A stretch of DNA of 64,000 nt from Betaproteobacteria bacterium (lineage in GTDB: Bacteria > Pseudomonadota > Gammaproteobacteria > Burkholderiales > JACQAP01). Positions 1 to 64,000 of the stretch are shown here, one piece after another. Location of the stretch: assembly GCA_031362885.1 (NCBI GenBank), contig JANLTJ010000212.1, positions 975 to 64,974 of the forward strand, given 5' to 3'. The notes beneath the pieces are model-generated. The model did no database searches, was not told where the DNA came from, and worked only from the letters and a program-made list of their open reading frames with translations. Made by a program: the position numbers and the translations under genes. Position 1 is the first letter of the stretch. Each line of letters begins with the position of its first letter.

Positions 1-506
1 GGGTAGAGGAATTCATGGATCGCAATCTGCTGGCCACTCCGGTAGCGTTTGCCAAAATCGTCTCGCTCCAGCATGCGCGCCACGTTATATTTCGCCGCCA
101 GCTTGATCATGTCCCCCGAAGTGAGCTTATTCATCCAGGTGGAATTGAACGCCACTTCGGTTCTGGTTGGATCGAGAATCTTGAAAACCTGCGCCTGGTA
201 AGTCTTGGCGTTGTCTTCGATTTGCTCGCGCGTCAACGGTGGACGGGTTGCATTCTTGCCGGTCGGATCTCCGATCATTCCGGTGAAGTCTCCGATCAGA
301 AAAATGATGTGGTGCCCGAGATCCTGCAGTTGCCGAAGTTTGTTGATGAGAACCGTATGCCCCAAGTGCAGGTCCGGGGCAGTTGGATCAAATCCTGCCT
401 TTACGCGCAGCGGTCTGCGCAATCCAAGTTTTTCTACGAACTCCGCCTTGATGAGCAACTCACTGCAACCGCGTTTTGTTATTTCCAGTTGTTCGGTGAT
501 ATCCAT
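1..506 (-). CDS. tyrS: tyrosyl-tRNA synthetase, N-terminal part (gene runs off the window start)
   Basis: Not in the ORF track because it is open at the edge. Reverse complement from ATG at 506 reads [84 protein letters not shown]. This carries the class I HIGH motif (HLGH) in a TyrRS-type context. Confidence 0.85.
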
Positions 507-653
507 TTATTTGTCTGCTATGGCCTTTGCCGTCTGCCCAAGCGCCAGCCTGATTCGGGTTGGAACGCTACTTGCCTTATGGGGAAGGCAACCACCGTGT
601 TGTTCAGTCGGTCTCTGCCCTCCTTAACGTCCAATTCACGATTGCAAACGCGC

Positions 654-1973
654 ATGTTATTGAACAAAGACAAAATTCTAGCGCAAAAGTCAGCGCCAGA
701 CTCTGCATTATCGCGACGGCGCTGGCCCTTGGCAGTCGCGATATTGCCGTTTTTCGGCGTTGTTGCCGCGTTTGGTATCGCTCCGGATACGGTTCCCGAA
801 CCGGTTGAACTGGAACACGTTGTTGAAGAAATTACCCTTTCCACAGCCCCCGCGTCATCCGCCGAGACCACCCGGTACTGGCGAGAGGAACGAATCCAGC
901 GGGGCGATACGGTCGCATCGGTACTGACAAGATTGAGCGTAAACGACACCGAAGCATTGGCCTATTTGCTTCAAGCCAAAAACGTTCGATCGCTTTACCA
1001 GTTGATTCCAGGTCGAACGCTTCGGGTTGTGACGTCCGAAAATGGCGCACTGGATTCCCTTTCCTACCTGAGCACCGATGGGCGCAGGCTTCTGGTAGTT
1101 CGGACCGAATCCGGGTTTTCCGCAACCGAAGACGTGCCGCGGACAGAAAAATGGGTCATGCAAAGCTCCGGAGAAATCGAAACATCACTGTTCGCGGCAA
1201 CAGACTCCTCCGGCATCCCGGATGCAGTTGCGCTGCAGATTGCTGAGATCTTTTCCAGTGAAATCGATTTTCATCGCGACTTGCGTCGCGGAGATCGTTT
1301 TTCCGTGGTCTACGAAGTTTTGGCCGCCGATGGCGACTTCGTTGCATCCGGTCGCGTTCTTTCCGCCGAGTTTGTCAATCAGGGCCGCCAGGTCCGTGCG
1401 GTATTTTTCAGCGACGATCAGGGACGAAACGGATACTACACACCGGATGGGCGCAATATGCGCAAAGCGTTTCTGCGTTCGCCGATAGAATTCTCACGAG
1501 TTACTTCCAGATTCAGCAGTGCGCGATTCCATCCGGTCCTCAAGACATGGCGAGCACATAATGGGGTCGACTATGGAGCGCCCACCGGCACGCGAGTTCG
1601 CGTCACTTCCGATGGCTACGTAACTTTCGTCGGCCGCAAGGGCGGATATGGCAACGTCGTATCTGTGCGCCACCCGAACGGCTATGTAACCTGGTATGCG
1701 CATTTGTCCGGATTCAGTCCGGGCATGCGCCAGGGGAAGCGTGTATTTCAGGGTGAAGTGGTCGGTTTCGTTGGCAGTACGGGGCTGGCGACCGGACCGC
1801 ATCTGCACTACGAGTTTCACGTCAATGGCAGGCACCAGGATCCGATGCGACTGGCCATGCCTCCCGGACCGCCAATTACCGCTTTGTCGCGCCCCGCCTT
1901 TGACGAATTCTCCCAACCACTCCTGGCGCGACTCGAAATGCTGCGCGATACCGATCTAGCTCGTCTGGATTGA
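654..1973 (+). CDS. M23 family murein endopeptidase (MepM/YebA-like), membrane anchored
   Basis: 3' part of track ORF 15..1973. M23 zinc motifs HNGVDYGAP (HxxxD) and GPHLHYEFHVNG (HxH). Codons 15..653 are antisense to tyrS, so the start is moved to in-frame ATG 654 (MLLNKDK..., then hydrophobic WPLAVAILPFFGVVAAFGI). Start uncertain. Confidence 0.85.
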   Translation: MLLNKDKILAQKSAPDSALSRRRWPLAVAILPFFGVVAAFGIAPDTVPEPVELEHVVEEITLSTAPASSAETTRYWREERIQRGDTVASVLTRLSVNDTEALAYLLQAKNVRSLYQLIPGRTLRVVTSENGALDSLSYLSTDGRRLLVVRTESGFSATEDVPRTEKWVMQSSGEIETSLFAATDSSGIPDAVALQIAEIFSSEIDFHRDLRRGDRFSVVYEVLAADGDFVASGRVLSAEFVNQGRQVRAVFFSDDQGRNGYYTPDGRNMRKAFLRSPIEFSRVTSRFSSARFHPVLKTWRAHNGVDYGAPTGTRVRVTSDGYVTFVGRKGGYGNVVSVRHPNGYVTWYAHLSGFSPGMRQGKRVFQGEVVGFVGSTGLATGPHLHYEFHVNGRHQDPMRLAMPPGPPITALSRPAFDEFSQPLLARLEMLRDTDLARLD

Positions 1974-2030
1974 AACATTGCGGCGGCAATTGCCGTCGAA
2001 GAATGATGTGATGGCTGGCTGCTAGACTTC

Positions 2031-3131
2031 ATGTCCATGGCAAACACAGAGCACTACATTGGGCTCATGTCGGGAACCAGCCTTGACGGCGTGGACGCTG
2101 TCCTGGTCGATTTCTCAGGGGACCAAAGCCGCATCATCGGCGAGTCATTCCTGCCGTTTGACCATTCACTCCGCGCCAGGCTCATGGCTATTCAAGCCGC
2201 GCAATCTAATGAGATTCATCTGGCAGCACTCCTTGGCAACGATCTGGCACGCTTGTACGCCAAAGCCGTACACAAGTTGATGGACTCCAAACGACTAAGT
2301 GCCGGAGCTGCGATAGCCATCGGTTGTCACGGCCAGACTATCCGGCATCGTCCGGAAACCGGTTACACGATTCAACTATGCAATGGCGCGTTACTGGCAG
2401 AGTTGACACGAACTGTTGTGGTCTGCGACTTTCGCAGCCGCGATATCGCGGCGGGTGGTCAAGGCGCGCCGCTGGTCCCCGCATTTCATCAATCGGTGTT
2501 CGCCCATCCCTCGATTCATCGTGTCGTGGTCAACATCGGCGGAATTGCCAACATTACGGATTTGAATCGCGGAGAGGCGCTCGGATTTGACACTGGCCCA
2601 GGCAATATGTTGATGGACAGTTGGATTCAGTTGCATCTTGGCAAGTCATTCGACAAGGATGGCGCGTGGGGGAACGGTGGCCGCTGCATCGGCGATCTCC
2701 TCCAGACTATGCTGGCGCACAAGTTTTTTTCCAGCAAGCCACCGAAGAGCACGGGTCGCGAACTCTTCAATTCCGCCTGGCTCAATGACCAGCTTTCGGG
2801 AAACGAGAACCCCCGAGACGTTCAAGCGACCTTGCTTGCACTGACTGCGGTCAGCATTGCACGGGCGGTCAAAACCTACTGCAAAGGGGCGGAAGCGCTA
2901 TATGTGTGCGGCGGTGGCGCAGCCAATTCAGCCTTGATTGGATGTATTGCCATGGAACTTCCCGAAATGAGAATTGGATCCACAGCGATTCTTGGGGTTG
3001 ATCCCGACTGGGTGGAAGCTTGTGCATTTGCCTGGCTTGCTCGTCAGGCGCTGCTTTTGCGGCCGGGAAATCTGCCGGTTGTAACCGGGGCGGCGGGTCC
3101 GCGAATCCTGGGGGCGATCTACCCCGCCTAG
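2031..3131 (+). CDS. anmK: anhydro-N-acetylmuramic acid kinase
   Basis: N-terminus YIGLMSGTSLDGVDAVLVDF, 366 aa, typical AnmK signature and length. The tyrS/M23/anmK neighbourhood is a common one. Confidence 0.9.
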   Translation: MSMANTEHYIGLMSGTSLDGVDAVLVDFSGDQSRIIGESFLPFDHSLRARLMAIQAAQSNEIHLAALLGNDLARLYAKAVHKLMDSKRLSAGAAIAIGCHGQTIRHRPETGYTIQLCNGALLAELTRTVVVCDFRSRDIAAGGQGAPLVPAFHQSVFAHPSIHRVVVNIGGIANITDLNRGEALGFDTGPGNMLMDSWIQLHLGKSFDKDGAWGNGGRCIGDLLQTMLAHKFFSSKPPKSTGRELFNSAWLNDQLSGNENPRDVQATLLALTAVSIARAVKTYCKGAEALYVCGGGAANSALIGCIAMELPEMRIGSTAILGVDPDWVEACAFAWLARQALLLRPGNLPVVTGAAGPRILGAIYPA

Positions 3132-3182
3132 AAAGAAAAAGGGGCAATAGATGTCCCTTTCATCGGTTGCCCGGCCGATATT

Positions 3183-3533
3183 TCACGCGGTAAACGATGA
3201 GCCGCATCCGCAGGTAGATGTCGCGTTCGGATTCTTGATGACGAATTGTGACCCTTCGATGCTTTCTTGGTAGTCGATTTCTGCGCCGGCCAGATACTGA
3301 TAGCTCATGGCGTCGATCAGAAGCGTCACGCCGTTCTTTTCCATGGACGCATCATCGCCGTTTGTTTCCTCGTCAAAGGTAAAGCCGTACTGGAAACCAG
3401 AACAGCCGCCGCCAGAAACAAACACGCGCAACTTAAGGCCGGGGTTACCCTCTTCCTCAATCAGCTCTTTAACTTTCTTCGCCGCATTGTCCGTGAACAA
3501 CAATGGCGACGGTATTTCAGTAACAGCGTTCAT
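3183..3533 (-). CDS. erpA: iron-sulfur cluster insertion protein ErpA (IscA/HesB family)
   Basis: 116 aa. [23 protein letters not shown] and C-terminal STCGCGSSF cysteine motif. Confidence 0.9.
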
Positions 3534-3597
3534 TGCCAGCTCCCGAGGTAGACTCTCAATACTATATCCTGACTATTCCTGCTCCGCTTCCATTCGA

Positions 3598-4005
3598 TCA
3601 TTCTCCGCCAGACCCTTTCAGCGGCACAATTTTTTGTGACTGATCGCCGTCCTGATGGACCAACCTGCCCTGCACAACGGCACCGAGCTGAATTTCCAGC
3701 GTTCGGTAGTGCACATCGCCTGTGACATTTGACTTGGGTTGCAGTTCAACATATTCAGCCCCGTGAACAGTACCAATAACGGTTCCATTGATAACGGCAT
3801 GCGAAACCCTGATTTCTCCATCAATTTGGGCCTTTTCACTCAAAACCAAGGTGCTGGGCTGATCGTCCGCCGTCATTACATTGCCGCGCACCCGACCGTC
3901 CACGCGCAACCCTCCGCTGAACGAAACGTTTCCTTCCACGATTGTTCCCACGCCGATAAGGCTATCGATGCGATTTTGCGGCTTTGTGGTCTTGGCTCCA
4001 AACAT
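3598..4005 (-). CDS. bactofilin family cytoskeletal protein
   Basis: 135 aa. Repetitive beta-helix pattern GTIVEGNVSFSGGLRVDGRVRGNV...IDGEIRVSHAVINGTVIGTV, typical of the bactofilin (DUF583) core. Confidence 0.8.
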   Translation of the reverse strand: MFGAKTTKPQNRIDSLIGVGTIVEGNVSFSGGLRVDGRVRGNVMTADDQPSTLVLSEKAQIDGEIRVSHAVINGTVIGTVHGAEYVELQPKSNVTGDVHYRTLEIQLGAVVQGRLVHQDGDQSQKIVPLKGSGGE

Positions 4006-4018
4006 GAAAGCACTCCAA

Positions 4019-4762
4019 TTAAGACAGGGTCACTGTCTGGGTAGACACCGGCGTTGGATTGCCAGCTTCCATCACGCGAACCTGCACTTTTTTTATGACA
4101 GCGCCAAGGGGCACCAAGAACGTACCCTCGACGCGCTGATAGAACTTGAAAGCCAAATTATACGCCTGGGCCTCGGCTTCCCCGTTGGGAATGCTCATCA
4201 CTTCCGATTTTCCATCCCGATCCAGATCAACTATGAACTGCAGCCGGCCCCGAAAATCTGTCACGCGCTGCCTGGATTGGGCTATCAGCACCCGATAGCG
4301 ATATTCTCCGGGCAATGCATCTGGCTGCACGCGAAAGCGATTGACACTAATGCCCCCGGGGTCTCCTCCCGATGCCATTAAGGTCTGAAAAAAGGCCAGA
4401 TCCTCTTTGAGCAACGCGTTTTCATCCGAAAGGGTGCGTATTTGCCCGGACAAATTACCGTGCATCGCGATTCCTATCTGAAGCTGCCGCTCGGCAGCCG
4501 CGACTGCCGTTCCCAACGTCGCGTTTTCGACCTGAAGCTTGGAGTTCAGGTCTTGAAGATGATTGATCTCGCGTCGCGCCTCACTATTGTCGAATCCCGC
4601 ATACTGACGGCCAAGGTCGTAGGTCAGCCATCCCATACCAACCATTACGCCCCCGCCGACCGCCAGAACCAGGCAGCGCCAGTACCACGGCACGTGAGTG
4701 CGAATGGCTACTCTGGGGGCGGCGATTCCGTACCGGCGCTTAATGGTCTTGAGCAGCGTCAC
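4019..4762 (-). CDS. membrane-anchored coiled-coil protein (DUF6776-like), bactofilin partner
   Basis: 247 aa. One TM ([21 protein letters not shown]) followed by a coiled-coil segment. Start overlaps the argC stop by 4 nt (4759-4762). Family name is from memory only. Confidence 0.6.
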
Positions 4763-5787
4763 GGCTGCAGCGCCACATGCCCAATACCCATGGTTTCCGG
4801 AAACCCGAACATCAAGTTCATGTTCTGAACCGCCTGTCCAGCGGCTCCCTTCACGAGATTGTCGATTACAGAAAGCACCACTACCGTATCGCCGCCACCA
4901 GGGCGATGAACCGCGATTCTGCAGTCATTGGAGCCCCTTACGGACCTCGTTTCCGGATGAGACCCAGGGGGCAAAACATCGACAAACGGCTCCGCTGCAT
5001 AGTGCTTTTCGTAGAGTTGCTGCAGATCAACTTCCCGCGTCAGGCGTGCATACAGCGTTGCATGAATGCCGCGAATCGCCGGTGTCAGATGTGGAACGAA
5101 AGTAAGTCCGATCGGCTTTCCCGCTGCCCGGCTCAGGCCCTGCGAAATTTCCGGAAGATGCCGATGCCCTGGCACCGCATAAGCCTTGAAATTATCGGAG
5201 GCTTCCGAGAACAGGGTGTGCACTTCGGCCTTGCGCCCAGCGCCGCTGACGCCGGATTTGGCATCGGCGATCAAATGAGCAAGGTCCACTAGTTCCGACT
5301 GGATCAAAGGCAAGAATCCCAGTTGAACCGCGGTCGGGTAGCAACCTGGATTCGCTACCAGCCGCGCCTTGGCGATCTGGGCCCGATTAGTCTCCGGCAA
5401 ACCGTAGACCGCCTCTGCAACAAGCTGCGGACTTGCGTGAGTCATGCCGTACCACTTCTCCCACTCGTCGACGTTCTTGATGCGGAAATCTGCGGCAAGA
5501 TCGATGACGCGAACGCCTGCATCCAGCAACGATTGCGTTTCGGTCATCGCCACGCCATTAGGGGTGGCAAAGAATACGACATCGCATTTTTCCAGCCCAG
5601 CCGTTGCCGGATCAGAGAATTTGATGGTCACTCGGCGACGCAGGCTGGAAAACAAGTCGGCAACAGGCATGCCGGCCTCTTTGCGGGAAGTTATCACCGC
5701 TAACTCGGCTTCCGGGTGTGTGGCGAGAATCCTCAGAAGCTCCACTCCGGTATAGCCAGTACCTCCTACAATACCAATTTTTTTCAT
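4759..5787 (-). CDS. argC: N-acetyl-gamma-glutamyl-phosphate reductase
   Basis: [24 protein letters not shown]-binding N-terminus and catalytic ANPGCYPTA. The track ORF extends to 5889, but ATG at 5787 gives the canonical N-terminus. Confidence 0.9.
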
Positions 5788-5846
5788 CTTCACCAATGAC
5801 TTAAATGGTTTTTTGATGATATAGCCTGACAACACCCAGATGCAAA

Positions 5847-5873
5847 CGAAAAAGCCGCCCAAAGGCGGCTTTC
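5847..5873 (-). terminator. rho-independent terminator downstream of rpsI
   Basis: Minus strand reads GAAAGCCGCC-TTTG-GGCGGCTTTTTCG: GC-rich 8-bp stem, 4-nt loop, T run. It lies 20 nt after the rpsI stop. Confidence 0.65.
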
Positions 5874-5892
5874 TCATTGTGGGTTCCACGCA

Positions 5893-6288
5893 TTAGCGCT
5901 TGGAGAACTGCTTGCGGCGACGCGCCTTGTGAAGGCCGACTTTCTTGCGCTCCACCTCTCTTGCATCGCGTGTAATCAACCCAGCTTGGCTGAGCACCGG
6001 CTTGAGCGAAGCATCGTAATTGACCAGTGCGCGCGAAATACCGTGGCGAACTGCTCCGGCCTGCCCAGACTCCCCGCCGCCATCAACGTTGATGAGAATG
6101 TCAAAGGTATCAAGGTGATTGGTCAACACCAGCGGCTGGCGCACAACCATGCGCCCGGTCTCGCGCGAAAAAAAGACGTCAACCGGCTTGTCGTTTACAG
6201 TGATTTTGCCCTTGCCCGGTTTCATGAAAACTCGCGCAACGGCGCTCTTGCGCCGACCGGTTCCATAGTTGTATTGAATTGCTGCCAT
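5893..6288 (-). CDS. rpsI: 30S ribosomal protein S9
   Basis: 131 aa. [14 protein letters not shown]...and C-terminal [11 protein letters not shown]. Confidence 0.95.
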
Positions 6289-6296
6289 GTCGGTTC

Positions 6297-6725
6297 CTAA
6301 ACGTTAAGTGTTTGCGGCTGCTGTGCGGCGTGCGGATGTTCGGTCCCGGCGTACACCTTGAGCTTTTTCAGCATGGCGTATCCGAGCGGTCCTTTGGGCA
6401 GCATGCCTTTTACGGCCTTTTCCAGCACCCGTCCCGGGAAGCGGGCGTGCAAGCCGGAAAACGTAGCGCTATAAATACCGCCTGGGTAAGTTGAGTGGCG
6501 GTAGTAAATTTTCTGCTTGGCCTTATCACCAGTGACGCGCAGCTTTTCCGCATTGACGACGACGATGTAATCGCCAGTATCGACATGCGGCGTAAAGATA
6601 ACCTTATGCTTGCCCCGCAGCCGCTTGGCAATTTCAGCGGCGAGCCGCCCCAGAACTTTGTCAGTGGCATCGACCATAAACCAGTCGTGCTTAACTTCGT
6701 GTGATTTTGCTGAAAACGTCTTCAT
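6297..6725 (-). CDS. rplM: 50S ribosomal protein L13
   Basis: [29 protein letters not shown]. Start moved to ATG 6725 (142 aa); the track ORF extends upstream to 6794. Confidence 0.95.
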
Positions 6726-6972
6726 GGCGAATGCGGTGCGAGTAGTGAATTCGGAAAGCCGCGTAGTGTAGTTGAACGATCTGCCGCTTGTCAAACCAGT
6801 GTTACTAATTTAAGTCGCGGATTTATAAGCAATTAAAGGGCGCAACGGCAATCAGACGTTCCTTGAGGACGAAGCAAGTGAAGCCGGTTTCACCCTCACG
6901 TCAGAGGCGCGCATGCTTTAAGCACAACGTCTTTTGGTGAATAATGCCCGCTCTTGCCACGCGACCCATCTC

Positions 6973-8136
6973 ATGCGAAAGCTTTGGCTCATATTTACTC
7001 AGGCGGTAACCATCAGTCTGGCGGCGCTGTTTGTTGTCGTGACGCTTAGACCGGATCTCGTATCCTTGTCAGAACCCAACGGTGGCATTGTCACTGTGCG
7101 TGAAGCGGCCGACACTCCGCGTGACCGCCCACATGCCGCATCGTTCAGTCCGGCTGCCAAGAAGGCGATGCCGTCGGTCGTCAACATATTTACCAGCAAG
7201 GACATCAAGGTCCCACGCCACCCCTTCATGGACGACCCGCTGTTTCGTCGCTTTTTCGGCGATCAGCTCGATGGTGAGACCCAACACAGTTCCAGTCTGG
7301 GCTCTGGCGTCATTGTCGGGCCGGAAGGTTACATTCTGACCAACCATCATGTGGTCGAGGCGGCCGACGAAATTGAACTTGCTCTTGCTGACGGCCGCAA
7401 GGTGCCGGCAAAGGTTGTCGGAACCGATCCGGAGACCGATCTGGCGGTATTGAAAGCAGACATCTCCGGACTTCCTTCGGTAACCTTCGGCAATCCAGAC
7501 AAGCTTTCGGTCGGCGATGTCGTGCTCGCCATCGGAAATCCGTTCGGAGTCGGGCAGACCGTGACCATGGGCATCGTCAGCGCTCTGGGCCGAAGCCACC
7601 TTGGCATCAGCACTTTCGAGAACTTCATACAAACGGACGCGGCGATCAACCCCGGCAATTCCGGCGGCGCGCTGGTAGATGCCACCGGCAACCTGGTCGG
7701 CATCAATAGCGCAATCTATTCCCGCAGCGGTGGCTCTCTTGGCATCGGCTTCGCCATCCCGGCCAACCTTGCGAGGCAGGTCATGGAGCAAATCGTGCGC
7801 ACCGGCGCGGTAACGCGAGGATGGATCGGGGTAGAAGTGCAGGACATCTCTACGGAATTGGCCGAATCGTTCAAGTTGTCAAACCAGAACGGTACATTGA
7901 TCGCGGGCGTTCTGCGGGGAGGGCCTGCGGATCGGGCCGGGATCAAGCCCGGGGACATTCTGGTTTCGGTGGGCCCCAGTCAGGTTGTCGACTCCACGAG
8001 CATGCTCAATCTGGTGGCAGCGCTCGAACCGGGCAAACAGGCCACCCTGAAAATACTGCGCAACCGAAATGAGATGCTGGTGCAGATCAACGTCGGCAAG
8101 CGCCCCCGTCCCAAGCGTCCGAACGAGCTTGAATAG
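6973..8136 (+). CDS. DegS/AlgW-like S1C serine endopeptidase with a single PDZ domain
   Basis: N-terminal TM (LIFTQAVTISLAALFVVV). Catalytic motifs TNHHVV, DLAVLK and GNSGGALV. One C-terminal PDZ (GVLRGGPADRAGIKPGDILVSV). ATG 6973 preferred over the track's TTG 6934. Confidence 0.85.
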   Translation: MRKLWLIFTQAVTISLAALFVVVTLRPDLVSLSEPNGGIVTVREAADTPRDRPHAASFSPAAKKAMPSVVNIFTSKDIKVPRHPFMDDPLFRRFFGDQLDGETQHSSSLGSGVIVGPEGYILTNHHVVEAADEIELALADGRKVPAKVVGTDPETDLAVLKADISGLPSVTFGNPDKLSVGDVVLAIGNPFGVGQTVTMGIVSALGRSHLGISTFENFIQTDAAINPGNSGGALVDATGNLVGINSAIYSRSGGSLGIGFAIPANLARQVMEQIVRTGAVTRGWIGVEVQDISTELAESFKLSNQNGTLIAGVLRGGPADRAGIKPGDILVSVGPSQVVDSTSMLNLVAALEPGKQATLKILRNRNEMLVQINVGKRPRPKRPNELE

Positions 8137-8157
8137 TAAGCGCCGCGGAAAATCCGT

Positions 8158-8904
8158 TCAGCTTGCCGGCCCGGACTCGGTTGCTCCGGATGCTGGCTTG
8201 CCCATCCATTGCGACACGAAAATGCCCAATTCGTACAAAATCCAAAGGGGAATGGCAAGCATGAACTGAGACACGATGTCCGGCGGCGTAAAAATTGCGC
8301 CAACCACGAAGGCACCAACGATGACGTAGGGACGAATTTCGCGCAGCTTCTTGACGGTAACCAGCCCCATGCGCACCAGGATCACGACCGCAACCGGCAC
8401 CTCGAATGTCACACCGAACGCGAGGAACAGGCTCAACACGAAATCCAGATACTTGCCAATATCCGTCATCACGGCCACTCCATCCGGGGCGACAGATACC
8501 ATGAAGTGGAACACGATCGGAAACACCAGGTAATACGCGAACGCCATGCCGCCAATGAACAGCAACGTACTGGTGATGACGAGTGGAGCAACCAGCTTTC
8601 TCTCATGCACGTACAGCCCCGGAGCTATAAACGCCCAGACCTGGTAGAGCAGGAACGGCAAGGCAATGACGAAGGCAGCCATCATCGTGACCTTGACCGG
8701 CACGAAAAACGGGGCCGTCACCTCGGTGGCAATCAATTGTCCGCCCGCCGGCAAGGCCGAAATCATGGGCTGTGCCAGTACAGCGTACAAATCGCTCGCC
8801 CACGGAAACAGGCAGATGAATACGGCCAGCAGAGCCAGTACACAGCGCAGCAGCCGATCGCGTAACTCGATCAGATGAGACATGAATGAATCCGGCTCGG
8901 CCAT
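8158..8904 (-). CDS. tatC: twin-arginine translocase subunit TatC
   Basis: 248 aa polytopic protein. MSHLIELRDRLLR N-terminus typical of TatC. Follows tatA-tatB. Confidence 0.95.
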   Translation of the reverse strand: MAEPDSFMSHLIELRDRLLRCVLALLAVFICLFPWASDLYAVLAQPMISALPAGGQLIATEVTAPFFVPVKVTMMAAFVIALPFLLYQVWAFIAPGLYVHERKLVAPLVITSTLLFIGGMAFAYYLVFPIVFHFMVSVAPDGVAVMTDIGKYLDFVLSLFLAFGVTFEVPVAVVILVRMGLVTVKKLREIRPYVIVGAFVVGAIFTPPDIVSQFMLAIPLWILYELGIFVSQWMGKPASGATESGPAS

Positions 8905-8958
8905 CGCGGTTTGAGTCTGATACGGAATTGGAGGAGTTGCGGGAAGGCAGGCCGAAGA

Positions 8959-9441
8959 TCAGACCGGCTTGTCGTTCGGGGGCGAGATTCCGGTCGGTGC
9001 CGGCGCGGCGCTGCCTGGCATTGCCCCGCCCGCGAGCGGCAGTTCCTGCTGGAGATTGTCTTGCGGAGGTATTTCCGGCGGCAGAGCATCCACTGCGGCA
9101 GGCGACATCAACTGAATTCCGCTTAACGGCGCGACGGTTGATTCGACCTGCTTTTGCACGGCATCGCCTGCTTGCCTGATTTCGCTGTCAATGAAATTGA
9201 CCTGGGAAGTAATGGACTCCTGAACGGAAGTGGCCGCATCCTGCACGGTGGCTTTCAGCTTGCGCAGGTCTTCAAACTCAATCTCGCGGTTGATATCCGA
9301 TTTCACTTCGGCGACATAACGCTGCAAGCGTCCGAACACATGGCCAAGCGTCTTCGCCACGCGCGGCAATCGCTCGGGTCCGATCACGAGAAGCGCGACG
9401 ACACCGATAACGAACAGTTCAGTTGCCCCGATATCGAACAT
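8959..9441 (-). CDS. tatB: twin-arginine translocase subunit TatB
   Basis: MFDIGATELFVIGVVALLVIGPERLPRVAKTLG, then an amphipathic helix and an acidic tail. Confidence 0.9.
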   Translation of the reverse strand: MFDIGATELFVIGVVALLVIGPERLPRVAKTLGHVFGRLQRYVAEVKSDINREIEFEDLRKLKATVQDAATSVQESITSQVNFIDSEIRQAGDAVQKQVESTVAPLSGIQLMSPAAVDALPPEIPPQDNLQQELPLAGGAMPGSAAPAPTGISPPNDKPV

Positions 9442-9470
9442 GACTGCGACCGGAAACTTGAGACGTCCGT

Positions 9471-9695
9471 TCAGCTCTTTGTTTTTTCCTTTACTTCGCC
9501 TTCGATGGTCTGGCCGACATTCGCGCTATCGAGCTTCGCCGCCGGTTTGTCGTCTTCCGGGCTCTTCATGCCTTCCTTGAAGCCCTTGACCGCGCCGCCC
9601 AGATCCGAGCCGAGATTGCGCAGCTTCTTGGTACCAAAAATCAAGAGCACAACCACCAGAACAATTAGCCAATGCCAGATACTGAATGAGCCCAT
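9471..9695 (-). CDS. tatA: twin-arginine translocase subunit TatA
   Basis: 74 aa. [33 protein letters not shown]. Confidence 0.9.
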
Positions 9696-9720
9696 CTTGA
9701 GTTACCTCTAAAAATGATTG

Positions 9721-10086
9721 CTAGGTTGAGCGCTGAATCATACCCGGCAGAGGCTGCTTGCCGCCGAGTACATGCATATGTACATGAAACACATCCTGCC
9801 CGCCGATGCGACCCGTGTTGACAATGGTGCGAAATCCATCCGTCGAGCCTTGCTCACGCGCCAGTCGGCCAGCCAGCAGCAGCATTTTCCCAAGCACTGC
9901 CTGGTGGCCGTCCTGCACATGCTGAAGCGACTCGACATGCTGCTTGGGAATCAGCATGAAATGCACCGGCGCCACGGGGTTGATGTCGTGAAACGCCAGC
10001 ACTTCATCGTCCTCATATACCTTGCGACTGGGGATCTCGCCCCTGACGATCTTGCAGAAAATGCAGTTCTCGGCGGTTGCGTTCAT
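9721..10086 (-). CDS. HIT family (histidine triad) nucleotide hydrolase
   Basis: 121 aa. CIFCKI...and histidine triad HVHMHVLGG. Confidence 0.85.
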   Translation of the reverse strand: MNATAENCIFCKIVRGEIPSRKVYEDDEVLAFHDINPVAPVHFMLIPKQHVESLQHVQDGHQAVLGKMLLLAGRLAREQGSTDGFRTIVNTGRIGGQDVFHVHMHVLGGKQPLPGMIQRST

Positions 10087-10103
10087 GCGTCTCTACGCTC
10101 GAT

Positions 10104-10427
10104 TCATCCGTTCCTGGCGTTCTTCTCATCGACGCCCGAAATGCCTTCGCGCCGTTTCAACTCCGCCAGCACATCATCCGGACCGAGCCCGTGCCAGGCC
10201 AGCATCACCAAACAGTGAAACCAGAGATCGGCTGTTTCGCGAACGATGTGAAGTTTATCACCGTCCTTTGCCGCCAGCAGCGTCTCGCCTGCCTCTTCGA
10301 CGATTTTCTTGAGCACCGCATCGTGACCCTTCGAAAACAGGCTGGCTACATAAGAGGTCCCTGCATCCGCCCCTTTGCGGGAGGCAATGGTTTGTGCAAG
10401 ACGATGAAGAATGTCGGCATCAATCAT
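10104..10427 (-). CDS. hisE: phosphoribosyl-ATP pyrophosphatase
   Basis: 107 aa. [24 protein letters not shown]...ADLWFH. Overlaps hisI by 4 nt. Confidence 0.9.
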
Positions 10428-10819
10428 GACTTTGATTCGTAGATATCCCCAGGGTCTTTCAATACGAACTCGGCTTCAACCCAATGGCCTTGTTCGAGTT
10501 TTCGGAAAAAACACCGCGCGTGGCCAGTGTGGCAGGCGATGCCGCCCATTTGCTCCACTTCGAGCAAGATGGCATCGCCATCGCAATCGAGCCGCACTCG
10601 TTTAACCAGCTGCACATGGCCCGATTCCTCGCCCTTTCGCCACAAGCGCTGGCGCGAACGCGACCAGTATACCGCCCGGCCGCTTCGCACCGTCTCGGCC
10701 AGCGCTTCGCGGTTCATCCACGCCACCATGAGCAGCCGGCCGCTGCCCGCCTCTTGTGCGATAGCCGCGATCAGACCCGCGGAATCGAAGGTCACTTCGT
10801 CGAGCCACGTTTCAGTCAT
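10424..10819 (-). CDS. hisI: phosphoribosyl-AMP cyclohydrolase
   Basis: 131 aa. [16 protein letters not shown]...[20 protein letters not shown]...CDGDAILL. Confidence 0.9.
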
Positions 10820-11586
10820 AACCTGACCTCGATATGGTTCTGCGCCATGAAACGCTTGACTTGTTGCACGGTCAGTTCGCCATAGTGAAACACGCTGGCG
10901 GCCAGCACCGCATCGGCCTTGCCGAGAACAACGCCGTCAACCAGATCCTGAAGGCCACCGACGCCACCGCTGGCAATGATGGGAATTTCCAGTGCCTCAG
11001 AAAAAGCGCGTGTGATCTCAAGATCGAAACCGGCCTTGGTGCCGTCACGATCCATACTGGTCAGCAGAATTTCACCTGCGCCGGCTTTCTGCATGCGCTT
11101 GCCCCACTCCAATGCATCCAGCCCGGTCGCGCGGCGGCCCCCGTGCGTAAACACCTCCCAGCGCAAGGGCGTCGAACCCGCAACACGCCGGGCGTCCACC
11201 GCAACCACGATGCATTGCGAACCGAATCGCCCCGCCGCCTCTTCGACCAGGGCGGGATTGTGTACCGCCGATGTGTTGATGCTGACCTTGTCGGCACCGG
11301 CGTTTAGCAATCGCCGCACGTCCTCGACTTCGCGCACTCCGCCGCCTACCGTCAGCGGAATGAACACCTGCGCCGCCACTTCTTCGATGATGCGTAGAAT
11401 TAAACCGCGATTATCCGAGCTCGCGGTGATGTCCAGAAACGTCAGTTCGTCAGCGCCTTGTTCGTCATAGCGGCGTGCAATTTCGACAGGGTCTCCGGCG
11501 TCGCGAAAATTGACGAAATTGACCCCTTTGACGACACGACCAGCAGTCACATCGAGACAAGGAATGATGCGTTTGGAAAGACCCAT
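10816..11586 (-). CDS. hisF: imidazole glycerol phosphate synthase cyclase subunit
   Basis: 256 aa. [18 protein letters not shown]...[11 protein letters not shown]. Confidence 0.95.
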
Positions 11587-11712
11587 GACGAAAAATTAGC
11601 GGATAGATAAGGTCATCCGACCATCAGGTCGAATCGACTGGCAATCACGGGACGCAGTGGCGCCCGCCAGTGCGGAATCAGGATTACTTCTTCAAGCCTT
11701 GCCCGGCGCTTC

Positions 11713-12462
11713 CTACGAATTCTTCTGCGCAATCAGGTCCGCCAGTTTCTGAGCCTGCGTGAAATCCAGGGTTCCTTCGTAAATGGCCCGGCCCGTAATG
11801 GCCCCCATAATGCCCTCGCTTTCTGCCTCACACAAAGCCTGCACGTCCTTCAGGTCGGTAATGCCGCCGCTGGCAATCACCGGAACCGATAATTCGCGGG
11901 CTAGATCGACGGTCGCCTTGACGTTGACACCGCCCATCATGCCGTCGCGACTGATGTCGGTGTAGATAATCGCCTCAACGCCCAGATCCTGAAATTTTTT
12001 CGCCAGATCAAGCACATCATGTCCCGTCACTTTGGACCAGCCGTCAACCGCGACTTTGCCATCTTTGGCATCGAGCCCAACCATGATGTGTCCTGGAAAG
12101 GCGTAGCAGGCATCATGCAGAAAACCGGGCGTTTTCACGGCAGCAGTGCCCAGGATAATATAACTGATGCCATCGTCGAGATAGCGCTCTACGGTATCCA
12201 GATCGCGAATGCCGCCACCCAACTGAAGCGGAATATCGCCCCCGACCGCCTTGACGACGGCCTTTACGGCCTCCTCGTTCTTCGGCTTTCCGGCAAAAGC
12301 ACCGTTGAGGTCCACCAAGTGAAGGCGGCGTGCGCCCTTGGCAATCCAGTGCTTTGCCATCGCGCCGGGGTCTTCCGAAAAAACGGTGGCGTCCGCCATC
12401 AAACCTTGCTTCAACCGGACACAGTGTCCGTCTTTGAGGTCAATTGCCGGGATGATCAACAT
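11713..12462 (-). CDS. hisA: ProFAR isomerase
   Basis: 249 aa. [20 protein letters not shown]...LHLVDLNGA. Confidence 0.95.
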
Positions 12463-12540
12463 GATATGGAATCGTTTCGCCGCGCTGGCCGAAGAAAAAT
12501 ATGCGGTATGCCGCTACCGGGAGTGTGAATGCAAATCGTA

Positions 12541-13221
12541 TCAGGCGTTAACAGTCGGGACCGCACGCGCTTTTGCAGATGCGCGTTTGGCCCCTCCCCA
12601 GGAGACAAAATTGGACAACAGACGCAAGCCGGCGGACTGGCTTTTTTCCGGATGAAACTGAACGGCGAAAATGTTATTCCTTGCCACGGCGCAGGTAAAG
12701 CTCGACGGGTAGTGACTGGTGCCCGCCACCAGGCTTTGATCGGGCGTATCGACATAGTAACTGTGCACGAAATAAAAACGACTGCCGTCGGCAATTCCCT
12801 CCCACAGCGGATGGGCAATGGTCTGGTAGACCTGGTTCCAGCCCATGTGCGGGACTTTGAGCTTTTCACCTTGCGGACCCCGGGTTGACGAGAAGCGCAC
12901 AACTTTGCCGGGAAGCACACCCAGCCCGTGAGTATTGCCTTCCTCGCTGCTTTCGAACAACATTTGCAGACCAATGCATAAGCCGAGAAAAGGCTTGCTC
13001 CCGGCAGCCTCAAGCAACGGCGCACGCAGGCCGCGCGCGTCCATTTCGCGCATGCAATCCGGCATCGCGCCCTGGCCAGGAAAGACGACCCGTTCCGCCT
13101 CCAGAATGGCTTGTGGATCACCGGTCACCGCGATGACTTTCGCCGGTGCAACATGTTCCAGCGCTTTTGCCACCGAGCGCAAGTTGCCCATCCCGTAATC
13201 GACCACCGCGATATCAATCAT
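12541..13221 (-). CDS. hisH: imidazole glycerol phosphate synthase glutaminase subunit
   Basis: 226 aa. IAVVDYGMGNLRSVAKALEHV...GLCIGLQML...FHPEKS. Confidence 0.95.
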   Translation of the reverse strand: MIDIAVVDYGMGNLRSVAKALEHVAPAKVIAVTGDPQAILEAERVVFPGQGAMPDCMREMDARGLRAPLLEAAGSKPFLGLCIGLQMLFESSEEGNTHGLGVLPGKVVRFSSTRGPQGEKLKVPHMGWNQVYQTIAHPLWEGIADGSRFYFVHSYYVDTPDQSLVAGTSHYPSSFTCAVARNNIFAVQFHPEKSQSAGLRLLSNFVSWGGAKRASAKARAVPTVNA

Positions 13222-13291
13222 GAACCGGTGTCTGACGTGTCGTATCGACTATTTCCATACACCACAAATTTTCAGAGGCGGCCCCTGATTT

Positions 13292-13879
13292 TCATAGATG
13301 GCCTTTAGTGGAGGGCAGCGTACCGGCGGCGCGCGTATCGAGCTCGACAGCCATCCGCAATGCCCGGCCAAACGCCTTGAAGATTGTCTCGGCCTGATGA
13401 TGCGCGTTGCGTCCCTTGAGGTTGTCGATATGCAGGGACACCAATGCATGATTGACAAACCCCCGGAAAAATTCATGCACCAGATCGACATCGAATTCGC
13501 CGATCAGCCCGCGGGCGTAGTCGACCGAATACTCGAGTCCCGGCCGCCCGGACAGGTCTATCACCACCCGCGACAACGCCTCGTCCAGCGGCACGTAAGC
13601 ATGGCCGTAGCGGCGAACGCCTTTCTTATCGCCGATGGCCTGGCCAAAAGCCTGACCCAGCGTTATCCCGACATCCTCGACCGTATGGTGGGCGTCGATA
13701 TGCAGATCGCCTTTGGCCTCAATATCGAGATCAATCATGCCATGACGCGCCACCTGATCAAGCATGTGATCGAAAAAACCGACGCCGGTGGCGAGCCGGG
13801 ATTTACCGCTGCCATCGAGGTTAAGCCGCACCTCGATCTGTGTTTCCAGCGTGTTACGGGTTACTTGGGCCTGGCGCAT
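13292..13879 (-). CDS. hisB: imidazoleglycerol-phosphate dehydratase
   Basis: 195 aa. [18 protein letters not shown]...[16 protein letters not shown]...NAHHQAE. Confidence 0.95.
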
Positions 13880-13919
13880 TGGGATATGCAGTCCGAAATT
13901 GGTCTTATCCTAACTCAAA

Positions 13920-15008
13920 TCACCCCGAAGCCGAGGCGGATGCGGGTTCATCGAGAATTTCACTCACAGCGTCGAGAAGGGCCTGGCACTGTACATCCGT
14001 ACCGACAGTAATTCGAAGGTACGGGGCAATACGCGCCGGATACCTGAAGTTTCTCACCACGATACCGCGCTCACGCAGACTCCGCGTCAAATCCGTGCCG
14101 GCGCGCCCGGCATGACGGACAAACACAAAATTCGCGGTCGAGGGAACCACCTCGAAGCCAAGGTTACCCAGTCCGGCAACCATGCGTTCGCGGCTGTCAA
14201 CGACCCTGCGCCAGGTCTGCTCGAAATAGGCCTGATCCTCGATTGCCGCCACGGCCCCGGCCTGGGCAAAACGGTCCAGCGGATATGAATTGAAACTGTC
14301 CTTGATCCGGTTCAGTGCCTCAATCAGGTCCGGGTTACCGATCGCATAGCCAACGCGCAGTCCGGCGAGTGAGCGCGATTTGGACAGCGTATGCGTCACC
14401 AGAAGATTGGGGTAGCGCGACACCAGCGGCACGACGGATTCGCCGCCAAAATTGACATAAGCCTCGTCGATTACTACTACGGAATCTGTATTGGCTTGCA
14501 GTAGTTTTTCTATTTCCGATGGCGCCAGCACCCGCGCGGTCGGCGCATTGGGGTTGGGAAATATGATCCCGCCATTGGTTTGCAGATAGTCCTCGATTCT
14601 GATCTCGAACGACGCGCCGAGCGCAATCTCCCGATACGCGATTCCATACAGCCGGCAATACACCGGGTAGAAGCTGTAGGTAATGTCGGGAAACAACACC
14701 GGCGCATCATGCTTGAGCAGCGCATGGAAGGCATGCGCCAGGACCTCGTCCGACCCGTTGCCCACGAATACCTGGGCCGCCATCACTTCATGGCGCATAG
14801 CGATGGCCTGCCTGAGCCGCTCACTCAGGGGATCGGGATACAGCCTCAGGGAGTCTCCCACTTCGGCGCGCAGCGCTTCGAGCACGCGCGGACTGGGGCC
14901 GTAAGGATTCTCGTTGGTATTGAGCTTGATCAGGTTGGGCAGCTTCGGCTGCTCTCCCGGGACATAAGGCGTCAGGCCATCCACGACAGCGCTCCAGAAT
15001 CGGCTCAT
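13920..15008 (-). CDS. hisC: histidinol-phosphate aminotransferase
   Basis: 362 aa. [13 protein letters not shown]...[16 protein letters not shown] (PLP lysine motif). 4-nt overlap with hisD. Confidence 0.9.
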
Positions 15009-16306
15009 CGATGAATCCGGTATTGAGCCGATCTTGCGTGCGCCGCGAGCCCTTCACCCATTGCCAGCTCGGCGGCGATTAAGCCCAGCCTGCGAGCGCC
15101 GGCCGGCGAGACTTCAATCAGACTGGTGCGCTTCTGAAAGTCGTAGACGCCCAGCGGCGAGGAAAAGCGCGCGCTGCGCGAAGTCGGCAGCACGTGATTC
15201 GGCCCGGCGCAGTAGTCGCCAAGCGCTTCGGAGGTATAGCGGCCGAGGAATAGGGCGCCGGCGTGGCGAATCTTTTCCGCCCATCGCAGCGGCTCTTCGA
15301 CGGAAAGTTCCAGGTGCTCCGGCGCGATGCGGTTGGCGATCGCGCACGCCTCTTCCAAGTCGCGGGTTTCGATCAGCGCTCCGCGACCATCCAGCGAGGC
15401 GGCGATAACCCCGGCGCGCGGCATATCCTTGAGCTGGCGATCGATACTGAGGACAACCTGGTCGATGAACCCGGCATCGGGACACAACAGAATCGCCTGC
15501 GCCATCTCGTCGTGTTCGGCCTGTGAGAAAAGATCCATCGCAATCCAGTCCGGATTGGTATCGCCGTCGCAGATCACCAGGATTTCGGAGGGTCCCGCCA
15601 CCATATCTATGCCGACCACCCCAAATACCCGGCGTTTCGCCGCCGCCACATAGGCGTTGCCGGGGCCGACGATCTTGTCCACTTGCGCAATGGTCGGGGT
15701 GCCGTAAGCCAGGGCCGCCACTGCCTGCGCGCCACCGATGGTGAACACGCGATCCACTCCGGATAGGCTGGCCGCCGCCAAAACCAGATCGCTGCGTTCG
15801 CCATTCGGGGTTGGTACCACCATGATGATTTCGGACACCCCGGCGACTTTTGCCGGCAGCGTATTCATCAATACCGTCGAGGGATAAGCTGCCTTGCCGC
15901 CCGGGACATACACTCCCACGCGATCCAGCGCTGTGACTTTCTGCCCCAGCATCGTCCCGTCGGAATCCGTGTATTGCCATGAGGCGAGCGCTTGGCGTTC
16001 GTGAAAGCTGCGTATGCGCGCGGCCGCCAGTTCCAGCGCCTCGCGTCGCGATGCCGGCAAACTCGCGAGCGCCCGGTCCAGGTCGGCACGCGATATCTCC
16101 AATGCGCCAAGCGACCCGGCCGTCATGTTGTCGAACTTCTTCGTGTAATGCAGCACCGCCTCGTCGCCGCGCAGACGCACATCGCGCAAAATCGCCTCGA
16201 CCGCGCTTTCGATGCGCTGATCCTGGCCGCTTTCAAACGCCAGCAACTTCGCCAGCCTGACGTCAAAACCCGCGTCACGGGTAGACAGGCGCGCGATGCC
16301 GGTCAT
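15005..16306 (-). CDS. hisD: histidinol dehydrogenase
   Basis: 433 aa. [17 protein letters not shown]...QAEHDE...[13 protein letters not shown]. Confidence 0.95.
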
Positions 16307-16953
16307 GATGCCTCCGGCACACTCGCCGCGCGAATGGCGTCGATCACCGGCTGAATCTGCGCTCTCTTGAGCTTGAGTGCAGCCTGGTTCACGATCAAAC
16401 GCGCGCTGATCGGCATGATCTCTTCAACCGCCCTCAACTGATTTGCCTTGAGCGTATTGCCGCTGGAGACCAAATCGACAATCGCATCAGCCAGTCCAAC
16501 CAGGGGCGCGAGTTCCATGGAACCGTACAACTTGATCAGATCGACATGCACACCCTTGGACGAAAAATGCTCGCGCGCGGTCTTGAGATACTTGGTTGCA
16601 ACACGCAGCCGGGCTCCCTGACGCACAGCGGCTTCGTAATCGAAACGTTCCGGTACCGCCACCATCATCCGGCATTTTGCGATGCCCAGGTCGAGCGGCT
16701 GATAGATGCCCATGCCGCCATGCTCGAGCAATACATCCTTGCCGGCGATGCCGATGTCGGCGGCGCCGTACTGGACATAGGTCGGGACATCGGAAGGCCG
16801 CACGAGAATGACGCTGACGTCGTCGCGATTGGTCTGAATGATCAGCTTGCGCGAGACTTCCGGATCTTCTGCCGCAACGATCCCTGCCGCCTTCAGCAGG
16901 GGCGCGGTCTCTTCGAATATGCGTCCCTTCGACAGGGCAATCCTGACGCTCAT
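16303..16953 (-). CDS. hisG: ATP phosphoribosyltransferase, short form
   Basis: 216 aa. IALSKGRI...[21 protein letters not shown]...[12 protein letters not shown]. Length fits the HisZ-dependent short form. Confidence 0.9.
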
Positions 16954-17016
16954 GTTGTTATTCTGCTCAGACGAAAACTTTTGGCGCCGCCGGAGAATAT
17001 TTCGCGGTAGAGGACT

Positions 17017-18520
<1,504 letters not shown>

Positions 18521-18534
18521 AAAGCCGCTTTTTG

Positions 18535-19314
18535 TCAGTGGCGCAACTTGTAGCCGCGTTTGAGCAGCGCCAAGGTGGCGAATGATAAGGCCAAAAGGCA
18601 GCCGCCCACAATCGCAAAACTGAGCTTTGGCGATACGTCGGACACGCCGAAGAAACCGTAGCGGAAGCCGTCGATCATATAGAAGAAAGGATTGAAGTGC
18701 GAAACCTGCTGCCAGAACGGCGGCAGGGAATGGATGGAATAGAACACCCCGGACAAAAAGGTCAGCGGAATAATGACGAAGTTCTGGAACGCGGCAATCT
18801 GATCGAACTTATCCGCCCAGATGCCGGCGAGAATACCGAGCGCGCCGAGCAGGGCGGAACCGAGTAGCGCAAACGACAACACCCAGAGCGGGTTTTGCAC
18901 CGACACCGGCACAAAAAACGCGGTTACCGCGAAAACACCCAGGCCGACCGCAACACCGCGCACCGCGGAAGCGAGCACATAGGCGGCGAAGAACTCGAAA
19001 TGCGACAACGGCGGCAACAGGATAAAAATGATGTTGCCGGAGATTTTCGACTGGATCAGGCTCGATGAGCTGTTGGCGAACGAATTCTGCAGCAGCGACA
19101 TCATGACCAGCCCGGGCACCAGAAACGCGGTATAGCGCACGCCCGGATAAACCTGCACATGCTCTTCCAGAACGTGGGAAAAAATGAGCAGATAAAGCAA
19201 AGCCGTCAGCACCGGAGCGAGTATGGTCTGGAAACTTACCTTCCAGAAGCGCGTAACCTCCTTGCGCAATAACGTGGCGAAACCGGACATCGGTGCGGAC
19301 ATGAGCGCGGCCAT
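18535..19314 (-). CDS. ABC-2 type transporter permease
   Basis: 259 aa with about six hydrophobic segments. Immediately downstream of its ATPase with a 3-nt gap. Confidence 0.8.
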   Translation of the reverse strand: MAALMSAPMSGFATLLRKEVTRFWKVSFQTILAPVLTALLYLLIFSHVLEEHVQVYPGVRYTAFLVPGLVMMSLLQNSFANSSSSLIQSKISGNIIFILLPPLSHFEFFAAYVLASAVRGVAVGLGVFAVTAFFVPVSVQNPLWVLSFALLGSALLGALGILAGIWADKFDQIAAFQNFVIIPLTFLSGVFYSIHSLPPFWQQVSHFNPFFYMIDGFRYGFFGVSDVSPKLSFAIVGGCLLALSFATLALLKRGYKLRH

Positions 19315-19317
19315 GGC

Positions 19318-20277
19318 TTATTCCCGGCGCATGATGCCGACGAAAACTTCCTCGAGATCCGGTTGCTCGACTTCCATGAACGCGACCGTAAGATGGTGCC
19401 GGCGCAGTTCGGCGAGCACGGTTTCGATCTGCGCATAGTCGCGCAACACCAGCAGGTATTCGCCATTGGTTGCGGTGCGCGCCATCATCGGAGCCAACGC
19501 GTCCGGCAATTCTCCCTGCGTCAGGCGCAGGCGCAAATGCGCACCGGAATGGCCTTTCAGCAGGTTCGCCGTGGAGTCGAGCGCGACCAGCCTGCCCTGT
19601 TTGAGCATGCCGACGCGGCTGCACAAGGCTTCGGCCTCGTCGAGATAATGCGTAGTCAGCACAATGGTATGACCCTCGCCATTCAACTGGCGGATGAATT
19701 GCCACAATCCCTGGCGCAATTCGACATCCACGCCGGCGGTCGGCTCGTCGAGAATGATGACCGGTGGTTTGTGTACCAGCGCCTGCGCCACCAGCACGCG
19801 CCGTTTCATGCCGCCGGAAAGGGCGCGCATGTTGGAGTCGGCGCGGCTCGTCAGATCGAGCCGGGACATGACCTCGTCGATCCAGTCGTCATTGCGACCC
19901 AGTCCAAAATAACCCGACTGGAAGCGCAGCGTTTCGAGCACGGTGAAAAACGGATCGAACACCAGTTCCTGCGGCACCACACCGAGCGCGCGTCGCGCCT
20001 GCCGGTAATCGGCCACGACATCGTGGCCCATCACCGTGAGGCTGCCGGCGTCCGTGCGCGCCAGGCCGGCGAGCAGGCTGATGAGCGTGGTCTTGCCCGC
20101 TCCGTTGGGGCCGAGGAGGGCAAAAAACTCACCCTGGGGAATCTCCAGATCGACGCCGCAAAGCGCTTGCACGCTGGCGTAGGACTTGGAGACGCCGCGG
20201 ATCTGGATGGCCGGGATCACAGCGAAGTTGCGGGATAGTTTTACGGGATGCTGTTCCGGGAGGCTATTTAGCCGCAA
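19318..20277 (-). CDS. ABC transporter ATP-binding protein (ABC-2 partner)
   Basis: Walker [10 protein letters not shown], signature LSGGMKRR, Walker B VIILDEPTAG. The true start may be downstream of 20277, near IPAIQIRGVSKSY. Confidence 0.85.
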   Translation of the reverse strand: MRLNSLPEQHPVKLSRNFAVIPAIQIRGVSKSYASVQALCGVDLEIPQGEFFALLGPNGAGKTTLISLLAGLARTDAGSLTVMGHDVVADYRQARRALGVVPQELVFDPFFTVLETLRFQSGYFGLGRNDDWIDEVMSRLDLTSRADSNMRALSGGMKRRVLVAQALVHKPPVIILDEPTAGVDVELRQGLWQFIRQLNGEGHTIVLTTHYLDEAEALCSRVGMLKQGRLVALDSTANLLKGHSGAHLRLRLTQGELPDALAPMMARTATNGEYLLVLRDYAQIETVLAELRRHHLTVAFMEVEQPDLEEVFVGIMRRE

Positions 20278-20551
20278 CAGGAATCAACTCGGTGACCCCG
20301 TAGAGATTGGCAATGCTGGTCAGATTTGCGCCAAAATTGGTGAACAAGATTTCCCGCTTGCCAGCCCGCATGCGCCGCGCCCACTCCAACAGCAGACTGA
20401 TGGCCGAGGAATCCGCCTCCGTCACCCCGGATAAATCCACCACCACGGAACTGCCTTCGAAACTGCTGCTGCCCTCTTCGAGCAAGGCGCTAACGCCGGC
20501 CAGCGTCACCGGGCCTTCAATCAGATAGCGTTCGCCTTGTTTACGGATCAT
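20264..20551 (-). CDS. mlaB: STAS domain protein, MlaB-like
   Basis: 95 aa STAS-like sequence (VVDLSGVTEADSSAISLLLEW) at the last position of the mlaFEDC block. Confidence 0.7.
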   Translation of the reverse strand: MIRKQGERYLIEGPVTLAGVSALLEEGSSSFEGSSVVVDLSGVTEADSSAISLLLEWARRMRAGKREILFTNFGANLTSIANLYGVTELIPVAAK

Positions 20552-21228
20552 TTCTTGGCGCTTGGCGCGGAATTAGCGCTGTTTTTGTTGACGAGACTTT
20601 TGATGAGCCCGTCAATGCCGCCGCGATCGATGTCGAGCGCGAATAAATTACGGTAATTGATGATGAGACTGGCACCCGCGACCCGAACGTCATAGACCTT
20701 CCAGCCTTCAGGGATCAGCGCCATGTCGTAGTCCACGGCTACCGGCTCCGCGCCGCCGGGAAGTTTAATCAGCGTCTGCACGTTGGCCTCCGTGTCACCC
20801 GACTTGAATCTGAACGGCCGATAGTCAACGGTGACGTTGGTGTAGGCGGTAAATGCCGCCGAATAGGCGCGCACCAGCAAGGTACGAAACTCCTTAATCA
20901 AGACTTCGCGCTGCGCCGGGCTCGCTTCGCGCCATGCCCGCCCGACGGCGAGTCGGGTCATGCGTGGAAAATCGAAATGCGGGGCGATTTTCTCCTCGAT
21001 CAGAACGGCGATGCGATCAACCTTGCCGGCCTTGATATCCTTGTCGCCGCGCACGATGGTGAGCACCTCTTCCGTGGTACTGCGCACCAGCACGTCCGGC
21101 GCGCTCGCCTGCGCCCGCGCGTCCAATGCGGTCAGTGCAGCCGAAACCAGCAGAAGCATTCCCATCAGCCACTGCCGTGATCCGCTGTCGATCGCCCCGC
21201 CGTTTCGCTTGTGCATTGCCGACCCCAC
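20548..21228 (-). CDS. mlaC: phospholipid-binding periplasmic protein MlaC (Ttg2D family)
   Basis: 226 aa. Signal peptide (LLLVSAALTALDARAQA), then FDFPRMTRLAVGRAWR, typical of the MlaC/toluene-tolerance family. Confidence 0.8.
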   Translation of the reverse strand: MGSAMHKRNGGAIDSGSRQWLMGMLLLVSAALTALDARAQASAPDVLVRSTTEEVLTIVRGDKDIKAGKVDRIAVLIEEKIAPHFDFPRMTRLAVGRAWREASPAQREVLIKEFRTLLVRAYSAAFTAYTNVTVDYRPFRFKSGDTEANVQTLIKLPGGAEPVAVDYDMALIPEGWKVYDVRVAGASLIINYRNLFALDIDRGGIDGLIKSLVNKNSANSAPSAKK

Positions 21229-21252
21229 AAAAATGTTGATTTTTCCAGAAAC

Positions 21253-21726
21253 TTACTTTTCGGTGCCGGCTTCCGTCGCCTTGCCGTAGAGGAACTGGCC
21301 GATAATTTTCTCGAGCACCACGGCGGACTGGGTGATCGAGAGCCGATCGCCGTCCTTCAGGATTTGATCATCCCCGCCGCCATCCATACCGATGTACTGC
21401 TCACCAAGAAGTCCGGCGGTCAGGATCGAGGCCGAGGAATCCTTCGGGAATTGATAACGTTTGTCGAGGTTTAAAGTTACGCGGGCGCGGAAAGTTTTGT
21501 TGTCGAAGGACACGTCGGCCACACGTCCGACCAGCACACCCGCGCTTTTGACTGGCGCGCGCGGTTTGAGTCCGCCGACATTGTCGAAATCGGCGGTCAC
21601 CCGGTAACTGTCGGGTACGCTGCCCGCACCCATGTTTCCAACCTTGAGCGCCAGAATCAGCAAGGCACCCACCCCGGCGCAGACGAATATTCCGACCCAC
21701 AAATCGAGCATTGAGCGTTCCATCAC
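21253..21726 (-). CDS. mlaD: outer membrane lipid asymmetry protein MlaD (MCE domain)
   Basis: 157 aa. N-terminal TM plus MCE core ([29 protein letters not shown]). Confidence 0.85.
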
Positions 21727-22520
21727 ACCCCCTGAAACATGAATGCAGTCAATATGAAATCCAGGCCGAGAATAGCCAGCGACGAGGTCACCACGGTACG
21801 CGTGGTCGCGCCCGACACGCCTTCGGCAGTCGGCGGAGCATCATAACCCTCGAACAAGGCAATCGAGGTCACGGCCACACCGAAGACGAAACTCTTGATC
21901 ACGCCGTTGACGATGTCGCCGCGGAAATCAACCGCGCTTTGCATCTGCGACCAGAACGAACCCTCGTCAACGCCGATCAGCACCACCCCTACCAGATAAC
22001 CGCCGAAGATGCCCATGGCGCTGAACATGGCGGCGAGCAAGGGCATGGAAATCACCCCGGCCCAGAAACGCGGGGCCACCACGCGCGCAATCGGGTCCAC
22101 CGCCATCATTTCCATCGCCGAGAGCTGCTCGGTCGCCTTCATCAGGCCGATTTCGGCGGTCATAGCCGAGCCGGCGCGGCTGGCGAACAACAGCGCCGCC
22201 ACCACCGGACCGAGTTCGCGCACCAGCGATAAGGCCACCAAGACTCCGAGCGCGGACTCGGAGCCGTAAATTTGCAGGGTATGGTAGCCCTGAAGTCCCA
22301 GCACCATGCCCACGAACAGGCCCGACACCAGAATGATGATAAGCGACATGACACCGGTGAAGTAAAGCTCGCGGATGATGAGGCGCAGACGCCGCAAACT
22401 GGTTCCCGACTGCAACAGGATCAACAGGAAAAAACGGCTGGCGTAGCCCAGCCGCCATACGCCGTTGATGGTGTGATGGCCGATATTGCTGACGCTCGCG
22501 GTCGCGGATCGCTTCGACAT
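21723..22520 (-). CDS. mlaE: lipid asymmetry ABC permease MlaE
   Basis: 265 aa polytopic protein. [27 protein letters not shown] motif. 4-nt overlap with mlaD. Confidence 0.9.
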
Positions 22521-22521
22521 G

Positions 22522-23328
22522 TCAGCCCCCGAGCATCAGATCGTCGCGGTACTGCGCGGCCGGGTACTGAAACGGCACCGGCCCGTCGGGTTCACCATGA
22601 ATGAACTGATGCACCAACGGATCGGTGGAGGCTTGCATCTCCTGCGGAGTACCCTTGGCTACGATTTTTCCGTCGGAGAGGTAGTAGACATAGTCCACTA
22701 TTTTCAGCGACTCCTGCACATCGTGGGTTACCACAATGGACGTCGCCCCGAGCGCATCGTTCAAGCGCCGGATGATATTGCCAATAACTCCAAGCGAAAT
22801 CGGATCGAGTCCGGCGAAAGGCTCGTCGTACATGATGAGCATCGGGTCGAGCGCAATGGCGCGCGCCAGCGCCACGCGTCGCGCCATGCCGCCCGAAAGC
22901 TCCGAGGGCATCAGCCCCTGCGCGCCGCGCAGCCCAACGGCGTGCAGCTTCATCAGCACCATGTCACGGATCATCGGCTCGGTCAGATCGGTATGCTCAC
23001 GCATCTGGAAGGCGACGTTATCGAACACCGACAAATCGGTAAACAGCGCGCCAAACTGGAACAACATGCCCATGCGCCGGCGCATCTGGTAGAGGCCCTC
23101 GCGATCGAGTTTGTGAATGACTTTGCCGGCAACCCTGATCTCCCCGGTGCGCGGTTTGAGCGCGCCACCGATCAGGCGCAGCAGAGTCGTCTTGCCGGAT
23201 CCGCTGATGCCCATCATCGATACCACTTTGCCGCGAGGAATGGCCATATCGATTCCACTCAGAATCGGGCGTCGCTTGTCGTACCAGAAATTCAGACCGC
23301 TGATTTCAACGAGATTGTCGGAACTCAC
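22522..23328 (-). CDS. mlaF: lipid asymmetry ABC ATPase MlaF
   Basis: Walker [10 protein letters not shown], signature [14 protein letters not shown], Walker [13 protein letters not shown]. The track ORF extends to 23436. GTG at 23328 ([14 protein letters not shown]) gives the usual N-terminus. Start uncertain. Confidence 0.9.
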
Positions 23329-23659
23329 CGTGATGTCCGTGGCAGAAGACGGCAGGCATTGTAGCGGAGACCGGTACTCGCCGCAGTTTGCCGCAAGCGG
23401 CGCATGCCTTGCGCCGAGGTCGTGGTCGCCGTGCACCTGCCGCCGGCTCGAATTGGTCTGACCGGTTCGAGCATTGCACTTCGAATTTTGCCTCTGCCTG
23501 GCACGGGTTCAGGATCCGGTACGCGCTTCCACGCATCCGTGCCCGGACCATCGGACCTGGCCCGTGCTGACTTTTTAAGCATGGCTAACCTTATGTGGCG
23601 TCTAACTTTTCTGGCACAATCAGGCTCCTGAACCGGATCCCGCCGCGCTTGCAAGCCAG

Positions 23660-25102
23660 ATGGACGCCAAAAAAACAACCAAACCCGATCTGCTGATCGT
23701 CGATGATGACCCGCTCATCATCGATACCTTGAGTTTTGTACTGGGCAAGGACTACAACGTACGAGCGGCGTCCTCCAGAACGCAAGTGAAGAGCCTGTTG
23801 CGCCAGCTTGATACCGCGCCGGAACTGGCATTGGTTGATCTGGGCCTGCCCCCGTCGCCTCATCGTCCTGATGAGGGATTTCAACTGATCACGGATCTGC
23901 TGGCGCACTCGGCGTCGATGAAGATTCTGGTTCTGTCGGGGCAAAGCGACGAATCCAATGCCCGCTATGCCCGCACTCTGGGCGCGGTGGAGTTCATCGC
24001 CAAGCCGTGCGAACCCGAAGTGCTCAAGTCGATGCTCGCCAAGGCCATGCGCATGGCGGCGGTGCAGGAGGAATCGGCCAAGGTCGATACCGGCATCATC
24101 GGCACTGGTCCTGCCATCAGCAAGCTGCATCAGCAGATCGCGCAATATGCGTCGGCCCCGTTTCCGGTTCTCATTGAAGGCGAATCGGGCAGCGGCAAGG
24201 AGTTGGTGGCCCGATCGTTGCACGAACAAGGCCCGCGGGCGGGAAAACCTTACCTTGCCCTCAACTGCGCCGCCATTTCGCCTACGCTCGTCGAACCCAC
24301 GCTGTTCGGCTACGTGAAGGGTGCGTTCACCGGGGCGACGTCCTCGCGTTCGGGTTACTTCGAGGATGCGCAGGAAGGCACGCTTTTTCTGGATGAAATC
24401 GGCGAATTGCCCCTGGAATTGCAGGCAAAATTGTTGCGCGTGCTGGAGAACGGGGAGTATCAGCGTGTTGGCGAAACACAGAGCCGAACCTCCAATGCGC
24501 GGGTTATTACCGCGACCAATCGCGATTTGCGGCAGGAAGTGCGCTCAGCGCGGTTTCGCCCGGATCTCTACCACCGGCTCTCGGTATTCTCGATTTCGGT
24601 GCCTGCGTTGCGCGAACTCGGCGATGACAAGCTGAAGTTGCTTGAGCACTACTGTGAGATTTACGCGCGCCAAAGTCAGGCCAAGCCGTTCAAGCTCGAT
24701 CACAAATCTCTTGAGTTATGGGCGCAGTATGGCTTTCCCGGAAACGTGCGCGAATTGCGCAACATCGTGATCAGACTGAGCACTAAGTTTCCCGGACAAA
24801 CCATCAACACCGACCAATTGATGGGCGAATTCGACTGGGAAGACCCGATGTCCGCCCCGTCCGATGCCGGCCAGACCAGGGACATCAAGACGTCGATGCA
24901 AACCGCCCGCAAGCACTTGCAAACACAGAAGGGATTCATGCTCGACGAGGCGCTGCGCGATCTTGAACGCAGCTACGTCGAGGCGGCCTTGGACATTACT
25001 CACGGCAACCTCAGCCAGGCGGCGAAACTGCTCGGCATCCATCGCACGACGCTGTACAGCCGCATGCAGAATTATGCGTCCGGCGCGCAAGAAGGCAACT
25101 GA
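23660..25102 (+). CDS. sigma-54-dependent response regulator (receiver + AAA+ EBP + Fis-type HTH), PrsR/AtoC-like
   Basis: Receiver LLIVDDDP...LVDLGLPPSPHRPDEGF...AKP. EBP core GESGSGKELVARSLH, GAFTGA loop (KGAFTGATSSRSG), TLFLDEIGELP. C-terminal HTH GNLSQAAKLLGIHRTTLYSRM. Confidence 0.9.
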   Translation: MDAKKTTKPDLLIVDDDPLIIDTLSFVLGKDYNVRAASSRTQVKSLLRQLDTAPELALVDLGLPPSPHRPDEGFQLITDLLAHSASMKILVLSGQSDESNARYARTLGAVEFIAKPCEPEVLKSMLAKAMRMAAVQEESAKVDTGIIGTGPAISKLHQQIAQYASAPFPVLIEGESGSGKELVARSLHEQGPRAGKPYLALNCAAISPTLVEPTLFGYVKGAFTGATSSRSGYFEDAQEGTLFLDEIGELPLELQAKLLRVLENGEYQRVGETQSRTSNARVITATNRDLRQEVRSARFRPDLYHRLSVFSISVPALRELGDDKLKLLEHYCEIYARQSQAKPFKLDHKSLELWAQYGFPGNVRELRNIVIRLSTKFPGQTINTDQLMGEFDWEDPMSAPSDAGQTRDIKTSMQTARKHLQTQKGFMLDEALRDLERSYVEAALDITHGNLSQAAKLLGIHRTTLYSRMQNYASGAQEGN

Positions 25103-26631
25103 TGTACTACAAGTATTTCGGTCTTGCCCGCGCGCCCTTCAAGATCACGCCCGATACGGACGTGTTCTTCGAGGGCGGCAATCGCGGCGCAATACTGGAA
25201 GCCCTGATTTACGCGATTTCAAACGGCGAAGGCATCATCAAAGTGACGGGCGAGGTCGGCAGCGGCAAAACCATGCTCTGCCGCGTGCTGCAAACTCGCC
25301 TGCCGCCCAATGTGGAGACGGTCTATCTGGCGAATCCAAGCGTGTCGCCGGAGGAAATACTGCATGCCATCGCCTTTGAATTGCGGCTGCCGGTGCCCAA
25401 GGACGCGGGTCGCCTGGAAGTCATGCATGCGCTCAACGAATATCTGGTCGAGCGTCATGGCCAGCAGCGCCAGGTTGTCGTCTTCGTGGAAGAATCCCAG
25501 GGCATGCCGATTTCCACACTGGAAGAAATCCGGCTGCTTTCCAATCTCGAAACCAAACAGCATAAATTGCTGCAGATCGTTCTGTTTGGCCAACCCGAGC
25601 TCGACGACAACCTGCGACAGCAAAACATCCGGCAACTTCGCGAACGCATTACGCATAGTTTCAGCCTGGCGCCCCTGGACGCGGAGGACGTCAAGGCGTA
25701 CCTGACCTTTCGCTTGCGCGCAGCCGGATATCACGGCCCTGATTTGTTTAGCCGCAGAGTAATCGCTTATATGGCCAAAGCCTGCGGCGGCTTGACGCGA
25801 CGCCTGAATCTGGTCGCCGACAAGGCGCTCCTGGCGGCGTTTGCCCAGGGGACTTATAACGTGACCTTGCAGCACGTCAAATCCGCGGTTCGCGACAGCG
25901 AATTCAGCCGGGTGGAACCGCCGCGTCGAAACGCCTCGCCTGTTCGCTACGCTGTTGGGGGACTGGCGATTGGCGGCGCGCTTGGAATCGCGGTCCTTGT
26001 CGCCTATCAGGCGCTTATGGCGGAAGACCCGGCGACTTTGGAAACAGTGCCGCCGCCCTCCGCTCAGCAGCCGCTTGCCGCACCCCAAACAGCGCCAATA
26101 GCAGTCACGCCCGACCTGCCGGAACCCCCCGTGGCGAGAGCATCTCCCGAGCCGCCGAGCGAACCACTGCCTCCGGTTGCGCTCGCGCGCAGGGTCGAGT
26201 CGGCGGTTGTCCATCGCCCGGCGCAAGGCCTGTCTTCGTCCACGGTTGCGACTTCCGCACCCGGGCCGGGTGAGCCTTCGCAGGCCGGTGAGAACGTCGA
26301 TCTGCTGGAACAGCGCATGCAGGCGACGGAAAAGTGGTTGCTCGAACAAAATGACGGCGCCTACAGCTTGCAATTGCTTGGTTCCAACGAACACGATCTT
26401 CTTCGGGAGTATTTGAAGACGATCGCCAAATTTGTTGAAATCGAAAAGGTTTATGTGTACCGTACCAGTGCGAACGGACGCCCTTCCCTGACGGTGCTGT
26501 ACGGGACTTTCGGGACCCGTAATGGGGTGGCACAAGCACTGCAAGGTCTGCCGGAAGCGTTGAAAGTAAACCGTCCTTATTACCGGACTATTCAGGGCAT
26601 CCGCTCTGAGATTGCCCGTCAAAGATCGTAA
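25102..26631 (+). CDS. ExeA/GspA/MshM-like AAA ATPase fused through a TM and Pro-rich linker to a SPOR-like domain
   Basis: N-terminus YFGLARAPFKITPDTDVFF...VTGEVGSGKT (Walker A) and VVFVEESQ. TM at aa 283-305, Pro/Ala linker aa 306-395. C-terminus YSLQLLGS...LTVLYGTFGTRNGVAQAL resembles SPOR. ATG shares one nt with the upstream TGA (TGATG). Confidence 0.8.
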   Translation: MYYKYFGLARAPFKITPDTDVFFEGGNRGAILEALIYAISNGEGIIKVTGEVGSGKTMLCRVLQTRLPPNVETVYLANPSVSPEEILHAIAFELRLPVPKDAGRLEVMHALNEYLVERHGQQRQVVVFVEESQGMPISTLEEIRLLSNLETKQHKLLQIVLFGQPELDDNLRQQNIRQLRERITHSFSLAPLDAEDVKAYLTFRLRAAGYHGPDLFSRRVIAYMAKACGGLTRRLNLVADKALLAAFAQGTYNVTLQHVKSAVRDSEFSRVEPPRRNASPVRYAVGGLAIGGALGIAVLVAYQALMAEDPATLETVPPPSAQQPLAAPQTAPIAVTPDLPEPPVARASPEPPSEPLPPVALARRVESAVVHRPAQGLSSSTVATSAPGPGEPSQAGENVDLLEQRMQATEKWLLEQNDGAYSLQLLGSNEHDLLREYLKTIAKFVEIEKVYVYRTSANGRPSLTVLYGTFGTRNGVAQALQGLPEALKVNRPYYRTIQGIRSEIARQRS

Positions 26632-26716
26632 TGGATAGCAACTGGACGCCCGACAATGCGGCATAACCAAACAAGTTGCGTCCCGGAATGTAGAGAACGT
26701 TTTCACGGGTTCGAAA

Positions 26717-28627
26717 ATGACCAATGAACAGGGAGGAAACGAGCCACGTAGCAGGGCGGCATCACGATCCGTGACGCGGGCTTCGGCGTGGGGTCGTCTA
26801 CTGACGACGGCTCGTGTGGTGTCCGCCGCCTGCCTGCTCGCGCTTGCCGCTGGCGGGTGCGCTGCCGTCAGGCCCAAAGTTCCGCCATCGCAAGGACACC
26901 TCGACTCCGGCCGCGTAGCCGCGAAAGCAACGGAAGAAAAGATCCCGGCGCCGGTTACCAGCAACAACTTCGTCCCTGCGCCCAAGCCCCAGGTCAAAGT
27001 CCCCACTTACAGCGTTGTGGTCAACGAAGTGCCGGTCAAGGAGTTGCTGTTCGCGCTTTCGCGCGACACCGGGCAGAACATTGACGTGCACCCGGACGTA
27101 AGCGGCTTTGTGACCCTAAACGCGATAGACCAGACACTGCCTTCGATACTCGATCGCATTTCAAGGCAAGTGAACATTCGATATACCACCGGCGAAAATT
27201 CCATTTACGTAATGGCAGATAGCCCTTTTCTGAGAAGCTATCGCGTTAATCACGTAAACGTCCAGAGAGATACCGCGAGCTCAATAGGTGTCAGCGGTGA
27301 CATTGGAGGCGGTTCATCCAGTAGCTCCGGTGGGTCACAGACGTCGGGAAGCAATTCCGCAACCATCGTCACCGCAACTTCAAAGAATAATTTCTGGGAG
27401 ATATTGCGCGACAACATGAGAAGCATTTTGACCTCGGCACGGACAGCGGAACTTCCGAAAGCAGAGCGAGAATTAGAGCGGAGCGCGATCGTTGACCAAA
27501 TAAGGCTCGATGAACGGCGCGCGGCGCTTTTAGCGGACGCCAGTCGCAACAACAATCAGCAGCTTGCGACAGGAGTTGCACTTGCCACACTGGGGGGGCC
27601 AGGCCTAACGGCCAACGCAGCCAACATCTCCCGTGCTATCACGTCGGCTGAGATCGGAAATGACGTTATCGTCAATCCCTTGGCGGGTACCGTTACGGTC
27701 ATGGCGCCTGAACGGCTGCACAAGCTTGTTCAGGAGTATCTCGACAATGTGAATAATGCGTCGCAGCGGCAAGTGCTGATCGAAGCCACTATCGTCGAAG
27801 TCCGGCTTTCCAACAATTATCAGGGTGGCGTGGACTGGAGCCGGATAGCTTCCGGGACCGGATTCACTTTCAATCAACAGTTGCTCGGCACCAGCCTCGG
27901 CACCGCCCCAAGGATGATTGTGGGGTATACCAATCTGACTTCGACTGTCGGCAATATCGCTGCGTCGCTACGGTTATTGGAGCAATTCGGCAATACTAGG
28001 GTGCTGTCGAGCCCGAAGTTGATGGCTCTGAATAACCAGACGGCACTGCTTAAAGTCGTGGACAATATCGTTTATTTTGAAGTCAAGTCGGATACCACCC
28101 CAGCGACTCTGGCGAGCGCCGCGATAACCACCTTCACGACAACTGCGAAGACGATTCCGGTAGGGCTGATCATGAGCGTGTTGCCTCAGGTGACCGACAC
28201 CGGAACAGTCAACCTCACGGTACGACCGACGATTTCGAGCGTAACCCGCTTTGTTCCCGACCCCAATCCGTCATTGCAAGTGGATGGCCAAGGCAATCAG
28301 CTCGCCAATCCAGTTCCAAATCTGATTCCACAGATCCAGATTCGGGAAATGGAATCCGTGCTTCAGGCCGGCAGCGGCCAGACCATCATACTGGGCGGGT
28401 TGATGCAAGATGACGTACAGCGCAACCGCGACGCCGTGCCCGGCCTGGGCAAGTTACCCTCTCCGATTGGTGACGCCTTCAGTTTCCGTGACGAAAGAGT
28501 GCGCAAGACCGAGCTGGTAATCTTTCTCAAGCCGACCGTAATCAGCAATCCCTCGCTGGATAGCGACGAGCTCAAGTTTTTCCGCCGTTTCCTGCCCACG
28601 ATCGACCCGAGCGGCAAGACACCATGA
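26717..28627 (+). CDS. secretin (GspD/PilQ superfamily, MshL-like), probable lipoprotein
   Basis: Candidate lipobox LALAAGG-C (Cys48). N-domain KELLFALSRDTGQNIDV. C-terminal secretin core VLSSPKLMALNNQTALLKV...DAVPGLGKLPSPIGDAFSFRDERVRKTELVIFLKPTVI. Confidence 0.9.
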   Translation: MTNEQGGNEPRSRAASRSVTRASAWGRLLTTARVVSAACLLALAAGGCAAVRPKVPPSQGHLDSGRVAAKATEEKIPAPVTSNNFVPAPKPQVKVPTYSVVVNEVPVKELLFALSRDTGQNIDVHPDVSGFVTLNAIDQTLPSILDRISRQVNIRYTTGENSIYVMADSPFLRSYRVNHVNVQRDTASSIGVSGDIGGGSSSSSGGSQTSGSNSATIVTATSKNNFWEILRDNMRSILTSARTAELPKAERELERSAIVDQIRLDERRAALLADASRNNNQQLATGVALATLGGPGLTANAANISRAITSAEIGNDVIVNPLAGTVTVMAPERLHKLVQEYLDNVNNASQRQVLIEATIVEVRLSNNYQGGVDWSRIASGTGFTFNQQLLGTSLGTAPRMIVGYTNLTSTVGNIAASLRLLEQFGNTRVLSSPKLMALNNQTALLKVVDNIVYFEVKSDTTPATLASAAITTFTTTAKTIPVGLIMSVLPQVTDTGTVNLTVRPTISSVTRFVPDPNPSLQVDGQGNQLANPVPNLIPQIQIREMESVLQAGSGQTIILGGLMQDDVQRNRDAVPGLGKLPSPIGDAFSFRDERVRKTELVIFLKPTVISNPSLDSDELKFFRRFLPTIDPSGKTP

Positions 28628-29937
28628 GCTTGTTGCTCGAAGCCCTGCAGAAGGCCTCGAAGAACCGCGACGAAGCAAAGGCTGGGACCACGGGCGATAT
28701 CATGGCGATGGCGGAGGAACTGGCGCTGGAGCCGACAATGTCCGCGCCCGACGCCCTGCCGGATTCGGCAGGCTCGCCGACTGCCGCCCAGGCGGCAACC
28801 TTGTTGCAGGCCCGAAGCGTACCGGGATTCAACGTCCTGGATTACGCACGCGAGCACTACATGATCAGTTTTCTTGGGTTCGCAATTCTTTTTGCCCTTG
28901 GGTACGGAACCTATGTTTACGTGCAGGTGGCCCAGCCGTTTCGCAGTCCCACGCCCGCATTGGCTCCCTTGGTGGCCGCGCCGCAAAGCGCAGCCATAGC
29001 CAGCGCGCCGCCGCCGGACAGCGCAAAAATAACTGGATTACCTGGTGGCATGACGTCGTCGGACGGCAGCGCCGGGGCGGGCGCCATGGCCGCCACCGCC
29101 AATGCTGCGGATGCATCCGGGCAACCGGCCCCGCCTGCGTCCGCTCCGGTCTTCGACGAACCGATGGCCATGCCTGCGGCCAGAAAAAAAACATCCGCCA
29201 AACCGGCCTCGGCCCCGAGGGCGAAGGCCGCGTCTCGCAGCACGTCGAATTCCGCGCCGCTCACCGATGCGGGCGATAGAGTAGAAACAATCGTGATACC
29301 GACATCACGGCCGGAGCCCGGCGGTGTCGAAGTGCGGAAGGACGCGACAAGGCAAACGCAAGTTACTCCGGTACTGATGCAAGCTTATGAAACTCTTCAG
29401 CGCGGAGAAAACGCGAAAGCCAGAGAACTGTACGAACAATTCCTGCAGCGCGAACCGCGCAGTATTGATGCCTTGCTCGGGCTCGGCGCCATCGCGCTGG
29501 GTGAAGGCCGGCTGGACGATGCCAGCGGCTATTACCAGCGGATCCTGGCGCTGGATCCTCGCAATTCCTATGCGCAGGCCGGCTTGATTTCTATTGTTGG
29601 TGGCGCGGATCGTCCGGCCAGTGAATCCCGGCTCAAACAACTCATTGCCCGCGATCCATCGGCGTTCCTGAATTATTCCCTTGGCAATCTGTATGCCGAA
29701 CAGGGGCAGTGGCCTTCCGCGCAGCAAGCCTATTTCCAGGCCTTTCAGATGCAACAGGACAATCCGGACTACGCATTCAATCTGGCTGTCGGACTGGATC
29801 ACCTCGGCCAGGACCAGCTTGCGCTCGACTACTACCGCAAGGCGCTGGATCTGTCTTTCAAGAAAGGCCACGCCAATTTCGATCAAACTCTCGTCATCCA
29901 GCGCGTCGGCCAGCTTTCCGCTCGCGTAGAGCAGTGA
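28624..29937 (+). CDS. bitopic TPR-repeat pilus biogenesis protein (MshN-like, GspB-like N-terminus)
   Basis: N-terminus MSLLLEALQKASK. One TM (ISFLGFAILFALGYGTYVYV), an Ala/Pro/Ser-rich linker, then C-terminal TPRs (AKARELYEQFLQREPRSIDALLGLG...YYQRILALDPRNSYA...YYRKALDL). ATGA overlap with the secretin stop. Confidence 0.7.
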   Translation: MSLLLEALQKASKNRDEAKAGTTGDIMAMAEELALEPTMSAPDALPDSAGSPTAAQAATLLQARSVPGFNVLDYAREHYMISFLGFAILFALGYGTYVYVQVAQPFRSPTPALAPLVAAPQSAAIASAPPPDSAKITGLPGGMTSSDGSAGAGAMAATANAADASGQPAPPASAPVFDEPMAMPAARKKTSAKPASAPRAKAASRSTSNSAPLTDAGDRVETIVIPTSRPEPGGVEVRKDATRQTQVTPVLMQAYETLQRGENAKARELYEQFLQREPRSIDALLGLGAIALGEGRLDDASGYYQRILALDPRNSYAQAGLISIVGGADRPASESRLKQLIARDPSAFLNYSLGNLYAEQGQWPSAQQAYFQAFQMQQDNPDYAFNLAVGLDHLGQDQLALDYYRKALDLSFKKGHANFDQTLVIQRVGQLSARVEQ

Positions 29938-29947
29938 GTTAGCGTCA

Positions 29948-31651
29948 ATGGCCGAGCAGCGCAAGAAGCTTCGTCTGGGGGAGTTACTGGTTCAGCAAGG
30001 CCTGATCACTCTGGATCAGTTGCGCATCGCACTGACTGAGCAGAAAACCCAGATCATGCCCATTGGGCGGCTTCTGGTCCGGCTCGGATTCGTCACCGAA
30101 GCCGTCATCCGCGACATCATGGCGCGCACCATTGGCCAGGAAAGTATCGATCTTTCCCAGGCGCTGGTTGACGCGGAAGCGCTCAAACTCGTCCCTCAGG
30201 AATTCGCCCGGCGCCATCGTCTGCTGCCGATCGCGTATGACGCCGAGAAGAATTTGCTGATTGTCGCCATCACCGAAGTGTTCAATGTTGTCGCGCTGGA
30301 TCAGTTGCGCGCCACGATCGGGCAGAACATCCAGATGAAAACGGTGCTTGCGGGCCAGGCACAGTTGGACGAATTCATCGACCAGTTCTACGGCCACGAG
30401 CTGTCGGTGGACGGCATCCTGCGCGAAATCGAGACCGGAGAAATCGATTACCAGAGCATGCAGACGCTCGGCGACGAATACACCCAACCGATCGTCAGGC
30501 TGGTTGGTGCCCTGATGGTCGATGCGGTCAAGCGTGGCGCGTCAGATATTCACTTCGAACCGGAATTCGCTTTTCTGCGCATACGCTACCGCATTGATGG
30601 CGTGCTGGAGCAAATACGCAGCCTGCACAAGAACTATTGGCCAGGCATCGCGGTGCGAATCAAGGTCATCAGCGGCATGAACATCGCCGAAACGCGTGCG
30701 CCGCAGGACGGACGTCTTTCGCTTAACCTCAATGGCCGTCCAGTGGATTTTCGCGTGTCCTCACAACCCACGATCTGGGGCGAGAACATCGTTTTGCGCG
30801 TACTCGACCGCGAAAAGTCGATCATAAGCCTTGACCAGTTGAAGCTGACCAAGCCGGTGATGTCTCGACTCAATCTCATGCTTGCCAGACCGGAAGGCAT
30901 ATTGATTATTACCGGCCCGACCGGAAGCGGGAAAACAACCACGCTTTATTCGATGCTGGCCAAGCTCAATGTCGAGTCCGTGAACATCATGACGCTGGAA
31001 GATCCGGTTGAATATCCGGTGGCGATGATGAGGCAAACCTCCGTATCCGAAATGGCAAAGATAGACTTCGCGAACGGCATACGCTCAATCATGCGCCAGG
31101 ATCCCGATATCATTCTGGTCGGAGAGGTGCGCGATCGGGAGACGGCGGAAATGGCGTTTCGCGCGGCGATGACCGGCCATCAGGTGTTTACCACCCTGCA
31201 CACCAACTCGGCGCTCGGCGCGTTTCCACGCCTGCTCGATATCGGCATCGCGCCTGACATCATGGCCGGTAACATCATCGGCATCATTGCGCAGCGGCTG
31301 GTGCGGATTTTGTGTATTCATTGCAAGGAAGGTCACGATCCCTCCGTCGAAGAACGCCGCCTGCTCGGACGCGAGGCAAGCGAGCAGTTCCGGATATTTC
31401 GGCCCGTGGGCTGCGGTCATTGCAGCAACCGGGGATATCGCGGCCGCATGGCGATTATGGAAATACTGCATATGGATGCCGATCTGGACGAACTTGTCGC
31501 AAGGCGCGCGACTCCGAGAGAATTGCGCGAGACCGCGCTGTCCAAGAACTTCCGCACACTTGCCGAAGAAGGCGTTGCCCGCGTTGCCGAAGGCGTGACC
31601 AGTTTGGCCGAAGTGGCCCGCTCGATCGACCTGACGGGTCGCGCCGGCTAG
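29948..31651 (+). CDS. GspE/PilB-family assembly ATPase with N-terminal MshEN domain (MshE-like)
   Basis: Walker A GPTGSGKTT, Walker B DPDIILVGEVRD, His box TGHQVFTTLHTN, zinc motif CIHC...CGHC. N-terminus RLGELLVQQGLITLDQLRIALTEQ matches the MshEN motif. Confidence 0.95.
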   Translation: MAEQRKKLRLGELLVQQGLITLDQLRIALTEQKTQIMPIGRLLVRLGFVTEAVIRDIMARTIGQESIDLSQALVDAEALKLVPQEFARRHRLLPIAYDAEKNLLIVAITEVFNVVALDQLRATIGQNIQMKTVLAGQAQLDEFIDQFYGHELSVDGILREIETGEIDYQSMQTLGDEYTQPIVRLVGALMVDAVKRGASDIHFEPEFAFLRIRYRIDGVLEQIRSLHKNYWPGIAVRIKVISGMNIAETRAPQDGRLSLNLNGRPVDFRVSSQPTIWGENIVLRVLDREKSIISLDQLKLTKPVMSRLNLMLARPEGILIITGPTGSGKTTTLYSMLAKLNVESVNIMTLEDPVEYPVAMMRQTSVSEMAKIDFANGIRSIMRQDPDIILVGEVRDRETAEMAFRAAMTGHQVFTTLHTNSALGAFPRLLDIGIAPDIMAGNIIGIIAQRLVRILCIHCKEGHDPSVEERRLLGREASEQFRIFRPVGCGHCSNRGYRGRMAIMEILHMDADLDELVARRATPRELRETALSKNFRTLAEEGVARVAEGVTSLAEVARSIDLTGRAG

Positions 31652-31731
31652 CACCTCGACGCGAGCGTCGCGCGACATTCACGGCAAAATCGGTTTGAAT
31701 CCAGACAGACCCTTTCACAGACGAGCAGCCA

Positions 31732-32937
31732 ATGGCCGCATTTCAGTACAAGGCAATTGACCGGACGGGTCGTCAGGCACGCGGCAAGCTCGATGCCGCG
31801 AACGAGGTTGATCTCGAGTTGCGCCTGAAAAAAATGGGGTTGGACCTGATCGTTTCGCGCGCCGTGCGCAGCCAGGGGCCATCGCTCGCCGGCGGCAGCG
31901 TGACCAGGCAGGATTTGATTACATTTTGCTTCGACCTCGAACAGGTTTCACGCGCCGGAATCCCATTGATCGAAGGCCTGCGCGACTTGCGCGACGGCAT
32001 GGAGAATCCGCGTTTCCGCGAACTGCTGACATCCGTCCTTGAAGACATCGAAGGCGGCAAGACGCTTTCCCAGGCGCTGGCCGGATTTCCGCGTGTTTTC
32101 GACACCGTGTTTATCAGCCTGATTCGTGCTGGCGAACTTTCCGGGACCTTGACCGAGGTGTTCGAGAATCTCGGTGCCACGCTCAAATGGCACGACGAAC
32201 TGGTATCCCAGACCAGACGCCTGCTGGTCTATCCGGCGCTGGTATTTGTCGTCGTCACCGCGGTCATGGTTTTTCTGCTGCTGTACCTCGTCCCTCAGGT
32301 TACCCAGTTGTTGAAAACCATGGGCCTCGAGCTGCCAATCCAGACCCGCGTCCTGATCTGGATGTCGAACTTCACCGCCACATGGTGGCCGGTGCTCTTG
32401 ATCGCTCCGACCGTCGCCGCGCTTACCATCACTTTCCTGGTTCGCACCCGGCCGAAATCGCGTTACTTGTTTGACTATGTCATTCTGCACCTGCCAGTCA
32501 CCGGGGTCATTCTGCAGAAAATTATTCTTGCCCGCTTCGCGAACTTTTTCGCCCTGATGTACCGCTCCGGCATCACTATTCTGGACGCCGTCAAGACCAG
32601 CGAGGACATTGTCGGCAACCGCGTCATCGCCGATGGCCTCCAGCGGGCAGGCCAGCAGATCAATGCCGGCGAAAGCCTGTCCGAGGCGTTCCGCAACCTG
32701 GGCATGTTTCCGCCGCTGGTCATTCGCATGCTCAGGGTGGGAGAAACCACCGGTGCGCTGGATGCGGCACTCATGAACGTCACTTATTTCTACAATCGCG
32801 ACGTCAAGGATTCGGTCGACAAGGCCTTGAAATTGCTCGAACCGACACTGACGCTGCTACTCGGCGGCATGCTGGCGCTGATTCTGTTCTCGGTGCTGAC
32901 ACCGGTGTACGATGTCATCGGCAAATTAAACTTATAG
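31732..32937 (+). CDS. GspF/PilC-family inner-membrane platform protein (MshG-like)
   Basis: 401 aa. Duplicated GspF domains (FCFDLEQVSRAGIPLIEGL... / FFALMYRSGITILDAV...), three TM regions, and the C-terminal TPVYDVIGKL pattern typical of the family. Confidence 0.9.
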   Translation: MAAFQYKAIDRTGRQARGKLDAANEVDLELRLKKMGLDLIVSRAVRSQGPSLAGGSVTRQDLITFCFDLEQVSRAGIPLIEGLRDLRDGMENPRFRELLTSVLEDIEGGKTLSQALAGFPRVFDTVFISLIRAGELSGTLTEVFENLGATLKWHDELVSQTRRLLVYPALVFVVVTAVMVFLLLYLVPQVTQLLKTMGLELPIQTRVLIWMSNFTATWWPVLLIAPTVAALTITFLVRTRPKSRYLFDYVILHLPVTGVILQKIILARFANFFALMYRSGITILDAVKTSEDIVGNRVIADGLQRAGQQINAGESLSEAFRNLGMFPPLVIRMLRVGETTGALDAALMNVTYFYNRDVKDSVDKALKLLEPTLTLLLGGMLALILFSVLTPVYDVIGKLNL

Positions 32938-32944
32938 GGCATTG

Positions 32945-34477
32945 ATGGCGAAGCTTCTTATCTGCGTGTCGCATGACCAGGCGAGCGTTGCCGTGTGGAG
33001 GCGCAACCGGCTGGCCTCCTGCACCCGCTTCGACAACAACGAAGCCGGCTGGAATGCGTTTGGCAATTTTCTGCGCGGCGCAAAAGGCCTGCCGGTCCAC
33101 ATCATGGTGGACACCGTCGAGGAAGATTTTCGCTTCGAGACCCTGCCGCACGTACGCGGCAGCGAGCGCTCGGAAATGGTCGCGCGCAAGCTCAAGCAGC
33201 TCTATCGCTCCTCTTCCTACCACTCCTATGCCTTCCAGGAGCGCGGCACCGGAACACGAAAAGACGACCGCTATTTGTTTGCCGCGCTGACTGACGCGGG
33301 GCTGTTGACTCCCTGGCTGCAGGCCATCGAAACCGCCCAGCTCCCGGTATCCGGAATCTATCCGCTGGCACTCGTCAGCGCATCGCTTATCGATCGTCTG
33401 AGGATCAAGCAACCGAATCTGTTGATCGTCAGCAAGAATGTCGCAGGATTGAGGCAGACTTTTTTCAAGGATCTGAAATTTCGCATCAGCCGCCTCACGC
33501 CCGTGCTTTCCGCCGCCGGCATGGCCGATCAGCATTACGCGGATGAAATCGCCAATACGCGCATGTATCTGGATGCGCTGACAGTCACTCACGTCGATGA
33601 CACGCTGGAACTCGTTATTCTGGATCAGGACGGCTCGCTATCCGGACTGCCCGCGACGATCAAGCGCGGCCGGCCGAACATTCACTGTCAATATCTCGAT
33701 ATCAACGCCATTCATACGCGATTTGGTATTCCGATCTCGGATCTCAGAGTCTCGACCGACACGCTGCATCTTTTTCTGCTTGGCGAGAAAGCCCCGGCGC
33801 TCAATCTCGCCCCGGCCCAGATCACCCGCACTTATCAGCGCTTTGCCGCCGGCAGGTGGGTGTATGCCGCTTCCGGTGCAATGCTGGCCGGTGCGGTGCT
33901 CTGGAGCGGCGCCAATGTCTACCGGGCCATGGGCATCGATGACGATGCCTTCGCTGCACAGCGGCAGGCGCAGGACTTGCAGAGCAAGTACCAGCAAGTC
34001 GTGGCGCGCTTTCCCGAGGCGCCGACGAGCGCGGAAAATCTGCGCCACACCGTCCAGTTCGCCGAACAGATCCGCAGCCGGCTGCGCACGCCGGACGCAA
34101 TGCTTGCCGTTGTCAGTCAGGCGTTGACCGCTTCCCCGGACATCGAATTGCAGGCACTGGAGTGGCACTATGGCGATTCGACGCCGCAAAAAGCAACCGC
34201 TGGATCGGCACCATCTCCCGGCTTCGATGCGTTGATCCAAACCGGCATTGTGCGTGCAGAGGTTGCCCGTTTCGCAGGCGACTATCGCGCGGCCATGAGT
34301 TCCATCCAGAATTTCCTGCAACGGATTGCCCAGGACAAGGCGGTCGCCGAGGTCAAGGTATTGAAATTGCCGCTGGATATCGCCTCCAGTTCCGGTTTGA
34401 ACGGCAGCACCCAGGAAATTGCCGGGAAGGATACGGCGCAGTTCGAGATCGCCATTTCCTTCAGGAGCGCGATTTAG
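32945..34477 (+). CDS. PilM-like cytoplasmic domain fused to a PilN-like TM/periplasmic domain (MshI-like), tentative
   Basis: About 315 cytoplasmic aa, one TM (WVYAASGAMLAGAVLWSGANVY), then a coiled-coil (AAQRQAQDLQSKYQQVV) and a small C-terminal domain. The architecture and its position after the platform gene support the call; no strong motif does. Confidence 0.5.
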   Translation: MAKLLICVSHDQASVAVWRRNRLASCTRFDNNEAGWNAFGNFLRGAKGLPVHIMVDTVEEDFRFETLPHVRGSERSEMVARKLKQLYRSSSYHSYAFQERGTGTRKDDRYLFAALTDAGLLTPWLQAIETAQLPVSGIYPLALVSASLIDRLRIKQPNLLIVSKNVAGLRQTFFKDLKFRISRLTPVLSAAGMADQHYADEIANTRMYLDALTVTHVDDTLELVILDQDGSLSGLPATIKRGRPNIHCQYLDINAIHTRFGIPISDLRVSTDTLHLFLLGEKAPALNLAPAQITRTYQRFAAGRWVYAASGAMLAGAVLWSGANVYRAMGIDDDAFAAQRQAQDLQSKYQQVVARFPEAPTSAENLRHTVQFAEQIRSRLRTPDAMLAVVSQALTASPDIELQALEWHYGDSTPQKATAGSAPSPGFDALIQTGIVRAEVARFAGDYRAAMSSIQNFLQRIAQDKAVAEVKVLKLPLDIASSSGLNGSTQEIAGKDTAQFEIAISFRSAI

Positions 34478-35089
34478 ATGAATCTGTCCCGGAAAGATTT
34501 CCAGTCAATCAAGACGCCGCTGATGGCACTGGCGCTCGCGGTCGCCGCTTCGCTGACAATGCTGGCAATTACAGACCGCAAGCTTGCGAGCTCCGAGATG
34601 AATTACCGGAATCAGTTGACCGCGCTCACGGAAGCGCGCACCCGCTACCAGCGCTCCGGAGAAGAGCACGAATCCATTCTGCGTTACCTGGAAAGTTATC
34701 GTGCCTTGGAAAAAATCGGCTTCGTCGGCACCGAACAGCGACTGAACTGGGTGGAAAGTTTGCGCATGGCCAACAAAAACGCAGGCTTGTTCGGAGTGGA
34801 CTACCAGTTGACCGCCCAGGAGCCTTTCCCGTTCGCCGTCAGTGACAATCCGATCGCGAATCAAGTCAAGCATTCGCGCATGACCATCACCTTCGGCGTG
34901 CTGCACGAAGGCGAACTCGCGCGTTTGTTTCTTGCCCTGTCGGCGCAGCAGCCCGGGCTGTTTTCGCTGAATGGTTGCTCGATTGATCGCGCGGGCAGGC
35001 AAGGCGACCCGCTGCCCAGGCAGGCCAATCTCACGGCCCGGTGCGAACTCTCCTGGCTGACACTGGAACCCGGTGGCGGCAAATCATGA
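34478..35089 (+). CDS. PilO/MshJ-like bitopic pilus alignment protein, tentative
   Basis: 203 aa. N-terminal TM (LMALALAVAASLTMLAI), a coiled-coil, then an alpha/beta C-domain. ATG directly abuts the upstream TAG; AGGAG lies 11 nt upstream. Confidence 0.45.
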   Translation: MNLSRKDFQSIKTPLMALALAVAASLTMLAITDRKLASSEMNYRNQLTALTEARTRYQRSGEEHESILRYLESYRALEKIGFVGTEQRLNWVESLRMANKNAGLFGVDYQLTAQEPFPFAVSDNPIANQVKHSRMTITFGVLHEGELARLFLALSAQQPGLFSLNGCSIDRAGRQGDPLPRQANLTARCELSWLTLEPGGGKS

Positions 35090-35607
35090 GGAAAACACTC
35101 CAAACCGCCGCTTTGATCGCCAGCGTCGTGCTGCCATTGCAGAGTCTTGCCGGCGAGCCATTCGGCCGGCTGTTCTTCACCCCCGCACAACGCAGCGCAC
35201 TCGATGCCGGCAAACAGGTCCGCACGCAGAAGGCTTCTCCTGCCCCGGAAGCGCGCAGTCCCCGGGAAATTACGCTAAGCGGCGTGGTCACGCGCAGTGA
35301 CGGAGATTCCACCGTTTGGATAAACGGCATAGCCCTCGACAAGCGCAGTTCCGGGGTGAGCGCCCGCACCACGGGCTCCGATCCGGCGGCCGCAGAGGTA
35401 AGGCTGGCGGGTGCTCGCAACAGTGTGCGCATGCGCGTTGGGCAACACCTGGAATCTTCCAGCGGAAGGATTGCTGAACGCTATTCGCAGACCGCGCAGG
35501 CAAGGAAAAAAGTCGATCCGAATCTCACCGCCAAGGAAGCGAATGCCGAAGGCAAGCCCCCACCCGCAACTGCGGACGCCGTGCGCGCTTCAGCTCCGGA
35601 AAACTAA
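35086..35607 (+). CDS. secreted PilP/MshK-like small beta-domain protein, tentative
   Basis: Signal peptide MRKTLQTAALIASVVLPLQSLAG. Core ITLSGVVTRSDGDSTVWINGIAL resembles the PilP/MshK/GspC-HR pattern. ATGA overlap with the upstream stop. The track ORF starts earlier, at 35041. Confidence 0.4.
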   Translation: MRKTLQTAALIASVVLPLQSLAGEPFGRLFFTPAQRSALDAGKQVRTQKASPAPEARSPREITLSGVVTRSDGDSTVWINGIALDKRSSGVSARTTGSDPAAAEVRLAGARNSVRMRVGQHLESSSGRIAERYSQTAQARKKVDPNLTAKEANAEGKPPPATADAVRASAPEN

Positions 35608-35628
35608 GGCTTTGCCGCACATCGCCTC

Positions 35629-37122
35629 GTGACCAAGTCCAATCTTCAATTCATTTCTTTTGAGAAGCAATCCGGTGCCGCTTTGCTCATTCTGCTGGCG
35701 CTGATCGCGATTGCAACCGGTGCTTTCCTGGTCAACACGTTTGGGGCTTCCGCCCAGCAGGAAGATCGTGACCGCCGGACAGAAGCTGCTCTGGCGCAGG
35801 CTAAGGAAGCGCTCATTTATTATGCGGCTTCTTACGCCGATACCGACCCGGGAAACGTCCCCGGCTACCTCCCTTGCCCCGACGACGGCAGCAACAGCGA
35901 AGGCACCCAGGCCACAGCCACCTGTGCCGCACGGGACGTTTCGGCTCTGGGCAGATTGCCATGGAAAACTTTGGGGCTTCCTGCCCTCAGGGATGGCAGC
36001 CAGGAATGTCTGTGGTACGCCGTGTCAGGCAACTACAAATCGAACGTCAACAAGACCTACCTGATGAACTGGGACACCAACGGCCTGATTACAGTGCGCG
36101 GACCCGGGGGCGACGTGGTCGCATTGGGGAATACGCCCTCAGGTGCCGTAGGAGTCATATTTGCCCCCGGCCTCGCGATCGCCGGACAGACTCGCGCGGA
36201 CGCTGCTCCTTCAATCTGCGGTGGCAACTCTACCGCAGCCAACTATCTGGATTCCTTCGGCGGCTTCAACAATGCTGTTCTGGCCGGGGGCGCCAACGTC
36301 ATCAGCACCGTCACCGCGGCCGCTGCAGTGCCTGGCGCATTCAATGATCGCCTGATCTTCATTACCGCCAAGGATATTTTCGATGCCATCGAGCGCCGTC
36401 TGCATGCTGATCCGACCGTTACTCCGACCACCCCTCCTACGCTCGTAAGTTTTTCCACGCTGCTCGGCAATGTCGTCAGGCGTAGCGCCGAATGTATTGC
36501 CGGCTATCCTGCGAGGAATAACCGTTACGCGTCCGATGATGATCGGCGGCTGCCGTGGACTACAGATCATCCTTTGACCGGGGGAAATTACGGCTCTGAC
36601 GACAACTACCTCGATCGGAACAATCGCTATTTCGGCCGCACCCCCCGGGATGTCGGTACTGCGAGCAATTCACGATCAAAAGATCTTACTAACAACAGTA
36701 ATTCAGGCAACTATTTGCTTTCTACAGCCAATTGTCCAGCGGGGTGGGGTGCAGTGCAGCCTTGGTGGCAAAACTGGAAGGATCATATTTTTTATGCCGT
36801 CTCCGAGGATTTCGCACCGAACGGCGCCTCAACTAATACCAATTGTGGTGCTTGTGTCCGCGTGATTGCCCCTGGTCCTGACCCTGAGTATGCCGGCATC
36901 GTCTTCTTCGCCGGTAAACGCCTGGCAGCACAGGACCGCCGCAACAACTTTAGTTCTTCGAACAGCACGGCAAAAGGCCAAATCGGTAACTACCTTGAGA
37001 GCGAAAATGCCACCGCCAGCACCAATGGCATGGGAATTTATCGCACCGGCGCGGAATCCAGCGTTTTCAATGATGTGCTCTATTGCATAAACGAGAACCT
37101 CACGGTGATCCAGTGCCCCTAA
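35629..37122 (+). CDS. large pilin-like protein with non-canonical PilX_N/GspK-like N-terminal helix (no Glu5), Cys-rich
   Basis: GTG start. N-terminus EKQSGAALLILLALIAIATGAFLV resembles the PilX N-terminal segment. It shares an LPCP...C...G.LP..LGL...YAVS module with the next gene. 497 aa. Confidence 0.45.
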   Translation: MTKSNLQFISFEKQSGAALLILLALIAIATGAFLVNTFGASAQQEDRDRRTEAALAQAKEALIYYAASYADTDPGNVPGYLPCPDDGSNSEGTQATATCAARDVSALGRLPWKTLGLPALRDGSQECLWYAVSGNYKSNVNKTYLMNWDTNGLITVRGPGGDVVALGNTPSGAVGVIFAPGLAIAGQTRADAAPSICGGNSTAANYLDSFGGFNNAVLAGGANVISTVTAAAAVPGAFNDRLIFITAKDIFDAIERRLHADPTVTPTTPPTLVSFSTLLGNVVRRSAECIAGYPARNNRYASDDDRRLPWTTDHPLTGGNYGSDDNYLDRNNRYFGRTPRDVGTASNSRSKDLTNNSNSGNYLLSTANCPAGWGAVQPWWQNWKDHIFYAVSEDFAPNGASTNTNCGACVRVIAPGPDPEYAGIVFFAGKRLAAQDRRNNFSSSNSTAKGQIGNYLESENATASTNGMGIYRTGAESSVFNDVLYCINENLTVIQCP

Positions 37123-38003
37123 GTAACAAGGCCCGTTATTCCATCCGGCGCTCACCCCGCTCTGCTCACAGGGTCAAGGCCCGGCTCCACGGTTTTTCCT
37201 TGGTCGAGGTAGCCATCGCCCTCGTCATCTTTGCGCTATTGGTCGGAGGTCTTCTGGTTCCATTGTCCGCGCAAGTCGAGCAACGACGCATTCTGACGAC
37301 GCAGCAACAACTGGAGGAAATCAAGGCGGCACTAATGGGCTATGCCGCCGCCAACGGCCGGTTGCCGTGCCCTTCATCGGGGTTGAATAATGGTTTGGAA
37401 AGTTTCGCGGGCGGAGGCAACGCGACAAACGGCAATTGCTCAAACTTCTTCAACGGCTTTCTGCCAGCGGTAACTTTGGGGTTGACACCGATCAATGGGC
37501 AGGGTTATGCGCTTGACGCCTGGGCCTTGCCTCAGAGCCGAATTCGCTATGCTGTTTCAAGCCGCCCCCTCCCATTGGCCGCCAACCCTGTTGTGAGCAC
37601 CGACTGCGCAGTGACTCCGGCGTTGTGCCAGTCCAATCCATTCACTGCTGCCAGCGGAATGAAGAACGTCGGAATTGGCAATGTGGCAAGTAACGAGCCG
37701 AACGCGAGCTTGATTCTTGTCTGCTCGAGCAGCGCCGGGATCGGCGCGAACTGCGGAATCGCGGCTGGTCCGCCGCCTACGCTGACCCTGAACAGCAAGG
37801 CCGTGTTCGTCGTTTTTTCAGAAGCGGGCAACCCGGGATTGGGGGGCGCTGGAGCCGATGAGCAAGCCAATCTCGACAATGACCCTATATTTGTAAGCCA
37901 CCCCAGGACAGCAACTGCCGGCAACCCATTCGACGATCTGGTGACCTGGATCGGCCCCAGCCTGCTGCTCAATCGGATGATCGAAGCCGGCCAGCTTCCC
38001 TGA
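37113..38003 (+). CDS. prepilin-type N-terminal cleavage/methylation domain protein (minor pilin-like)
   Basis: Class III signal ...ARLHG/FSLVEVAIALVIFALLVGGLLVPL with Glu5. The track ORF starts at TTG 37083. GTG 37113 would give a 25-aa leader. Start uncertain. Confidence 0.75.
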   Translation: MPLSNKARYSIRRSPRSAHRVKARLHGFSLVEVAIALVIFALLVGGLLVPLSAQVEQRRILTTQQQLEEIKAALMGYAAANGRLPCPSSGLNNGLESFAGGGNATNGNCSNFFNGFLPAVTLGLTPINGQGYALDAWALPQSRIRYAVSSRPLPLAANPVVSTDCAVTPALCQSNPFTAASGMKNVGIGNVASNEPNASLILVCSSSAGIGANCGIAAGPPPTLTLNSKAVFVVFSEAGNPGLGGAGADEQANLDNDPIFVSHPRTATAGNPFDDLVTWIGPSLLLNRMIEAGQLP

Positions 38004-38021
38004 AGCGCCCTGACTGGCTGC

Positions 38022-38057
38022 TTAGTTTTTCGCGCCCGCTCAGTTTTTCGCGCCGAA
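38022..38057. repeat. imperfect 18-nt tandem duplication spanning the histidine kinase stop codon
   Basis: TTAGTTTTTCGCGCCCGC (38022-38039) followed by TCAGTTTTTCGCGCCGAA (38040-38057), 14/18 identical. On the minus strand these read ...FGAKN-TGA then AGAKN-TAA. Confidence 0.8.
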
Positions 38058-39758
38058 TGGCGCGAGCGATAAACAGACCTTTCCTGGCAGGTTGCTGGAA
38101 ACCGCAGCTTCATAGCCCTGTTCTTTCGCGAACTTCGCCACTTGATACAGCCCGACTCCCAGCCCGGACTTTGACGAGACTGCCGTCGAGAACAGTTGCC
38201 CGGCAATCGTGTCGGGAATCGGTGTTCCGTCATCGCACACCGACAGCACGAAGCCTCCTTCCCACTGCAAACTGGCGCGGATGCGCAGGCCGGTTTGCAT
38301 TTTTCGTTTCTCAAGCGCGTTCTGCAAAAAGTTTTCCGCGGCGGACTCGAACAAGTCCCCGGGCAGCACCGCATCCGCGGGCAGGCTCACGGCATCAAAT
38401 TCGATATGCTCATGGGAATAGCGTTCGCGCAGGCCCTGCCACCACTGCGCGCCGGCGGCCTGGTCTTGTCCGACAGAGGGCTTGGTATTGAGCTTGTCGA
38501 GCGTAATCTGCAAGCGCTGGGTAATCTGCGGCAGTTGCCGCTTCATCAGCAGGCGGACGGCTTCCGAATCGCTCTCATCGCTGGTTTCCGCTGCGGCGCA
38601 AAGCGAGCGCAGCGTTTGCAGCAGGTTTTTCACGTCATGCGTGAGCCTTGATCCGGTTTCATGAATGGCCTGGATATACGCGTTCCGACGCTGCTCCTGC
38701 TCGCGTATCTTGGCCTCGTAATAATCGCCCAGTAATCGCGCCAGCAGGCGGATATGCAATACCAGCGCCGGACTCGCGGACCAGCGGGTGTAGAGCTTCA
38801 GTGTCAATCCGCCAAACGCGAATTCGGTGGGGTACTTGGTGATTTCTCCGGCTTTTCCGGTGGCGCTTTTCGATTGCCAGCTCACGCCCGACAACCAGGG
38901 CAATCCGGCCATCTCATGGGCTGCAACAATGACGAACTTGTCCGGATCGCGCTCGCGTTCCGCCAGAGACGCCAAGCTGTGCATCCACAGCTCGAAGGGC
39001 ACGCCGATGCTCAGGAAATAACGCGTGATGACCTGTCCAATGCCGGAGAAGCCGCCGCGTGGATCCCAGATCAGTGACAGCGCCACCAGCAAGCTGGCAA
39101 TGACGATCAAGGTCTGCGCCAGCGCGAGAATATAGTTGCCATGGCTGACCTGGTAGATTACGAAGGCGCCCAGCACCAGGACCACGACCATCAGGAACAG
39201 CAACAGGCTGTAGAACAAATCGACGGTATAGCTCGTCGCGCCTTGCGCCTTTTCGGTGCGAATGAAGAAGATCAGCGTTGCCGGAACGATGAGTCCGTAA
39301 CGAATCACCGCTTCCAGCGCTTGCGGCATTGCCCATGCCGCAAACAGGTGTGGGACTACCCAAGCCAGCAGAATCGACATCAGATACAGGGCGGCGAGCA
39401 GCGACACAGCGCGCTCGCGCAGATTCTTCATTCCCGGCACATGGCCGCCGACAATGGAAAGCAGTACCGCCGTCCAGAGCGCCATCAGCCACCAACTTGC
39501 CGCCGCGATCGCAAATACGGCGGCACTGACGATCAGGGCGACCTGACTCGGAATCAGCCTCCTTTCTCCGTGCCAGAGCGGTTGCCACAGCAGAAAGAAC
39601 CCAAAATGTGCCAGCAACAGGGCGCGCGCCATCGGGTCGGCCAGGCCCATCATCAACGCGCCATGCAGGGCCAGCAGGGCCAGCGACAGCCAGTGCTGCT
39701 GACGCAGCCGGGCGATCCATTGCTGCAGGCGCGATTCTCTCTGGACGATGGCGTTCAT
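38040..39758 (-). CDS. polytopic sensor histidine kinase (PilS/PrsK-like architecture)
   Basis: About 7-8 N-terminal TM helices. H-box SRLTHDVKNLLQTL, N-box ENFLQNALEKR, G boxes VCDDGTPI and SGLGVGLY. The track ORF extends to 39959, but that extension is Cys/Arg-rich. ATG 39758 (MNAIVQRE) preferred. Start uncertain. Confidence 0.85.
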   Translation of the reverse strand: MNAIVQRESRLQQWIARLRQQHWLSLALLALHGALMMGLADPMARALLLAHFGFFLLWQPLWHGERRLIPSQVALIVSAAVFAIAAASWWLMALWTAVLLSIVGGHVPGMKNLRERAVSLLAALYLMSILLAWVVPHLFAAWAMPQALEAVIRYGLIVPATLIFFIRTEKAQGATSYTVDLFYSLLLFLMVVVLVLGAFVIYQVSHGNYILALAQTLIVIASLLVALSLIWDPRGGFSGIGQVITRYFLSIGVPFELWMHSLASLAERERDPDKFVIVAAHEMAGLPWLSGVSWQSKSATGKAGEITKYPTEFAFGGLTLKLYTRWSASPALVLHIRLLARLLGDYYEAKIREQEQRRNAYIQAIHETGSRLTHDVKNLLQTLRSLCAAAETSDESDSEAVRLLMKRQLPQITQRLQITLDKLNTKPSVGQDQAAGAQWWQGLRERYSHEHIEFDAVSLPADAVLPGDLFESAAENFLQNALEKRKMQTGLRIRASLQWEGGFVLSVCDDGTPIPDTIAGQLFSTAVSSKSGLGVGLYQVAKFAKEQGYEAAVSSNLPGKVCLSLAPFGAKN

Positions 39759-40130
39759 GGGTGCGGTTCCAAGACAGCAGTCTACGCTATGCGAAACGGT
39801 GCGCGAGTCCATCCAGACCCTGACCGCAGACCTTGCCTTGGCCGATAGCCGGGACTTGCCGAGGGCAAGGTCGACCAGCGCAATTGGCAATAAATTGTCG
39901 AAAAATCGTCGACATTGTCGAGAATATGACCGAATAAACCAGCCGTATCTTGGATGCATGGCGACTGGCGTTCAAGTTTGTTGTAGGTCTCGATCGGCAT
40001 TAATTTCAGACTAAAGGACCCTAACGTGGGGTAGTTCTTGCCCTACAGGTGGGAAATCCCAGCGATTCAAGCCTTCAGGGGATCAATGCCGCATTTCAAA
40101 ATTCTGCGGTCGACATCTTCGCCAGCAAAC

Positions 40131-40146
40131 TGGCACGCTTCTAGCG
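40131..40146 (+). promoter_or_regulatory. candidate sigma-54 (-24/-12) promoter for the pilin gene
   Basis: TGGCACG-CTTC-TAGCG versus consensus TGGCACG-N4-TTGCW. The GG (40132-33) to GC (40144-45) spacing is exactly canonical. It lies 62 nt upstream of ATG 40208. Confidence 0.65.
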
Positions 40147-40207
40147 TCCCCCGAGTGCAAACCGATCATTCTGGTGTCGGCACTCTATCACTGAACCTAC
40201 ATAAATC

Positions 40208-40906
40208 ATGAGTAAAAGCATCGCAAGACCGCGCGGACAAGCCGGCTTCACACTGATTGAAATCGCCATAGTTCTGGTCATTATCGGTCTGTTGCTCGGC
40301 GGCGTGCTCAAGGGGCAGGAACTGATCAACAATGCCCGGGTCAAGAGCTACGCCAACGATTTCCGCAATATTCCGGTGTATATCTACGGCTATCAGGACC
40401 GCTTCCGCGCGCTGCCAGGGGACGATGCCGCGGTCGCGACGCGTATACCTGGCGCTACGCTTGCGACAACTCCGGCAGGCACGGTTGGCAATGGCGTAAT
40501 TAACGGCGCTTGGAACTCTGTTACCGGCACGGATGAGACTTGCTTGTTCTGGCAGCATGTGCGCCTGGCAAACTTGGCAACCGGATCGTCTACCGTAAAC
40601 TGTGCCGTCCTCACTGGCGGCTATTATCCCCAGAACGCCAATGGCGGCAACATCGGCATTCAAAGTACTGTCGGTTTCACCACCATCACTCTTCCGACCG
40701 TGATGACCGCCACCTACATCATTTGCTCAGCAAACATTCTCGGACAGTTCGTGTTGCAACTCGATCAGACGATGGACGATGGAAACCCGGAAACCGGTTC
40801 GATGCGGGCGATTCGACAGTCGGCGCTTGCCGCAGCGACTGCGGCAACAACTCTGGTCGTTCAAGCCAACCCGGGCGACAGCTTTACCGTCTGCATGGGC
40901 GTTTAA
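40208..40906 (+). CDS. type IV pilin / pseudopilin-like major subunit candidate (MshA-like), 232 aa
   Basis: Leader MSKSIARPRGQAG/FTLIEIAIVLVIIGLLLGGVL (G-1, F+1, E+5). Four Cys, including a C-terminal pair (IICSAN...FTVCMGV). Monocistronic, with a terminator right after it. Confidence 0.85.
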   Translation: MSKSIARPRGQAGFTLIEIAIVLVIIGLLLGGVLKGQELINNARVKSYANDFRNIPVYIYGYQDRFRALPGDDAAVATRIPGATLATTPAGTVGNGVINGAWNSVTGTDETCLFWQHVRLANLATGSSTVNCAVLTGGYYPQNANGGNIGIQSTVGFTTITLPTVMTATYIICSANILGQFVLQLDQTMDDGNPETGSMRAIRQSALAAATAATTLVVQANPGDSFTVCMGV

Positions 40907-40925
40907 GAAGTCTTTATGTCCTCGG

Positions 40926-40953
40926 AAAAAGCCCGCTTCATGCGGGCTTTTTC
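40926..40953 (+). terminator. rho-independent terminator after the pilin gene
   Basis: AAAAA-GCCCGC-TTCAT-GCGGGC-TTTTTC, 20 nt after the stop. The A/T arms make it look bidirectional. Confidence 0.75.
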
Positions 40954-41042
40954 TTGCGTGCAACTCGGCCGCAGGCTTTACGCCAGTACAAGGTCGTCTT
41001 CGACGGCAGTCCGGGACAATCTATGGGTTATACTCGACCGCC

Positions 41043-42032
41043 ATGACTGCACTGGGAAAACTCGACTCCGGACAAGCGCTCGCGTCGGGCAGGCGCGTGC
41101 TGGAGATCGAGGCGCGCGCGGTCAGCCGACTGGCCGATCGACTGGATGCCAATTTCGCGCGCGCAGTGCAGATCGTGCTTGGCTGCAAAGGCCGCGTGGT
41201 GGTGAGCGGTATCGGCAAATCCGGCCATATCGCACGCAAGATCGCATCTACCCTGGCCAGTACCGGCACTCCGGCATTTTTCGTTCACCCCGCCGAAGCA
41301 AGCCATGGCGATTTGGGCATGGTGACGCGCGATGATGTCATGATTGCCCTGTCCAACTCCGGAGAGAGCGGAGAATTGCTGGTGATTGTGCCGTTGATCA
41401 AGCGCATGGGCGGCAAGCTCATCGCCATGACCGGCAATCCGGATTCAGCGCTGGCGCGCGAGGCCGATGTGCACCTGGATGCCAGCGTGGCCGAGGAAGC
41501 CTGTTCTCTCGGACTCGCTCCCACGGCCAGTACCACCGCCGCTTTGGCGCTGGGCGACGCGCTGGCGGTTACGCTGCTGGAAGCGCGCGGATTCAACGAA
41601 GCCGATTTTGCCCGCTCGCATCCCGGCGGCAGCCTGGGCCGCCGCCTGCTCACGCATGTGCACGACGTCATGCGCACCGGAACGGCGATTCCCTCGGTGC
41701 GAAGTGGCGCTTCCTTCTCTGAGGCGATTCTGGAGGTTTCAAGAAAAGGTATGGGCATGACTGCGGTCATCAATGAGACGGGCCAGGTGGCGGGCATATT
41801 CACCGATGGCGATTTGCGACGCGCTCTTGAACAAGGGGGCGATTTGCGCGGCATGCACGTTGAGCAATTGATGACACCGAACCCTCGCAACGTCGGCCCG
41901 GATCAGTTGGCCGCCGAAGCAGCCGGCCTCATGGAGCAGTACAAGATCTCCCAGTTGCTGGTGGTGGACGCGGATCGGCGTCTGGTCGGCGCACTGAATA
42001 CTCACGATCTCATGCGCGCGAAAGTCATATGA
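41043..42032 (+). CDS. kdsD: arabinose-5-phosphate isomerase (KpsF/GutQ family; SIS + tandem CBS)
   Basis: GRVVVSGIGKSGHIARKIASTLASTGTPAFFVHPAEASHGDLG (SIS) plus two CBS motifs. The track ORF starts at 40779. ATG 41043 (MTALGKLD) gives a normal 329 aa. Confidence 0.9.
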   Translation: MTALGKLDSGQALASGRRVLEIEARAVSRLADRLDANFARAVQIVLGCKGRVVVSGIGKSGHIARKIASTLASTGTPAFFVHPAEASHGDLGMVTRDDVMIALSNSGESGELLVIVPLIKRMGGKLIAMTGNPDSALAREADVHLDASVAEEACSLGLAPTASTTAALALGDALAVTLLEARGFNEADFARSHPGGSLGRRLLTHVHDVMRTGTAIPSVRSGASFSEAILEVSRKGMGMTAVINETGQVAGIFTDGDLRRALEQGGDLRGMHVEQLMTPNPRNVGPDQLAAEAAGLMEQYKISQLLVVDADRRLVGALNTHDLMRAKVI

Positions 42033-42556
42033 ACAAGCGACTGATTGCGCGCGCGAATCGCATCCGGCTTGCGATTTTCGATGTGGACGGCGTGCTCACC
42101 GACGGCACGATCTATCTCAGCCAGCGCGGCGAAGAGATGAAAGCCTTCAATGTCGGCGACGGACTCGGCATGAAAATGCTTGCCGACGGCGGCATCGTGG
42201 CGGCCTTGCTGTCCGGGCGCAAGTCCAGGGTCGTGGAGCTGCGTGCAAAGGAAATCGGAATTACTCACGTTTATCAGGGCATCAGCGACAAGCTGGACAC
42301 CTACCAGCGCTTGCTGCGCAAGCTGCGCCTCGCCGAGGAAGAAACCTCCTTCATGGGCGATGACCTGCCCGATTTGCCGGTACTGCGCCGCTGCGGTCTC
42401 GCCTTCAGTGTTCCGAACGCGCCCAAAGTGGTGCGCAACAGCGTGCACCACGTCACCAGCCTGGCTGGTGGGCGGGGGGCGGTACGCGAAGTCTGCGAGT
42501 TTCTGCTTGAGGCGCGCGGCACGCTGGAGGATCAATTGCGGGCATTCCGGAAATGA
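42029..42556 (+). CDS. kdsC: KDO 8-phosphate phosphatase
   Basis: 175 aa. IRLAIFDVDGVLTDGTIY...GDGLGMKML...FMGDDLPDLP (HAD motifs). Confidence 0.9.
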   Translation: MNKRLIARANRIRLAIFDVDGVLTDGTIYLSQRGEEMKAFNVGDGLGMKMLADGGIVAALLSGRKSRVVELRAKEIGITHVYQGISDKLDTYQRLLRKLRLAEEETSFMGDDLPDLPVLRRCGLAFSVPNAPKVVRNSVHHVTSLAGGRGAVREVCEFLLEARGTLEDQLRAFRK

Positions 42557-43161
42557 AGGACCGCCTCATCACCTGGTCGCCGCTGATCCTGCTGGCGCTG
42601 CTCGCGTCAATGAGCTTCTGGCTGGATCGCAAAGTGCAGCCGTCGGCGCAGCGTCCGGACGGCAATTCACGGCACGATCCGGACTTCATCGTCGAAGGAT
42701 TCTCGGCGGTGCAAATGAACCCGGACGGCACGCGTCGCTATGCGCTGTCGGCCAAACGCATGGAACATTTCCCGGACGACAACAGCACACTGCTGGAGCT
42801 GCCGCGGCTCATTTATTTCGACCAGGAAAATGCCCCGTTAACCATCCATTCCGAAACGGCCGAGGCGGTGCAGGGTGGCGACGACGTGTTCTTCCGGGGC
42901 GATGTGCAGATCATCCGGGCAGCCCACGCAGGCAATGCCGAGCTCGGCGTGTTCACCAGTTTTCTGCACGTCATTCCTGACCGGGACATCGCCAAGACGG
43001 ACAAACCGGTGCGCATGGTAGAAGGAAACTCCACGGCCAGTTCGGTTGGCTTAGAATTCAACAATGCGACCCGCCAGATCAGATTGCTCTCCGAGGTCAA
43101 GGTCCACTATGCCGTCGCGAAACGCGCCAATCGCAAACCACGTGCTACCGGCGACCGCTAG
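42553..43161 (+). CDS. lptC: LPS export system protein LptC
   Basis: 202 aa. N-terminal TM (WSPLILLALLASMSFWL). Sits in the kdsC-lptC-lptA-lptB position. Confidence 0.8.
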   Translation: MKDRLITWSPLILLALLASMSFWLDRKVQPSAQRPDGNSRHDPDFIVEGFSAVQMNPDGTRRYALSAKRMEHFPDDNSTLLELPRLIYFDQENAPLTIHSETAEAVQGGDDVFFRGDVQIIRAAHAGNAELGVFTSFLHVIPDRDIAKTDKPVRMVEGNSTASSVGLEFNNATRQIRLLSEVKVHYAVAKRANRKPRATGDR

Positions 43162-43765
43162 GGTCGCAAGGTTGGCTCGGCTCGCGGCGTGGTTGTTGCT
43201 GCTGGCTCTTGGAGTCGGTGCGGCGCTGCCGGCGCTCGCGGAACGCGCGGACCGCGACAAACCGGTGAATCTCGAAGCGGACCGCGTTGACTTGGATGAC
43301 CCGAGGAAAGAAGCCGTGTTTATCGGCAGTGTGACGTTGACCCAGGGTACGCTGACCATCAAGGCAGACAAGCTCATCGTCAAGCAGGACGCGGCCGGCT
43401 TCCAGTACGGCATTGCCTACGGCACACCGGCACAATTCCGCCAGAAGCGCGAAGGCGTTGACGAGTACATTGAGGGCTCGTCCGAACGCCTCGAGTACGA
43501 CAGCCAGGGCGACAAGGTACAAATGTTTACCAACGCGCGCATTCAGCGTGGCGGAGACGAGGTGCGCGGCGACTATATTTCCTACAATGCTTTAACCGAA
43601 TTCTTTCAGGTGATCGGCGCCACGAAATCTTCCGTCGCACCCGGTAGCCCGAAGGGCCGGGTGCGCGCGATCATTCAACCCAAACGCAAATCCGAAACGA
43701 CCACGGTGCCACCGGGTTCGGTGAATCTGCAATCGTCCGACTCGGTGCAGCTTCCCGGGCAATGA
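43109..43765 (+). CDS. lptA: LPS transport periplasmic protein LptA
   Basis: Signal peptide ...LLLLALGVGAALPALA, then DRDKPVNLEADRV...TLTQGTLTIKADKLIV (OstA-like). Start moved from the track's 43064 to ATG 43109. Confidence 0.85.
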   Translation: MPSRNAPIANHVLPATARVARLARLAAWLLLLALGVGAALPALAERADRDKPVNLEADRVDLDDPRKEAVFIGSVTLTQGTLTIKADKLIVKQDAAGFQYGIAYGTPAQFRQKREGVDEYIEGSSERLEYDSQGDKVQMFTNARIQRGGDEVRGDYISYNALTEFFQVIGATKSSVAPGSPKGRVRAIIQPKRKSETTTVPPGSVNLQSSDSVQLPGQ

Positions 43766-43789
43766 CCGCCGAGCCCTGCCTAGCCATCA

Positions 43790-44512
43790 ATGAGCCAACT
43801 GCGCGCGGAGAAACTGAAAAAACGCTATAGGGCGCGCACCGTCGTCAAAGACGTCTCATTCGACGTTTCGAGCGGCGAAGTGGTCGGCCTGCTCGGACCC
43901 AACGGCGCGGGCAAGACCACTTGCTTCTACATGATGGTGGGCCTGGTGGCCGTGGACGGCGGCGATCTGTTCCTCGACGAACGGGCGCTCACGCATACAC
44001 CGATCCACCGCCGCGCTCGTCTGGGTTTGTCCTACCTGCCCCAGGAAGCTTCGATATTTCGCAAGCTGACCGTGGCGGAGAATATTCAGGCGGTTCTCGA
44101 ACTGCGCGGCCTCGAAGATGAGCAGGTTCAGGAACAGCTCAATGTGCTGCTGCAGGATCTGCATATCGCTCATTTGCGCAACAGTCCCGCCATCAGCCTG
44201 TCCGGCGGCGAGCGCCGGCGGGTCGAAATTGCACGTGCGCTCGCCACGCAACCGCGCTTTATCCTTCTCGACGAGCCATTTGCCGGGGTTGACCCCATCG
44301 CCGTACTCGACATTCAGAAAATCATCCGGTTTTTGCGCGAACGCGATATCGGTGTGCTGATCACCGACCACAATGTGCGCGAGACTTTGGGCATCTGCGA
44401 TCGTGCCTATATCATCAATGACGGCTCCGTGCTGGCCTCGGGCATGCCGGAGGAAATCGTCTATAATGAAAGTGTCAGAAAAGTGTATCTGGGCGAGCAC
44501 TTTAAACTCTAA
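43790..44512 (+). CDS. lptB: LPS export ABC ATPase LptB
   Basis: 240 aa. [36 protein letters not shown]. Confidence 0.95.
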
Positions 44513-44575
44513 GGACCGCCTGCCGTCCTCGAATTTCCGGACCCCTTCTCCGGGTCCGATACCAACAGCCAGCAG

Positions 44576-46030
44576 ATGAAGCAGTCCCTGAATCTAAAGC
44601 TCTCGCAGCACCTGACACTCACGCCGCAGCTGCAGCAGTCGATCCGGCTATTGCAACTGTCTACGCTGGAGCTGAATCAGGAACTGGAAGTTTTTCTTCA
44701 GGAAAATCCCCTGCTCGAACGCGATGACGACGAGGATGCGCCCGCCGCTGCTCCGCCGCTGAACGCCGACACCACAGCGACCGCCCCCGCATCCGAATCT
44801 TCCCCGGCCCCGGCGGCGGAAGACGAGTCGCCCGGCGAGCGCTCGGCCAGCGATACGGACTGGTCGCTGGACGACGGCGATGGGTATGGCTCGTATAACG
44901 GCCAGGACGGCGAAGATGACTCGGAAGCGCCGCAGGCCGCCGCGGAACCGGCGAAACTGCGCGATCATCTGTTCGGCCAGATCAATCTGATGCAGATGCC
45001 CGAGCGGGACAAGCGCATCGTCGCTTTCCTGATCGACAACCTGGACGACGATGGTTACATGACCCAGGACTTTGTCGAGTTGGCGGCCTTGTTGCCGACG
45101 GAACTCGAGATCGATTCCGAACAATTGACCATCGGGTTGAAATACCTGCAAAGCCTCGACCCTCCCGGCGTCGGTGCACGCAATCTGGGCGAATGCCTGG
45201 CGCTGCAACTCGATGCCCTGCCGGACGATACGCCATACCGGGAGGCAGCTTCACTGGTGGTCAAGCAACACCTCGATGTTTTTGCCGCGCGTGACTATCC
45301 ACGCCTGAAAAAGCTGCTGCGTTGCGACGACGATATTCTGCGCACCGTACAAACGATGATCATCGGGCTCAACCCGAGACCGGTCGCGAATTTTTCCGGA
45401 ACCGAAACGCGTTACATTATTCCGGATGTCGTGGTACGCAAAACCAAGGGCATGTGGGTTGCCGCTCTCAATCCCGAGGCAATGCCGAAATTGCGTATTA
45501 ACCGCATGTACGCGGACATCCTGCATCGCAATCGCAGCGCTAGCTTCCAGCAGCTCGCCGGTCAACTGCAGGAAGCCAAATGGCTGATCAAGAACGTACA
45601 GCAGCGCTTCGACACCATCCTCCGGGTTTCCCAGGCCATCGTTGATCGCCAGCGCCATTTTCTGGAGTATGGGGAAGTGGCGATGAAGCCCCTGGTGTTG
45701 CGCGAAATCGCCGACACGCTAGGCTTGCACGAGTCCACGGTTTCGCGCGTCACCACGCAGAAATTCATGCTGACACCGCGTGGAATATTTGAACTCAAGT
45801 ATTTTTTCGGCAGTCACGTATCCACTGATACTGGTGGCGCGTGTTCGGCAACCGCAATCCGCGCGCTGATCAAGCAGATGGTTGGCGAAGAAGATGCCCG
45901 CAAGCCATTGAGTGATGGACAGATAGCTGAGATTCTTGGCAAGCAGGGCATCGTGGTGGCCCGGCGCACCATCGCAAAGTATCGGGAATCGCTCCAGATT
46001 CTCCCCGTTAGTCTCCGAAAATCAATTTAA
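44576..46030 (+). CDS. rpoN: RNA polymerase sigma-54 factor
   Basis: 484 aa. N-terminus LKLSQHLTLTPQLQQSIRLLQLS, an acidic linker, HTH, and RpoN box (STVSRVTTQKFMLTPRGIFELKYFF). Confidence 0.95.
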   Translation: MKQSLNLKLSQHLTLTPQLQQSIRLLQLSTLELNQELEVFLQENPLLERDDDEDAPAAAPPLNADTTATAPASESSPAPAAEDESPGERSASDTDWSLDDGDGYGSYNGQDGEDDSEAPQAAAEPAKLRDHLFGQINLMQMPERDKRIVAFLIDNLDDDGYMTQDFVELAALLPTELEIDSEQLTIGLKYLQSLDPPGVGARNLGECLALQLDALPDDTPYREAASLVVKQHLDVFAARDYPRLKKLLRCDDDILRTVQTMIIGLNPRPVANFSGTETRYIIPDVVVRKTKGMWVAALNPEAMPKLRINRMYADILHRNRSASFQQLAGQLQEAKWLIKNVQQRFDTILRVSQAIVDRQRHFLEYGEVAMKPLVLREIADTLGLHESTVSRVTTQKFMLTPRGIFELKYFFGSHVSTDTGGACSATAIRALIKQMVGEEDARKPLSDGQIAEILGKQGIVVARRTIAKYRESLQILPVSLRKSI

Positions 46031-46055
46031 CCAACAGCCCATAAAGGGAGGTGCC

Positions 46056-46379
46056 GTGAATCTACAACTATCCGGTCGTCATCTGGAAGTCACTCCCGCG
46101 ATGCGTTCTTATGTGATCGAGAAACTCAATCGTGTAACCCGCCACTTTGACCATGTAATCGATATCAATATCATCGTTTCGGTCAGCAAACTGGAACACA
46201 AGGTCGAGGCCAATATGCACGTGCGCGGCAAGGATTTTCACGCCGAGTGCATCGACGAGAACATGTATGCCGCGATTGACGGGCTGGCGGACAAGCTCGA
46301 CCGCCAGGTTGTCAAGCACAAGGAGAAGGTCGTCGATCATCACGAGCAGGAATCCTTCCGCAAGTTGCCCGCGGAGTAG
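46056..46379 (+). CDS. hpf: ribosome hibernation promoting factor (short HPF)
   Basis: GTG 46056 preceded by AAGGGAGG. VNLQLSGRHLEVTPAMRSYV. 107 aa. The track ORF starts upstream inside rpoN. Confidence 0.9.
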   Translation: MNLQLSGRHLEVTPAMRSYVIEKLNRVTRHFDHVIDINIIVSVSKLEHKVEANMHVRGKDFHAECIDENMYAAIDGLADKLDRQVVKHKEKVVDHHEQESFRKLPAE

Positions 46380-46400
46380 ACGGAAAAGACCCCTTCCCCC

Positions 46401-46886
46401 ATGAGTTTGGTCTCAGGCCTGCTGCCGGTAGCCAATATCACGCTCGACCTTGATGTCGCCAGCAAGAAGAGGGTGTTCGAGCATGTCGGCCTGCAGTTTG
46501 AGAATTCGCTGCGCATCGGCCGCAGCCAGGTGTTTGAAGCCTTGTTCGCGCGCGAACGCCTGGGATCGACCGGGTTGGGCCATGGCATCGCGATTCCGCA
46601 CGGACGAATCAAGGGATTACGTGATGCGGTTGGCGCATTTATTCGTACTGCCGCGCCGATTCCATTCGAGGCTCCCGATGGCAATCCGGTAAACCTGATT
46701 TTTGTCCTGCTGGTGCCGGAGAAAGCAACCGATCTTCATCTGCAAATTCTTTCGGAGCTGGCGCAGATGTTCAGCGACAAGGACCTGCGTGCGCAGCTTG
46801 GCCTGATGAGGGATGCGGCCGCCGTGAAGCAGGTCTTCAACAATTGGCAACCCCATGCCCCAGGTCAGCGTCGCGCAGCTGTTTAA
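46401..46886 (+). CDS. ptsN: PTS-Ntr EIIA component
   Basis: 161 aa. REKLGSTGLGHGIAIPHGR-type active-site region (RERLGSTGLGHGIAIPHGRI). Confidence 0.9.
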   Translation: MSLVSGLLPVANITLDLDVASKKRVFEHVGLQFENSLRIGRSQVFEALFARERLGSTGLGHGIAIPHGRIKGLRDAVGAFIRTAAPIPFEAPDGNPVNLIFVLLVPEKATDLHLQILSELAQMFSDKDLRAQLGLMRDAAAVKQVFNNWQPHAPGQRRAAV

Positions 46887-47796
46887 GGATAACGCCGCGT
46901 CGCTCGAACTGACGTGGATTTCCGGGCCACGCGAGCCATCGCCGCATCTGGACAGTAGCGAGATCAATCACGCTTCCCAGGGACTGATCGGTCACCTGAA
47001 TCTGCTCCATCCCAACTGGATTCAGATTTTCAGCCGCACCGAAGCCGCCTACTTCGCAGCCCTTGGCGAGCCCGAACAGCGCGAACTGCTGGCCCGGCTA
47101 ACCGGCAGCGGTCTGGCCTGCATCATTCTCAGTGAGCAGGACCAACCTCCGGTCACGGTGGCCGAATTCGCCGCCTCGCGCCAGATTCCGCTGCTGTCTT
47201 CAGCTCAGCACAGTCTGCAGATCATCTGGGTGATACGTACCTATCTCGGGCGCGCACTGGCGGAATTCGTTACCCGCCACGGCGTACTGCTCGAAGTCCT
47301 GGGAATGGGCGTACTGATCACCGGCGAGAGCGGCGTAGGCAAGAGCGAGCTGGCACTGGAGTTGATCTCGCGCGGGAGCGGATTGGTCGCCGACGACGTC
47401 GTCGAGCTCTATCACATCGCGCCGGAGACTCTGGAGGGCCGCAGCCCGGAGCTGCTGAAGGATTTTCTGGAAGTGCGCGGGTTGGGCATGCTCGACATTC
47501 GCACCATTTTTGGCGAGACCGCGGTGCGAACGAAGAAGAATCTGAAGCTGATCGTTCAGATGGAAAAGCCGGTGGGTGGTGTCATTCCCGGCATGGATCG
47601 GCTGCCACTTAATGCGAGCTCGGAAGACATCATGGGCATCCGGATTCGTAAAGTCGTATTGCCGGTTGCCGCCGGCCGCAATCTCGCCGTGCTGACCGAG
47701 GCCGCGGTGCGCAACTATGTCCTGCAGTTGCGTGGCATCGACAGCACCAAGGAATTTATCGCGCGCCAGGAACAGCAGATGAACCGGCGCGGCTGA
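46855..47796 (+). CDS. hprK: HPr kinase/phosphorylase
   Basis: 313 aa. [21 protein letters not shown]-loop and [11 protein letters not shown]. Confidence 0.9.
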
Positions 47797-47815
47797 CAAC
47801 GGCACATCGACACGC

Positions 47816-48655
47816 ATGCAACTCATCGTGATCAGCGGCCTCTCCGGTTCGGGCAAGAGCATCGCACTCAATGTGCTCGAAGACAGCGCCTATTATTGCG
47901 TGGACAATCTGCCCGCCAAGCTGCTCGAAGGTCTGGTGCAGTTTCTTGCCAAGGAAGGATACGACCGGGTTGCGGTCAGCATCGATGTGCGCAGCGGAGC
48001 CACCTTGTCCGAACTGCCGGGTTACCTGGCCCAGATCAAGGCGCGGGGCGTGGACGCGCGCCTGATTTTTCTGGACTCCAAGACCGATACTCTGGTCAAA
48101 CGGTTTTCGGAAACACGCCGCCGGCATCCGCTGGCCGACCAGGACCGCACTCTTCCAGAATGCATTGAGCAGGAGCGCGAGTTGTTGGGTGACATTGGCG
48201 ACCTGGGACACCGCATCGACACCAGCGACCTGCGTCCGGGAGTGCTGCGTTCGTGGATAAAAGACCTGCTGCTTGCGGCTCAACCGGGTCTGCGGCTGTT
48301 GTTTCAGTCGTTTGGCTTCAAGCATGGCATTCCCCTGGATGCCGACATGGTGTTCGACGTGCGCTGTCTGCCTAATCCGCACTACGATCCGGAATTGCGG
48401 CCGCTTACCGGCCGGGACCCGACGGTCATTGCCTTCATCGAATCCAACCCGACTGCTCGTGAAATGCTGGCCGACATTCGCGCTTATGTCGATAAATGGT
48501 TGCCGTGCTTCATTCGTGACAATCGCGCCTACCTGACCGTGGCGATTGGCTGCACCGGGGGGCGGCATCGGTCGGTGTATTTCGCCGAAGCGCTTGCCGC
48601 ACATTTCAGTGGCAATCGCAACGTGCTTGTTCGCCACCGCGAACTTTCGGCTTGA
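47816..48655 (+). CDS. rapZ: RNase adapter protein RapZ (YhbJ)
   Basis: 279 aa. [33 protein letters not shown]...CTGGRHRSV. Confidence 0.9.
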
Positions 48656-48679
48656 GTCTGCGTTAACAGGCGCCGTGCA

Positions 48680-49318
48680 ATGGTGACCCGGCCGCAAACC
48701 ATCACGCTCGCCTTCACGGGTGCATCCGGCATGCCTTACGGCGTTCGGTTGCTGGAATGCCTGCTGAAGGCCGGCATCAAAGTCTATCTGCTGTATTCGC
48801 AGGCCGCCCAGATCGTCTCGCATCAGGAAATGGATCTGCGCCTGCCAACGAGCGCCAGGGAAGCCGCACAGTTTTTCAGTGCGCGCTTTGGCGCATCGCC
48901 AGGGCAGTTGCAGGTCTTTGGTCGCGAGGAATGGTTCGCGCCGGTGGCCTCCGGTTCCAACCCCGCCGACGCGATGGTAATTTGTCCCTGCACCATGGGG
49001 ACGCTGGCCTCCATCGCGGCAGGTCTGGCCGACAACCTGATCGAACGGGCGGCCGATGTGGCGCTCAAGGAGGCCCGCAAGCTGGTGCTGGTGCCACGCG
49101 AAACACCGTTGTCGGCGATCCATCTGGAAAACATGCTTAAACTCGCGCGTGCCGGCGCGATCATCCTGCCACCCAATCCCGGCTTCTACCATCACCCGCA
49201 GACGGTGCAGGATCTGGTCGATTTTGTCGTGGCGCGCGTACTCGATCATCTTGGCGTCGAACATCAGCTCATGCCTCGCTGGGGCGAGTCCGCCATGGCA
49301 GACCCTTCGAACCCCTGA
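48680..49318 (+). CDS. ubiX: flavin prenyltransferase UbiX
   Basis: 212 aa. ITLAFTGASGMPYGVRLLECL...VICPCTMGTLASIA...LVPRETP. Confidence 0.85.
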   Translation: MVTRPQTITLAFTGASGMPYGVRLLECLLKAGIKVYLLYSQAAQIVSHQEMDLRLPTSAREAAQFFSARFGASPGQLQVFGREEWFAPVASGSNPADAMVICPCTMGTLASIAAGLADNLIERAADVALKEARKLVLVPRETPLSAIHLENMLKLARAGAIILPPNPGFYHHPQTVQDLVDFVVARVLDHLGVEHQLMPRWGESAMADPSNP

Positions 49319-49469
49319 ATAGCATCGCCACCGGCGGCGCAGTAAAGCCAAGCGCAGGAAATCATGCTCTGGTTTGTCCATCTCTTCTTGTCTTTGACGT
49401 TCTTTGCGATGTTCTTTGGTTTATTTTTTTCGTCAACACTGCCATCGCCGTCAGCTTGACCGCTAACCG

Positions 49470-50063
49470 ATGACATCGATACCGATTTTTCCGCTCAAAA
49501 CCGTGCTCTACCCGGGGAGTCTGCTGCCACTGAAAATATTCGAGCAGCGCTATCTCGACATGACCAAGACCTGTGTCCGGGATGCTGAACCTTTCGGCGT
49601 ATGTCTGATTCGCGAGGGCCGCGAAGTCGGGCTACCTGCGGTTCCGGAGCCGGTCGGCTGCACCGCCGTCATTTCGGAGTGGGAAATGCCGCAATTGGGA
49701 GTGTTTCATCTGCAAACGCAGGGCCGGCAGCCGTTTCGCATCCTGCGCCAGACCACGCAGACCGGCGGATTGATTCGCGCCGACATTGAACTCCTGGAAG
49801 AAAGCGCTGGCGTGAGCGCGCCGGCGTCGTTCGCGCTGTGCCGCAGCGTGCTGGAACAGATCATCCGCAAAATCGGAGCCGGTTACGTGCGCGGGCCCGT
49901 GGATTACGACAATCCACGCTGGACCGGATACCGCCTCGCGGAACTGCTGCCGCTGGAGCTGACGGACAAACAGGCGTTACTCGAACTGCGCGATGACGGC
50001 GCGCGCATCGAACGGCTGCACACCTTTCTCATGCGTGGCGGTTGGCCGAACACTTATAACTAA
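49470..50063 (+). CDS. LON substrate-binding (N-terminal) domain protein
   Basis: 197 aa. IPIFPLKTVLYPGSLLPLKIFEQRYLDM, the typical Lon N-domain start. No ATPase or protease part. Confidence 0.8.
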   Translation: MTSIPIFPLKTVLYPGSLLPLKIFEQRYLDMTKTCVRDAEPFGVCLIREGREVGLPAVPEPVGCTAVISEWEMPQLGVFHLQTQGRQPFRILRQTTQTGGLIRADIELLEESAGVSAPASFALCRSVLEQIIRKIGAGYVRGPVDYDNPRWTGYRLAELLPLELTDKQALLELRDDGARIERLHTFLMRGGWPNTYN

Positions 50064-51106
50064 ACGGCTTTTCGCGCCAGCTTGCGCAAAATTTCCCGAA
50101 CCGGGACCGGCACTGCGGCGCTCATCGCCTGATCCACGGTCAGCCACGCATGTCCGGGCGCATGCGCGCGTGGCTGCAGGGCGGTCACCCGCAACAATGC
50201 GGGTGTGATGGTCAGCGCGAAGTGGGTAAAGCCATGACGCACATCAACCAGTGTGCCCTCGGAAACCACTTCGGCGCCAAAGCGCGATAACGACGCGCCC
50301 GCCACGTCCTCCAGATCCGCGATTTCCGGAAAACTCCACAGGCCACCCCAGATCCCCGGCGCCGGCCGCTTCTCCAGCAGCACCTCGTGATCGCGCCGCA
50401 GAATCAGCATCACCGTTGTTTTCTCCGGTCTCGGTTTCTTCGGCCGTGGCGATGGCAACTCGGCGGTACGATGTTCGCGGCTGGCTACACATTCGTCTTG
50501 CACAGGACAGTTTTCGCAGCGCGGGCGGCGGCGGGCGCATAGGCCTGCGCCGAGATCCATTAATCCCTGGGTGTAGGCTTCGATCTGGCGCGAGGGCAGC
50601 GCCGACTCGGCGCGTGCCCACAGCAACGCCTGCGTACTTGTCTGCCCCGGAAAACCGGCGATTCCGAAGGCGCGTGCGAACACCCGCTTCACATTGCCAT
50701 CGAGAATGGGATGCCTGGCACCAAATGCGAACACCGCAATAGCGCCGGCCGTCGAACGACCGATGCCGGGCAAAGCAAGGATATCGTCGAAAGCATCGGG
50801 AAACACGCCGTCATGCCGCTGCATGATCGCGCGAGCCGCACGGTGCAGATTACGGGCGCGGGCGTAGTAACCGAGCCCGCTCCACAGGGCCAGCACCTCG
50901 TCTTCGGCAGCGGCGGCAAGGCTTGCCAATTCAGGAAAACGATCCAGAAAACGCCGGTAGTAGGGAATAACCGCCGCCACCTGAGTCTGCTGCAACATGA
51001 TTTCCGACAGCCAGATCCGGTACGCGTTTCGCGTGCCCTGCCACGGAAGGTCGTGGCGGCCCGAGGCCTGCTGCCACTCGATCACGCGCTCGGCAAAGGA
51101 CTTCAT
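50060..51106 (-). CDS. mutY: A/G-specific adenine DNA glycosylase
   Basis: 348 aa. LPWQGTRNAYRIWLSEIMLQQTQV, HhH-GPD (LPGIGRSTAGAI), and 4Fe-4S Cys cluster (CARRRPRCENCPVQDEC). Confidence 0.9.
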   Translation of the reverse strand: MKSFAERVIEWQQASGRHDLPWQGTRNAYRIWLSEIMLQQTQVAAVIPYYRRFLDRFPELASLAAAAEDEVLALWSGLGYYARARNLHRAARAIMQRHDGVFPDAFDDILALPGIGRSTAGAIAVFAFGARHPILDGNVKRVFARAFGIAGFPGQTSTQALLWARAESALPSRQIEAYTQGLMDLGAGLCARRRPRCENCPVQDECVASREHRTAELPSPRPKKPRPEKTTVMLILRRDHEVLLEKRPAPGIWGGLWSFPEIADLEDVAGASLSRFGAEVVSEGTLVDVRHGFTHFALTITPALLRVTALQPRAHAPGHAWLTVDQAMSAAVPVPVREILRKLARKAV

Positions 51107-51128
51107 TTCGACGGTGCAGTTGCCCTGG

Positions 51129-53282
51129 TCAGAACAGTTTTTTCAACTTATCCTTGAGTTTGTCTTCCTGCGTCGCGGGCGGAGCCTGACCGGCCTGCCC
51201 GCCAGCGGGCGCTGCGGCCGGTTCGTTTGTCTTGCCCAACAGTTTTGACTTGAGCTTGTCTTCCAGTTTGTCCTTGACCTCGTCCTTCTTTTCCTCGAGT
51301 TTCTGTCTGGCGGAGTCCGACAGGACTGAACCAAATTCGATTTTGTATTTAAGCGCCGCGAAAGGGCCGTATACACGCACCGGAAGGGTCAGACCTTTGG
51401 CCACATTCTTGCCTTCCTGCCCGGCGCCGGCTGCGGCGGCTTTCACCGCATAGTTGAGCGAGTTGTCCGACAAATTGATATTGCCTTCACCGGTCAGTCG
51501 CAGGACCGGCGCGCTGGCGAGGAAATCGCCATTGTGGGCGATGCCGTTCCTGATATCGAAACTCGCGCTCAGCTCGGAGAATACCGTCTGCTCGCCTGCC
51601 GCCGCGCCTTGTTCCGCCTCGCGCTTGCCGCCGCTCGCCAGGGCTTTGGCGTCGCGCAAAATCTTTGCCAGATCGATTCCCTTGATCGCACCATCCCGGA
51701 GGTCCACTCTGGCGGTGCCGTTGAGCGCTTTTTTCATCGCCGAGACCAGATTGCCGGTGGTCACCACGTCCAGCGCCACGTTGCCACGGCCTTCCATCAG
51801 ATCCTGACCGGTCGCGTCGCGCAGCAAGGGCCCGATCGAAATGCCCGCGAGGTTCTGCTTGATGGCCATGCGGTTGCTGTTCGCATCGACCGACGCCGAG
51901 CCCTTCAGATTGCCTTGGTACAAGTCGGCGGACACCGGATTGATATCGAGCCTGCCGCCTTTGGCCGTGACATCCATGCGCAGATTCTGCGTTTTGACGT
52001 TCGACGCGATCAACTCATCAATACGCAGGCTTCCCGCCAGTTTGAGCGCCTTGATCGGAGAAAAATCGATCGGCTGCTCGGCGGGCGCAGGCGCTGCCGG
52101 GGCGGAGGATTCTGTCTTCTTCTGCACCGGCGGGAGATAGCGATCCACGTTGAGCTTGTCGATCGCGATATCAAAACGAGAAAACGGCGCCGCAAAGTCG
52201 CTGAGGACATACTTGACCTTGATGTTGCTCTCATCGAAGCGCGTGACCAGATCGACACTTGCCGTCTGCCTCTTCAGGTCGGTGCGGGCGGAGCCCGCCA
52301 GCGGTACCTTCAACGTCTTCATCGGCAGTGCCGGCGAAGTGAGGTCGAATTCGCCGGCAAGCTTGGGCAACTCGAAAACCTTTGCTTCAAAATCGGCCGC
52401 GATCGGCGTCGACAAACTGCCTTTGAGCGCGTGATCTGCCTGCCTGGCATCCACGGTGGCCAGAAATTCCCCGATCCGCAGCGCTTTGGCCGACCCTTCG
52501 AGGCCGGCGAGCTTGATGTTTAGTGTGCCCTCCAGTTGCGGGCCTTTAACGGTTACCGAAGTGGTCAGAACCGGGACCGAGAAACTCTTGCTTTGCGGAT
52601 CGGCACTCACGCTGCCGCTGCTTTGCAGTTTCAGATCCAGCTTCGGTTTCGATACTGAGAATCCCGCGGCCAGATCGAATTGGACCGGCACCCCCGGCGC
52701 CACCCGGCCGGTTTCCAGCGCGAGATCCGATACGACATATTCGGCACCGGTCGCCTCATCCTTCCAGCTCAGCGCGACCTTGCTCACTTTGACGCCATTG
52801 ATGTCGAATCTGATCGGGGTCAAGGCGGAGGACCGCGTTTCGGAGGCTGATGCGGTTGCGTCCTGCGTGGATTCCCGGGTGCCCAGCAAATCGTCGAAGT
52901 TGGTTTTGCCGTCCTTGTGCTTGATCAGGCTCGCACGCAGTCCGTCGACCTGGATCTGGTCCACCACCACTTGCCGGGACAGCAGCGGCATCAGCGCCAG
53001 AGAAACACGTATGGTGTCGATACCGGCAAATTCCTTATCACTCTTGAATTCCGACAGCCGGGTTTTTCCCAGTTGCACGCCGAGTTTCGGAAACAACATC
53101 AGCCGGACATCGCCCTCTATGGTTAGAGTCCGCTGCGTCTTTTCCTTGACCAGGGCTGCGACCTGCGCCTTGTACTGGTTTGGATCAAACGTAGCCGCGA
53201 TGAATGCCAGCGCGCCCGCAAACAACAGCACGAAAGCGCCCAAGCCAAACAGAGCCCATTTCACCCATTTCATGAACATCAT
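51129..53282 (-). CDS. AsmA family outer-membrane biogenesis protein
   Basis: 717 aa. N-terminal anchor (WALFGLGAFVLLFAGALAFIAA), then FDPNQYK...LTIEGDVRLMLFPKLGVQL and a long beta-rich body, typical of AsmA. Confidence 0.85.
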   Translation of the reverse strand: MMFMKWVKWALFGLGAFVLLFAGALAFIAATFDPNQYKAQVAALVKEKTQRTLTIEGDVRLMLFPKLGVQLGKTRLSEFKSDKEFAGIDTIRVSLALMPLLSRQVVVDQIQVDGLRASLIKHKDGKTNFDDLLGTRESTQDATASASETRSSALTPIRFDINGVKVSKVALSWKDEATGAEYVVSDLALETGRVAPGVPVQFDLAAGFSVSKPKLDLKLQSSGSVSADPQSKSFSVPVLTTSVTVKGPQLEGTLNIKLAGLEGSAKALRIGEFLATVDARQADHALKGSLSTPIAADFEAKVFELPKLAGEFDLTSPALPMKTLKVPLAGSARTDLKRQTASVDLVTRFDESNIKVKYVLSDFAAPFSRFDIAIDKLNVDRYLPPVQKKTESSAPAAPAPAEQPIDFSPIKALKLAGSLRIDELIASNVKTQNLRMDVTAKGGRLDINPVSADLYQGNLKGSASVDANSNRMAIKQNLAGISIGPLLRDATGQDLMEGRGNVALDVVTTGNLVSAMKKALNGTARVDLRDGAIKGIDLAKILRDAKALASGGKREAEQGAAAGEQTVFSELSASFDIRNGIAHNGDFLASAPVLRLTGEGNINLSDNSLNYAVKAAAAGAGQEGKNVAKGLTLPVRVYGPFAALKYKIEFGSVLSDSARQKLEEKKDEVKDKLEDKLKSKLLGKTNEPAAAPAGGQAGQAPPATQEDKLKDKLKKLF

Positions 53283-53372
53283 CTCGTGTTGAATGCAACG
53301 CCGGCATTATGGCGCCCGCTCGCGGGCAGCGCCATCGTCAACCCGCCGTCCTGGGAAATACTTGGGGGTCTC

Positions 53373-53446
53373 TGGAGCGGGTGATGGGGATCGAACCCAC
53401 GTCTAAAGCTTGGGAAGCTTTCGTTCTACCATTGAACTACACCCGC
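53373..53446 (-). tRNA. tRNA-Gly (anticodon CCC), CCA encoded
   Basis: Minus strand reads GCGGGTG-TA-GTTC-AATGGTA-GAAC-G-AAAGC-TTCCCAA-GCTTT-AGAC-GTGGG-TTCGATC-CCCAT-CACCCGC-T-CCA. This folds by hand into a 74-nt cloverleaf with anticodon CCC. Confidence 0.9.
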
Positions 53447-53487
53447 ATGCTAGGATTGATCTTACCCAATCAGCGACCTGTTTTGAA

Positions 53488-53691
53488 GTGATTGCGCTCA
53501 TCATCAACGGCCAGCCGCGCTCTTTTCGCGCCCCCTTGAACGTCGCCGGTCTGATCGAACAACTGGATCTGCGCGGCAAGCGCGTGGCGCTGGAGCGAAA
53601 CGGCGAAATCGTCCCGCGCGGCCAGTTCAGCGCCCTGGAACTCGCCGACGGCGACGCGCTCGAAATCGTCGTCGCGGTCGGTGGCGGCTGA
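53488..53691 (+). CDS. thiS: sulfur carrier protein ThiS
   Basis: GTG 53488. 67 aa ending ...ALEIVVAVGGG (C-terminal Gly-Gly). Upstream of thiG. The track ORF starts at 53410, inside the tRNA. Confidence 0.85.
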   Translation: MIALIINGQPRSFRAPLNVAGLIEQLDLRGKRVALERNGEIVPRGQFSALELADGDALEIVVAVGGG

Positions 53692-53803
53692 AAAGTGGCG
53701 AGCGGCTTCCAAAGATAGCGAATCGTAAATTCCAAGCCAACCGCCCAGTTAGTGGTTGCCCTTTACTGCTCACGCCTTAGCTCTCACCCCCTTACACCAC
53801 GCC

Positions 53804-54607
53804 ATGGACCAACTCATCATCGCCGGCAAAGCTTACTCCTCGCGCCTGCTGGTCGGCACCGGCAAGTACCGCGACTTCGAACAAACGCGCGTAGCAATCG
53901 AGGCGAGCGGCGCCCAGATCGTGACCGTGGCCATACGCCGAATCAACATCGGCCAGAACCCGGGCGAACCCAGCCTGCTCGATGTGATCACGCCACAGCG
54001 CTACACCATTCTTCCCAACACCGCCGGTTGTTACAGCGCCCATGACGCGGTACGCACCCTGCGCCTGGCGCGCGAACTGCTCGATGGCCATGATTTGGTC
54101 AAACTCGAAGTGCTTGGCGATCCGCACACGCTCTATCCAAATATGCTGGAGACCCTGTCCGCCGCCGAGACGTTGGTGAAGGAAGGCTTCAAGGTGATGG
54201 TGTACACCTCGGACGATCCGATTCTCGCCAAACGCCTGGAAGAAACCGGATGCGTGGCAGTGATGCCACTGGCTTCGCTGATCGGTTCGGGCATGGGCAT
54301 TCTTAATCCGTGGAATCTGGAAATCATTATCGCCAACGCCGCCGTGCCGGTTCTGGTCGATGCCGGCGTGGGCACCGCCTCCGATGCGGCCATTGCCATG
54401 GAACTCGGATGCGATGGCGTGCTGATGAACACCGCCATTGCCGCCGCACAGGATCCGGTGCTGATGGCGTCGGCGATGAAAAAAGCGGTCCAGGCCGGCC
54501 GCGAAGCCAGGCTGGCCGGGCGCATGCCAAAGAAACTCTACGCCGCCGCCCCGTCGTCGCCAGGCGCCGGGATCATTGCCTCCGCCAATCCGGGAAAAGC
54601 CGCCTGA
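53804..54607 (+). CDS. thiG: thiazole synthase
   Basis: [22 protein letters not shown]...LKLEVLGD...[14 protein letters not shown]. Start moved to ATG 53804. Confidence 0.9.
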
Positions 54608-54724
54608 TCGCACGGAAGTAAGCGGGAAAACTCCCTCTGTTCGTTGCCAGCAGGCCGTCCGTACTGCGGATAATCGGTTGTGAATCCCGCCCGACTTTGG
54701 GTACCCGGGACATGGACGGAGCCG

Positions 54725-57298
54725 ATGAGCACACAATCAATACAGGAAAATTCGCCGCCAGACCAGGCTGGCCTCTCCAATTGGAACGGCGATCTGTCCC
54801 GCTCCCCAGCTATGCATGCCATACAAGAAGCGGTGGAGCGCGTTGAAGAGGAAACCGGCGCGGCACTGGCCGCTCAGAATCGCGCACATCGGCAAGCGCG
54901 GGCCCGCGTTGTCGCCGCAGAGCGTGAGCGGCTGGAGGCCGAAGCGGCCCGAATGACTGAACAGCGCACTCGCACTGACGAGGAAGCTGCCCAATCGGCG
55001 GCAGCGCTGATCGAAGCCCAGCGCCTGGCCGTTGCGGCGGCGGAACAGCGCAAGCGCGCCAACCAGACGGCAATCGCGCAGGCGCGCCAACGCGAAGAAA
55101 GCGAAGCGCATGCCGCGCGTTTGGCGGAAACTCAGGCCGCTACCGATCGCACGCTGGGCGAGCGCGCCCGGATACGCGCGGAAGATCTCCAGCGCCAGCT
55201 TACCGATCTGAGCGCGGCCCATGAGCAGCGCGAACAGGAAGAAATTCGCGCCGAAGCGCAGGCGCGCGCCTGTTCCGAAGCGCAAGGACAGGCGCTCGAA
55301 CAGGCGCGCGCCCGCTCCGAGGCCGAGAACCGGGCCGCGCAGGAAGCGCGCGAACGAGCCAACGCGGAGGCCCGTGCCCGCGAGCTGGCTGAATCAAGAG
55401 CCGCCATCGATGTGCGTCTGAAAATGCTGTCTGTCGCGCGCATCGAGGCAGAAGCCAACGCCGCGGCGGAAACAGAAGCACGCATCAAGGCCGAGCAGTC
55501 CGCCCTGGCGGAGGCTCAGGCGCGCGTTGCGCATGAGACCCGCGCCCGCGGCGCCGCCGAGCATCAACTGCGCATGGAGCGGGAACTGGCCAGCGCCGAA
55601 AAATCCCGGGCGGACGAAACCGGCGCGCTCATGCACGAAGCCGAACTGCGTCTGCGCGCGGAACAGGAAGCGCTTGGAGAAATCCAGGCGCGCCGGCTCG
55701 CCGAGCGCAAACAGCGCGAATCGGCAGAGATGCGCCTGCGGATGGAGACGGAGCTTAATGCTGCCGCGCAGAAACGTGCGCAAGCGGAACTGGCCTCGCG
55801 CGAAGCCTCGGCCGAGCGCGTCAGGACCGAATCCGTCGCCGCGGAGCAGGCCCGCACGCGCACCGAACAAGTCAACGAAGCGGCCGGCATTGCCGCAGAG
55901 CAGGCCCTGCTTGACGCCGCCACTACGCAGGCGCAACGTCAGCGCAACGAGTTCGCGCGCGAGACCTTGAAACTCATCGAGCAGCGCACTGCGGCCGAGC
56001 GCGCGGCCGCCGCCGAAGCGCAGGCAGCGTTCGAATCGGCAGCCGCGCAACTGACGGAGTTCGAGCAGAGGATTGAAGCCACCGTTGCCACCTGTAGTCT
56101 GACGCAAGATCAGGCCCAGGCAGCGGCACTCGCGCGGCAGTTGGCCGAAGAACGTCGCGTGCAGGCGGCCGATGAGAAAATACGCAAGGAGCAACACGCC
56201 ATGGCGGAAGCCGAAAGTGCCGCCCAGGCCGAGGCTCTCGCCTGTCAGGCCGTTGAGGAACGCGCACGTCTGTCGATTCGCGCGCGTGCCGCAGCCACGG
56301 CGCGCGAGCGCGCGGAGAAAGATCTGGCGCTTGTACAGACACAGCGCATCGAATCGGAATCCGCGTTGCTGCGCGATGCCAGCGCGCGCACGCAGCTCGA
56401 GCAGGAAGCCGAAAAAATAACCCGTGAACGCGGTCGCATCGAACAGGAAGCCGCCGATGCGGCGCGGGTCCGCTTGCAAGCCGAAACTTCGGCGCGCGAC
56501 TCGGCGCAGGCGCGGCTCGCCGCGGAGCAGGAAGCCAGCGCTGCCGCCGAGGAGTTGGCGCGCACCGAGACCGAACTTACGCACGCCTTGCGCACCGCTA
56601 CTGAATCCGCGCGCCGGAAAATTGCCTTCAGGAACAGTCGCATCAAAGCCGCGCACGAACGCAGCCGCGGCAATGACGAAGTGGTCGCGGCATTAGCGAA
56701 CGTGAAATCGTCCGGCGTAACGCAGGACGAGGAAATGACGAGGAGCGCGCGGTTGCCCCCGATCGCGGTGGCCCATGAAGCATCCACCCGCGAATCTCCG
56801 GAGCAACCGGCGGTTGGCGAAGGAATAGAACATCCGGAACCGGAAACGCGCGACGCCGGATCGCACCAGGCCGGATCTCACGACGCTGGATTTCACGAGA
56901 CCAGGTCCCCTGCCACCGTGCCAAACAGAAGTAGCGAGGGTATGCGAGCTCCATTCCAGGACTATGGATTTCTGGCCAGTGTGGAGATTGCGCCGCCACG
57001 ACGCACCCATGGTAAGGCGCTGGCCGGTGGTGTCATCGCCGCCACGGTCGCCGCCGTGACCTGTGTATTTATCGGCTGGACGCCTTACTCGGGAATAGCG
57101 CAAGCACGCCGCACCGAAATAGAGCCGGCCAAGCCCATCGCGCTCTCAGCGGTTGTACCTCAGGCGCTCACGCCGGTTGAAACGCGGCCAATCTCGCCCC
57201 CATTGGCGACGATGGATGTGCCCAACCTGAGTCTCAGAATGCAACCCGGGCAGTACGCACCAGACAGCAACGCCGCGGGCACAGAGCACACCCCCTGA
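54725..57298 (+). CDS. tail-anchored Ala/Glu/Arg/Gln-rich coiled-coil protein, 857 aa, unknown function
   Basis: About 650 aa of uninterrupted charged helical low-complexity sequence (…AEAQARVAHETRARGAAEHQLRMERELASAEK…). A single TM sits near the C-terminus (ALAGGVIAATVAAVTCVFIGW) with a roughly 70-aa tail. ATG 54725 with GGAG 5 nt upstream is preferred over GTG 54680. Confidence 0.7.
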   Translation: MSTQSIQENSPPDQAGLSNWNGDLSRSPAMHAIQEAVERVEEETGAALAAQNRAHRQARARVVAAERERLEAEAARMTEQRTRTDEEAAQSAAALIEAQRLAVAAAEQRKRANQTAIAQARQREESEAHAARLAETQAATDRTLGERARIRAEDLQRQLTDLSAAHEQREQEEIRAEAQARACSEAQGQALEQARARSEAENRAAQEARERANAEARARELAESRAAIDVRLKMLSVARIEAEANAAAETEARIKAEQSALAEAQARVAHETRARGAAEHQLRMERELASAEKSRADETGALMHEAELRLRAEQEALGEIQARRLAERKQRESAEMRLRMETELNAAAQKRAQAELASREASAERVRTESVAAEQARTRTEQVNEAAGIAAEQALLDAATTQAQRQRNEFARETLKLIEQRTAAERAAAAEAQAAFESAAAQLTEFEQRIEATVATCSLTQDQAQAAALARQLAEERRVQAADEKIRKEQHAMAEAESAAQAEALACQAVEERARLSIRARAAATARERAEKDLALVQTQRIESESALLRDASARTQLEQEAEKITRERGRIEQEAADAARVRLQAETSARDSAQARLAAEQEASAAAEELARTETELTHALRTATESARRKIAFRNSRIKAAHERSRGNDEVVAALANVKSSGVTQDEEMTRSARLPPIAVAHEASTRESPEQPAVGEGIEHPEPETRDAGSHQAGSHDAGFHETRSPATVPNRSSEGMRAPFQDYGFLASVEIAPPRRTHGKALAGGVIAATVAAVTCVFIGWTPYSGIAQARRTEIEPAKPIALSAVVPQALTPVETRPISPPLATMDVPNLSLRMQPGQYAPDSNAAGTEHTP

Positions 57299-57347
57299 CC
57301 GTATTTGATCTGGCGCCGAAACGCCCGGAGCGCTATATTCGCGCCCG

Positions 57348-58025
57348 GTGAACTCTCCGCAACGACCCATTCGAAGTTTTGTGCTGCGCCAGGGTCGCGT
57401 CTCGAACGCGCAGCGGCGCGCGGTCGATGATTTGCTGCCGCGCTTCGGGCTGGCTTACACCGGGGCGGCTAGCGATTTCGGCGCCGCCTTTGGCCGCCGC
57501 GCGCCGCGCTTCCTGGAAATCGGTTTCGGCATGGGGGAGACCACCGCGCAAATCGCCGCCGGGCATCCGCAGCACGACTACCTCGGCATCGAAGTACACA
57601 CCCCAGGGATCGGCGGCCTGCTGCGACTTATCGACGCGCAGCAACTGACCAACATTCGCATCATCCAGCACGACGCGGTGGATGTCGTCACGCACATGAT
57701 CCCGGCCGCGAGCCTGTCCGGCATCCATGTGTTTTTCCCCGACCCCTGGCCCAAGAAACGCCACCACAAACGCCGGCTGCTCCAAACCTCCTTCGTGCAC
57801 TTGCTGGCGAGCCGTCTGCAAGCCGGCGGCTATCTGCATGCAGCGACCGACTGGGAGGAATACGCGGCGCACATCCTTGCGGTGTTCTCGGCCGAGCCTC
57901 TGCTCATCAATAGTGTCGAGAATTTTGCACCGCGGCCCGAATACCGGCCGCTCACCAAGTTTGAAAGCCGTGGCATCAAACTCGGGCATCAGGTACGCGA
58001 TATTGTTTTCCGTGCTTTGGGTTAA
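57348..58025 (+). CDS. trmB: tRNA (guanine-N7)-methyltransferase
   Basis: 225 aa, GTG start. [15 protein letters not shown]...LEIGFGMGE...[15 protein letters not shown]. Confidence 0.9.
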
Positions 58026-58230
58026 GCCGTCCTGCGGACGCAAGAATGGCATTGACGCAGAGGCAACGGAGGAAAAACAGCGGAGGACACAGAGAACGGC
58101 CATACCCCCTGCGGAATTGTTGTCGAAAATCAGCCTGATTGCCGGCTTTTTCTCTTGGCTGTTTCTTGCCTTTCCTGCGTGAGTTCCGTGTCAACGCTGG
58201 TCAAGCTGGCGGCAGGCGGGCTGACGACGG

Positions 58231-59490
58231 CTAGCGTAGAAATATCTGCAACAAGTCGTTCAGAAAACGCTGGCCTTTAAGCGTCGGCCTCAGGCGCAGG
58301 TGGTCGCGTTCGAGCAATCCGCGCGATTCGGCTTCCTGCAGGGGTTTGCGCAACGCCTGCAGAGACAAGCCGGTGCGCTCGGCGAAAAGCGGCAGTTCAA
58401 TGCCATCGATCAGGCGCAGCGCATTCATCATGAATTCGAACGGCAGATCCGCCACCGCCACCACTTGCTCCTGCTGCACGGCCGCGCCCGCCTGCGCCTG
58501 ATCCATGTATTCGCGCGGCTGTTTGTAGCGCATCTGTCGCAGCACCCGGTCGGGAAACGACAGCTTGCCGTGTGCGCCGGCTCCGATGCCCAGATAATCG
58601 CCGAAGCGCCAATAGTTGAGATTGTGCGCCGCCCGCCTGCCAGGAAGCGCGAAGGCGGAGGTTTCGTAGTGTTCATAGCCGGCCTGGGCGAGCCGCGCTT
58701 CGATGCCTTGCTGCATGTCGGCCGAGGCGTCTTCGTCAGGCACCTGGGGCGGATGACGGTAAAACAGGGTGTTGGGCTCGATGGTGAGATGGTAGGCAGA
58801 GATATGTGCCGGCGAGAAACCGATCGCGGCATCCAGATCGGCCATCGCTTGCGCCTGGGTCTGACCGGGCAGGGCATACATCAGATCAAGATTGAAATTG
58901 TCGAAACTGGCTTGCGCGATCCCGATGGCGGCATATGCCTGAGCCGCGTCGTGGATGCGACCAAGCGCCTTCAGATGAGCGGGATCGAAACTCTGAATGC
59001 CGATCGACAAACGATTGATGCCGAGCGCGCGGAATTGCGCGAATTTGTGTGCCTCGAAAGTGCCCGGATTCGCCTCCAGAGTGATCTCGGCGTCCGGCGC
59101 CAGCGGCAGACGGGCGCGGATGGCGCACAAGAGATCGTCAAGGCCGCGGGCCGAGAGCAACGAGGGCGTGCCGCCACCGAAGAACACGGTGTACACCGTG
59201 CGCCCCCAGACTTGCGGCAATGCGCGGTCCAGATCGGCGATCAGGGCCTGGATATAGCGCTGCTCCGTGACCATGTCGAGATGCACGGCGCCGTCGAGAT
59301 TCATTGCTGCGCCGGGATTTCCCGGCGCGCGGGCGCCGCTGCCCGCCGGCGCTGCCTTCAATTCATGGGAATTGAAGTCGCAATAGGGGCATTTGCGCAC
59401 GCACCAGGGAATATGCACGTACAGCGACAGCGGCGGCAAAGCCGGCAATGCGCTCGCGCGTTTGGTCGTCGCTGGTTCCAGAATGGGCAT
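58231..59490 (-). CDS. hemW: radical SAM heme chaperone HemW (HemN-like)
   Basis: LSLYVHIPWCVRKCPYCDFNS radical-SAM CxxxCxxC. Start moved to ATG 59490; the track ORF extends to 59583. Confidence 0.85.
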   Translation of the reverse strand: MPILEPATTKRASALPALPPLSLYVHIPWCVRKCPYCDFNSHELKAAPAGSGARAPGNPGAAMNLDGAVHLDMVTEQRYIQALIADLDRALPQVWGRTVYTVFFGGGTPSLLSARGLDDLLCAIRARLPLAPDAEITLEANPGTFEAHKFAQFRALGINRLSIGIQSFDPAHLKALGRIHDAAQAYAAIGIAQASFDNFNLDLMYALPGQTQAQAMADLDAAIGFSPAHISAYHLTIEPNTLFYRHPPQVPDEDASADMQQGIEARLAQAGYEHYETSAFALPGRRAAHNLNYWRFGDYLGIGAGAHGKLSFPDRVLRQMRYKQPREYMDQAQAGAAVQQEQVVAVADLPFEFMMNALRLIDGIELPLFAERTGLSLQALRKPLQEAESRGLLERDHLRLRPTLKGQRFLNDLLQIFLR

Positions 59491-59573
59491 GCGCGTGTTG
59501 AAGAAAATCCGGTTTCTACTATAACCTGTGCGGCCGTCCGCCCCTTCAGGCTTCGCACTCCATTTTCGCCACC

Positions 59574-60377
59574 ATGACGCCATCCGGCATTGAGCATCCG
59601 ATCGGAATCTTCGACTCCGGTGTCGGCGGACTGACCGTCCTGCGCGCCGTGCGGCAGGCGCTGCCGTGCGAACATCTCGTTTACGTCGCCGACACGGCCC
59701 ATGTGCCTTACGGGCAAAAATCGCCCGGGCAGATTCGCGCCCGTGCGCTCGCCATTGGCGAATTTCTGATGGCGCAAGGCGCCAAACTCATCGTCGTCGC
59801 CTGCAACACGGCGACCGCCGCTGCCATTGAAGACTTGCGCGCGCAACTACCAGTGGCCTGTGTGGGCGTCGAACCCGCGATCAAACCCGCCGTGGCCGCC
59901 ACACGCAGCGGCGTCGTCGGCGTACTGGCGACGCCGGCTACCCTCGCCAGCACGCGCTACCGCTCCCTGATCGAACGCTATGCCTCCGGCGTGCGTATCG
60001 TTGCGCAGCCTTGCGCCGGTTTGGCGGAGCACATCGAACGCGGCAATCTGGACAGTGCGCACACCGAGGCTCTACTGCGCGGTTTTGTCATGCCGCTGCT
60101 GCGTGAAGGCGCCGACGTCATCGTACTGGGCTGCACCCACTATCCGCTGGTCGCGCATATTGTTCAGCGTCTCGCCGGTCCCGGCGTGGCGGTTGTGGAA
60201 AACGGCGGCGCCGTGGCACGGGAGGTGGCCAGGCAGTTGACGCTGCGATCTGCGCCGCGCGGAACAACAACGGGAAGCGAACGCTTCTGGTCGAGCGGGC
60301 CAACTCAGCCGATGGAAGCCTTGCTGGCCCACCTCTGGGCGCCAGATGCGCGGGTCGAGCGCCTACCGGGATCCTGA
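59574..60377 (+). CDS. murI: glutamate racemase
   Basis: 267 aa. IGIFDSGVGGLTVL...VVACNTATA...VLGCTHYP. Confidence 0.9.
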   Translation: MTPSGIEHPIGIFDSGVGGLTVLRAVRQALPCEHLVYVADTAHVPYGQKSPGQIRARALAIGEFLMAQGAKLIVVACNTATAAAIEDLRAQLPVACVGVEPAIKPAVAATRSGVVGVLATPATLASTRYRSLIERYASGVRIVAQPCAGLAEHIERGNLDSAHTEALLRGFVMPLLREGADVIVLGCTHYPLVAHIVQRLAGPGVAVVENGGAVAREVARQLTLRSAPRGTTTGSERFWSSGPTQPMEALLAHLWAPDARVERLPGS

Positions 60378-60397
60378 ACCGGCGATCCTGAACCGGC
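60370..60397. repeat. perfect 14-nt tandem duplication (GATCCTGAACCGGC x2) covering the murI stop codon
   Basis: 60370-60383 and 60384-60397 are identical. The murI TGA is at 60375-60377, and a second TGA copy is at 60389-60391. Confidence 0.9.
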
Positions 60398-60404
60398 ATC
60401 CGAT

Positions 60405-60701
60405 TCAAGACCGCAGGCGCTTAAAAGTCTTGACCAGTCGCAGTACGCCCAGAATGATCAATCCGCCGCGATAACCCAGGCGCAACCATTTTCCAGGGCC
60501 GACCGCCACCAGGGCGGCGGCCGTCACGGCGAGTGCCAGCGGATGCGATTTCGCCAGGCGATACCCGCGCCACGCGAGATCGGTGAAGGCAAGCGACGCT
60601 CGCAAGCACCCGGCCTGCGCCGCCAACTGGCCACGCTCTACTCCCGCCCGCGCCACCAGCATGCGGCGCCGTTCAACGATGGCACGCAATCGGACACTCA
60701 T
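60405..60701 (-). CDS. YqjK-like small membrane protein
   Basis: 98 aa, Arg-rich N-terminus plus a hydrophobic C-terminal part. Third gene of an ElaB-YqjE-YqjK type cluster, with a 4-nt overlap with the upstream gene. Confidence 0.5.
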   Translation of the reverse strand: MSVRLRAIVERRRMLVARAGVERGQLAAQAGCLRASLAFTDLAWRGYRLAKSHPLALAVTAAALVAVGPGKWLRLGYRGGLIILGVLRLVKTFKRLRS

Positions 60702-61102
60702 GGATCGACCGCACGATCGCGATCCCGGGCAAGCTCACTGAGAGTGGCCTGAAACAATGGCGGGCGGCTTCGCGCCATGGCTCTGACTTGCCACCAGGCA
60801 AGGAGAGCCGCCACGGCAAACAGGCCGGCCAGGACCAGGGCAACCAGGATCCGGTGGGTATCCCAGAACACAGCCAGCACGGCTACCGAGATCAGCACGA
60901 TCGTGGTAAACGCGAGAAACAGCGCGACAATGGCCCACAACAGCATCGCGGCAAGCCGCGCGACCTGTTCCTCAACTTCGGCGCCGAGCAATTCAATGCG
61001 CGTGTGCGCGATGGCCACGAAAGTCGCCAGCAACTGCCGCAATGAAGCGAACAAGCCTCGCGAAACCCCTGGCGATGGACTGGGACCCGTCTGGTCATCC
61101 AT
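60698..61102 (-). CDS. YqjE-like (phage holin family 3_6 / DUF1469-like) membrane protein
   Basis: MDDQTGPS...LRQLLATFVAIAHTRIELLGAEVEEQ, then two TM helices. Start moved to ATG 61102; the track ORF extends to 61207 and overlaps the ElaB-like gene. Confidence 0.55.
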   Translation of the reverse strand: MDDQTGPSPSPGVSRGLFASLRQLLATFVAIAHTRIELLGAEVEEQVARLAAMLLWAIVALFLAFTTIVLISVAVLAVFWDTHRILVALVLAGLFAVAALLAWWQVRAMARSRPPLFQATLSELARDRDRAVDP

Positions 61103-61140
61103 ATTTTCGATTGGCGTCTGGCAAGTTATCGTGGCGGTTG

Positions 61141-61452
61141 CTATTTCCTGGCGATCAGCATGCCGATAAGAACACCCGCCACAGCCGCTATTCCGGCCAC
61201 TGTCCACGGGTTGTCGTGAACATAATCGTCAGCCGCTTTCGCGGCTTCACGCGTCTGCCCGGCAACCGCATAGCCGGCCTGCGCTATGCGCGTCTTCGCC
61301 GCGGCGACCGAGGCTTGCGCACGCTCGCGCGCTGCGGCAATGGTTTCGCCAGCCTGTCCGGCGGTGGCACTCAGCAACGCTTCCGCATCGGCCATCACCA
61401 AGCGCAGATCTTCCATCAATTTTTCCGCTGAAACGGTGTTGCTTTTCATCAT
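61141..61452 (-). CDS. ElaB/YqjD/DUF883 family tail-anchored, ribosome-associated stress protein
   Basis: 103 aa. ...DYVHDNPWTVAGIAAVAGVLIGMLIARK C-terminus is the family hallmark. AAGGAGA RBS upstream of ATG 61452. The track ORF (213 aa) is over-extended. Confidence 0.75.
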   Translation of the reverse strand: MMKSNTVSAEKLMEDLRLVMADAEALLSATAGQAGETIAAARERAQASVAAAKTRIAQAGYAVAGQTREAAKAADDYVHDNPWTVAGIAAVAGVLIGMLIARK

Positions 61453-61511
61453 GGTCTCCTTGATCGATGCCTGTTCAACTTCCCTGACAACCGGGGTGCC
61501 GATACGGTCAG

Positions 61512-62153
61512 TTAAGCACGCCTCGGATCGGCGAAATTGATTAATCGCAAACCTTTCAAAGACGCACTCAGCCGCTCCAGAGCCTGACCCCGGTGACTGA
61601 TGAGATTCTTGCGCTTGGGCACAAGTTCCGCAGCCGTCTGATTCACTGCCGGGTCCAGAAACAAAGGGTCGTAGCCGAACCCTCCGGATCCGCGCGCTGC
61701 GTGCAGGATTTCTCCTCGCCACAACCCTTCCGCCACTAACGGCTGCGGGTCGTGTGCGTGATACAGAAGCACAACGACGCAATAATAGTGCGCCTCGCGG
61801 TCCGGCCGCTCGCCGAGCGCATCAAGCAGCTTGGCGTTGTTACGCGCATCGGAGCGGGGTTCGCCGCCATAGCGTGCCGACTGTACGCCCGGGGCTCCCC
61901 CCAGCGCGTCGACACACAGTCCGGAGTCGTCCGCCAGTGCCGGCAGGCCGGTCGCGAGGGCGGCATGCCGCGCTTTCGCCAGCGCATTCTCAATGAATGT
62001 CCCATGCGGCTCGTCGGCCTCCGGTACCGCGAACGCGGATTGCGGCAGCACTTCGATGCCCAGTGGCGCGAGTATCTGACCGATTTCGCGAAGCTTGCCG
62101 AGGTTGTTGCTGGCGATGACAATTTTTTCAAGCACTGGAACCTTGAAGCTCAA
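61512..62153 (-). CDS. rdgB: non-canonical purine NTP pyrophosphatase (dITP/XTP)
   Basis: KIVIASNNLGKLREI...EETGETF-type region (EPHGTFIENA)...GFGYDPLF. The start could instead be GTG 62135. Confidence 0.9.
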   Translation of the reverse strand: MSFKVPVLEKIVIASNNLGKLREIGQILAPLGIEVLPQSAFAVPEADEPHGTFIENALAKARHAALATGLPALADDSGLCVDALGGAPGVQSARYGGEPRSDARNNAKLLDALGERPDREAHYYCVVVLLYHAHDPQPLVAEGLWRGEILHAARGSGGFGYDPLFLDPAVNQTAAELVPKRKNLISHRGQALERLSASLKGLRLINFADPRRA

Positions 62154-62236
62154 AGTAGCGCGGAAACGCTGAGGAAATCCAAACCTGGTTGTTTATTTAA
62201 TGTTTCACTATCCACTGCGTGTTTCTGTTTGCGCCT

Positions 62237-62965
62237 TTACGCTAATGCACTTTTCTCAAGCGCGGCACGCTGCGCGGCAATCAACTGCGCGATGCCCCGT
62301 TCTGCCAGGTCGAGCATCGCGTTCATCTCGTGACGGGAAAATGCCTCGCCCTCGGCCGTGCCCTGCACTTCCACCAATTTCCCGCCACCGGTCATGACCA
62401 CATTCATGTCGGTATCACTAGCCGAGTCCTCCGGGTAATCCAGATCCAGAACCGGTATGCCCTGGTAGATGCCAACGGAAATTGCGGCAACGAAATCGCG
62501 GATCGGCGAAGTGGCGATCAGTTGTTTACGTTTGAGGAAGCTGACCGCGTCGTACAAAGCGACAAAAGCGCCTGTAATGCTCGCGGTGCGCGTACCGCCG
62601 TCGGCCTGGAGGACATCGCAATCGATCTGGATGGTCCGCTCGCCGAGCGCTCCCAGATCGGTCACCGCGCGCAGGCTGCGGCCGATCAGGCGCTGAATTT
62701 CCTGGGTACGTCCGGATTGCTTGCCGCGCGCGGCTTCCCGGTCGGAGCGTGTATTGGTAGACCGGGGCAGCATGCCGTACTCGGCGGTGAGCCAGCCCTG
62801 GCCTTTGCCCTTGAGAAACGGGGGCACCTTCTCCTCGATGCTCGCGGTGCAAATAACCCTGGTGTCGCCGCACTCGATCAGCACCGAGCCTTCCGCATGA
62901 CGTGTGTAGGCACGAGTAATGCACAACTTTCTCAGATGATCGGGTGCACGTCCGCTCAGTCGCAT
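62237..62965 (-). CDS. rph: ribonuclease PH
   Basis: 242 aa. [11 protein letters not shown]...[17 protein letters not shown]...[19 protein letters not shown]. Confidence 0.95.
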
Positions 62966-63144
62966 GGTCGTTCTTTCGTGGAGGATGACATCGGAGCCGG
63001 CGGTGCTCTGGGTGCACGACGACGCAAAACGCCGTCGCGCAAGCCGGAAAATGCCCTGATTTGTGTGCTATCTTTTGGGCTCGCCAATTTTGGTGAAATT
63101 CTTCGCCCTTGTAAAGCTTGCGCGCCGGCGAACATCCACACGCC

Positions 63145-64000
63145 ATGATTTACAGCATGACAGGTTATGCGGTTGCCGGCGCCGAATTGGCGTCCGGCGC
63201 GCTCAATGTCGAGTTGCGTTCGGTCAATCATCGATATCTTGATATTCAGTTCCGCATTCCGGACGAACTGCGCCCGCTTGAAGCCGGGTTGCGCGAGAAA
63301 ACGGGCGCTCGAATCGGACGCGGCAAGGTTGAGGTTCGTATCGCCATCAGCAAATCGGCGGTTTCCCCGTCGAACCTGGAGATTGATCGCGCGCTGCTGG
63401 GCCAGCTTGCACGGCTGGATGCGCAGGTGAAAGACGTGCTACCCGAAGCGCAGTCGCTCTCTGTCGCCGAAGTGCTGCGTTGGCCGGGATTGCTCGGCGA
63501 CGATGGTTTTGTGCTGGATGACTTGCAGGAAACCTGCGCGCGGTTGCTGGACCGCGCTCTCGACGATCTGGCGGCCACGCGCGGGAGGGAAGGCGAGAAG
63601 CTCAAGAATCTGCTGCTGGAGCGTGTAACCTCCATGGAGACGCTGGTTGGACAGCTCGCGCCGCGCATGCCGCAGCTGGTATCCAGCTACCGGGAGAAAC
63701 TGGCCGCGCGTCTTCGTGATGCCATGGTCAGTCTGGACGACGAACGCCTGAAACAGGAGCTGGTGTTGTTTGCCTCCAAAATCGACGTTGACGAGGAATT
63801 GTCGCGACTCACCGCTCATTTCAGCGAAATTCGCCGCATCCTCGAAAAAGGCGGTGCCGCTGGAAAACGCCTGGATTTCCTGATGCAGGAGCTCAATCGC
63901 GAAGCAAACACCCTGGGGTCCAAATCGGCCGACCTGGATTTCTCGCAAACGTCGATGAACCTGAAGGTGCTGATCGAGCAAATGCGCGAACAGATTCAGA
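63145..64000 (+). CDS. yicC: YicC family stress-induced protein, N-terminal part (runs off the window end)
   Basis: Not in the track because it is open at the edge. ATG 63145 reads MIYSMTGYAVAGAELASGALNVELRSVNHRYLDIQFRIPDELRPLE.... Divergent from rph, as in E. coli. Confidence 0.85.
   Translation, partial: MIYSMTGYAVAGAELASGALNVELRSVNHRYLDIQFRIPDELRPLEAGLREKTGARIGRGKVEVRIAISKSAVSPSNLEIDRALLGQLARLDAQVKDVLPEAQSLSVAEVLRWPGLLGDDGFVLDDLQETCARLLDRALDDLAATRGREGEKLKNLLLERVTSMETLVGQLAPRMPQLVSSYREKLAARLRDAMVSLDDERLKQELVLFASKIDVDEELSRLTAHFSEIRRILEKGGAAGKRLDFLMQELNREANTLGSKSADLDFSQTSMNLKVLIEQMREQIQ

What the first reader, a model, noticed from the sequence alone, without database searches (positions are those of the whole stretch)
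23437..40953. A 17.5-kb MSH/T2SS-like type IV filament locus sits exactly in the mlaF <> kdsD divergent junction
Seen: everything left of 23436 is murA-ibaG-(ABC-2 pair)-mlaBCDEF on the minus strand. Everything right of 41043 is kdsD-kdsC-lptC-lptA-lptB-rpoN-hpf-ptsN-hprK-rapZ on the plus strand. Established: in E. coli K-12 these two envelope blocks face each other directly, with only yrbG between mlaF and kdsD. Here the junction holds 13 genes: regulator, ExeA-like ATPase, secretin, TPR protein, MshE-like ATPase, platform protein, PilM/N-, PilO- and PilP-like proteins, two pilin-like proteins, a kinase and a pilin. I saw no integrase, transposase, tRNA or flanking direct repeat at either border. 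Base composition looks like the flanks by eye, so this is not an obviously recent island. Inference: a lineage-specific filament or secretion system is embedded in the core OM-lipid/LPS-transport locus and placed a few kb from rpoN, the sigma factor it appears to need. Component order (M-L-N-E-G, then I-J-K-like, then pilins) differs from the Vibrio MSHA order I remember (I-J-K-L-M-N-E-G).
Basis: partly seen in the sequence, partly recalled or inferred. Interest (0 to 1): 0.7.

Follow-up and report, generated by a model that had tools for sequence, protein, structure and literature searches.

The report
MSHA-like pilus gene cluster, old resident
This is a complete gene set for a surface pilus of the known MSHA type. 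It has sat between two cell-envelope operons for a long time in a whole group of soil Betaproteobacteria, so it is a real but fairly ordinary feature.

Summary
Thirteen genes (23660-40906) lie between mlaF (minus strand) and kdsD (plus strand). They encode a sigma-54 response regulator, an ExeA/MshM-like ATPase, an MshL-like secretin and a TPR protein. They also encode an MshE-type ATPase with an intact c-di-GMP motif, a platform protein, a PilM-PilN fusion and two small partner proteins. The rest are two paralogous pilin-like proteins, a 6-TM histidine kinase and a prepilin.

There is no tRNA, integrase or border repeat, and codon usage matches the flanks.

The block is not peculiar to this genome:
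- All 16 related contigs with enough sequence upstream of kdsD carry it there.
- More distant relatives keep the same mlaF junction and the same gene order.
- Cultured Ferrigenium has the same order, and Emerson et al. 2013 already noted rearranged MSH clusters in Gallionellaceae.

Sigma-54 dependence is supported only for the pilin gene. That gene has a conserved -24/-12 element and an upstream palindrome. Closeness to rpoN comes with the kdsD-lptB-rpoN operon.

The least-known parts are the two pilin-like proteins g10 and g11. They belong to a large family (about 4,000 clusters at 50% identity) with no Pfam model, and the confident g10 model has no PDB fold match.

Verdict: a new member of a known kind, of modest interest.

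The parts
23660..25102 (+). g01: NtrC/PilR-type response regulator and sigma-54 enhancer-binding protein (REC, AAA+ with GAFTGA at residues 221-226, HTH_8)
   Evidence: Pfam gives Sigma54_activat 4e-65, Response_reg and HTH_8. The GAFTGA motif was found. The gene overlaps the g02 start (ATGA), so the two are co-transcribed.
25102..26631 (+). g02: ExeA/MshM-like AAA+ ATPase with one TM segment (residues 283-301) and a periplasmic C-terminal domain weakly like the DamX/SPOR region
   Evidence: Pfam AAA_22 at 1.8e-26. TIGR03015 at 211.8 bits, below its cut-off of 324.5, and DamX at 4.8e-5 over residues 352-502. TM segment.
26717..28627 (+). g03: outer-membrane secretin, closest to the MshL type; a lipobox is possible (AAGGC)
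   Evidence: Pfam Secretin 7e-34 and Secretin_N_2. NCBIfam MshL TIGR02519 scores 235.7 bits (cut-off 250.2), against GspD 134 and PilQ 88.
28624..29937 (+). g04: membrane-anchored TPR protein (MshN/TadD-like secretin assembly factor)
   Evidence: Several TPR families match residues 250-420. TM segment at 80-98. Its position between the secretin and the ATPase is kept in relatives.
29948..31651 (+). g05: MshE-type assembly ATPase with an N-terminal c-di-GMP-binding MshEN domain
   Evidence: Pfam T2SSE 1.9e-122 and MshEN 1.1e-15. NF053729 c-di-GMP motif at 59.4 bits, above its cut-off of 38. Motif RLGELLVQQGLITLDQLRIALTEQ at residues 9-32, a second copy at 39-58, Walker A at 323, and CxxC...CxxC at 456.
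31732..32937 (+). g06: inner-membrane platform protein (GspF/PilC/MshG family)
   Evidence: Pfam T2SSF with two repeats, 1.1e-49. GspF TIGR02120 at 314 bits, below its cut-off of 424.
32942..34477 (+). g07: fusion of a PilM-like cytoplasmic actin-fold domain, a long TM helix and a periplasmic alpha-beta-beta domain (MshI/GspL-like architecture)
   Evidence: No Pfam or NCBIfam hit apart from a faint GspL_C at 0.0065. AF2 model has pLDDT 71. The top Foldseek hit is P. aeruginosa PilM:PilN 5eou at E 1.2e-7; cyto-EpsL 1w97 also matches.
34478..35089 (+). g08: bitopic inner-membrane protein, inferred PilO/GspM/MshJ counterpart
   Evidence: N-terminal TM at 11-29. Faint GspM at 0.0054. No PDB sequence match. 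The assignment rests on position and topology only.
35041..35607 (+). g09: small secreted protein, inferred PilP/MshK/GspC-HR counterpart (probable start 35086)
   Evidence: The sequence shows a signal peptide. No family hit. Position is conserved in all relatives.
35629..37122 (+). g10: large pilin-like protein without Glu5. It has a 57-residue N-terminal helix and a Cys-rich globular head, and its N-terminal half is paralogous to g11. It is the presumed tip or priming subunit.
   Evidence: No Pfam, NCBIfam or PDB sequence hit. AF2 model has pLDDT 82.6 and pTM 0.83, with a helix at residues 16-72. No Foldseek PDB match. hhalign against g11 gives probability 99.2% and E 1e-19. The family has 3969 clusters at 50% identity.
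37083..38003 (+). g11: minor pilin with a class III signal (G|FSLVE; the Gly codon starts at 37191) and a conserved NGRLPCP motif
   Evidence: Pfam N_methyl 6.6e-6. Motif scan. Alignment of 14 orthologues.
38040..39959 (-). g12: sensor histidine kinase with about 6 TM segments and no large periplasmic domain (PilS-like topology). H-box THDVKN at residue 440. The true start is probably near 39758.
   Evidence: Pfam HATPase_c. TM scan. H-box. Relatives align over about 570 residues.
39897..39930 (+). Conserved upstream block GTCGAAAAATCGTCGAC...TGTCGAGAATATGAC, containing the palindrome GACGA-N4-TCGTC. It is the candidate enhancer (binding site for g01), about 235 nt upstream of the -24/-12 element.
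   Evidence: It is the only block besides the promoter with invariant columns in the alignment of 9 pilin upstream regions. The window has one exact match to GWCGAAWANTCGWC, at this site.
40131..40146 (+). Sigma-54 type -24/-12 promoter TGGCACGCTTCTAGCG, 62 nt upstream of the pilin start codon
   Evidence: Found. The same element sits 50-90 nt upstream of the first pilin gene in 14 of 20 related loci under a strict pattern, and in 5 more under a relaxed first base. It is absent in L022, where no kinase gene lies between g11 and the pilin.
40208..40906 (+). g13: prepilin and presumed major subunit (leader MSKSIARPRGQAG|FTLIE, 232 aa)
   Evidence: Pfam N_methyl 1e-7. TIGR02532. Motif scan. Identity to relatives is only 35-82%, and some relatives have two copies.

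Best explanation
The block encodes an MSHA-class type IV pilus machine that has been inherited vertically at this chromosomal position.

**Shown by domain, motif or fold evidence**
- g05 is the assembly ATPase. It carries an intact tandem c-di-GMP-binding MshEN motif.
- g06 is the inner-membrane platform.
- g07 is a PilM-PilN (GspL/MshI-like) fusion.
- g03 is an MshL-like secretin.
- g02 is an ExeA/MshM-like ATPase with a periplasmic domain, and g04 is a TPR protein.
- g13 and g11 carry prepilin signals. g10 is a Glu5-less paralogue of g11 with an extra C-terminal domain.
- g01 is a sigma-54 activator and g12 is a multi-TM histidine kinase.
- The pilin gene has a conserved -24/-12 element and a conserved palindrome about 235 nt upstream of it.

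**Inferred working model**
1. The kinase g12 phosphorylates g01.
2. g01 binds the palindrome and opens the sigma-54 promoter of the pilin gene. This parallels PilS-PilR control of pilA in Pseudomonas.
3. A prepilin peptidase encoded elsewhere cleaves g13, g11 and probably g10. The locus has no peptidase gene, as is usual for MSH loci.
4. g10 and g11 prime the filament and stay at its tip.
5. g05 bound to c-di-GMP drives polymerisation of g13 on g06.
6. The g07-g08-g09 complex links the platform to the secretin.
7. g02 and g04 help assemble the secretin through the peptidoglycan.

The likely role is surface attachment and biofilm initiation when c-di-GMP is high.

The position between mla and kdsD is an old insertion, or an ancestral arrangement, shared by a clade of uncultured soil Burkholderiales-like Betaproteobacteria. 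Nothing found here links that position to how the machine works.
For: - Domain and family assignments.
- MshE motifs, GAFTGA and H-box.
- The secretin scores about 100 bits higher on the MshL model than on GspD, and about 150 bits higher than on PilQ.
- g07 fold matches PilM:PilN.
- g10 has a pilin-like N-terminal helix and is paralogous to g11.
- The promoter and upstream block are conserved across diverged relatives.
- The -24/-12 element is absent in L022, where no kinase gene lies between g11 and the pilin.
- The block has the same position and order in relatives.
- The core order is the same in Ferrigenium and other long contigs, again next to mlaF in one of them.
- Composition is native.
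- Identity falls steeply from machinery to filament parts, as expected for surface-exposed subunits. In L012, MshE is 88% and MshG 86% identical, but g10 is 34%, g11 40% and the pilin 52%.
- V. cholerae MshE binds c-di-GMP through its N-terminal domain and is needed for pilus assembly: PMC4624765.
- MSH loci are single loci that lack a prepilin peptidase, and mshA, E, G, L and M are the mandatory genes: PMC6668835.
Against: - No experiment exists for any member of this subgroup.
- The secretin, ATPase and platform all score below the NCBIfam equivalog cut-offs for MshL, GspE, PilB and GspF.
- The ATPase is about equally similar to PilB and GspE structures.
- g08 and g09 are assigned only by position and topology.
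- Only three pilin-like genes are present, against seven structural genes in V. cholerae (mshB-Q).
- No homologue of the GspI/J/K-type tip trimer was recognised.
- No retraction ATPase is encoded in the locus.
- The kinase-regulator-promoter link is inferred from co-occurrence and was not measured.
Confidence: 0.75

Rival explanations
1. The block is a T2SS-like secretion machine. g13, g11 and g10 form a short periplasmic pseudopilus that pushes folded proteins through the secretin, and no surface pilus is made.
For: - g07 has a faint GspL_C hit and g08 a faint GspM hit.
- cyto-EpsL is among the fold matches of g07.
- The N-termini of g11 and g13 match GspG and GspH weakly.
- No retraction ATPase is in the locus.
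- An ExeA-like ATPase is known from the Aeromonas T2SS (own knowledge).
- MSH and T2SS are sister groups (PMC6668835).
Against: - The secretin scores 235.7 bits on MshL and 134 on GspD, and lacks a full GspD N-domain match.
- The ATPase has the MshE-type c-di-GMP motif.
- No GspC, I, J or K was recognised.
- The presumed major subunit is large (232 aa), varies strongly between close relatives and is duplicated in some. This is typical of exposed pilins, not of GspG.
- The GspL_C, GspM, GspG and GspH hits are all far below their cut-offs.
Confidence: 0.12
2. The block is a horizontally acquired genomic island that landed recently in the mlaF-kdsD junction.
For: - E. coli has only yrbG between mlaF and kdsD, so extra genes at this junction look like an insertion.
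- Type IV filament loci encoded as single loci are often transferred (PMC6668835).
Against: - No tRNA, integrase or border repeats.
- Codon usage correlates with the flanks at r = 0.96.
- The block is present at the same place in all 16 informative relatives, down to 66% KdsD identity.
- The mlaF junction is kept at about 60% g02 identity and in a long contig with the reduced core (L092).
Confidence: 0.03
3. The position has a functional meaning. The filament machine is co-regulated or physically coupled with Mla lipid transport and Lpt LPS transport, which would explain the conserved adjacency to mlaF.
For: - Adjacency to mlaF holds in the window clade and in a distant long contig whose right flank is different (L092).
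- In Ferrigenium an ABC ATPase gene sits on the left in the same orientation.
Against: - The genes are divergently transcribed from mlaF.
- No shared regulatory element was found in the 223-bp spacer.
- Other copies of the same cluster have unrelated left flanks (L069 and L070; L091).
- The right flank varies: kdsD, or a Kef-type antiporter, or cysS.
- Slow rearrangement of a core region explains the adjacency equally well.
Confidence: 0.05
4. The pilus serves DNA uptake (competence) or twitching motility rather than adhesion.
For: Type IV filaments of the T4aP/MSH/T2SS branch include DNA-uptake and motility machines (PMC6668835).
Against: - No PilT/PilU, ComEA or ComEC gene lies in or next to the block.
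- c-di-GMP-activated MshE is tied to attachment in V. cholerae (PMC4624765).
Confidence: 0.05

Closest known systems
Vibrio cholerae MSHA pilus locus (mshIJKLMNEGF + mshBACDOPQ)
   Same: - A single locus of similar size: 17.2 kb here and 16.7 kb in V. cholerae (PMC4624765).
- An MshE-type ATPase with a c-di-GMP-binding N-domain.
- An MshL-like secretin next to an ExeA/MshM-like ATPase and a TPR protein.
- A GspF-family platform and a PilM-PilN-type fusion protein.
- No prepilin peptidase and no retraction ATPase in the locus.
   Different: - The gene order is M-L-N-E-G, then I-J-K-like, then pilins.
- There are three pilin-like genes instead of seven structural genes.
- No counterpart of MshQ, MshF or the MshD/O/P (GspI/J/K-type) tip set was recognised.
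- g10 and g11 belong to a family that no model describes.
- g07-g09 are not recognised by sequence models.
- g02 has an added TM segment and periplasmic domain.
- The cluster includes a sigma-54 two-component pair.
MSH-homologous clusters of Gallionellaceae (Sideroxydans ES-1, Gallionella ES-2; Ferrigenium kumadai AP019536.1)
   Same: The core order is the same: MshM-like, secretin, TPR, MshE, platform, g07, g08, g09, g10, g11. An ABC ATPase gene lies on the left. The literature describes these as MSH clusters with a significant rearrangement and unknown function (PMC3770913; also PMC10734482).
   Different: - Ferrigenium has no regulator or kinase and no g13-type pilin in the locus.
- Its right flank is DUF1615/cysS, not kdsD.
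- Some relatives also lack the MshM-like and TPR genes.
PilS-PilR-RpoN control of pilA in Pseudomonas aeruginosa
   Same: A multi-TM kinase without a large periplasmic domain, an NtrC-family activator, and a -24/-12 promoter with an upstream enhancer in front of the major pilin gene.
   Different: - Homology of g12 to PilS was not tested, because no reference sequence was available.
- Here the two regulator genes sit at opposite ends of the machinery operon.
- The -12 element reads TCTnGC rather than TTGC.
Type II secretion system (Gsp/Eps/Exe)
   Same: It is the sister class of MSH. It shares a GspE-like ATPase, a GspF-like platform, a GspL-like fusion architecture, and an ExeA-like accessory ATPase with a periplasmic wall-binding domain.
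   Different: - The secretin is not GspD-like.
- No GspC, I, J or K is present.
- The ATPase carries the MshE c-di-GMP motif.
- The pilin is large and variable.

Membership tests
MSH-class type IV filament (TFF-SF model of Denise et al. 2019: mandatory mshA, mshE, mshG, mshL, mshM) | MshE-type ATPase with an N-terminal MshEN c-di-GMP-binding domain | tested here: met
   PF05157 at 57.8 bits. NF053729 at 59.4 bits, above its cut-off of 38. Tandem motif at residues 9-32 and 39-58.
MSH-class type IV filament (TFF-SF model of Denise et al. 2019: mandatory mshA, mshE, mshG, mshL, mshM) | MshL-type secretin | tested here: inconclusive
   TIGR02519 is the best model by about 100 bits, but its 235.7 bits fall below the cut-off of 250.2.
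MSH-class type IV filament (TFF-SF model of Denise et al. 2019: mandatory mshA, mshE, mshG, mshL, mshM) | MshM (ExeA-like AAA ATPase) encoded in the locus | tested here: met
   AAA_22 at 1.8e-26 over residues 42-170, in a gene adjacent to the secretin. This is a family-level match only, because no MshM-specific model was available.
MSH-class type IV filament (TFF-SF model of Denise et al. 2019: mandatory mshA, mshE, mshG, mshL, mshM) | MshG platform and an MshA-type pilin | tested here: met
   T2SSF with two repeats. g13 has a class III signal G|FTLIE. Both are family-level matches only.
MSH-class type IV filament (TFF-SF model of Denise et al. 2019: mandatory mshA, mshE, mshG, mshL, mshM) | A single locus without a prepilin peptidase | tested here: met
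   All 13 genes are contiguous and none has a peptidase A24 domain.
MSH-class type IV filament (TFF-SF model of Denise et al. 2019: mandatory mshA, mshE, mshG, mshL, mshM) | Scores as MSH with the actual MacSyFinder profiles, and falls in the MSH clade of ATPase and secretin trees | not testable with these tools
   MacSyFinder models and reference sequences of the filament classes were not available. PDB comparison cannot decide: PilB scores 394 bits and GspE 364 bits.
Canonical Vibrio-type MSHA locus | Accessory structural set MshB, C, D, O, P, Q and MshF | tested here: not met
   Only g10, g11 and g13 are pilin-like. g10 and g11 match no described family. No protein of about 1200 aa like MshQ is present.
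Canonical Vibrio-type MSHA locus | Operon order mshI-J-K-L-M-N-E-G-F followed by mshB-Q | tested here: not met
   The order here is M, L, N, E, G, then I-, J-, K-like genes, g10, g11, the kinase, and the pilin. The Vibrio order is taken from PMC4624765.
Type II secretion system | GspD secretin, GspC, and the pseudopilin set GspG-K | tested here: not met
   GspD TIGR02517 scores 134 bits against a cut-off of 351. GspG and GspH match only the N-terminal methylation region. No GspC, I, J or K hit was found.
Type IVa pilus (Pil) | PilQ secretin, separate PilM/N/O/P genes, PilB and PilT | tested here: not met
   PilQ TIGR02515 scores 88 bits against a cut-off of 284. PilB scores 501 against 676. 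No PilN, PilO or PilP model hit was found, and no PilT is in the locus.
Sigma-54-dependent gene with a two-component activator (PilS/PilR-like) | -24 GG and -12 GC at the correct spacing, an upstream activator site, an EBP with GAFTGA, and a cognate kinase | tested here: met
   Promoter at 40131-40146 and its conservation. Palindrome at 39897-39910. GAFTGA and H-box. Activity itself was not testable.
Genomic island | Integrase or tRNA at a border, flanking direct repeats, deviant composition, patchy presence in relatives | tested here: not met
   and presence in 16 of 16 informative relatives.

The most novel reading that the evidence does not exclude
g10 and g11 may define a separate, undescribed solution for priming a type IV filament. 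They form a two-paralogue 'LPCP' pilin module that replaces the GspI/J/K-type trimer. The Glu5-less member carries a 240-residue Cys-rich head of a fold not yet seen in the PDB. On this reading the betaproteobacterial clusters would be a distinct MSH subclass with its own tip biology, possibly an adhesin for mineral or root surfaces. It could be studied in culturable Gallionellaceae.
Probability: 0.25. Interest if true: 0.5.

Novelty: new member of a known kind. Interest (0 to 1): 0.3.

Why it matters
It shows that a very common group of soil Betaproteobacteria, and the iron-oxidising Gallionellaceae, carry a complete MSHA-type pilus machine that is probably gated by c-di-GMP. Public annotation labels its parts only generically: 'GspE/PulE family protein' or 'hypothetical protein'.

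The practical gains are three:
- Better annotation of five protein families that have no model (g07-g11).
- A defined regulatory unit that can be tested: kinase, activator, palindrome and -24/-12 promoter in front of the pilin gene.
- A pointer to a large uncharacterised family of pilin-like tip proteins.

The chromosomal position reflects slow rearrangement of a conserved envelope gene region. Nothing found here indicates a new mechanism.

Tried and rejected
- **Second sigma-54 site.** A sigma-54-like site at 26528-26543, inside the 3' end of g02 and upstream of the secretin gene, has one mismatch. It is absent at that position in the 14 other loci checked, so I treat it as chance. Window-wide, the relaxed sigma-54 pattern is no more frequent than in shuffles: 40 matches against 38 expected. 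Only position and conservation single out the pilin site.
- **No sigma-54 element** was found upstream of g01 or g02 in the window clade.
- **Sequence-profile searches** of g07, g08 and g10 against the PDB gave nothing. A member-by-member Pfam scan of g07 orthologues gave only faint GspL_C hits.
- **Foldseek on the g10 model** against the PDB gave no match. This could also reflect how Foldseek handles a long helix joined to a loop-rich domain.
- **Class assignment of the ATPase** from PDB or NCBIfam scores is not possible, because PilB and GspE score about equally.
- **Names in public databases** for g05, g07 and g10 homologues are generic or absent.
- **Border repeats** were all short matches of chance size.
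- **Marsh and Taylor 1999** is not in the library, so I took the Vibrio operon layout from PMC4624765.

Full report

Yes. ORF listing and Pfam/NCBIfam scans give 13 genes between 23660 and 40906:
- g01, a sigma-54 response regulator.
- g02, an ExeA/MshM-like AAA ATPase.
- g03, a secretin.
- g04, a TPR protein.
- g05, a T2SSE ATPase with an MshEN domain.
- g06, a T2SSF platform protein.
- g07, g08 and g09, three proteins with no family hit.
- g10 and g11, two pilin-like proteins.
- g12, a histidine kinase on the minus strand.
- g13, a prepilin.

The left flank on the minus strand is hisCDG, murA, ibaG, an ABC-2 pair and mlaBCDEF. The right flank on the plus strand is kdsD, kdsC, lptC, lptA, lptB, rpoN, hpf, ptsN, hprK and rapZ.

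There is no tRNA near the borders. There are no border repeats above chance size, and none of the 13 proteins has an integrase or transposase domain.

Composition matches the flanks:
- GC is 0.585 in the locus and 0.602 in the flanks.
- GC3 is 0.689 in the locus and 0.730 in the flanks.
- RSCU correlation is 0.96 between locus and flanks, against 0.975 between the two flanks.

**2. What the parts are**

*ATPase (g05).* It has the 24-residue MshEN motif RLGELLVQQGLITLDQLRIALTEQ at residues 9-32 and a second copy at 39-58. It also has a Walker A box and the tetracysteine motif. The NCBIfam 'MshE-related c-di-GMP motif' model scores above its cut-off.

*Secretin (g03).* It scores 235.7 bits on the MshL equivalog model, just under the cut-off of 250.2. 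It scores 134 on GspD and 88 on PilQ.

*Secretin helpers (g02, g04).*
- g02 has a cytoplasmic AAA_22 domain, one TM segment and a periplasmic C-terminal domain that weakly resembles the DamX/SPOR region. This is the topology of ExeA.
- g04 is a membrane-anchored TPR protein.

*Inner-membrane complex (g07-g09).*
- g07 has no sequence-level family. Its AF2 model (pLDDT 71) has an actin-like cytoplasmic domain. The best PDB match is P. aeruginosa PilM:PilN (E 1.2e-7), and cyto-EpsL also matches. A long TM helix and a periplasmic alpha-beta-beta domain follow. This is the MshI/GspL type of fusion.
- g08 is bitopic and g09 is a small secreted protein. Their PilO/GspM-like and PilP-like roles are inferred only from topology and conserved position.

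*Pilin-like proteins (g13, g11, g10).*
- g13 (G|FTLIE) and g11 (G|FSLVE) carry class III signals.
- g10 has a hydrophobic pilin-like N-terminus without Glu5.
- Its AF2 model is confident (pLDDT 82.6, pTM 0.83). It shows a 57-residue N-terminal helix and a large Cys-rich head with no PDB fold match and no PDB sequence match.
- Profile-profile comparison shows that residues 10-254 of g10 are homologous to the whole of g11 (probability 99.2%, E 1e-19). Both share an LPCP motif just after the helix.

**3. Regulation**

*Proteins.* g01 has REC, an AAA+ domain with GAFTGA, and HTH_8. g12 has about six TM segments, an H-box and HATPase_c.

*Promoter.* TGGCACGCTTCTAGCG lies 62 nt upstream of the pilin start, with GG and GC at the canonical spacing.
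- Relaxed sigma-54 matches are not enriched in the window as a whole: 40 were found against 38 expected.
- Yet this element sits 50-90 nt upstream of the first pilin gene in 14 of 20 related loci under a strict pattern.
- It appears in five more loci under a relaxed first base.
- It is one of only two blocks with invariant columns in an alignment of nine otherwise diverged upstream regions.

*Upstream block.* The second conserved block lies about 235 nt further upstream, at 39897-39930. It contains the palindrome GACGA-N4-TCGTC, which has one exact match in the window. It is a good candidate for the activator binding site.

*Co-occurrence.* In the Rhodocyclaceae MAG locus L022 no kinase gene lies between g11 and the pilin. 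There the pilin gene follows g11 directly and has no -24/-12 element.

*What was not found.*
- No conserved sigma-54 site precedes the machinery genes.
- The candidate at 26528 is not conserved.

So the sigma-54 link is supported for the pilin gene only. Closeness to rpoN is inherited with the kdsD-lptB-rpoN operon.

**4. Relatives and the junction**

*Right junction.* A KdsD-based scan of one genome per species gave 56 loci. tblastn with the window proteins gave these results:
- All 16 loci with KdsD identity of 66% or more and enough upstream sequence carry the kinase, the pilin genes and, where the contig reaches that far, g07-g11, MshG and MshE, in the same order next to kdsD.
- These loci are soil and groundwater MAGs labelled Betaproteobacteria or Burkholderiales, plus two Rhodocyclaceae MAGs.
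- Caballeronia, Advenella and Sutterellaceae lack the block. They also lack mlaF next to kdsD.

*Left junction.* A metagenome scan with g02 recovered contigs with hisG-murA-ABC2-mlaBCDEF on one strand. On the other strand they carry regulator, MshM-like, secretin, TPR, MshE, MshG, g07, g08, g09 and g10. g02 identity in these contigs is only about 60%.

*Long contigs.* Two contigs with MshE identity of about 90% show the whole arrangement from mla to the pilin.

*More distant copies.*
- L069 and L070 keep the gene order but have other left flanks.
- Ferrigenium kumadai (complete genome) has the same core order next to an ABC ATPase gene. It has no regulator, kinase or kdsD there.
- One 2.2-Mb contig has mlaCDEF next to a reduced core that lacks the MshM-like and TPR genes.

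The block is therefore old and vertically inherited. Its adjacency to mla reaches further back than its adjacency to kdsD.

**5. Known or new?**
- Denise et al. 2019 (PMC6668835) define MSH by mandatory mshA, E, G, L and M, a single locus, and no prepilin peptidase. All of these are met here at family level.
- Emerson et al. [quoted passage not shown]
- A 2023 study also lists MSHA clusters in Gallionellaceae MAGs (PMC10734482).
- The V. cholerae locus has mshI-F and mshB-Q operons, and its MshE binds c-di-GMP through the N-terminal domain (PMC4624765).

The window locus is thus a new member of a known, though uncharacterised, betaproteobacterial form of the MSH class.

It differs from the Vibrio prototype in four ways:
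- Gene order.
- A reduced and unrecognisable minor-pilin set. A recent analysis of tip complexes equates MshD/O/P with GspI/J/K and MshQ with PilY1 (PMC13533445), and none of these was detected here.
- The ExeA-like extension of g02.
- The attached sigma-54 two-component pair.

*Database status.* Public databases give the proteins only generic names or none. The g10 family is large:
- 3969 clusters at 50% identity with E up to 1e-3.
- 1580 clusters with E up to 1e-30.

**6. Mechanism and rivals**

The preferred reading (0.75) is a c-di-GMP-gated adhesive pilus whose pilin supply is set by a PilS/PilR-like sigma-54 circuit.

The steep drop in identity from machinery to filament parts fits surface exposure. 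In L012, MshE is 88% and MshG 86% identical, but g10 is 34%, g11 40% and the pilin 52%. Some relatives also have duplicated pilins.

| Rival reading | Confidence | Main reason it is less likely |
|---|---|---|
| T2SS-like secretion | 0.12 | Secretin type, MshE motif and pilin variability argue against it, though it cannot be excluded |
| DNA uptake or twitching motility | 0.05 | No PilT/PilU, ComEA or ComEC gene in or next to the block |
| Functional coupling to Mla/Lpt | 0.05 | Rests only on conserved adjacency |
| Recent genomic island | 0.03 | Effectively refuted by conservation and composition |

**7. Verdict**

The feature is a new member of a known kind, with interest 0.3. The most novel reading still open is that g10 and g11 form a distinct tip-priming module with a new fold (probability about 0.25).

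Noticed in passing
L095:3035-3790 and 19522-21033; L058:7727-8413; L009:4403-5947: In many relatives an ABC ATPase gene lies between mlaF and the regulator gene. Two ABC-2-like permease genes lie between the kinase and the pilin gene. Parts of one transporter therefore sit at both ends of the pilus block. The window has none of these genes.
   Followed up: partly
L009:6209-9982; also L007, L014, L005, L016, L031, L045: The stretch between the kinase and kdsD is variable. Some relatives carry two diverged pilin copies (35-40% identical to g13). In L009 a Kef-type Na+/H+ exchanger gene with TrkA domains lies on the minus strand directly upstream of kdsD.
   Followed up: partly
L040:18324-20602: In this relative the kinase and pilin are next to kdsD. 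The g10 and g11 homologues lie downstream of rpoN on the opposite strand, so the block is split there.
   Followed up: no
L091 and L092 (two long contigs of one sample): These are reduced versions of the cluster without the MshM-like and TPR genes and without a g13-type pilin. A small cytochrome c gene follows the g11 homologue. L092 is next to mlaCDEF and L091 is not.
   Followed up: no
L094:17207-17866: A close relative (MshE 90% identical, 1.04-Mb contig) has an extra 219-aa gene between the g10 and g11 homologues. It could be a third tip subunit that the window lacks.
   Followed up: no
window 54680-57298 (+): An 872-aa ORF encodes a long Ala/Glu/Arg/Gln-rich coiled-coil protein with a C-terminal TM segment and no Pfam hit. 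It coincides with the highest GC (0.65-0.67) and a strong AT skew (+0.33) in the window.
   Followed up: partly
window 47756-49381 (-): A 541-aa ORF with no family hit is an antisense shadow of rapZ (47816-48655) and a flavoprotein gene (48680-49318) on the plus strand.
   Followed up: yes
window 26155-26610 (g02 residues 352-502): The periplasmic C-terminal part of the ExeA/MshM-like ATPase weakly matches the DamX region that contains the SPOR domain (E 4.8e-5). This suggests a peptidoglycan-binding module different from the one known in Aeromonas ExeA.
   Followed up: no

What the first reader, a model, noticed from the sequence alone, without database searches (positions are those of the whole stretch)
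23660..25104. Sigma-54 enhancer-binding response regulator is the first cistron of the assembly operon and has a PrsR-like receiver signature
Seen: the regulator's TGA (25100-25102) shares one nt with the ATG of the ExeA-like ATPase (TGATG). The activator is therefore co-transcribed and probably translationally coupled with the structural genes, rather than paired with its kinase, which lies 13 kb away on the other strand. The receiver contains LVDLGLPPSPHRPDEGF, followed by an (I/L)SG and AxxFxxKP layout. From memory this matches the DLGLPPD..G..EGF signature of the PEP-CTERM-box regulator PrsR (TIGR02915, AtoC-like) better than PilR or NtrC. Inference: a PrsR-type EBP may have been recruited to a pilus-like system. 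ExeA-like ATPases are also a recurrent component of PEP-CTERM/exosortase loci (TIGR03015), which hints at shared ancestry or cross-regulation with floc/EPS systems. No exosortase or PEP-CTERM gene is present in this window.
Basis: partly seen in the sequence, partly recalled or inferred. Interest (0 to 1): 0.6.

Follow-up and report, generated by a model that had tools for sequence, protein, structure and literature searches.

The report
Pilus-operon sigma-54 regulator, PrsR-like receiver
This gene encodes the dedicated sigma-54 activator of a conserved MSHA-like pilus gene cluster; only its phosphate-receiving domain resembles PrsR, the PEP-CTERM (exopolysaccharide protein-sorting) system regulator, so it is a new subfamily of a familiar regulator type, not a PrsR.

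Summary
ORF 23660..25102 is a 480-aa REC–AAA+–HTH sigma-54 activator. Its TGA shares one base with the ATG of the ExeA/MshM-like ATPase gene.

The receiver carries DLGLPPSPHRPDEGF. Scored alone, it matches the PrsR model far better than any other (83 bits; next best 44, NtrC 28). True PrsRs carry a loop of the same length, DLGLPPDxxxxSEG[LF].

The protein is not PrsR:
- Full length it scores 349 bits (cutoff 502.6; true PrsRs 580–774).
- Its AAA+/HTH part is generic.
- An AU test on the AAA+ domain disfavours a PrsR sister position (p = 0.013).
- Thiobacillus thioparus has both a true PrsR and this protein.

It belongs to a sharply bounded family (signature DLGLPPxPHxPxEGF). In 85 of 86 related loci checked it is followed directly by MshM-like, then secretin, TPR and MshE genes where the contig continues; the last locus ends too soon.

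The likely target is a sigma-54 promoter before the pilin gene, conserved in 6 of 6 genomes. The likely kinase is the distal polytopic kinase. Its HDVKN H-box matches the type found next to every extended-loop receiver sampled (10/10); ordinary receivers sat next to HExxNP kinases (14/14).

Earlier reports of this scan described the same cluster type in other genomes. No RNA evidence was available.

The parts
23612..23620 (+). Conserved TGGCACAAT element about 40 nt upstream of the regulator's ATG. Best read as an extended -10 (TGn + cAcAAT) of a sigma-70-type operon promoter.
   Evidence: It forms invariant columns in a 6-way alignment. TG[GT]CA[CGA]AAT lies 26-130 nt upstream of the aligned start of the regulator gene in 68 of 80 loci. 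No GC stands at sigma-54 spacing after it in any of 33 loci. The promoter reading is an inference.
23660..25102 (+). Gene for the 480-aa sigma-54 enhancer-binding response regulator, first cistron of the pilus assembly operon.
   Evidence: ORF and translation. Pfam REC, Sigma54_activat, AAA_lid_14 and HTH_8. The family HMM separates members (647 bits or more) from all other activators (399 bits or less) in 401 genomes.
23693..24037 (+). Receiver domain (residues 12-126). It keeps the acidic pocket D16/D17, the phospho-acceptor D60, S93 and K115.
   Evidence: Pfam. D16, D17, D60 and K115 are invariant and S93 nearly so across 21 family members. Receiver alone scores 83.1 bits on PrsR against 44 or less elsewhere.
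23837..23881 (+). Extended beta3-alpha3 loop DLGLPPSPHRPDEGF (residues 60-74), five residues longer than in ordinary receivers. Family signature DLGLPPxPHxPxEGF.
   Evidence: Sequence. Same loop length in 30 true PrsRs. Family signature. AlphaFold models residues 60-70 as a coil between beta3 (56-59) and alpha3 (71-83), with mean pLDDT 89-91 for the ten-residue blocks 51-70.
24095..24595 (+). AAA+ sigma-54 interaction domain (residues 146-312), with Walker A GESGSGKE, GAFTGA at 24320-24337 and Walker B DEIG.
   Evidence: Pfam PF00158, 218.9 bits. Motifs read from the translation. Without the receiver the best models are NorR 328 and NtrC 325; PrsR is sixth at 265.
24953..25075 (+). Fis-type HTH_8 DNA-binding domain (residues 432-472).
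   Evidence: Pfam PF02954, 52 bits.
25100..25104 (+). TGATG stop/start overlap between the regulator gene and the MshM/ExeA-like ATPase gene.
   Evidence: Sequence. The same cTGATGt occurs in 5 related loci and direct abutment in 3; the gap is 16 nt or less in 48 of 76.
25102..38003 (+). Assembly genes in one direction. In order: MshM/ExeA-like ATPase, MshL-like secretin, TPR protein, MshE-like ATPase with a c-di-GMP-binding MshEN domain, GspF/MshG-like platform protein, three unannotated proteins, a 497-aa protein and a 306-aa prepilin-like protein.
   Evidence: Pfam and NCBIfam. ORFs. Synteny in 80 loci. No positionally conserved sigma-54 promoter inside the operon.
38040..39758 (-). Polytopic histidine kinase, the probable cognate kinase. 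Its H-box THDVKNLL lies at 38625-38639. The true start is probably the ATG at 39758, not the one at 39959.
   Evidence: HATPase_c. Orthologues align only from residue 62-84 of the long ORF. The H-box is invariant in 6 orthologues. It is the only HD[LIVM]KN kinase in the genome. It is present in all 9 genomes with the regulator that were checked and in 0 of 2 without it.
39897..39930 (+). Tandem palindrome-like sites GTCGAAAAATCGTC and GTCGAGAATATGAC in the kinase-pilin intergenic region. Candidate binding sites for the regulator.
   Evidence: A clear counterpart lies at about -240 to -200 from the pilin sigma-54 promoter in four of the six genomes examined (window, L131, L132, L133); L130 has only a weaker version and T. 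thioparus none. A strict pattern matches once in the 4.2-Mb genome. The same motif sits right after TGGCACAAT in more than 35 Thiobacillus-clade loci. Function is inferred.
40131..40146 (+). Sigma-54 promoter TGGCACGCTTCTAGCG, 62 nt upstream of the pilin ATG. Probable target of the regulator.
   Evidence: One mismatch to TGGCAC-N5-TTGC. Orthologous pilin genes in 5 other genomes have TGGCACG-N4-(T/C)(T/C)GC starting 54-70 nt upstream of the start codon.
40208..40906 (+). Major pilin-like gene (prepilin leader, then GFTLIEIAIVLVIIGLLLGG).
   Evidence: ORF translation. Orthologues in 5 genomes.

Best explanation
The gene encodes the dedicated sigma-54 activator of a conserved MSHA-like type IV pilus cluster. 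It is made together with the assembly machinery, from a sigma-70-type promoter at the head of the operon. When phosphorylated on D60 it assembles its AAA+ ring and opens the sigma-54 promoter in front of the separately transcribed pilin gene. This works like PilS-PilR acting on pilA. The phosphodonor is most likely the polytopic kinase at the far end of the locus.

The protein belongs to its own family and is not PrsR, PilR or NtrC. Its receiver is of the PrsR type, with a beta3-alpha3 loop five residues longer than usual. Receivers of this type sit next to kinases whose H-box reads HDxKN. Its AAA+ and DNA-binding parts are not specifically PrsR-like.

Shown here: domain make-up, family boundary, synteny, the conserved pilin promoter, and the match between loop type and H-box type. 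Inferred: co-transcription, the kinase partner, the target promoter and the binding site.
For: Architecture and intact catalytic and phospho-acceptor residues.

First-cistron position:
- 77 of 80 related genome loci (65-97% identity, including Thiobacillus thioparus DSM 505 and a T. denitrificans MAG) show MshM-like right after the regulator, continuing as far as the contig reaches through MshL, TPR, MshE, MshG, a 511-aa and a 203-aa protein.
- Three further genomes at 52-55% identity do the same.
- So do three divergent metagenome members.
- The junction is tight: 16 nt or less in 48 of 76 loci, with no terminator.

Family boundary: 4 of 401 genomes score 647 bits or more and the rest 399 or less.

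PrsR-type receiver:
- HMM score on the receiver alone.
- Same-length loop in true PrsRs.
- In a receiver-only search of 1.84 billion representatives, true PrsRs (606 and 621 bits on TIGR02915) appear right after the family's own members.
- The receiver tree splits long-loop from ordinary receivers with 100/100 support and a branch length of 3.0.

Not PrsR.

Target: a sigma-54 promoter precedes the orthologous pilin gene in 6 of 6 genomes. None is found before the regulator gene or inside the operon.

Kinase:
- Found in all 9 genomes with the regulator that were checked and in 0 of 2 without it.
- It is the only HD[LIVM]KN H-box kinase in the genome.
- Long-loop receivers lie next to HDLKN kinases in 10 of 10 cases. 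Activators with an ordinary loop or none lie next to HE[IV][KRN][NT]P kinases in 14 of 14.
Against: - There is no transcript evidence.
- The kinase is not detectably PrsK-like beyond the short H-box motif. PrsK HMMs rank it 16th to 20th among the genome's kinases, and a DHp-only HMM does not find it.
- The candidate binding site is absent from the pilin upstream region of T. thioparus. In that clade it lies at the operon promoter instead. The site assignment and the direction of regulation there are therefore open.
- In one genome (G673) the kinase is 168 kb from the cluster.
- The AU test is only moderately significant, and the tested grouping was fixed after a first look at the tree.
- Genomes in the loop/H-box tally are related, so 10/10 and 14/14 stand for only about three and a handful of independent families.
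Confidence: 0.72

Rival explanations
1. It is a true, if divergent, PrsR. On this view it controls PEP-CTERM and exopolysaccharide genes, or cross-regulates them together with the pilus. In this genome the target would be the XrtB-linked PEP-CTERM gene.
For: The receiver is PrsR-like. The genome has XrtB, EpsI-B and two PEP-CTERM proteins but no PrsR or PrsK. The PEP-CTERM gene on C65 has a sigma-54-like TGGCACTTTTTGAGCA about 95 nt upstream, with a TTTACA nearby. TTTACA is the 3' end of the PrsR box described in PMC1569441.
Against: It scores 349 bits against a 502.6 cutoff, and true PrsRs score 580-774. PrsR ranks sixth for the AAA+/HTH part. The AU test disfavours a sister position to PrsR on AAA+. 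The family tracks the pilus cluster, not PEP-CTERM: T. thioparus has both proteins and four other carriers have no PrsR. The strict palindrome occurs only at the pilin region. The TTTACA-to-promoter spacing on C65 is about 20 nt, below the published minimum of 32.
Confidence: 0.07
2. It is the PilR orthologue of this organism, and the locus is simply its type IVa pilus regulon.
For: It has the same functional layout as PilS-PilR: a polytopic kinase, a sigma-54 activator and a sigma-54 pilin promoter.
Against: The genome has a separate activator on C243 with an ordinary DMRLPDGEGL loop, next to a kinase gene; the orthologous pair in G302 has an HEIRNPL H-box. That activator forms its own 100/100 clade, apart from this family, in both trees. 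Here the kinase and regulator genes are not adjacent, and the cluster is MSH-like (MshL-like secretin, MshEN ATPase, MshM-like ATPase). No curated PilR model was available, so the identity of C243 as PilR is itself an inference.
Confidence: 0.05
3. The regulator mainly controls its own assembly operon, by auto-activation or auto-repression, and the pilin promoter is served by another activator.
For: In the Thiobacillus clade the palindrome G[TC]CGAAAA[TC]CCGAC lies directly after the conserved TGGCACAAT of the operon promoter. That is an operator-like position, comparable to NtrC sites over glnAp1.
Against: No sigma-54 promoter lies before or inside the operon in 33 and 80 loci respectively. 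Activation by an enhancer-binding protein is therefore unlikely there. In the window's own clade the palindromes lie in the kinase-pilin intergenic region, not at the operon promoter. The pilin sigma-54 promoter is conserved in 6 of 6 genomes and needs some activator, and this is the only activator gene in the locus.
Confidence: 0.1
4. The distal kinase is not the partner. The regulator would then be an orphan, phosphorylated by another kinase or working without phosphorylation.
For: The two genes are 13 kb apart on opposite strands, and in G673 they are 168 kb apart. No biochemical data exist.
Against: All phospho-acceptor residues are invariant. The kinase co-occurs with the regulator in every carrier genome checked. 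It is the genome's only HDxKN kinase, the H-box type found next to every long-loop receiver sampled.
Confidence: 0.06

Closest known systems
PrsR, the PEP-CTERM-box response regulator (TIGR02915; Haft et al. 2006, PMC1569441)
   Same: It has the same REC-AAA+-HTH_8 architecture. Its receiver has the same five-residue-longer beta3-alpha3 loop beginning DLGLPP and ending EG[FL]. It is the nearest receiver relative outside the family. Both are linked to polytopic kinases with an HD[LV]KN H-box.
   Different: The full-length score is far below the cutoff. The AAA+/HTH part is not PrsR-like. The loop reads xPHxPxEGF instead of DxxxxSEG. The gene is not in tandem with its kinase, and the kinase is not PrsK. 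The gene context is a pilus cluster, not XrtA and exopolysaccharide genes. The candidate DNA site is a GTCGAAAAnnCGAC palindrome, not the TTTACA-ending motif. It coexists with a true PrsR in T. thioparus.
PilR of the PilS-PilR system (Pseudomonas aeruginosa, Myxococcus, Geobacter); comparison from established knowledge
   Same: It is a sigma-54 activator and response regulator that, with a polytopic membrane kinase, probably drives a sigma-54 promoter in front of the major pilin gene.
   Different: The receiver class and clade differ. The gene heads the assembly operon instead of following its kinase gene. It serves an MSH-like machine, not a type IVa one. The genome holds a separate PilR-like gene.
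NtrC / NR(I) (TIGR01818)
   Same: It is the best full-length NCBIfam score (358 bits). It shares the domain order and the GAFTGA, Walker A and Walker B motifs.
   Different: The score is below the 558.6 cutoff. The receiver scores only 28 bits on NtrC. The genome's real NtrC is on C234, with a receiver score of 168 bits.
MSHA (MSH-class) type IV pilus of Vibrio and Aeromonas, as the machine being regulated
   Same: The cluster has an MshL-like secretin (235.7 bits on TIGR02519), an MshE-like ATPase with a c-di-GMP-binding MshEN domain, an MshM/ExeA-like ATPase, a TPR (MshN-like) protein and an MshG-like platform protein.
   Different: The gene order differs. The secretin is just under its 250.2-bit cutoff. 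To my knowledge the Vibrio msh operons are not headed by an enhancer-binding protein and their pilin gene is not known to be sigma-54 dependent; I did not check this here.

Membership tests
PrsR (TIGR02915 equivalog) | Full-length score at or above the curated cutoff of 502.6 bits | tested here: not met
   349.4 bits, or 342.2 bits in the genome search. True members score 580-774 bits.
PrsR (TIGR02915 equivalog) | Receiver with the extended DLGLPP...EG[LF] loop | tested here: met
   DLGLPPSPHRPDEGF has the same length as the loop in 30 true PrsRs. Receiver alone scores 83.1 bits on TIGR02915.
PrsR (TIGR02915 equivalog) | Tandem or nearby PrsK kinase (TIGR02916); 12 of 13 pairs are tandem in PMC1569441 | tested here: not met
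   No PrsK scores over the cutoff in the genome. The locus kinase scores 37.7 bits, ranks 16th, matches the catalytic part only, and lies 13 kb away. PrsK-derived HMMs rank it about 20th.
PrsR (TIGR02915 equivalog) | Co-occurrence with the XrtA/EpsH system and PEP-CTERM genes | tested here: not met
   The genome's exosortase is XrtB (330.9 bits, over its 275 cutoff; XrtA model 145.8, under 208). Four of five other carrier genomes have no true PrsR.
PrsR (TIGR02915 equivalog) | AAA+ domain groups with the PrsR clade | tested here: not met
   The two form separate clades (100/100 and 99/99). Forcing them together costs 14.2 lnL, p-AU 0.013.
NtrC-family (group I) bacterial enhancer-binding response regulators | REC + sigma-54 AAA+ domain with GAFTGA, Walker A and Walker B + Fis-type HTH | tested here: met
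   Pfam PF00072, PF00158, PF25601 and PF02954. GAFTGA is at residues 221-226, with GESGSGKE and DEIG. Phospho-acceptor residues are invariant.
NtrC / NR(I) (TIGR01818 equivalog) | Score at or above 558.6 bits and an NtrC-type receiver | tested here: not met
   358.1 bits full length. The receiver scores 28.3 bits. The genome's NtrC is elsewhere.
PilR (orthology) | Groups with PilR proteins and is encoded next to PilS | tested here: not met
   It is separate from the PilR-like clade (own_C243 and orthologues) in both trees and is not next to its kinase gene. Caveat: no curated PilR model was available. C243 is called PilR-like from its loop, the neighbouring kinase gene and the HEIRNPL H-box of the orthologous kinase in G302.
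PilR (works like) | A sigma-54 promoter in front of the major pilin gene of the same locus | tested here: met
   TGGCACGCTTCTAGCG lies at 40131. Equivalents are found in 5 of 5 other genomes. Actual dependence on this regulator was not tested.
Pilus-linked DLGLPPxPHxPxEGF activator family (defined here) | Family HMM score far above other activators, the PH loop, and position immediately upstream of an MshM/ExeA-like gene | tested here: met
   759.5 bits; other members 647 or more; non-members 399 or less. Loop. Gene context: 77 of 80 genome loci show MshM-like right after the regulator (two end too soon; one has only a partial match about 1 kb on); all six further loci do.

The most novel reading that the evidence does not exclude
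Receivers with the five-residue-longer DL[GA]LPP-x6-E-x-G loop and kinases with an HDxKN H-box may form a distinct, unnamed two-component pairing class. On this reading the long loop is the specificity element that insulates these pairs from NtrB- and PilS-type (HExxNP) kinases. The receiver module would have been combined with at least three different AAA+/DNA-binding output modules: PrsR, this pilus regulator, and a DLALPPEPDNPExG group with a degenerate GAFTGA. That would make this protein an evolutionary mosaic, not a diverged PrsR.
Probability: 0.35. Interest if true: 0.55.

Novelty: new variant of a known kind. Interest (0 to 1): 0.4.

Why it matters
It gives a name-worthy boundary and a testable job to a regulator family that databases label only 'sigma-54 dependent transcriptional regulator'. 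The family is common in soil, groundwater and sludge Betaproteobacteria, including culturable Thiobacillus.

It shows that a PrsR-like receiver is not enough to call a protein PrsR. This matters for automatic annotation of floc and exopolysaccharide regulators.

The strict match between loop type and H-box type offers a simple, experimentally tractable case of kinase-regulator specificity. It also allows partners to be assigned when their genes are 13 kb or more apart.

It does not reveal a new kind of machine or mechanism.

Tried and rejected
- Sigma-54 promoter before the regulator gene: two TGGCAC words lie upstream (23499, 23612). Neither has GC at the -12 spacing, and no related locus does. 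The element was re-read as an extended -10.
- Sigma-54 promoter inside the operon, for example 26528 before the secretin gene: not conserved in position in 80 loci.
- Kinase as a PrsK relative: TIGR02916, three HMMs built from 17 PrsK C-terminal regions, and hhalign all gave only generic catalytic-domain similarity. Only the H-box motif is shared.
- Metagenome scan with the divergent member P0198: one unrelated 33% hit, so the scan was wasted. Gene context was obtained through the look-up of encoding contigs instead.
- Literature: searches for MshM/MshL with sigma-54, and for Thiobacillus with MSHA, found no description of this regulator.
- Solved structures: none holds a PrsR-type receiver. 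The best hits are FixJ and KdpE at 37 bits. KdpE has the short DLGLPDGDG, so 'DLGLP' alone is not diagnostic.
- The strict palindrome was not found near the XrtB-linked PEP-CTERM gene.
- Fold search on the model was not run.

Full report
**Observation**

ORF 23660..25102 (+) encodes a 480-aa protein. Pfam finds Response_reg (12-126), Sigma54_activat (146-312), AAA_lid_14 and HTH_8 (432-472). GAFTGA (residues 221-226), Walker A (GESGSGKE) and Walker B (DEIG) are intact.

The stop TGA (25100-25102) shares its A with the ATG (25102-25104) of the next gene. That gene encodes an AAA_22 ExeA/MshM-like ATPase. The gene upstream (22522..23436) is on the other strand, so the regulator gene is the first plus-strand gene of the block.

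Downstream follow:
- an MshL-like secretin;
- a TPR protein;
- an MshE-like ATPase with a c-di-GMP-binding MshEN domain;
- a GspF/MshG-like platform protein;
- several unannotated proteins;
- a prepilin-like protein.

Next comes a polytopic histidine kinase on the minus strand (38040..39959), and then a pilin-like gene (40208..40906). rpoN itself lies at 44576..46030. The receiver reads VDLGLPPSPHRPDEGF.

**Is it PrsR?**

Full length, NtrC (TIGR01818) scores 358.1 bits and PrsR (TIGR02915) 349.4. Both are far below their cutoffs of 558.6 and 502.6.

In 300 genomes of the same class, true PrsRs score 580-749 bits. A clear gap separates them from other activators, which score 466 or less. This genome has no PrsR over the cutoff, and two other activators in it outscore this one on the PrsR model. 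As a whole protein it is therefore not PrsR.

Split by domain, the picture changes:
- The receiver alone (residues 1-139) scores 83.1 bits on PrsR. The next best are FixJ at 44.4, NtrC at 28.3 and AtoC at 25.1.
- The rest of the protein (residues 132-480) is best matched by NorR (328) and NtrC (325). PrsR is only sixth (265), and that alignment stops before the C-terminal region.

Thirty true PrsRs carry D[LM]GLPPDxxxx[ST][EV]G[LFI], the same length from Asp to Gly as here.

The three other receiver-bearing activators of this genome are NtrC, a GlrR-like protein and a PilR-like protein. They have short ordinary loops such as DIRMPGESGL and DMRLPDGEGL, and PrsR is not among their top 25 models.

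**Nearest relatives and family boundary**

I searched 1.84 billion representative proteins with the receiver alone. The search returned first proteins with the signature DLGLPPxPHxPxEGF, and then true PrsRs at about 35-40% receiver identity. Sampled proteins of the first kind all scored below the PrsR cutoff, at 260-360 bits. The two sampled PrsRs scored 606 and 621 bits.

An HMM of the first group separates members sharply. In 401 genomes of the phylum, four score 647 bits or more and all others 399 or less. Databases call these proteins only 'sigma-54 dependent transcriptional regulator' or 'NtrC family response regulator'.

**Trees**

On the receiver, all long-loop receivers (this family plus PrsR) are split from ordinary activator receivers with 100/100 support and a branch length of 3.0. 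PrsRs form one side of a 100/100 branch. A true PrsR that itself carries a PH loop (P0245) lies nearest to this family.

On the AAA+ domain, the family (100/100) and PrsR (99/99) are separate clades that join an unresolved star with NtrC-, GlrR- and PilR-like clades. Forcing family plus PrsR into one clade costs 14.2 log-likelihood units (p-AU 0.013).

The shared insertion of identical length and position argues for a common origin of the receivers. The AAA+ result suggests, without proving, that the output module has a different history. Two caveats apply: the test is moderately significant, and the grouping was fixed after a first look at the tree.

**Paralogy, not replacement**

Thiobacillus thioparus DSM 505 has a true PrsR (773.6 bits) and a true TIGR03015 ATPase (436.4 bits). 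It also has the pilus-linked regulator (359.8 bits) and MshM-like ATPase (203.9 bits), which sit side by side elsewhere in the genome. Four other genomes with the pilus cluster have no true PrsR.

The window's genome is 99.98% complete. It has XrtB with EpsI-B and two PEP-CTERM proteins, but no XrtA, PrsK or PrsR. TIGR03015 appears to be the only ExeA-family model among the NCBIfam hits. A best hit to it therefore says nothing about a PEP-CTERM link.

**Gene context**

- Seventy-seven of the 80 related genome loci (65-97% identity) show MshM-like right after the regulator. Most are uncultured Burkholderiales, Thiobacillus and Hydrogenophilales MAGs, plus the T. thioparus DSM 505 isolate genome. 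As far as each contig reaches, the order continues with MshL, TPR, MshE, MshG, a 511-aa and a 203-aa protein. Of the other three loci, two end within or just after the regulator gene, and L016 shows only a partial MshM match about 1 kb downstream.
- Three further genomes at 52-55% identity keep the same order.
- So do three divergent metagenome members at roughly 43-50% identity.
- The regulator-MshM gap was measurable in 76 loci. It is -1 or 0 nt in 8, 16 nt or less in 48, and more than 170 nt in 9. Several of the long gaps hold an inserted repeat.
- No terminator-like site lies between the two genes here.

Co-transcription is thus well supported by comparison. Translational coupling is plausible in this lineage but is not a conserved feature.

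**Promoters and target**

No GG-N10-GC sigma-54 promoter lies upstream of the regulator gene in 33 loci. None is positionally conserved inside the operon in 80 loci.

Instead, TG[GT]CA[CGA]AAT (window 23612-23620) is conserved 26-130 nt upstream of the aligned start of the regulator gene in 68 of 80 loci. I read it as an extended -10 element of a sigma-70 promoter. This is an inference.

The pilin gene is different. It is preceded by TGGCACGCTTCTAGCG (40131-40146), 62 nt before its ATG. The orthologous pilin genes of five other genomes, T. thioparus among them, have TGGCACG-N4-(T/C)(T/C)GC starting 54-70 nt upstream of the start codon. The only activator encoded in the locus is the obvious candidate to drive this promoter, as PilR drives pilA.

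**Candidate binding site**

About 200-240 nt upstream of the pilin promoter lie tandem palindrome-like sites: GTCGAAAAATCGTC at 39897 and GTCGAGAATATGAC at 39917.
- Clear counterparts occur in three of the five other genomes examined (L131, L132, L133). L130 has only a weaker version and T. thioparus has none.
- IHF-like WATCAANNNNTTR sites lie between them and the promoter in three of those.
- A strict pattern matches once in the 4.2-Mb genome.
- T. thioparus lacks the sites upstream of its pilin gene. Instead, more than 35 Thiobacillus-clade loci carry G[TC]CGAAAA[TC]CCGAC directly after TGGCACAAT at the operon promoter.

The motif is clearly tied to the cluster. Whether it is this protein's site, and whether it mediates activation, autorepression or both, is open. 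It differs from the published PrsR box, a 17-nt motif ending in TTTACA that lies about 63 nt upstream of the sigma-54 site (PMC1569441).

**The kinase**

Orthologues align only from residue 62-84 of the long ORF, so the true start is probably the ATG at 39758.

The kinase is present in all nine carrier genomes checked. It lies at the far end of the cluster on the opposite strand in eight of them and 168 kb away in one. It is absent from two non-carrier genomes, one of which has a true PrsR.

It is not PrsK. TIGR02916 and HMMs built from 17 PrsK sequences see only generic catalytic-domain similarity.

Its H-box, THDVKN[LI]L, is invariant in six orthologues. It is the only HD[LIVM]KN H-box among this genome's kinases. 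PrsKs read HDLKN.

Across the loci fetched, the kinase next to every long-loop receiver has HDLKN, in 10 of 10 cases. These comprise PrsR and a third group, DLALPPEPDNPExG. The kinase next to every activator with an ordinary loop or none has HE[IV][KRN][NT]P, in 14 of 14 cases.

This match has two consequences. It supports the distal kinase as the cognate partner. It also suggests that the 'PrsR signature' marks a kinase-pairing class, not a PEP-CTERM function. The counted genomes are related, so the number of independent families is small.

**Structure**

AlphaFold gives mean pLDDT 86. It models a standard (beta-alpha)5 receiver in which residues 60-70 form a coil between beta3 and alpha3; the ten-residue blocks 51-70 have mean pLDDT 89-91. 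No solved structure has such a receiver. The best sequence hits are FixJ and KdpE at 37 bits. KdpE shows that a short DLGLPDGDG is ordinary and that the extra length is the distinctive part.

**Verdict**

This is the dedicated sigma-54 activator of a conserved MSHA-like pilus cluster. It belongs to a distinct family whose receiver, and only the receiver, is of the PrsR type.

It most likely acts with the distal HDVKN kinase on the pilin sigma-54 promoter. It is itself made with the assembly machinery from a sigma-70-type promoter.

Earlier follow-up reports of this scan on other genomes reached the same general view of the cluster. This report adds five things: the domain-resolved PrsR test, the family boundary, the coexistence with true PrsR, the loop/H-box match and the promoter elements.

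It is a new variant of a known kind and of moderate interest.

Noticed in passing
L009 2835-2850 (own genome, contig C65; PEP-CTERM gene at L009 2942-3610, XrtB at 1453-2391 minus strand, EpsI-B at 773-1453 minus strand): The genome has an XrtB/EpsI-B exosortase pair. A divergent PEP-CTERM gene next to it is preceded by a sigma-54-like TGGCACTTTTTGAGCA and a nearby TTTACA. The genome nevertheless has no PrsR or PrsK, so the activator serving this promoter is unknown.
   Followed up: partly
L159 1426-2844 (minus strand, activator) and 2841-4166 (minus strand, kinase); also L160, L163, L164, L167, L168, L182: A third group of long-loop receivers, DLALPPEPDNPExG, occurs in small genomes of another family of the phylum. 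In L159, the one read in full, GAFTGA is degenerate (GAYAAA), so these proteins may not contact sigma-54. Each is encoded directly after a kinase with an SHDLKNRL H-box.
   Followed up: partly
L043, L053, L065, L067, L076, between the regulator gene and the MshM-like gene: In several Thiobacillus loci the otherwise tight junction is widened to 266-420 nt. The insert begins GGCGTGTTAACACCAATTTCACGCC, which looks like a hairpin-forming repeat element.
   Followed up: no
window 39759-39959: The longest kinase ORF starts at 39959, but orthologues align only from residue 62-84. The real start is probably 39758. That places the palindromes at 39897-39930 in intergenic DNA.
   Followed up: partly
L069 9912-9925 and more than 35 other Thiobacillus-clade loci: The palindrome G[TC]CGAAAA[TC]CCGAC sits directly after the conserved TGGCACAAT of the operon promoter in the Thiobacillus clade. 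In the window's clade the same motif type lies in the kinase-pilin intergenic region. The cis-element seems to have moved between clades.
   Followed up: partly
G673:C1:2213763-2215163 (regulator) and G673:C1:2382921-2384606 (kinase): In one complete genome of the same order, the regulator gene heads the pilus cluster as usual, but the orthologous kinase gene lies 168 kb away on the same strand.
   Followed up: no
own genome, C284:50896-51681: This is a second ExeA-like ATPase (317-aa frame). It scores 235.8 bits on TIGR03015, higher than the pilus-linked one. Its gene context was not examined.
   Followed up: no
window 44576-46030: rpoN, the sigma-54 gene itself, lies only 3.7 kb downstream of the pilin gene, in the kdsD-lptCAB-rpoN-hpf-ptsN block.
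   Followed up: no
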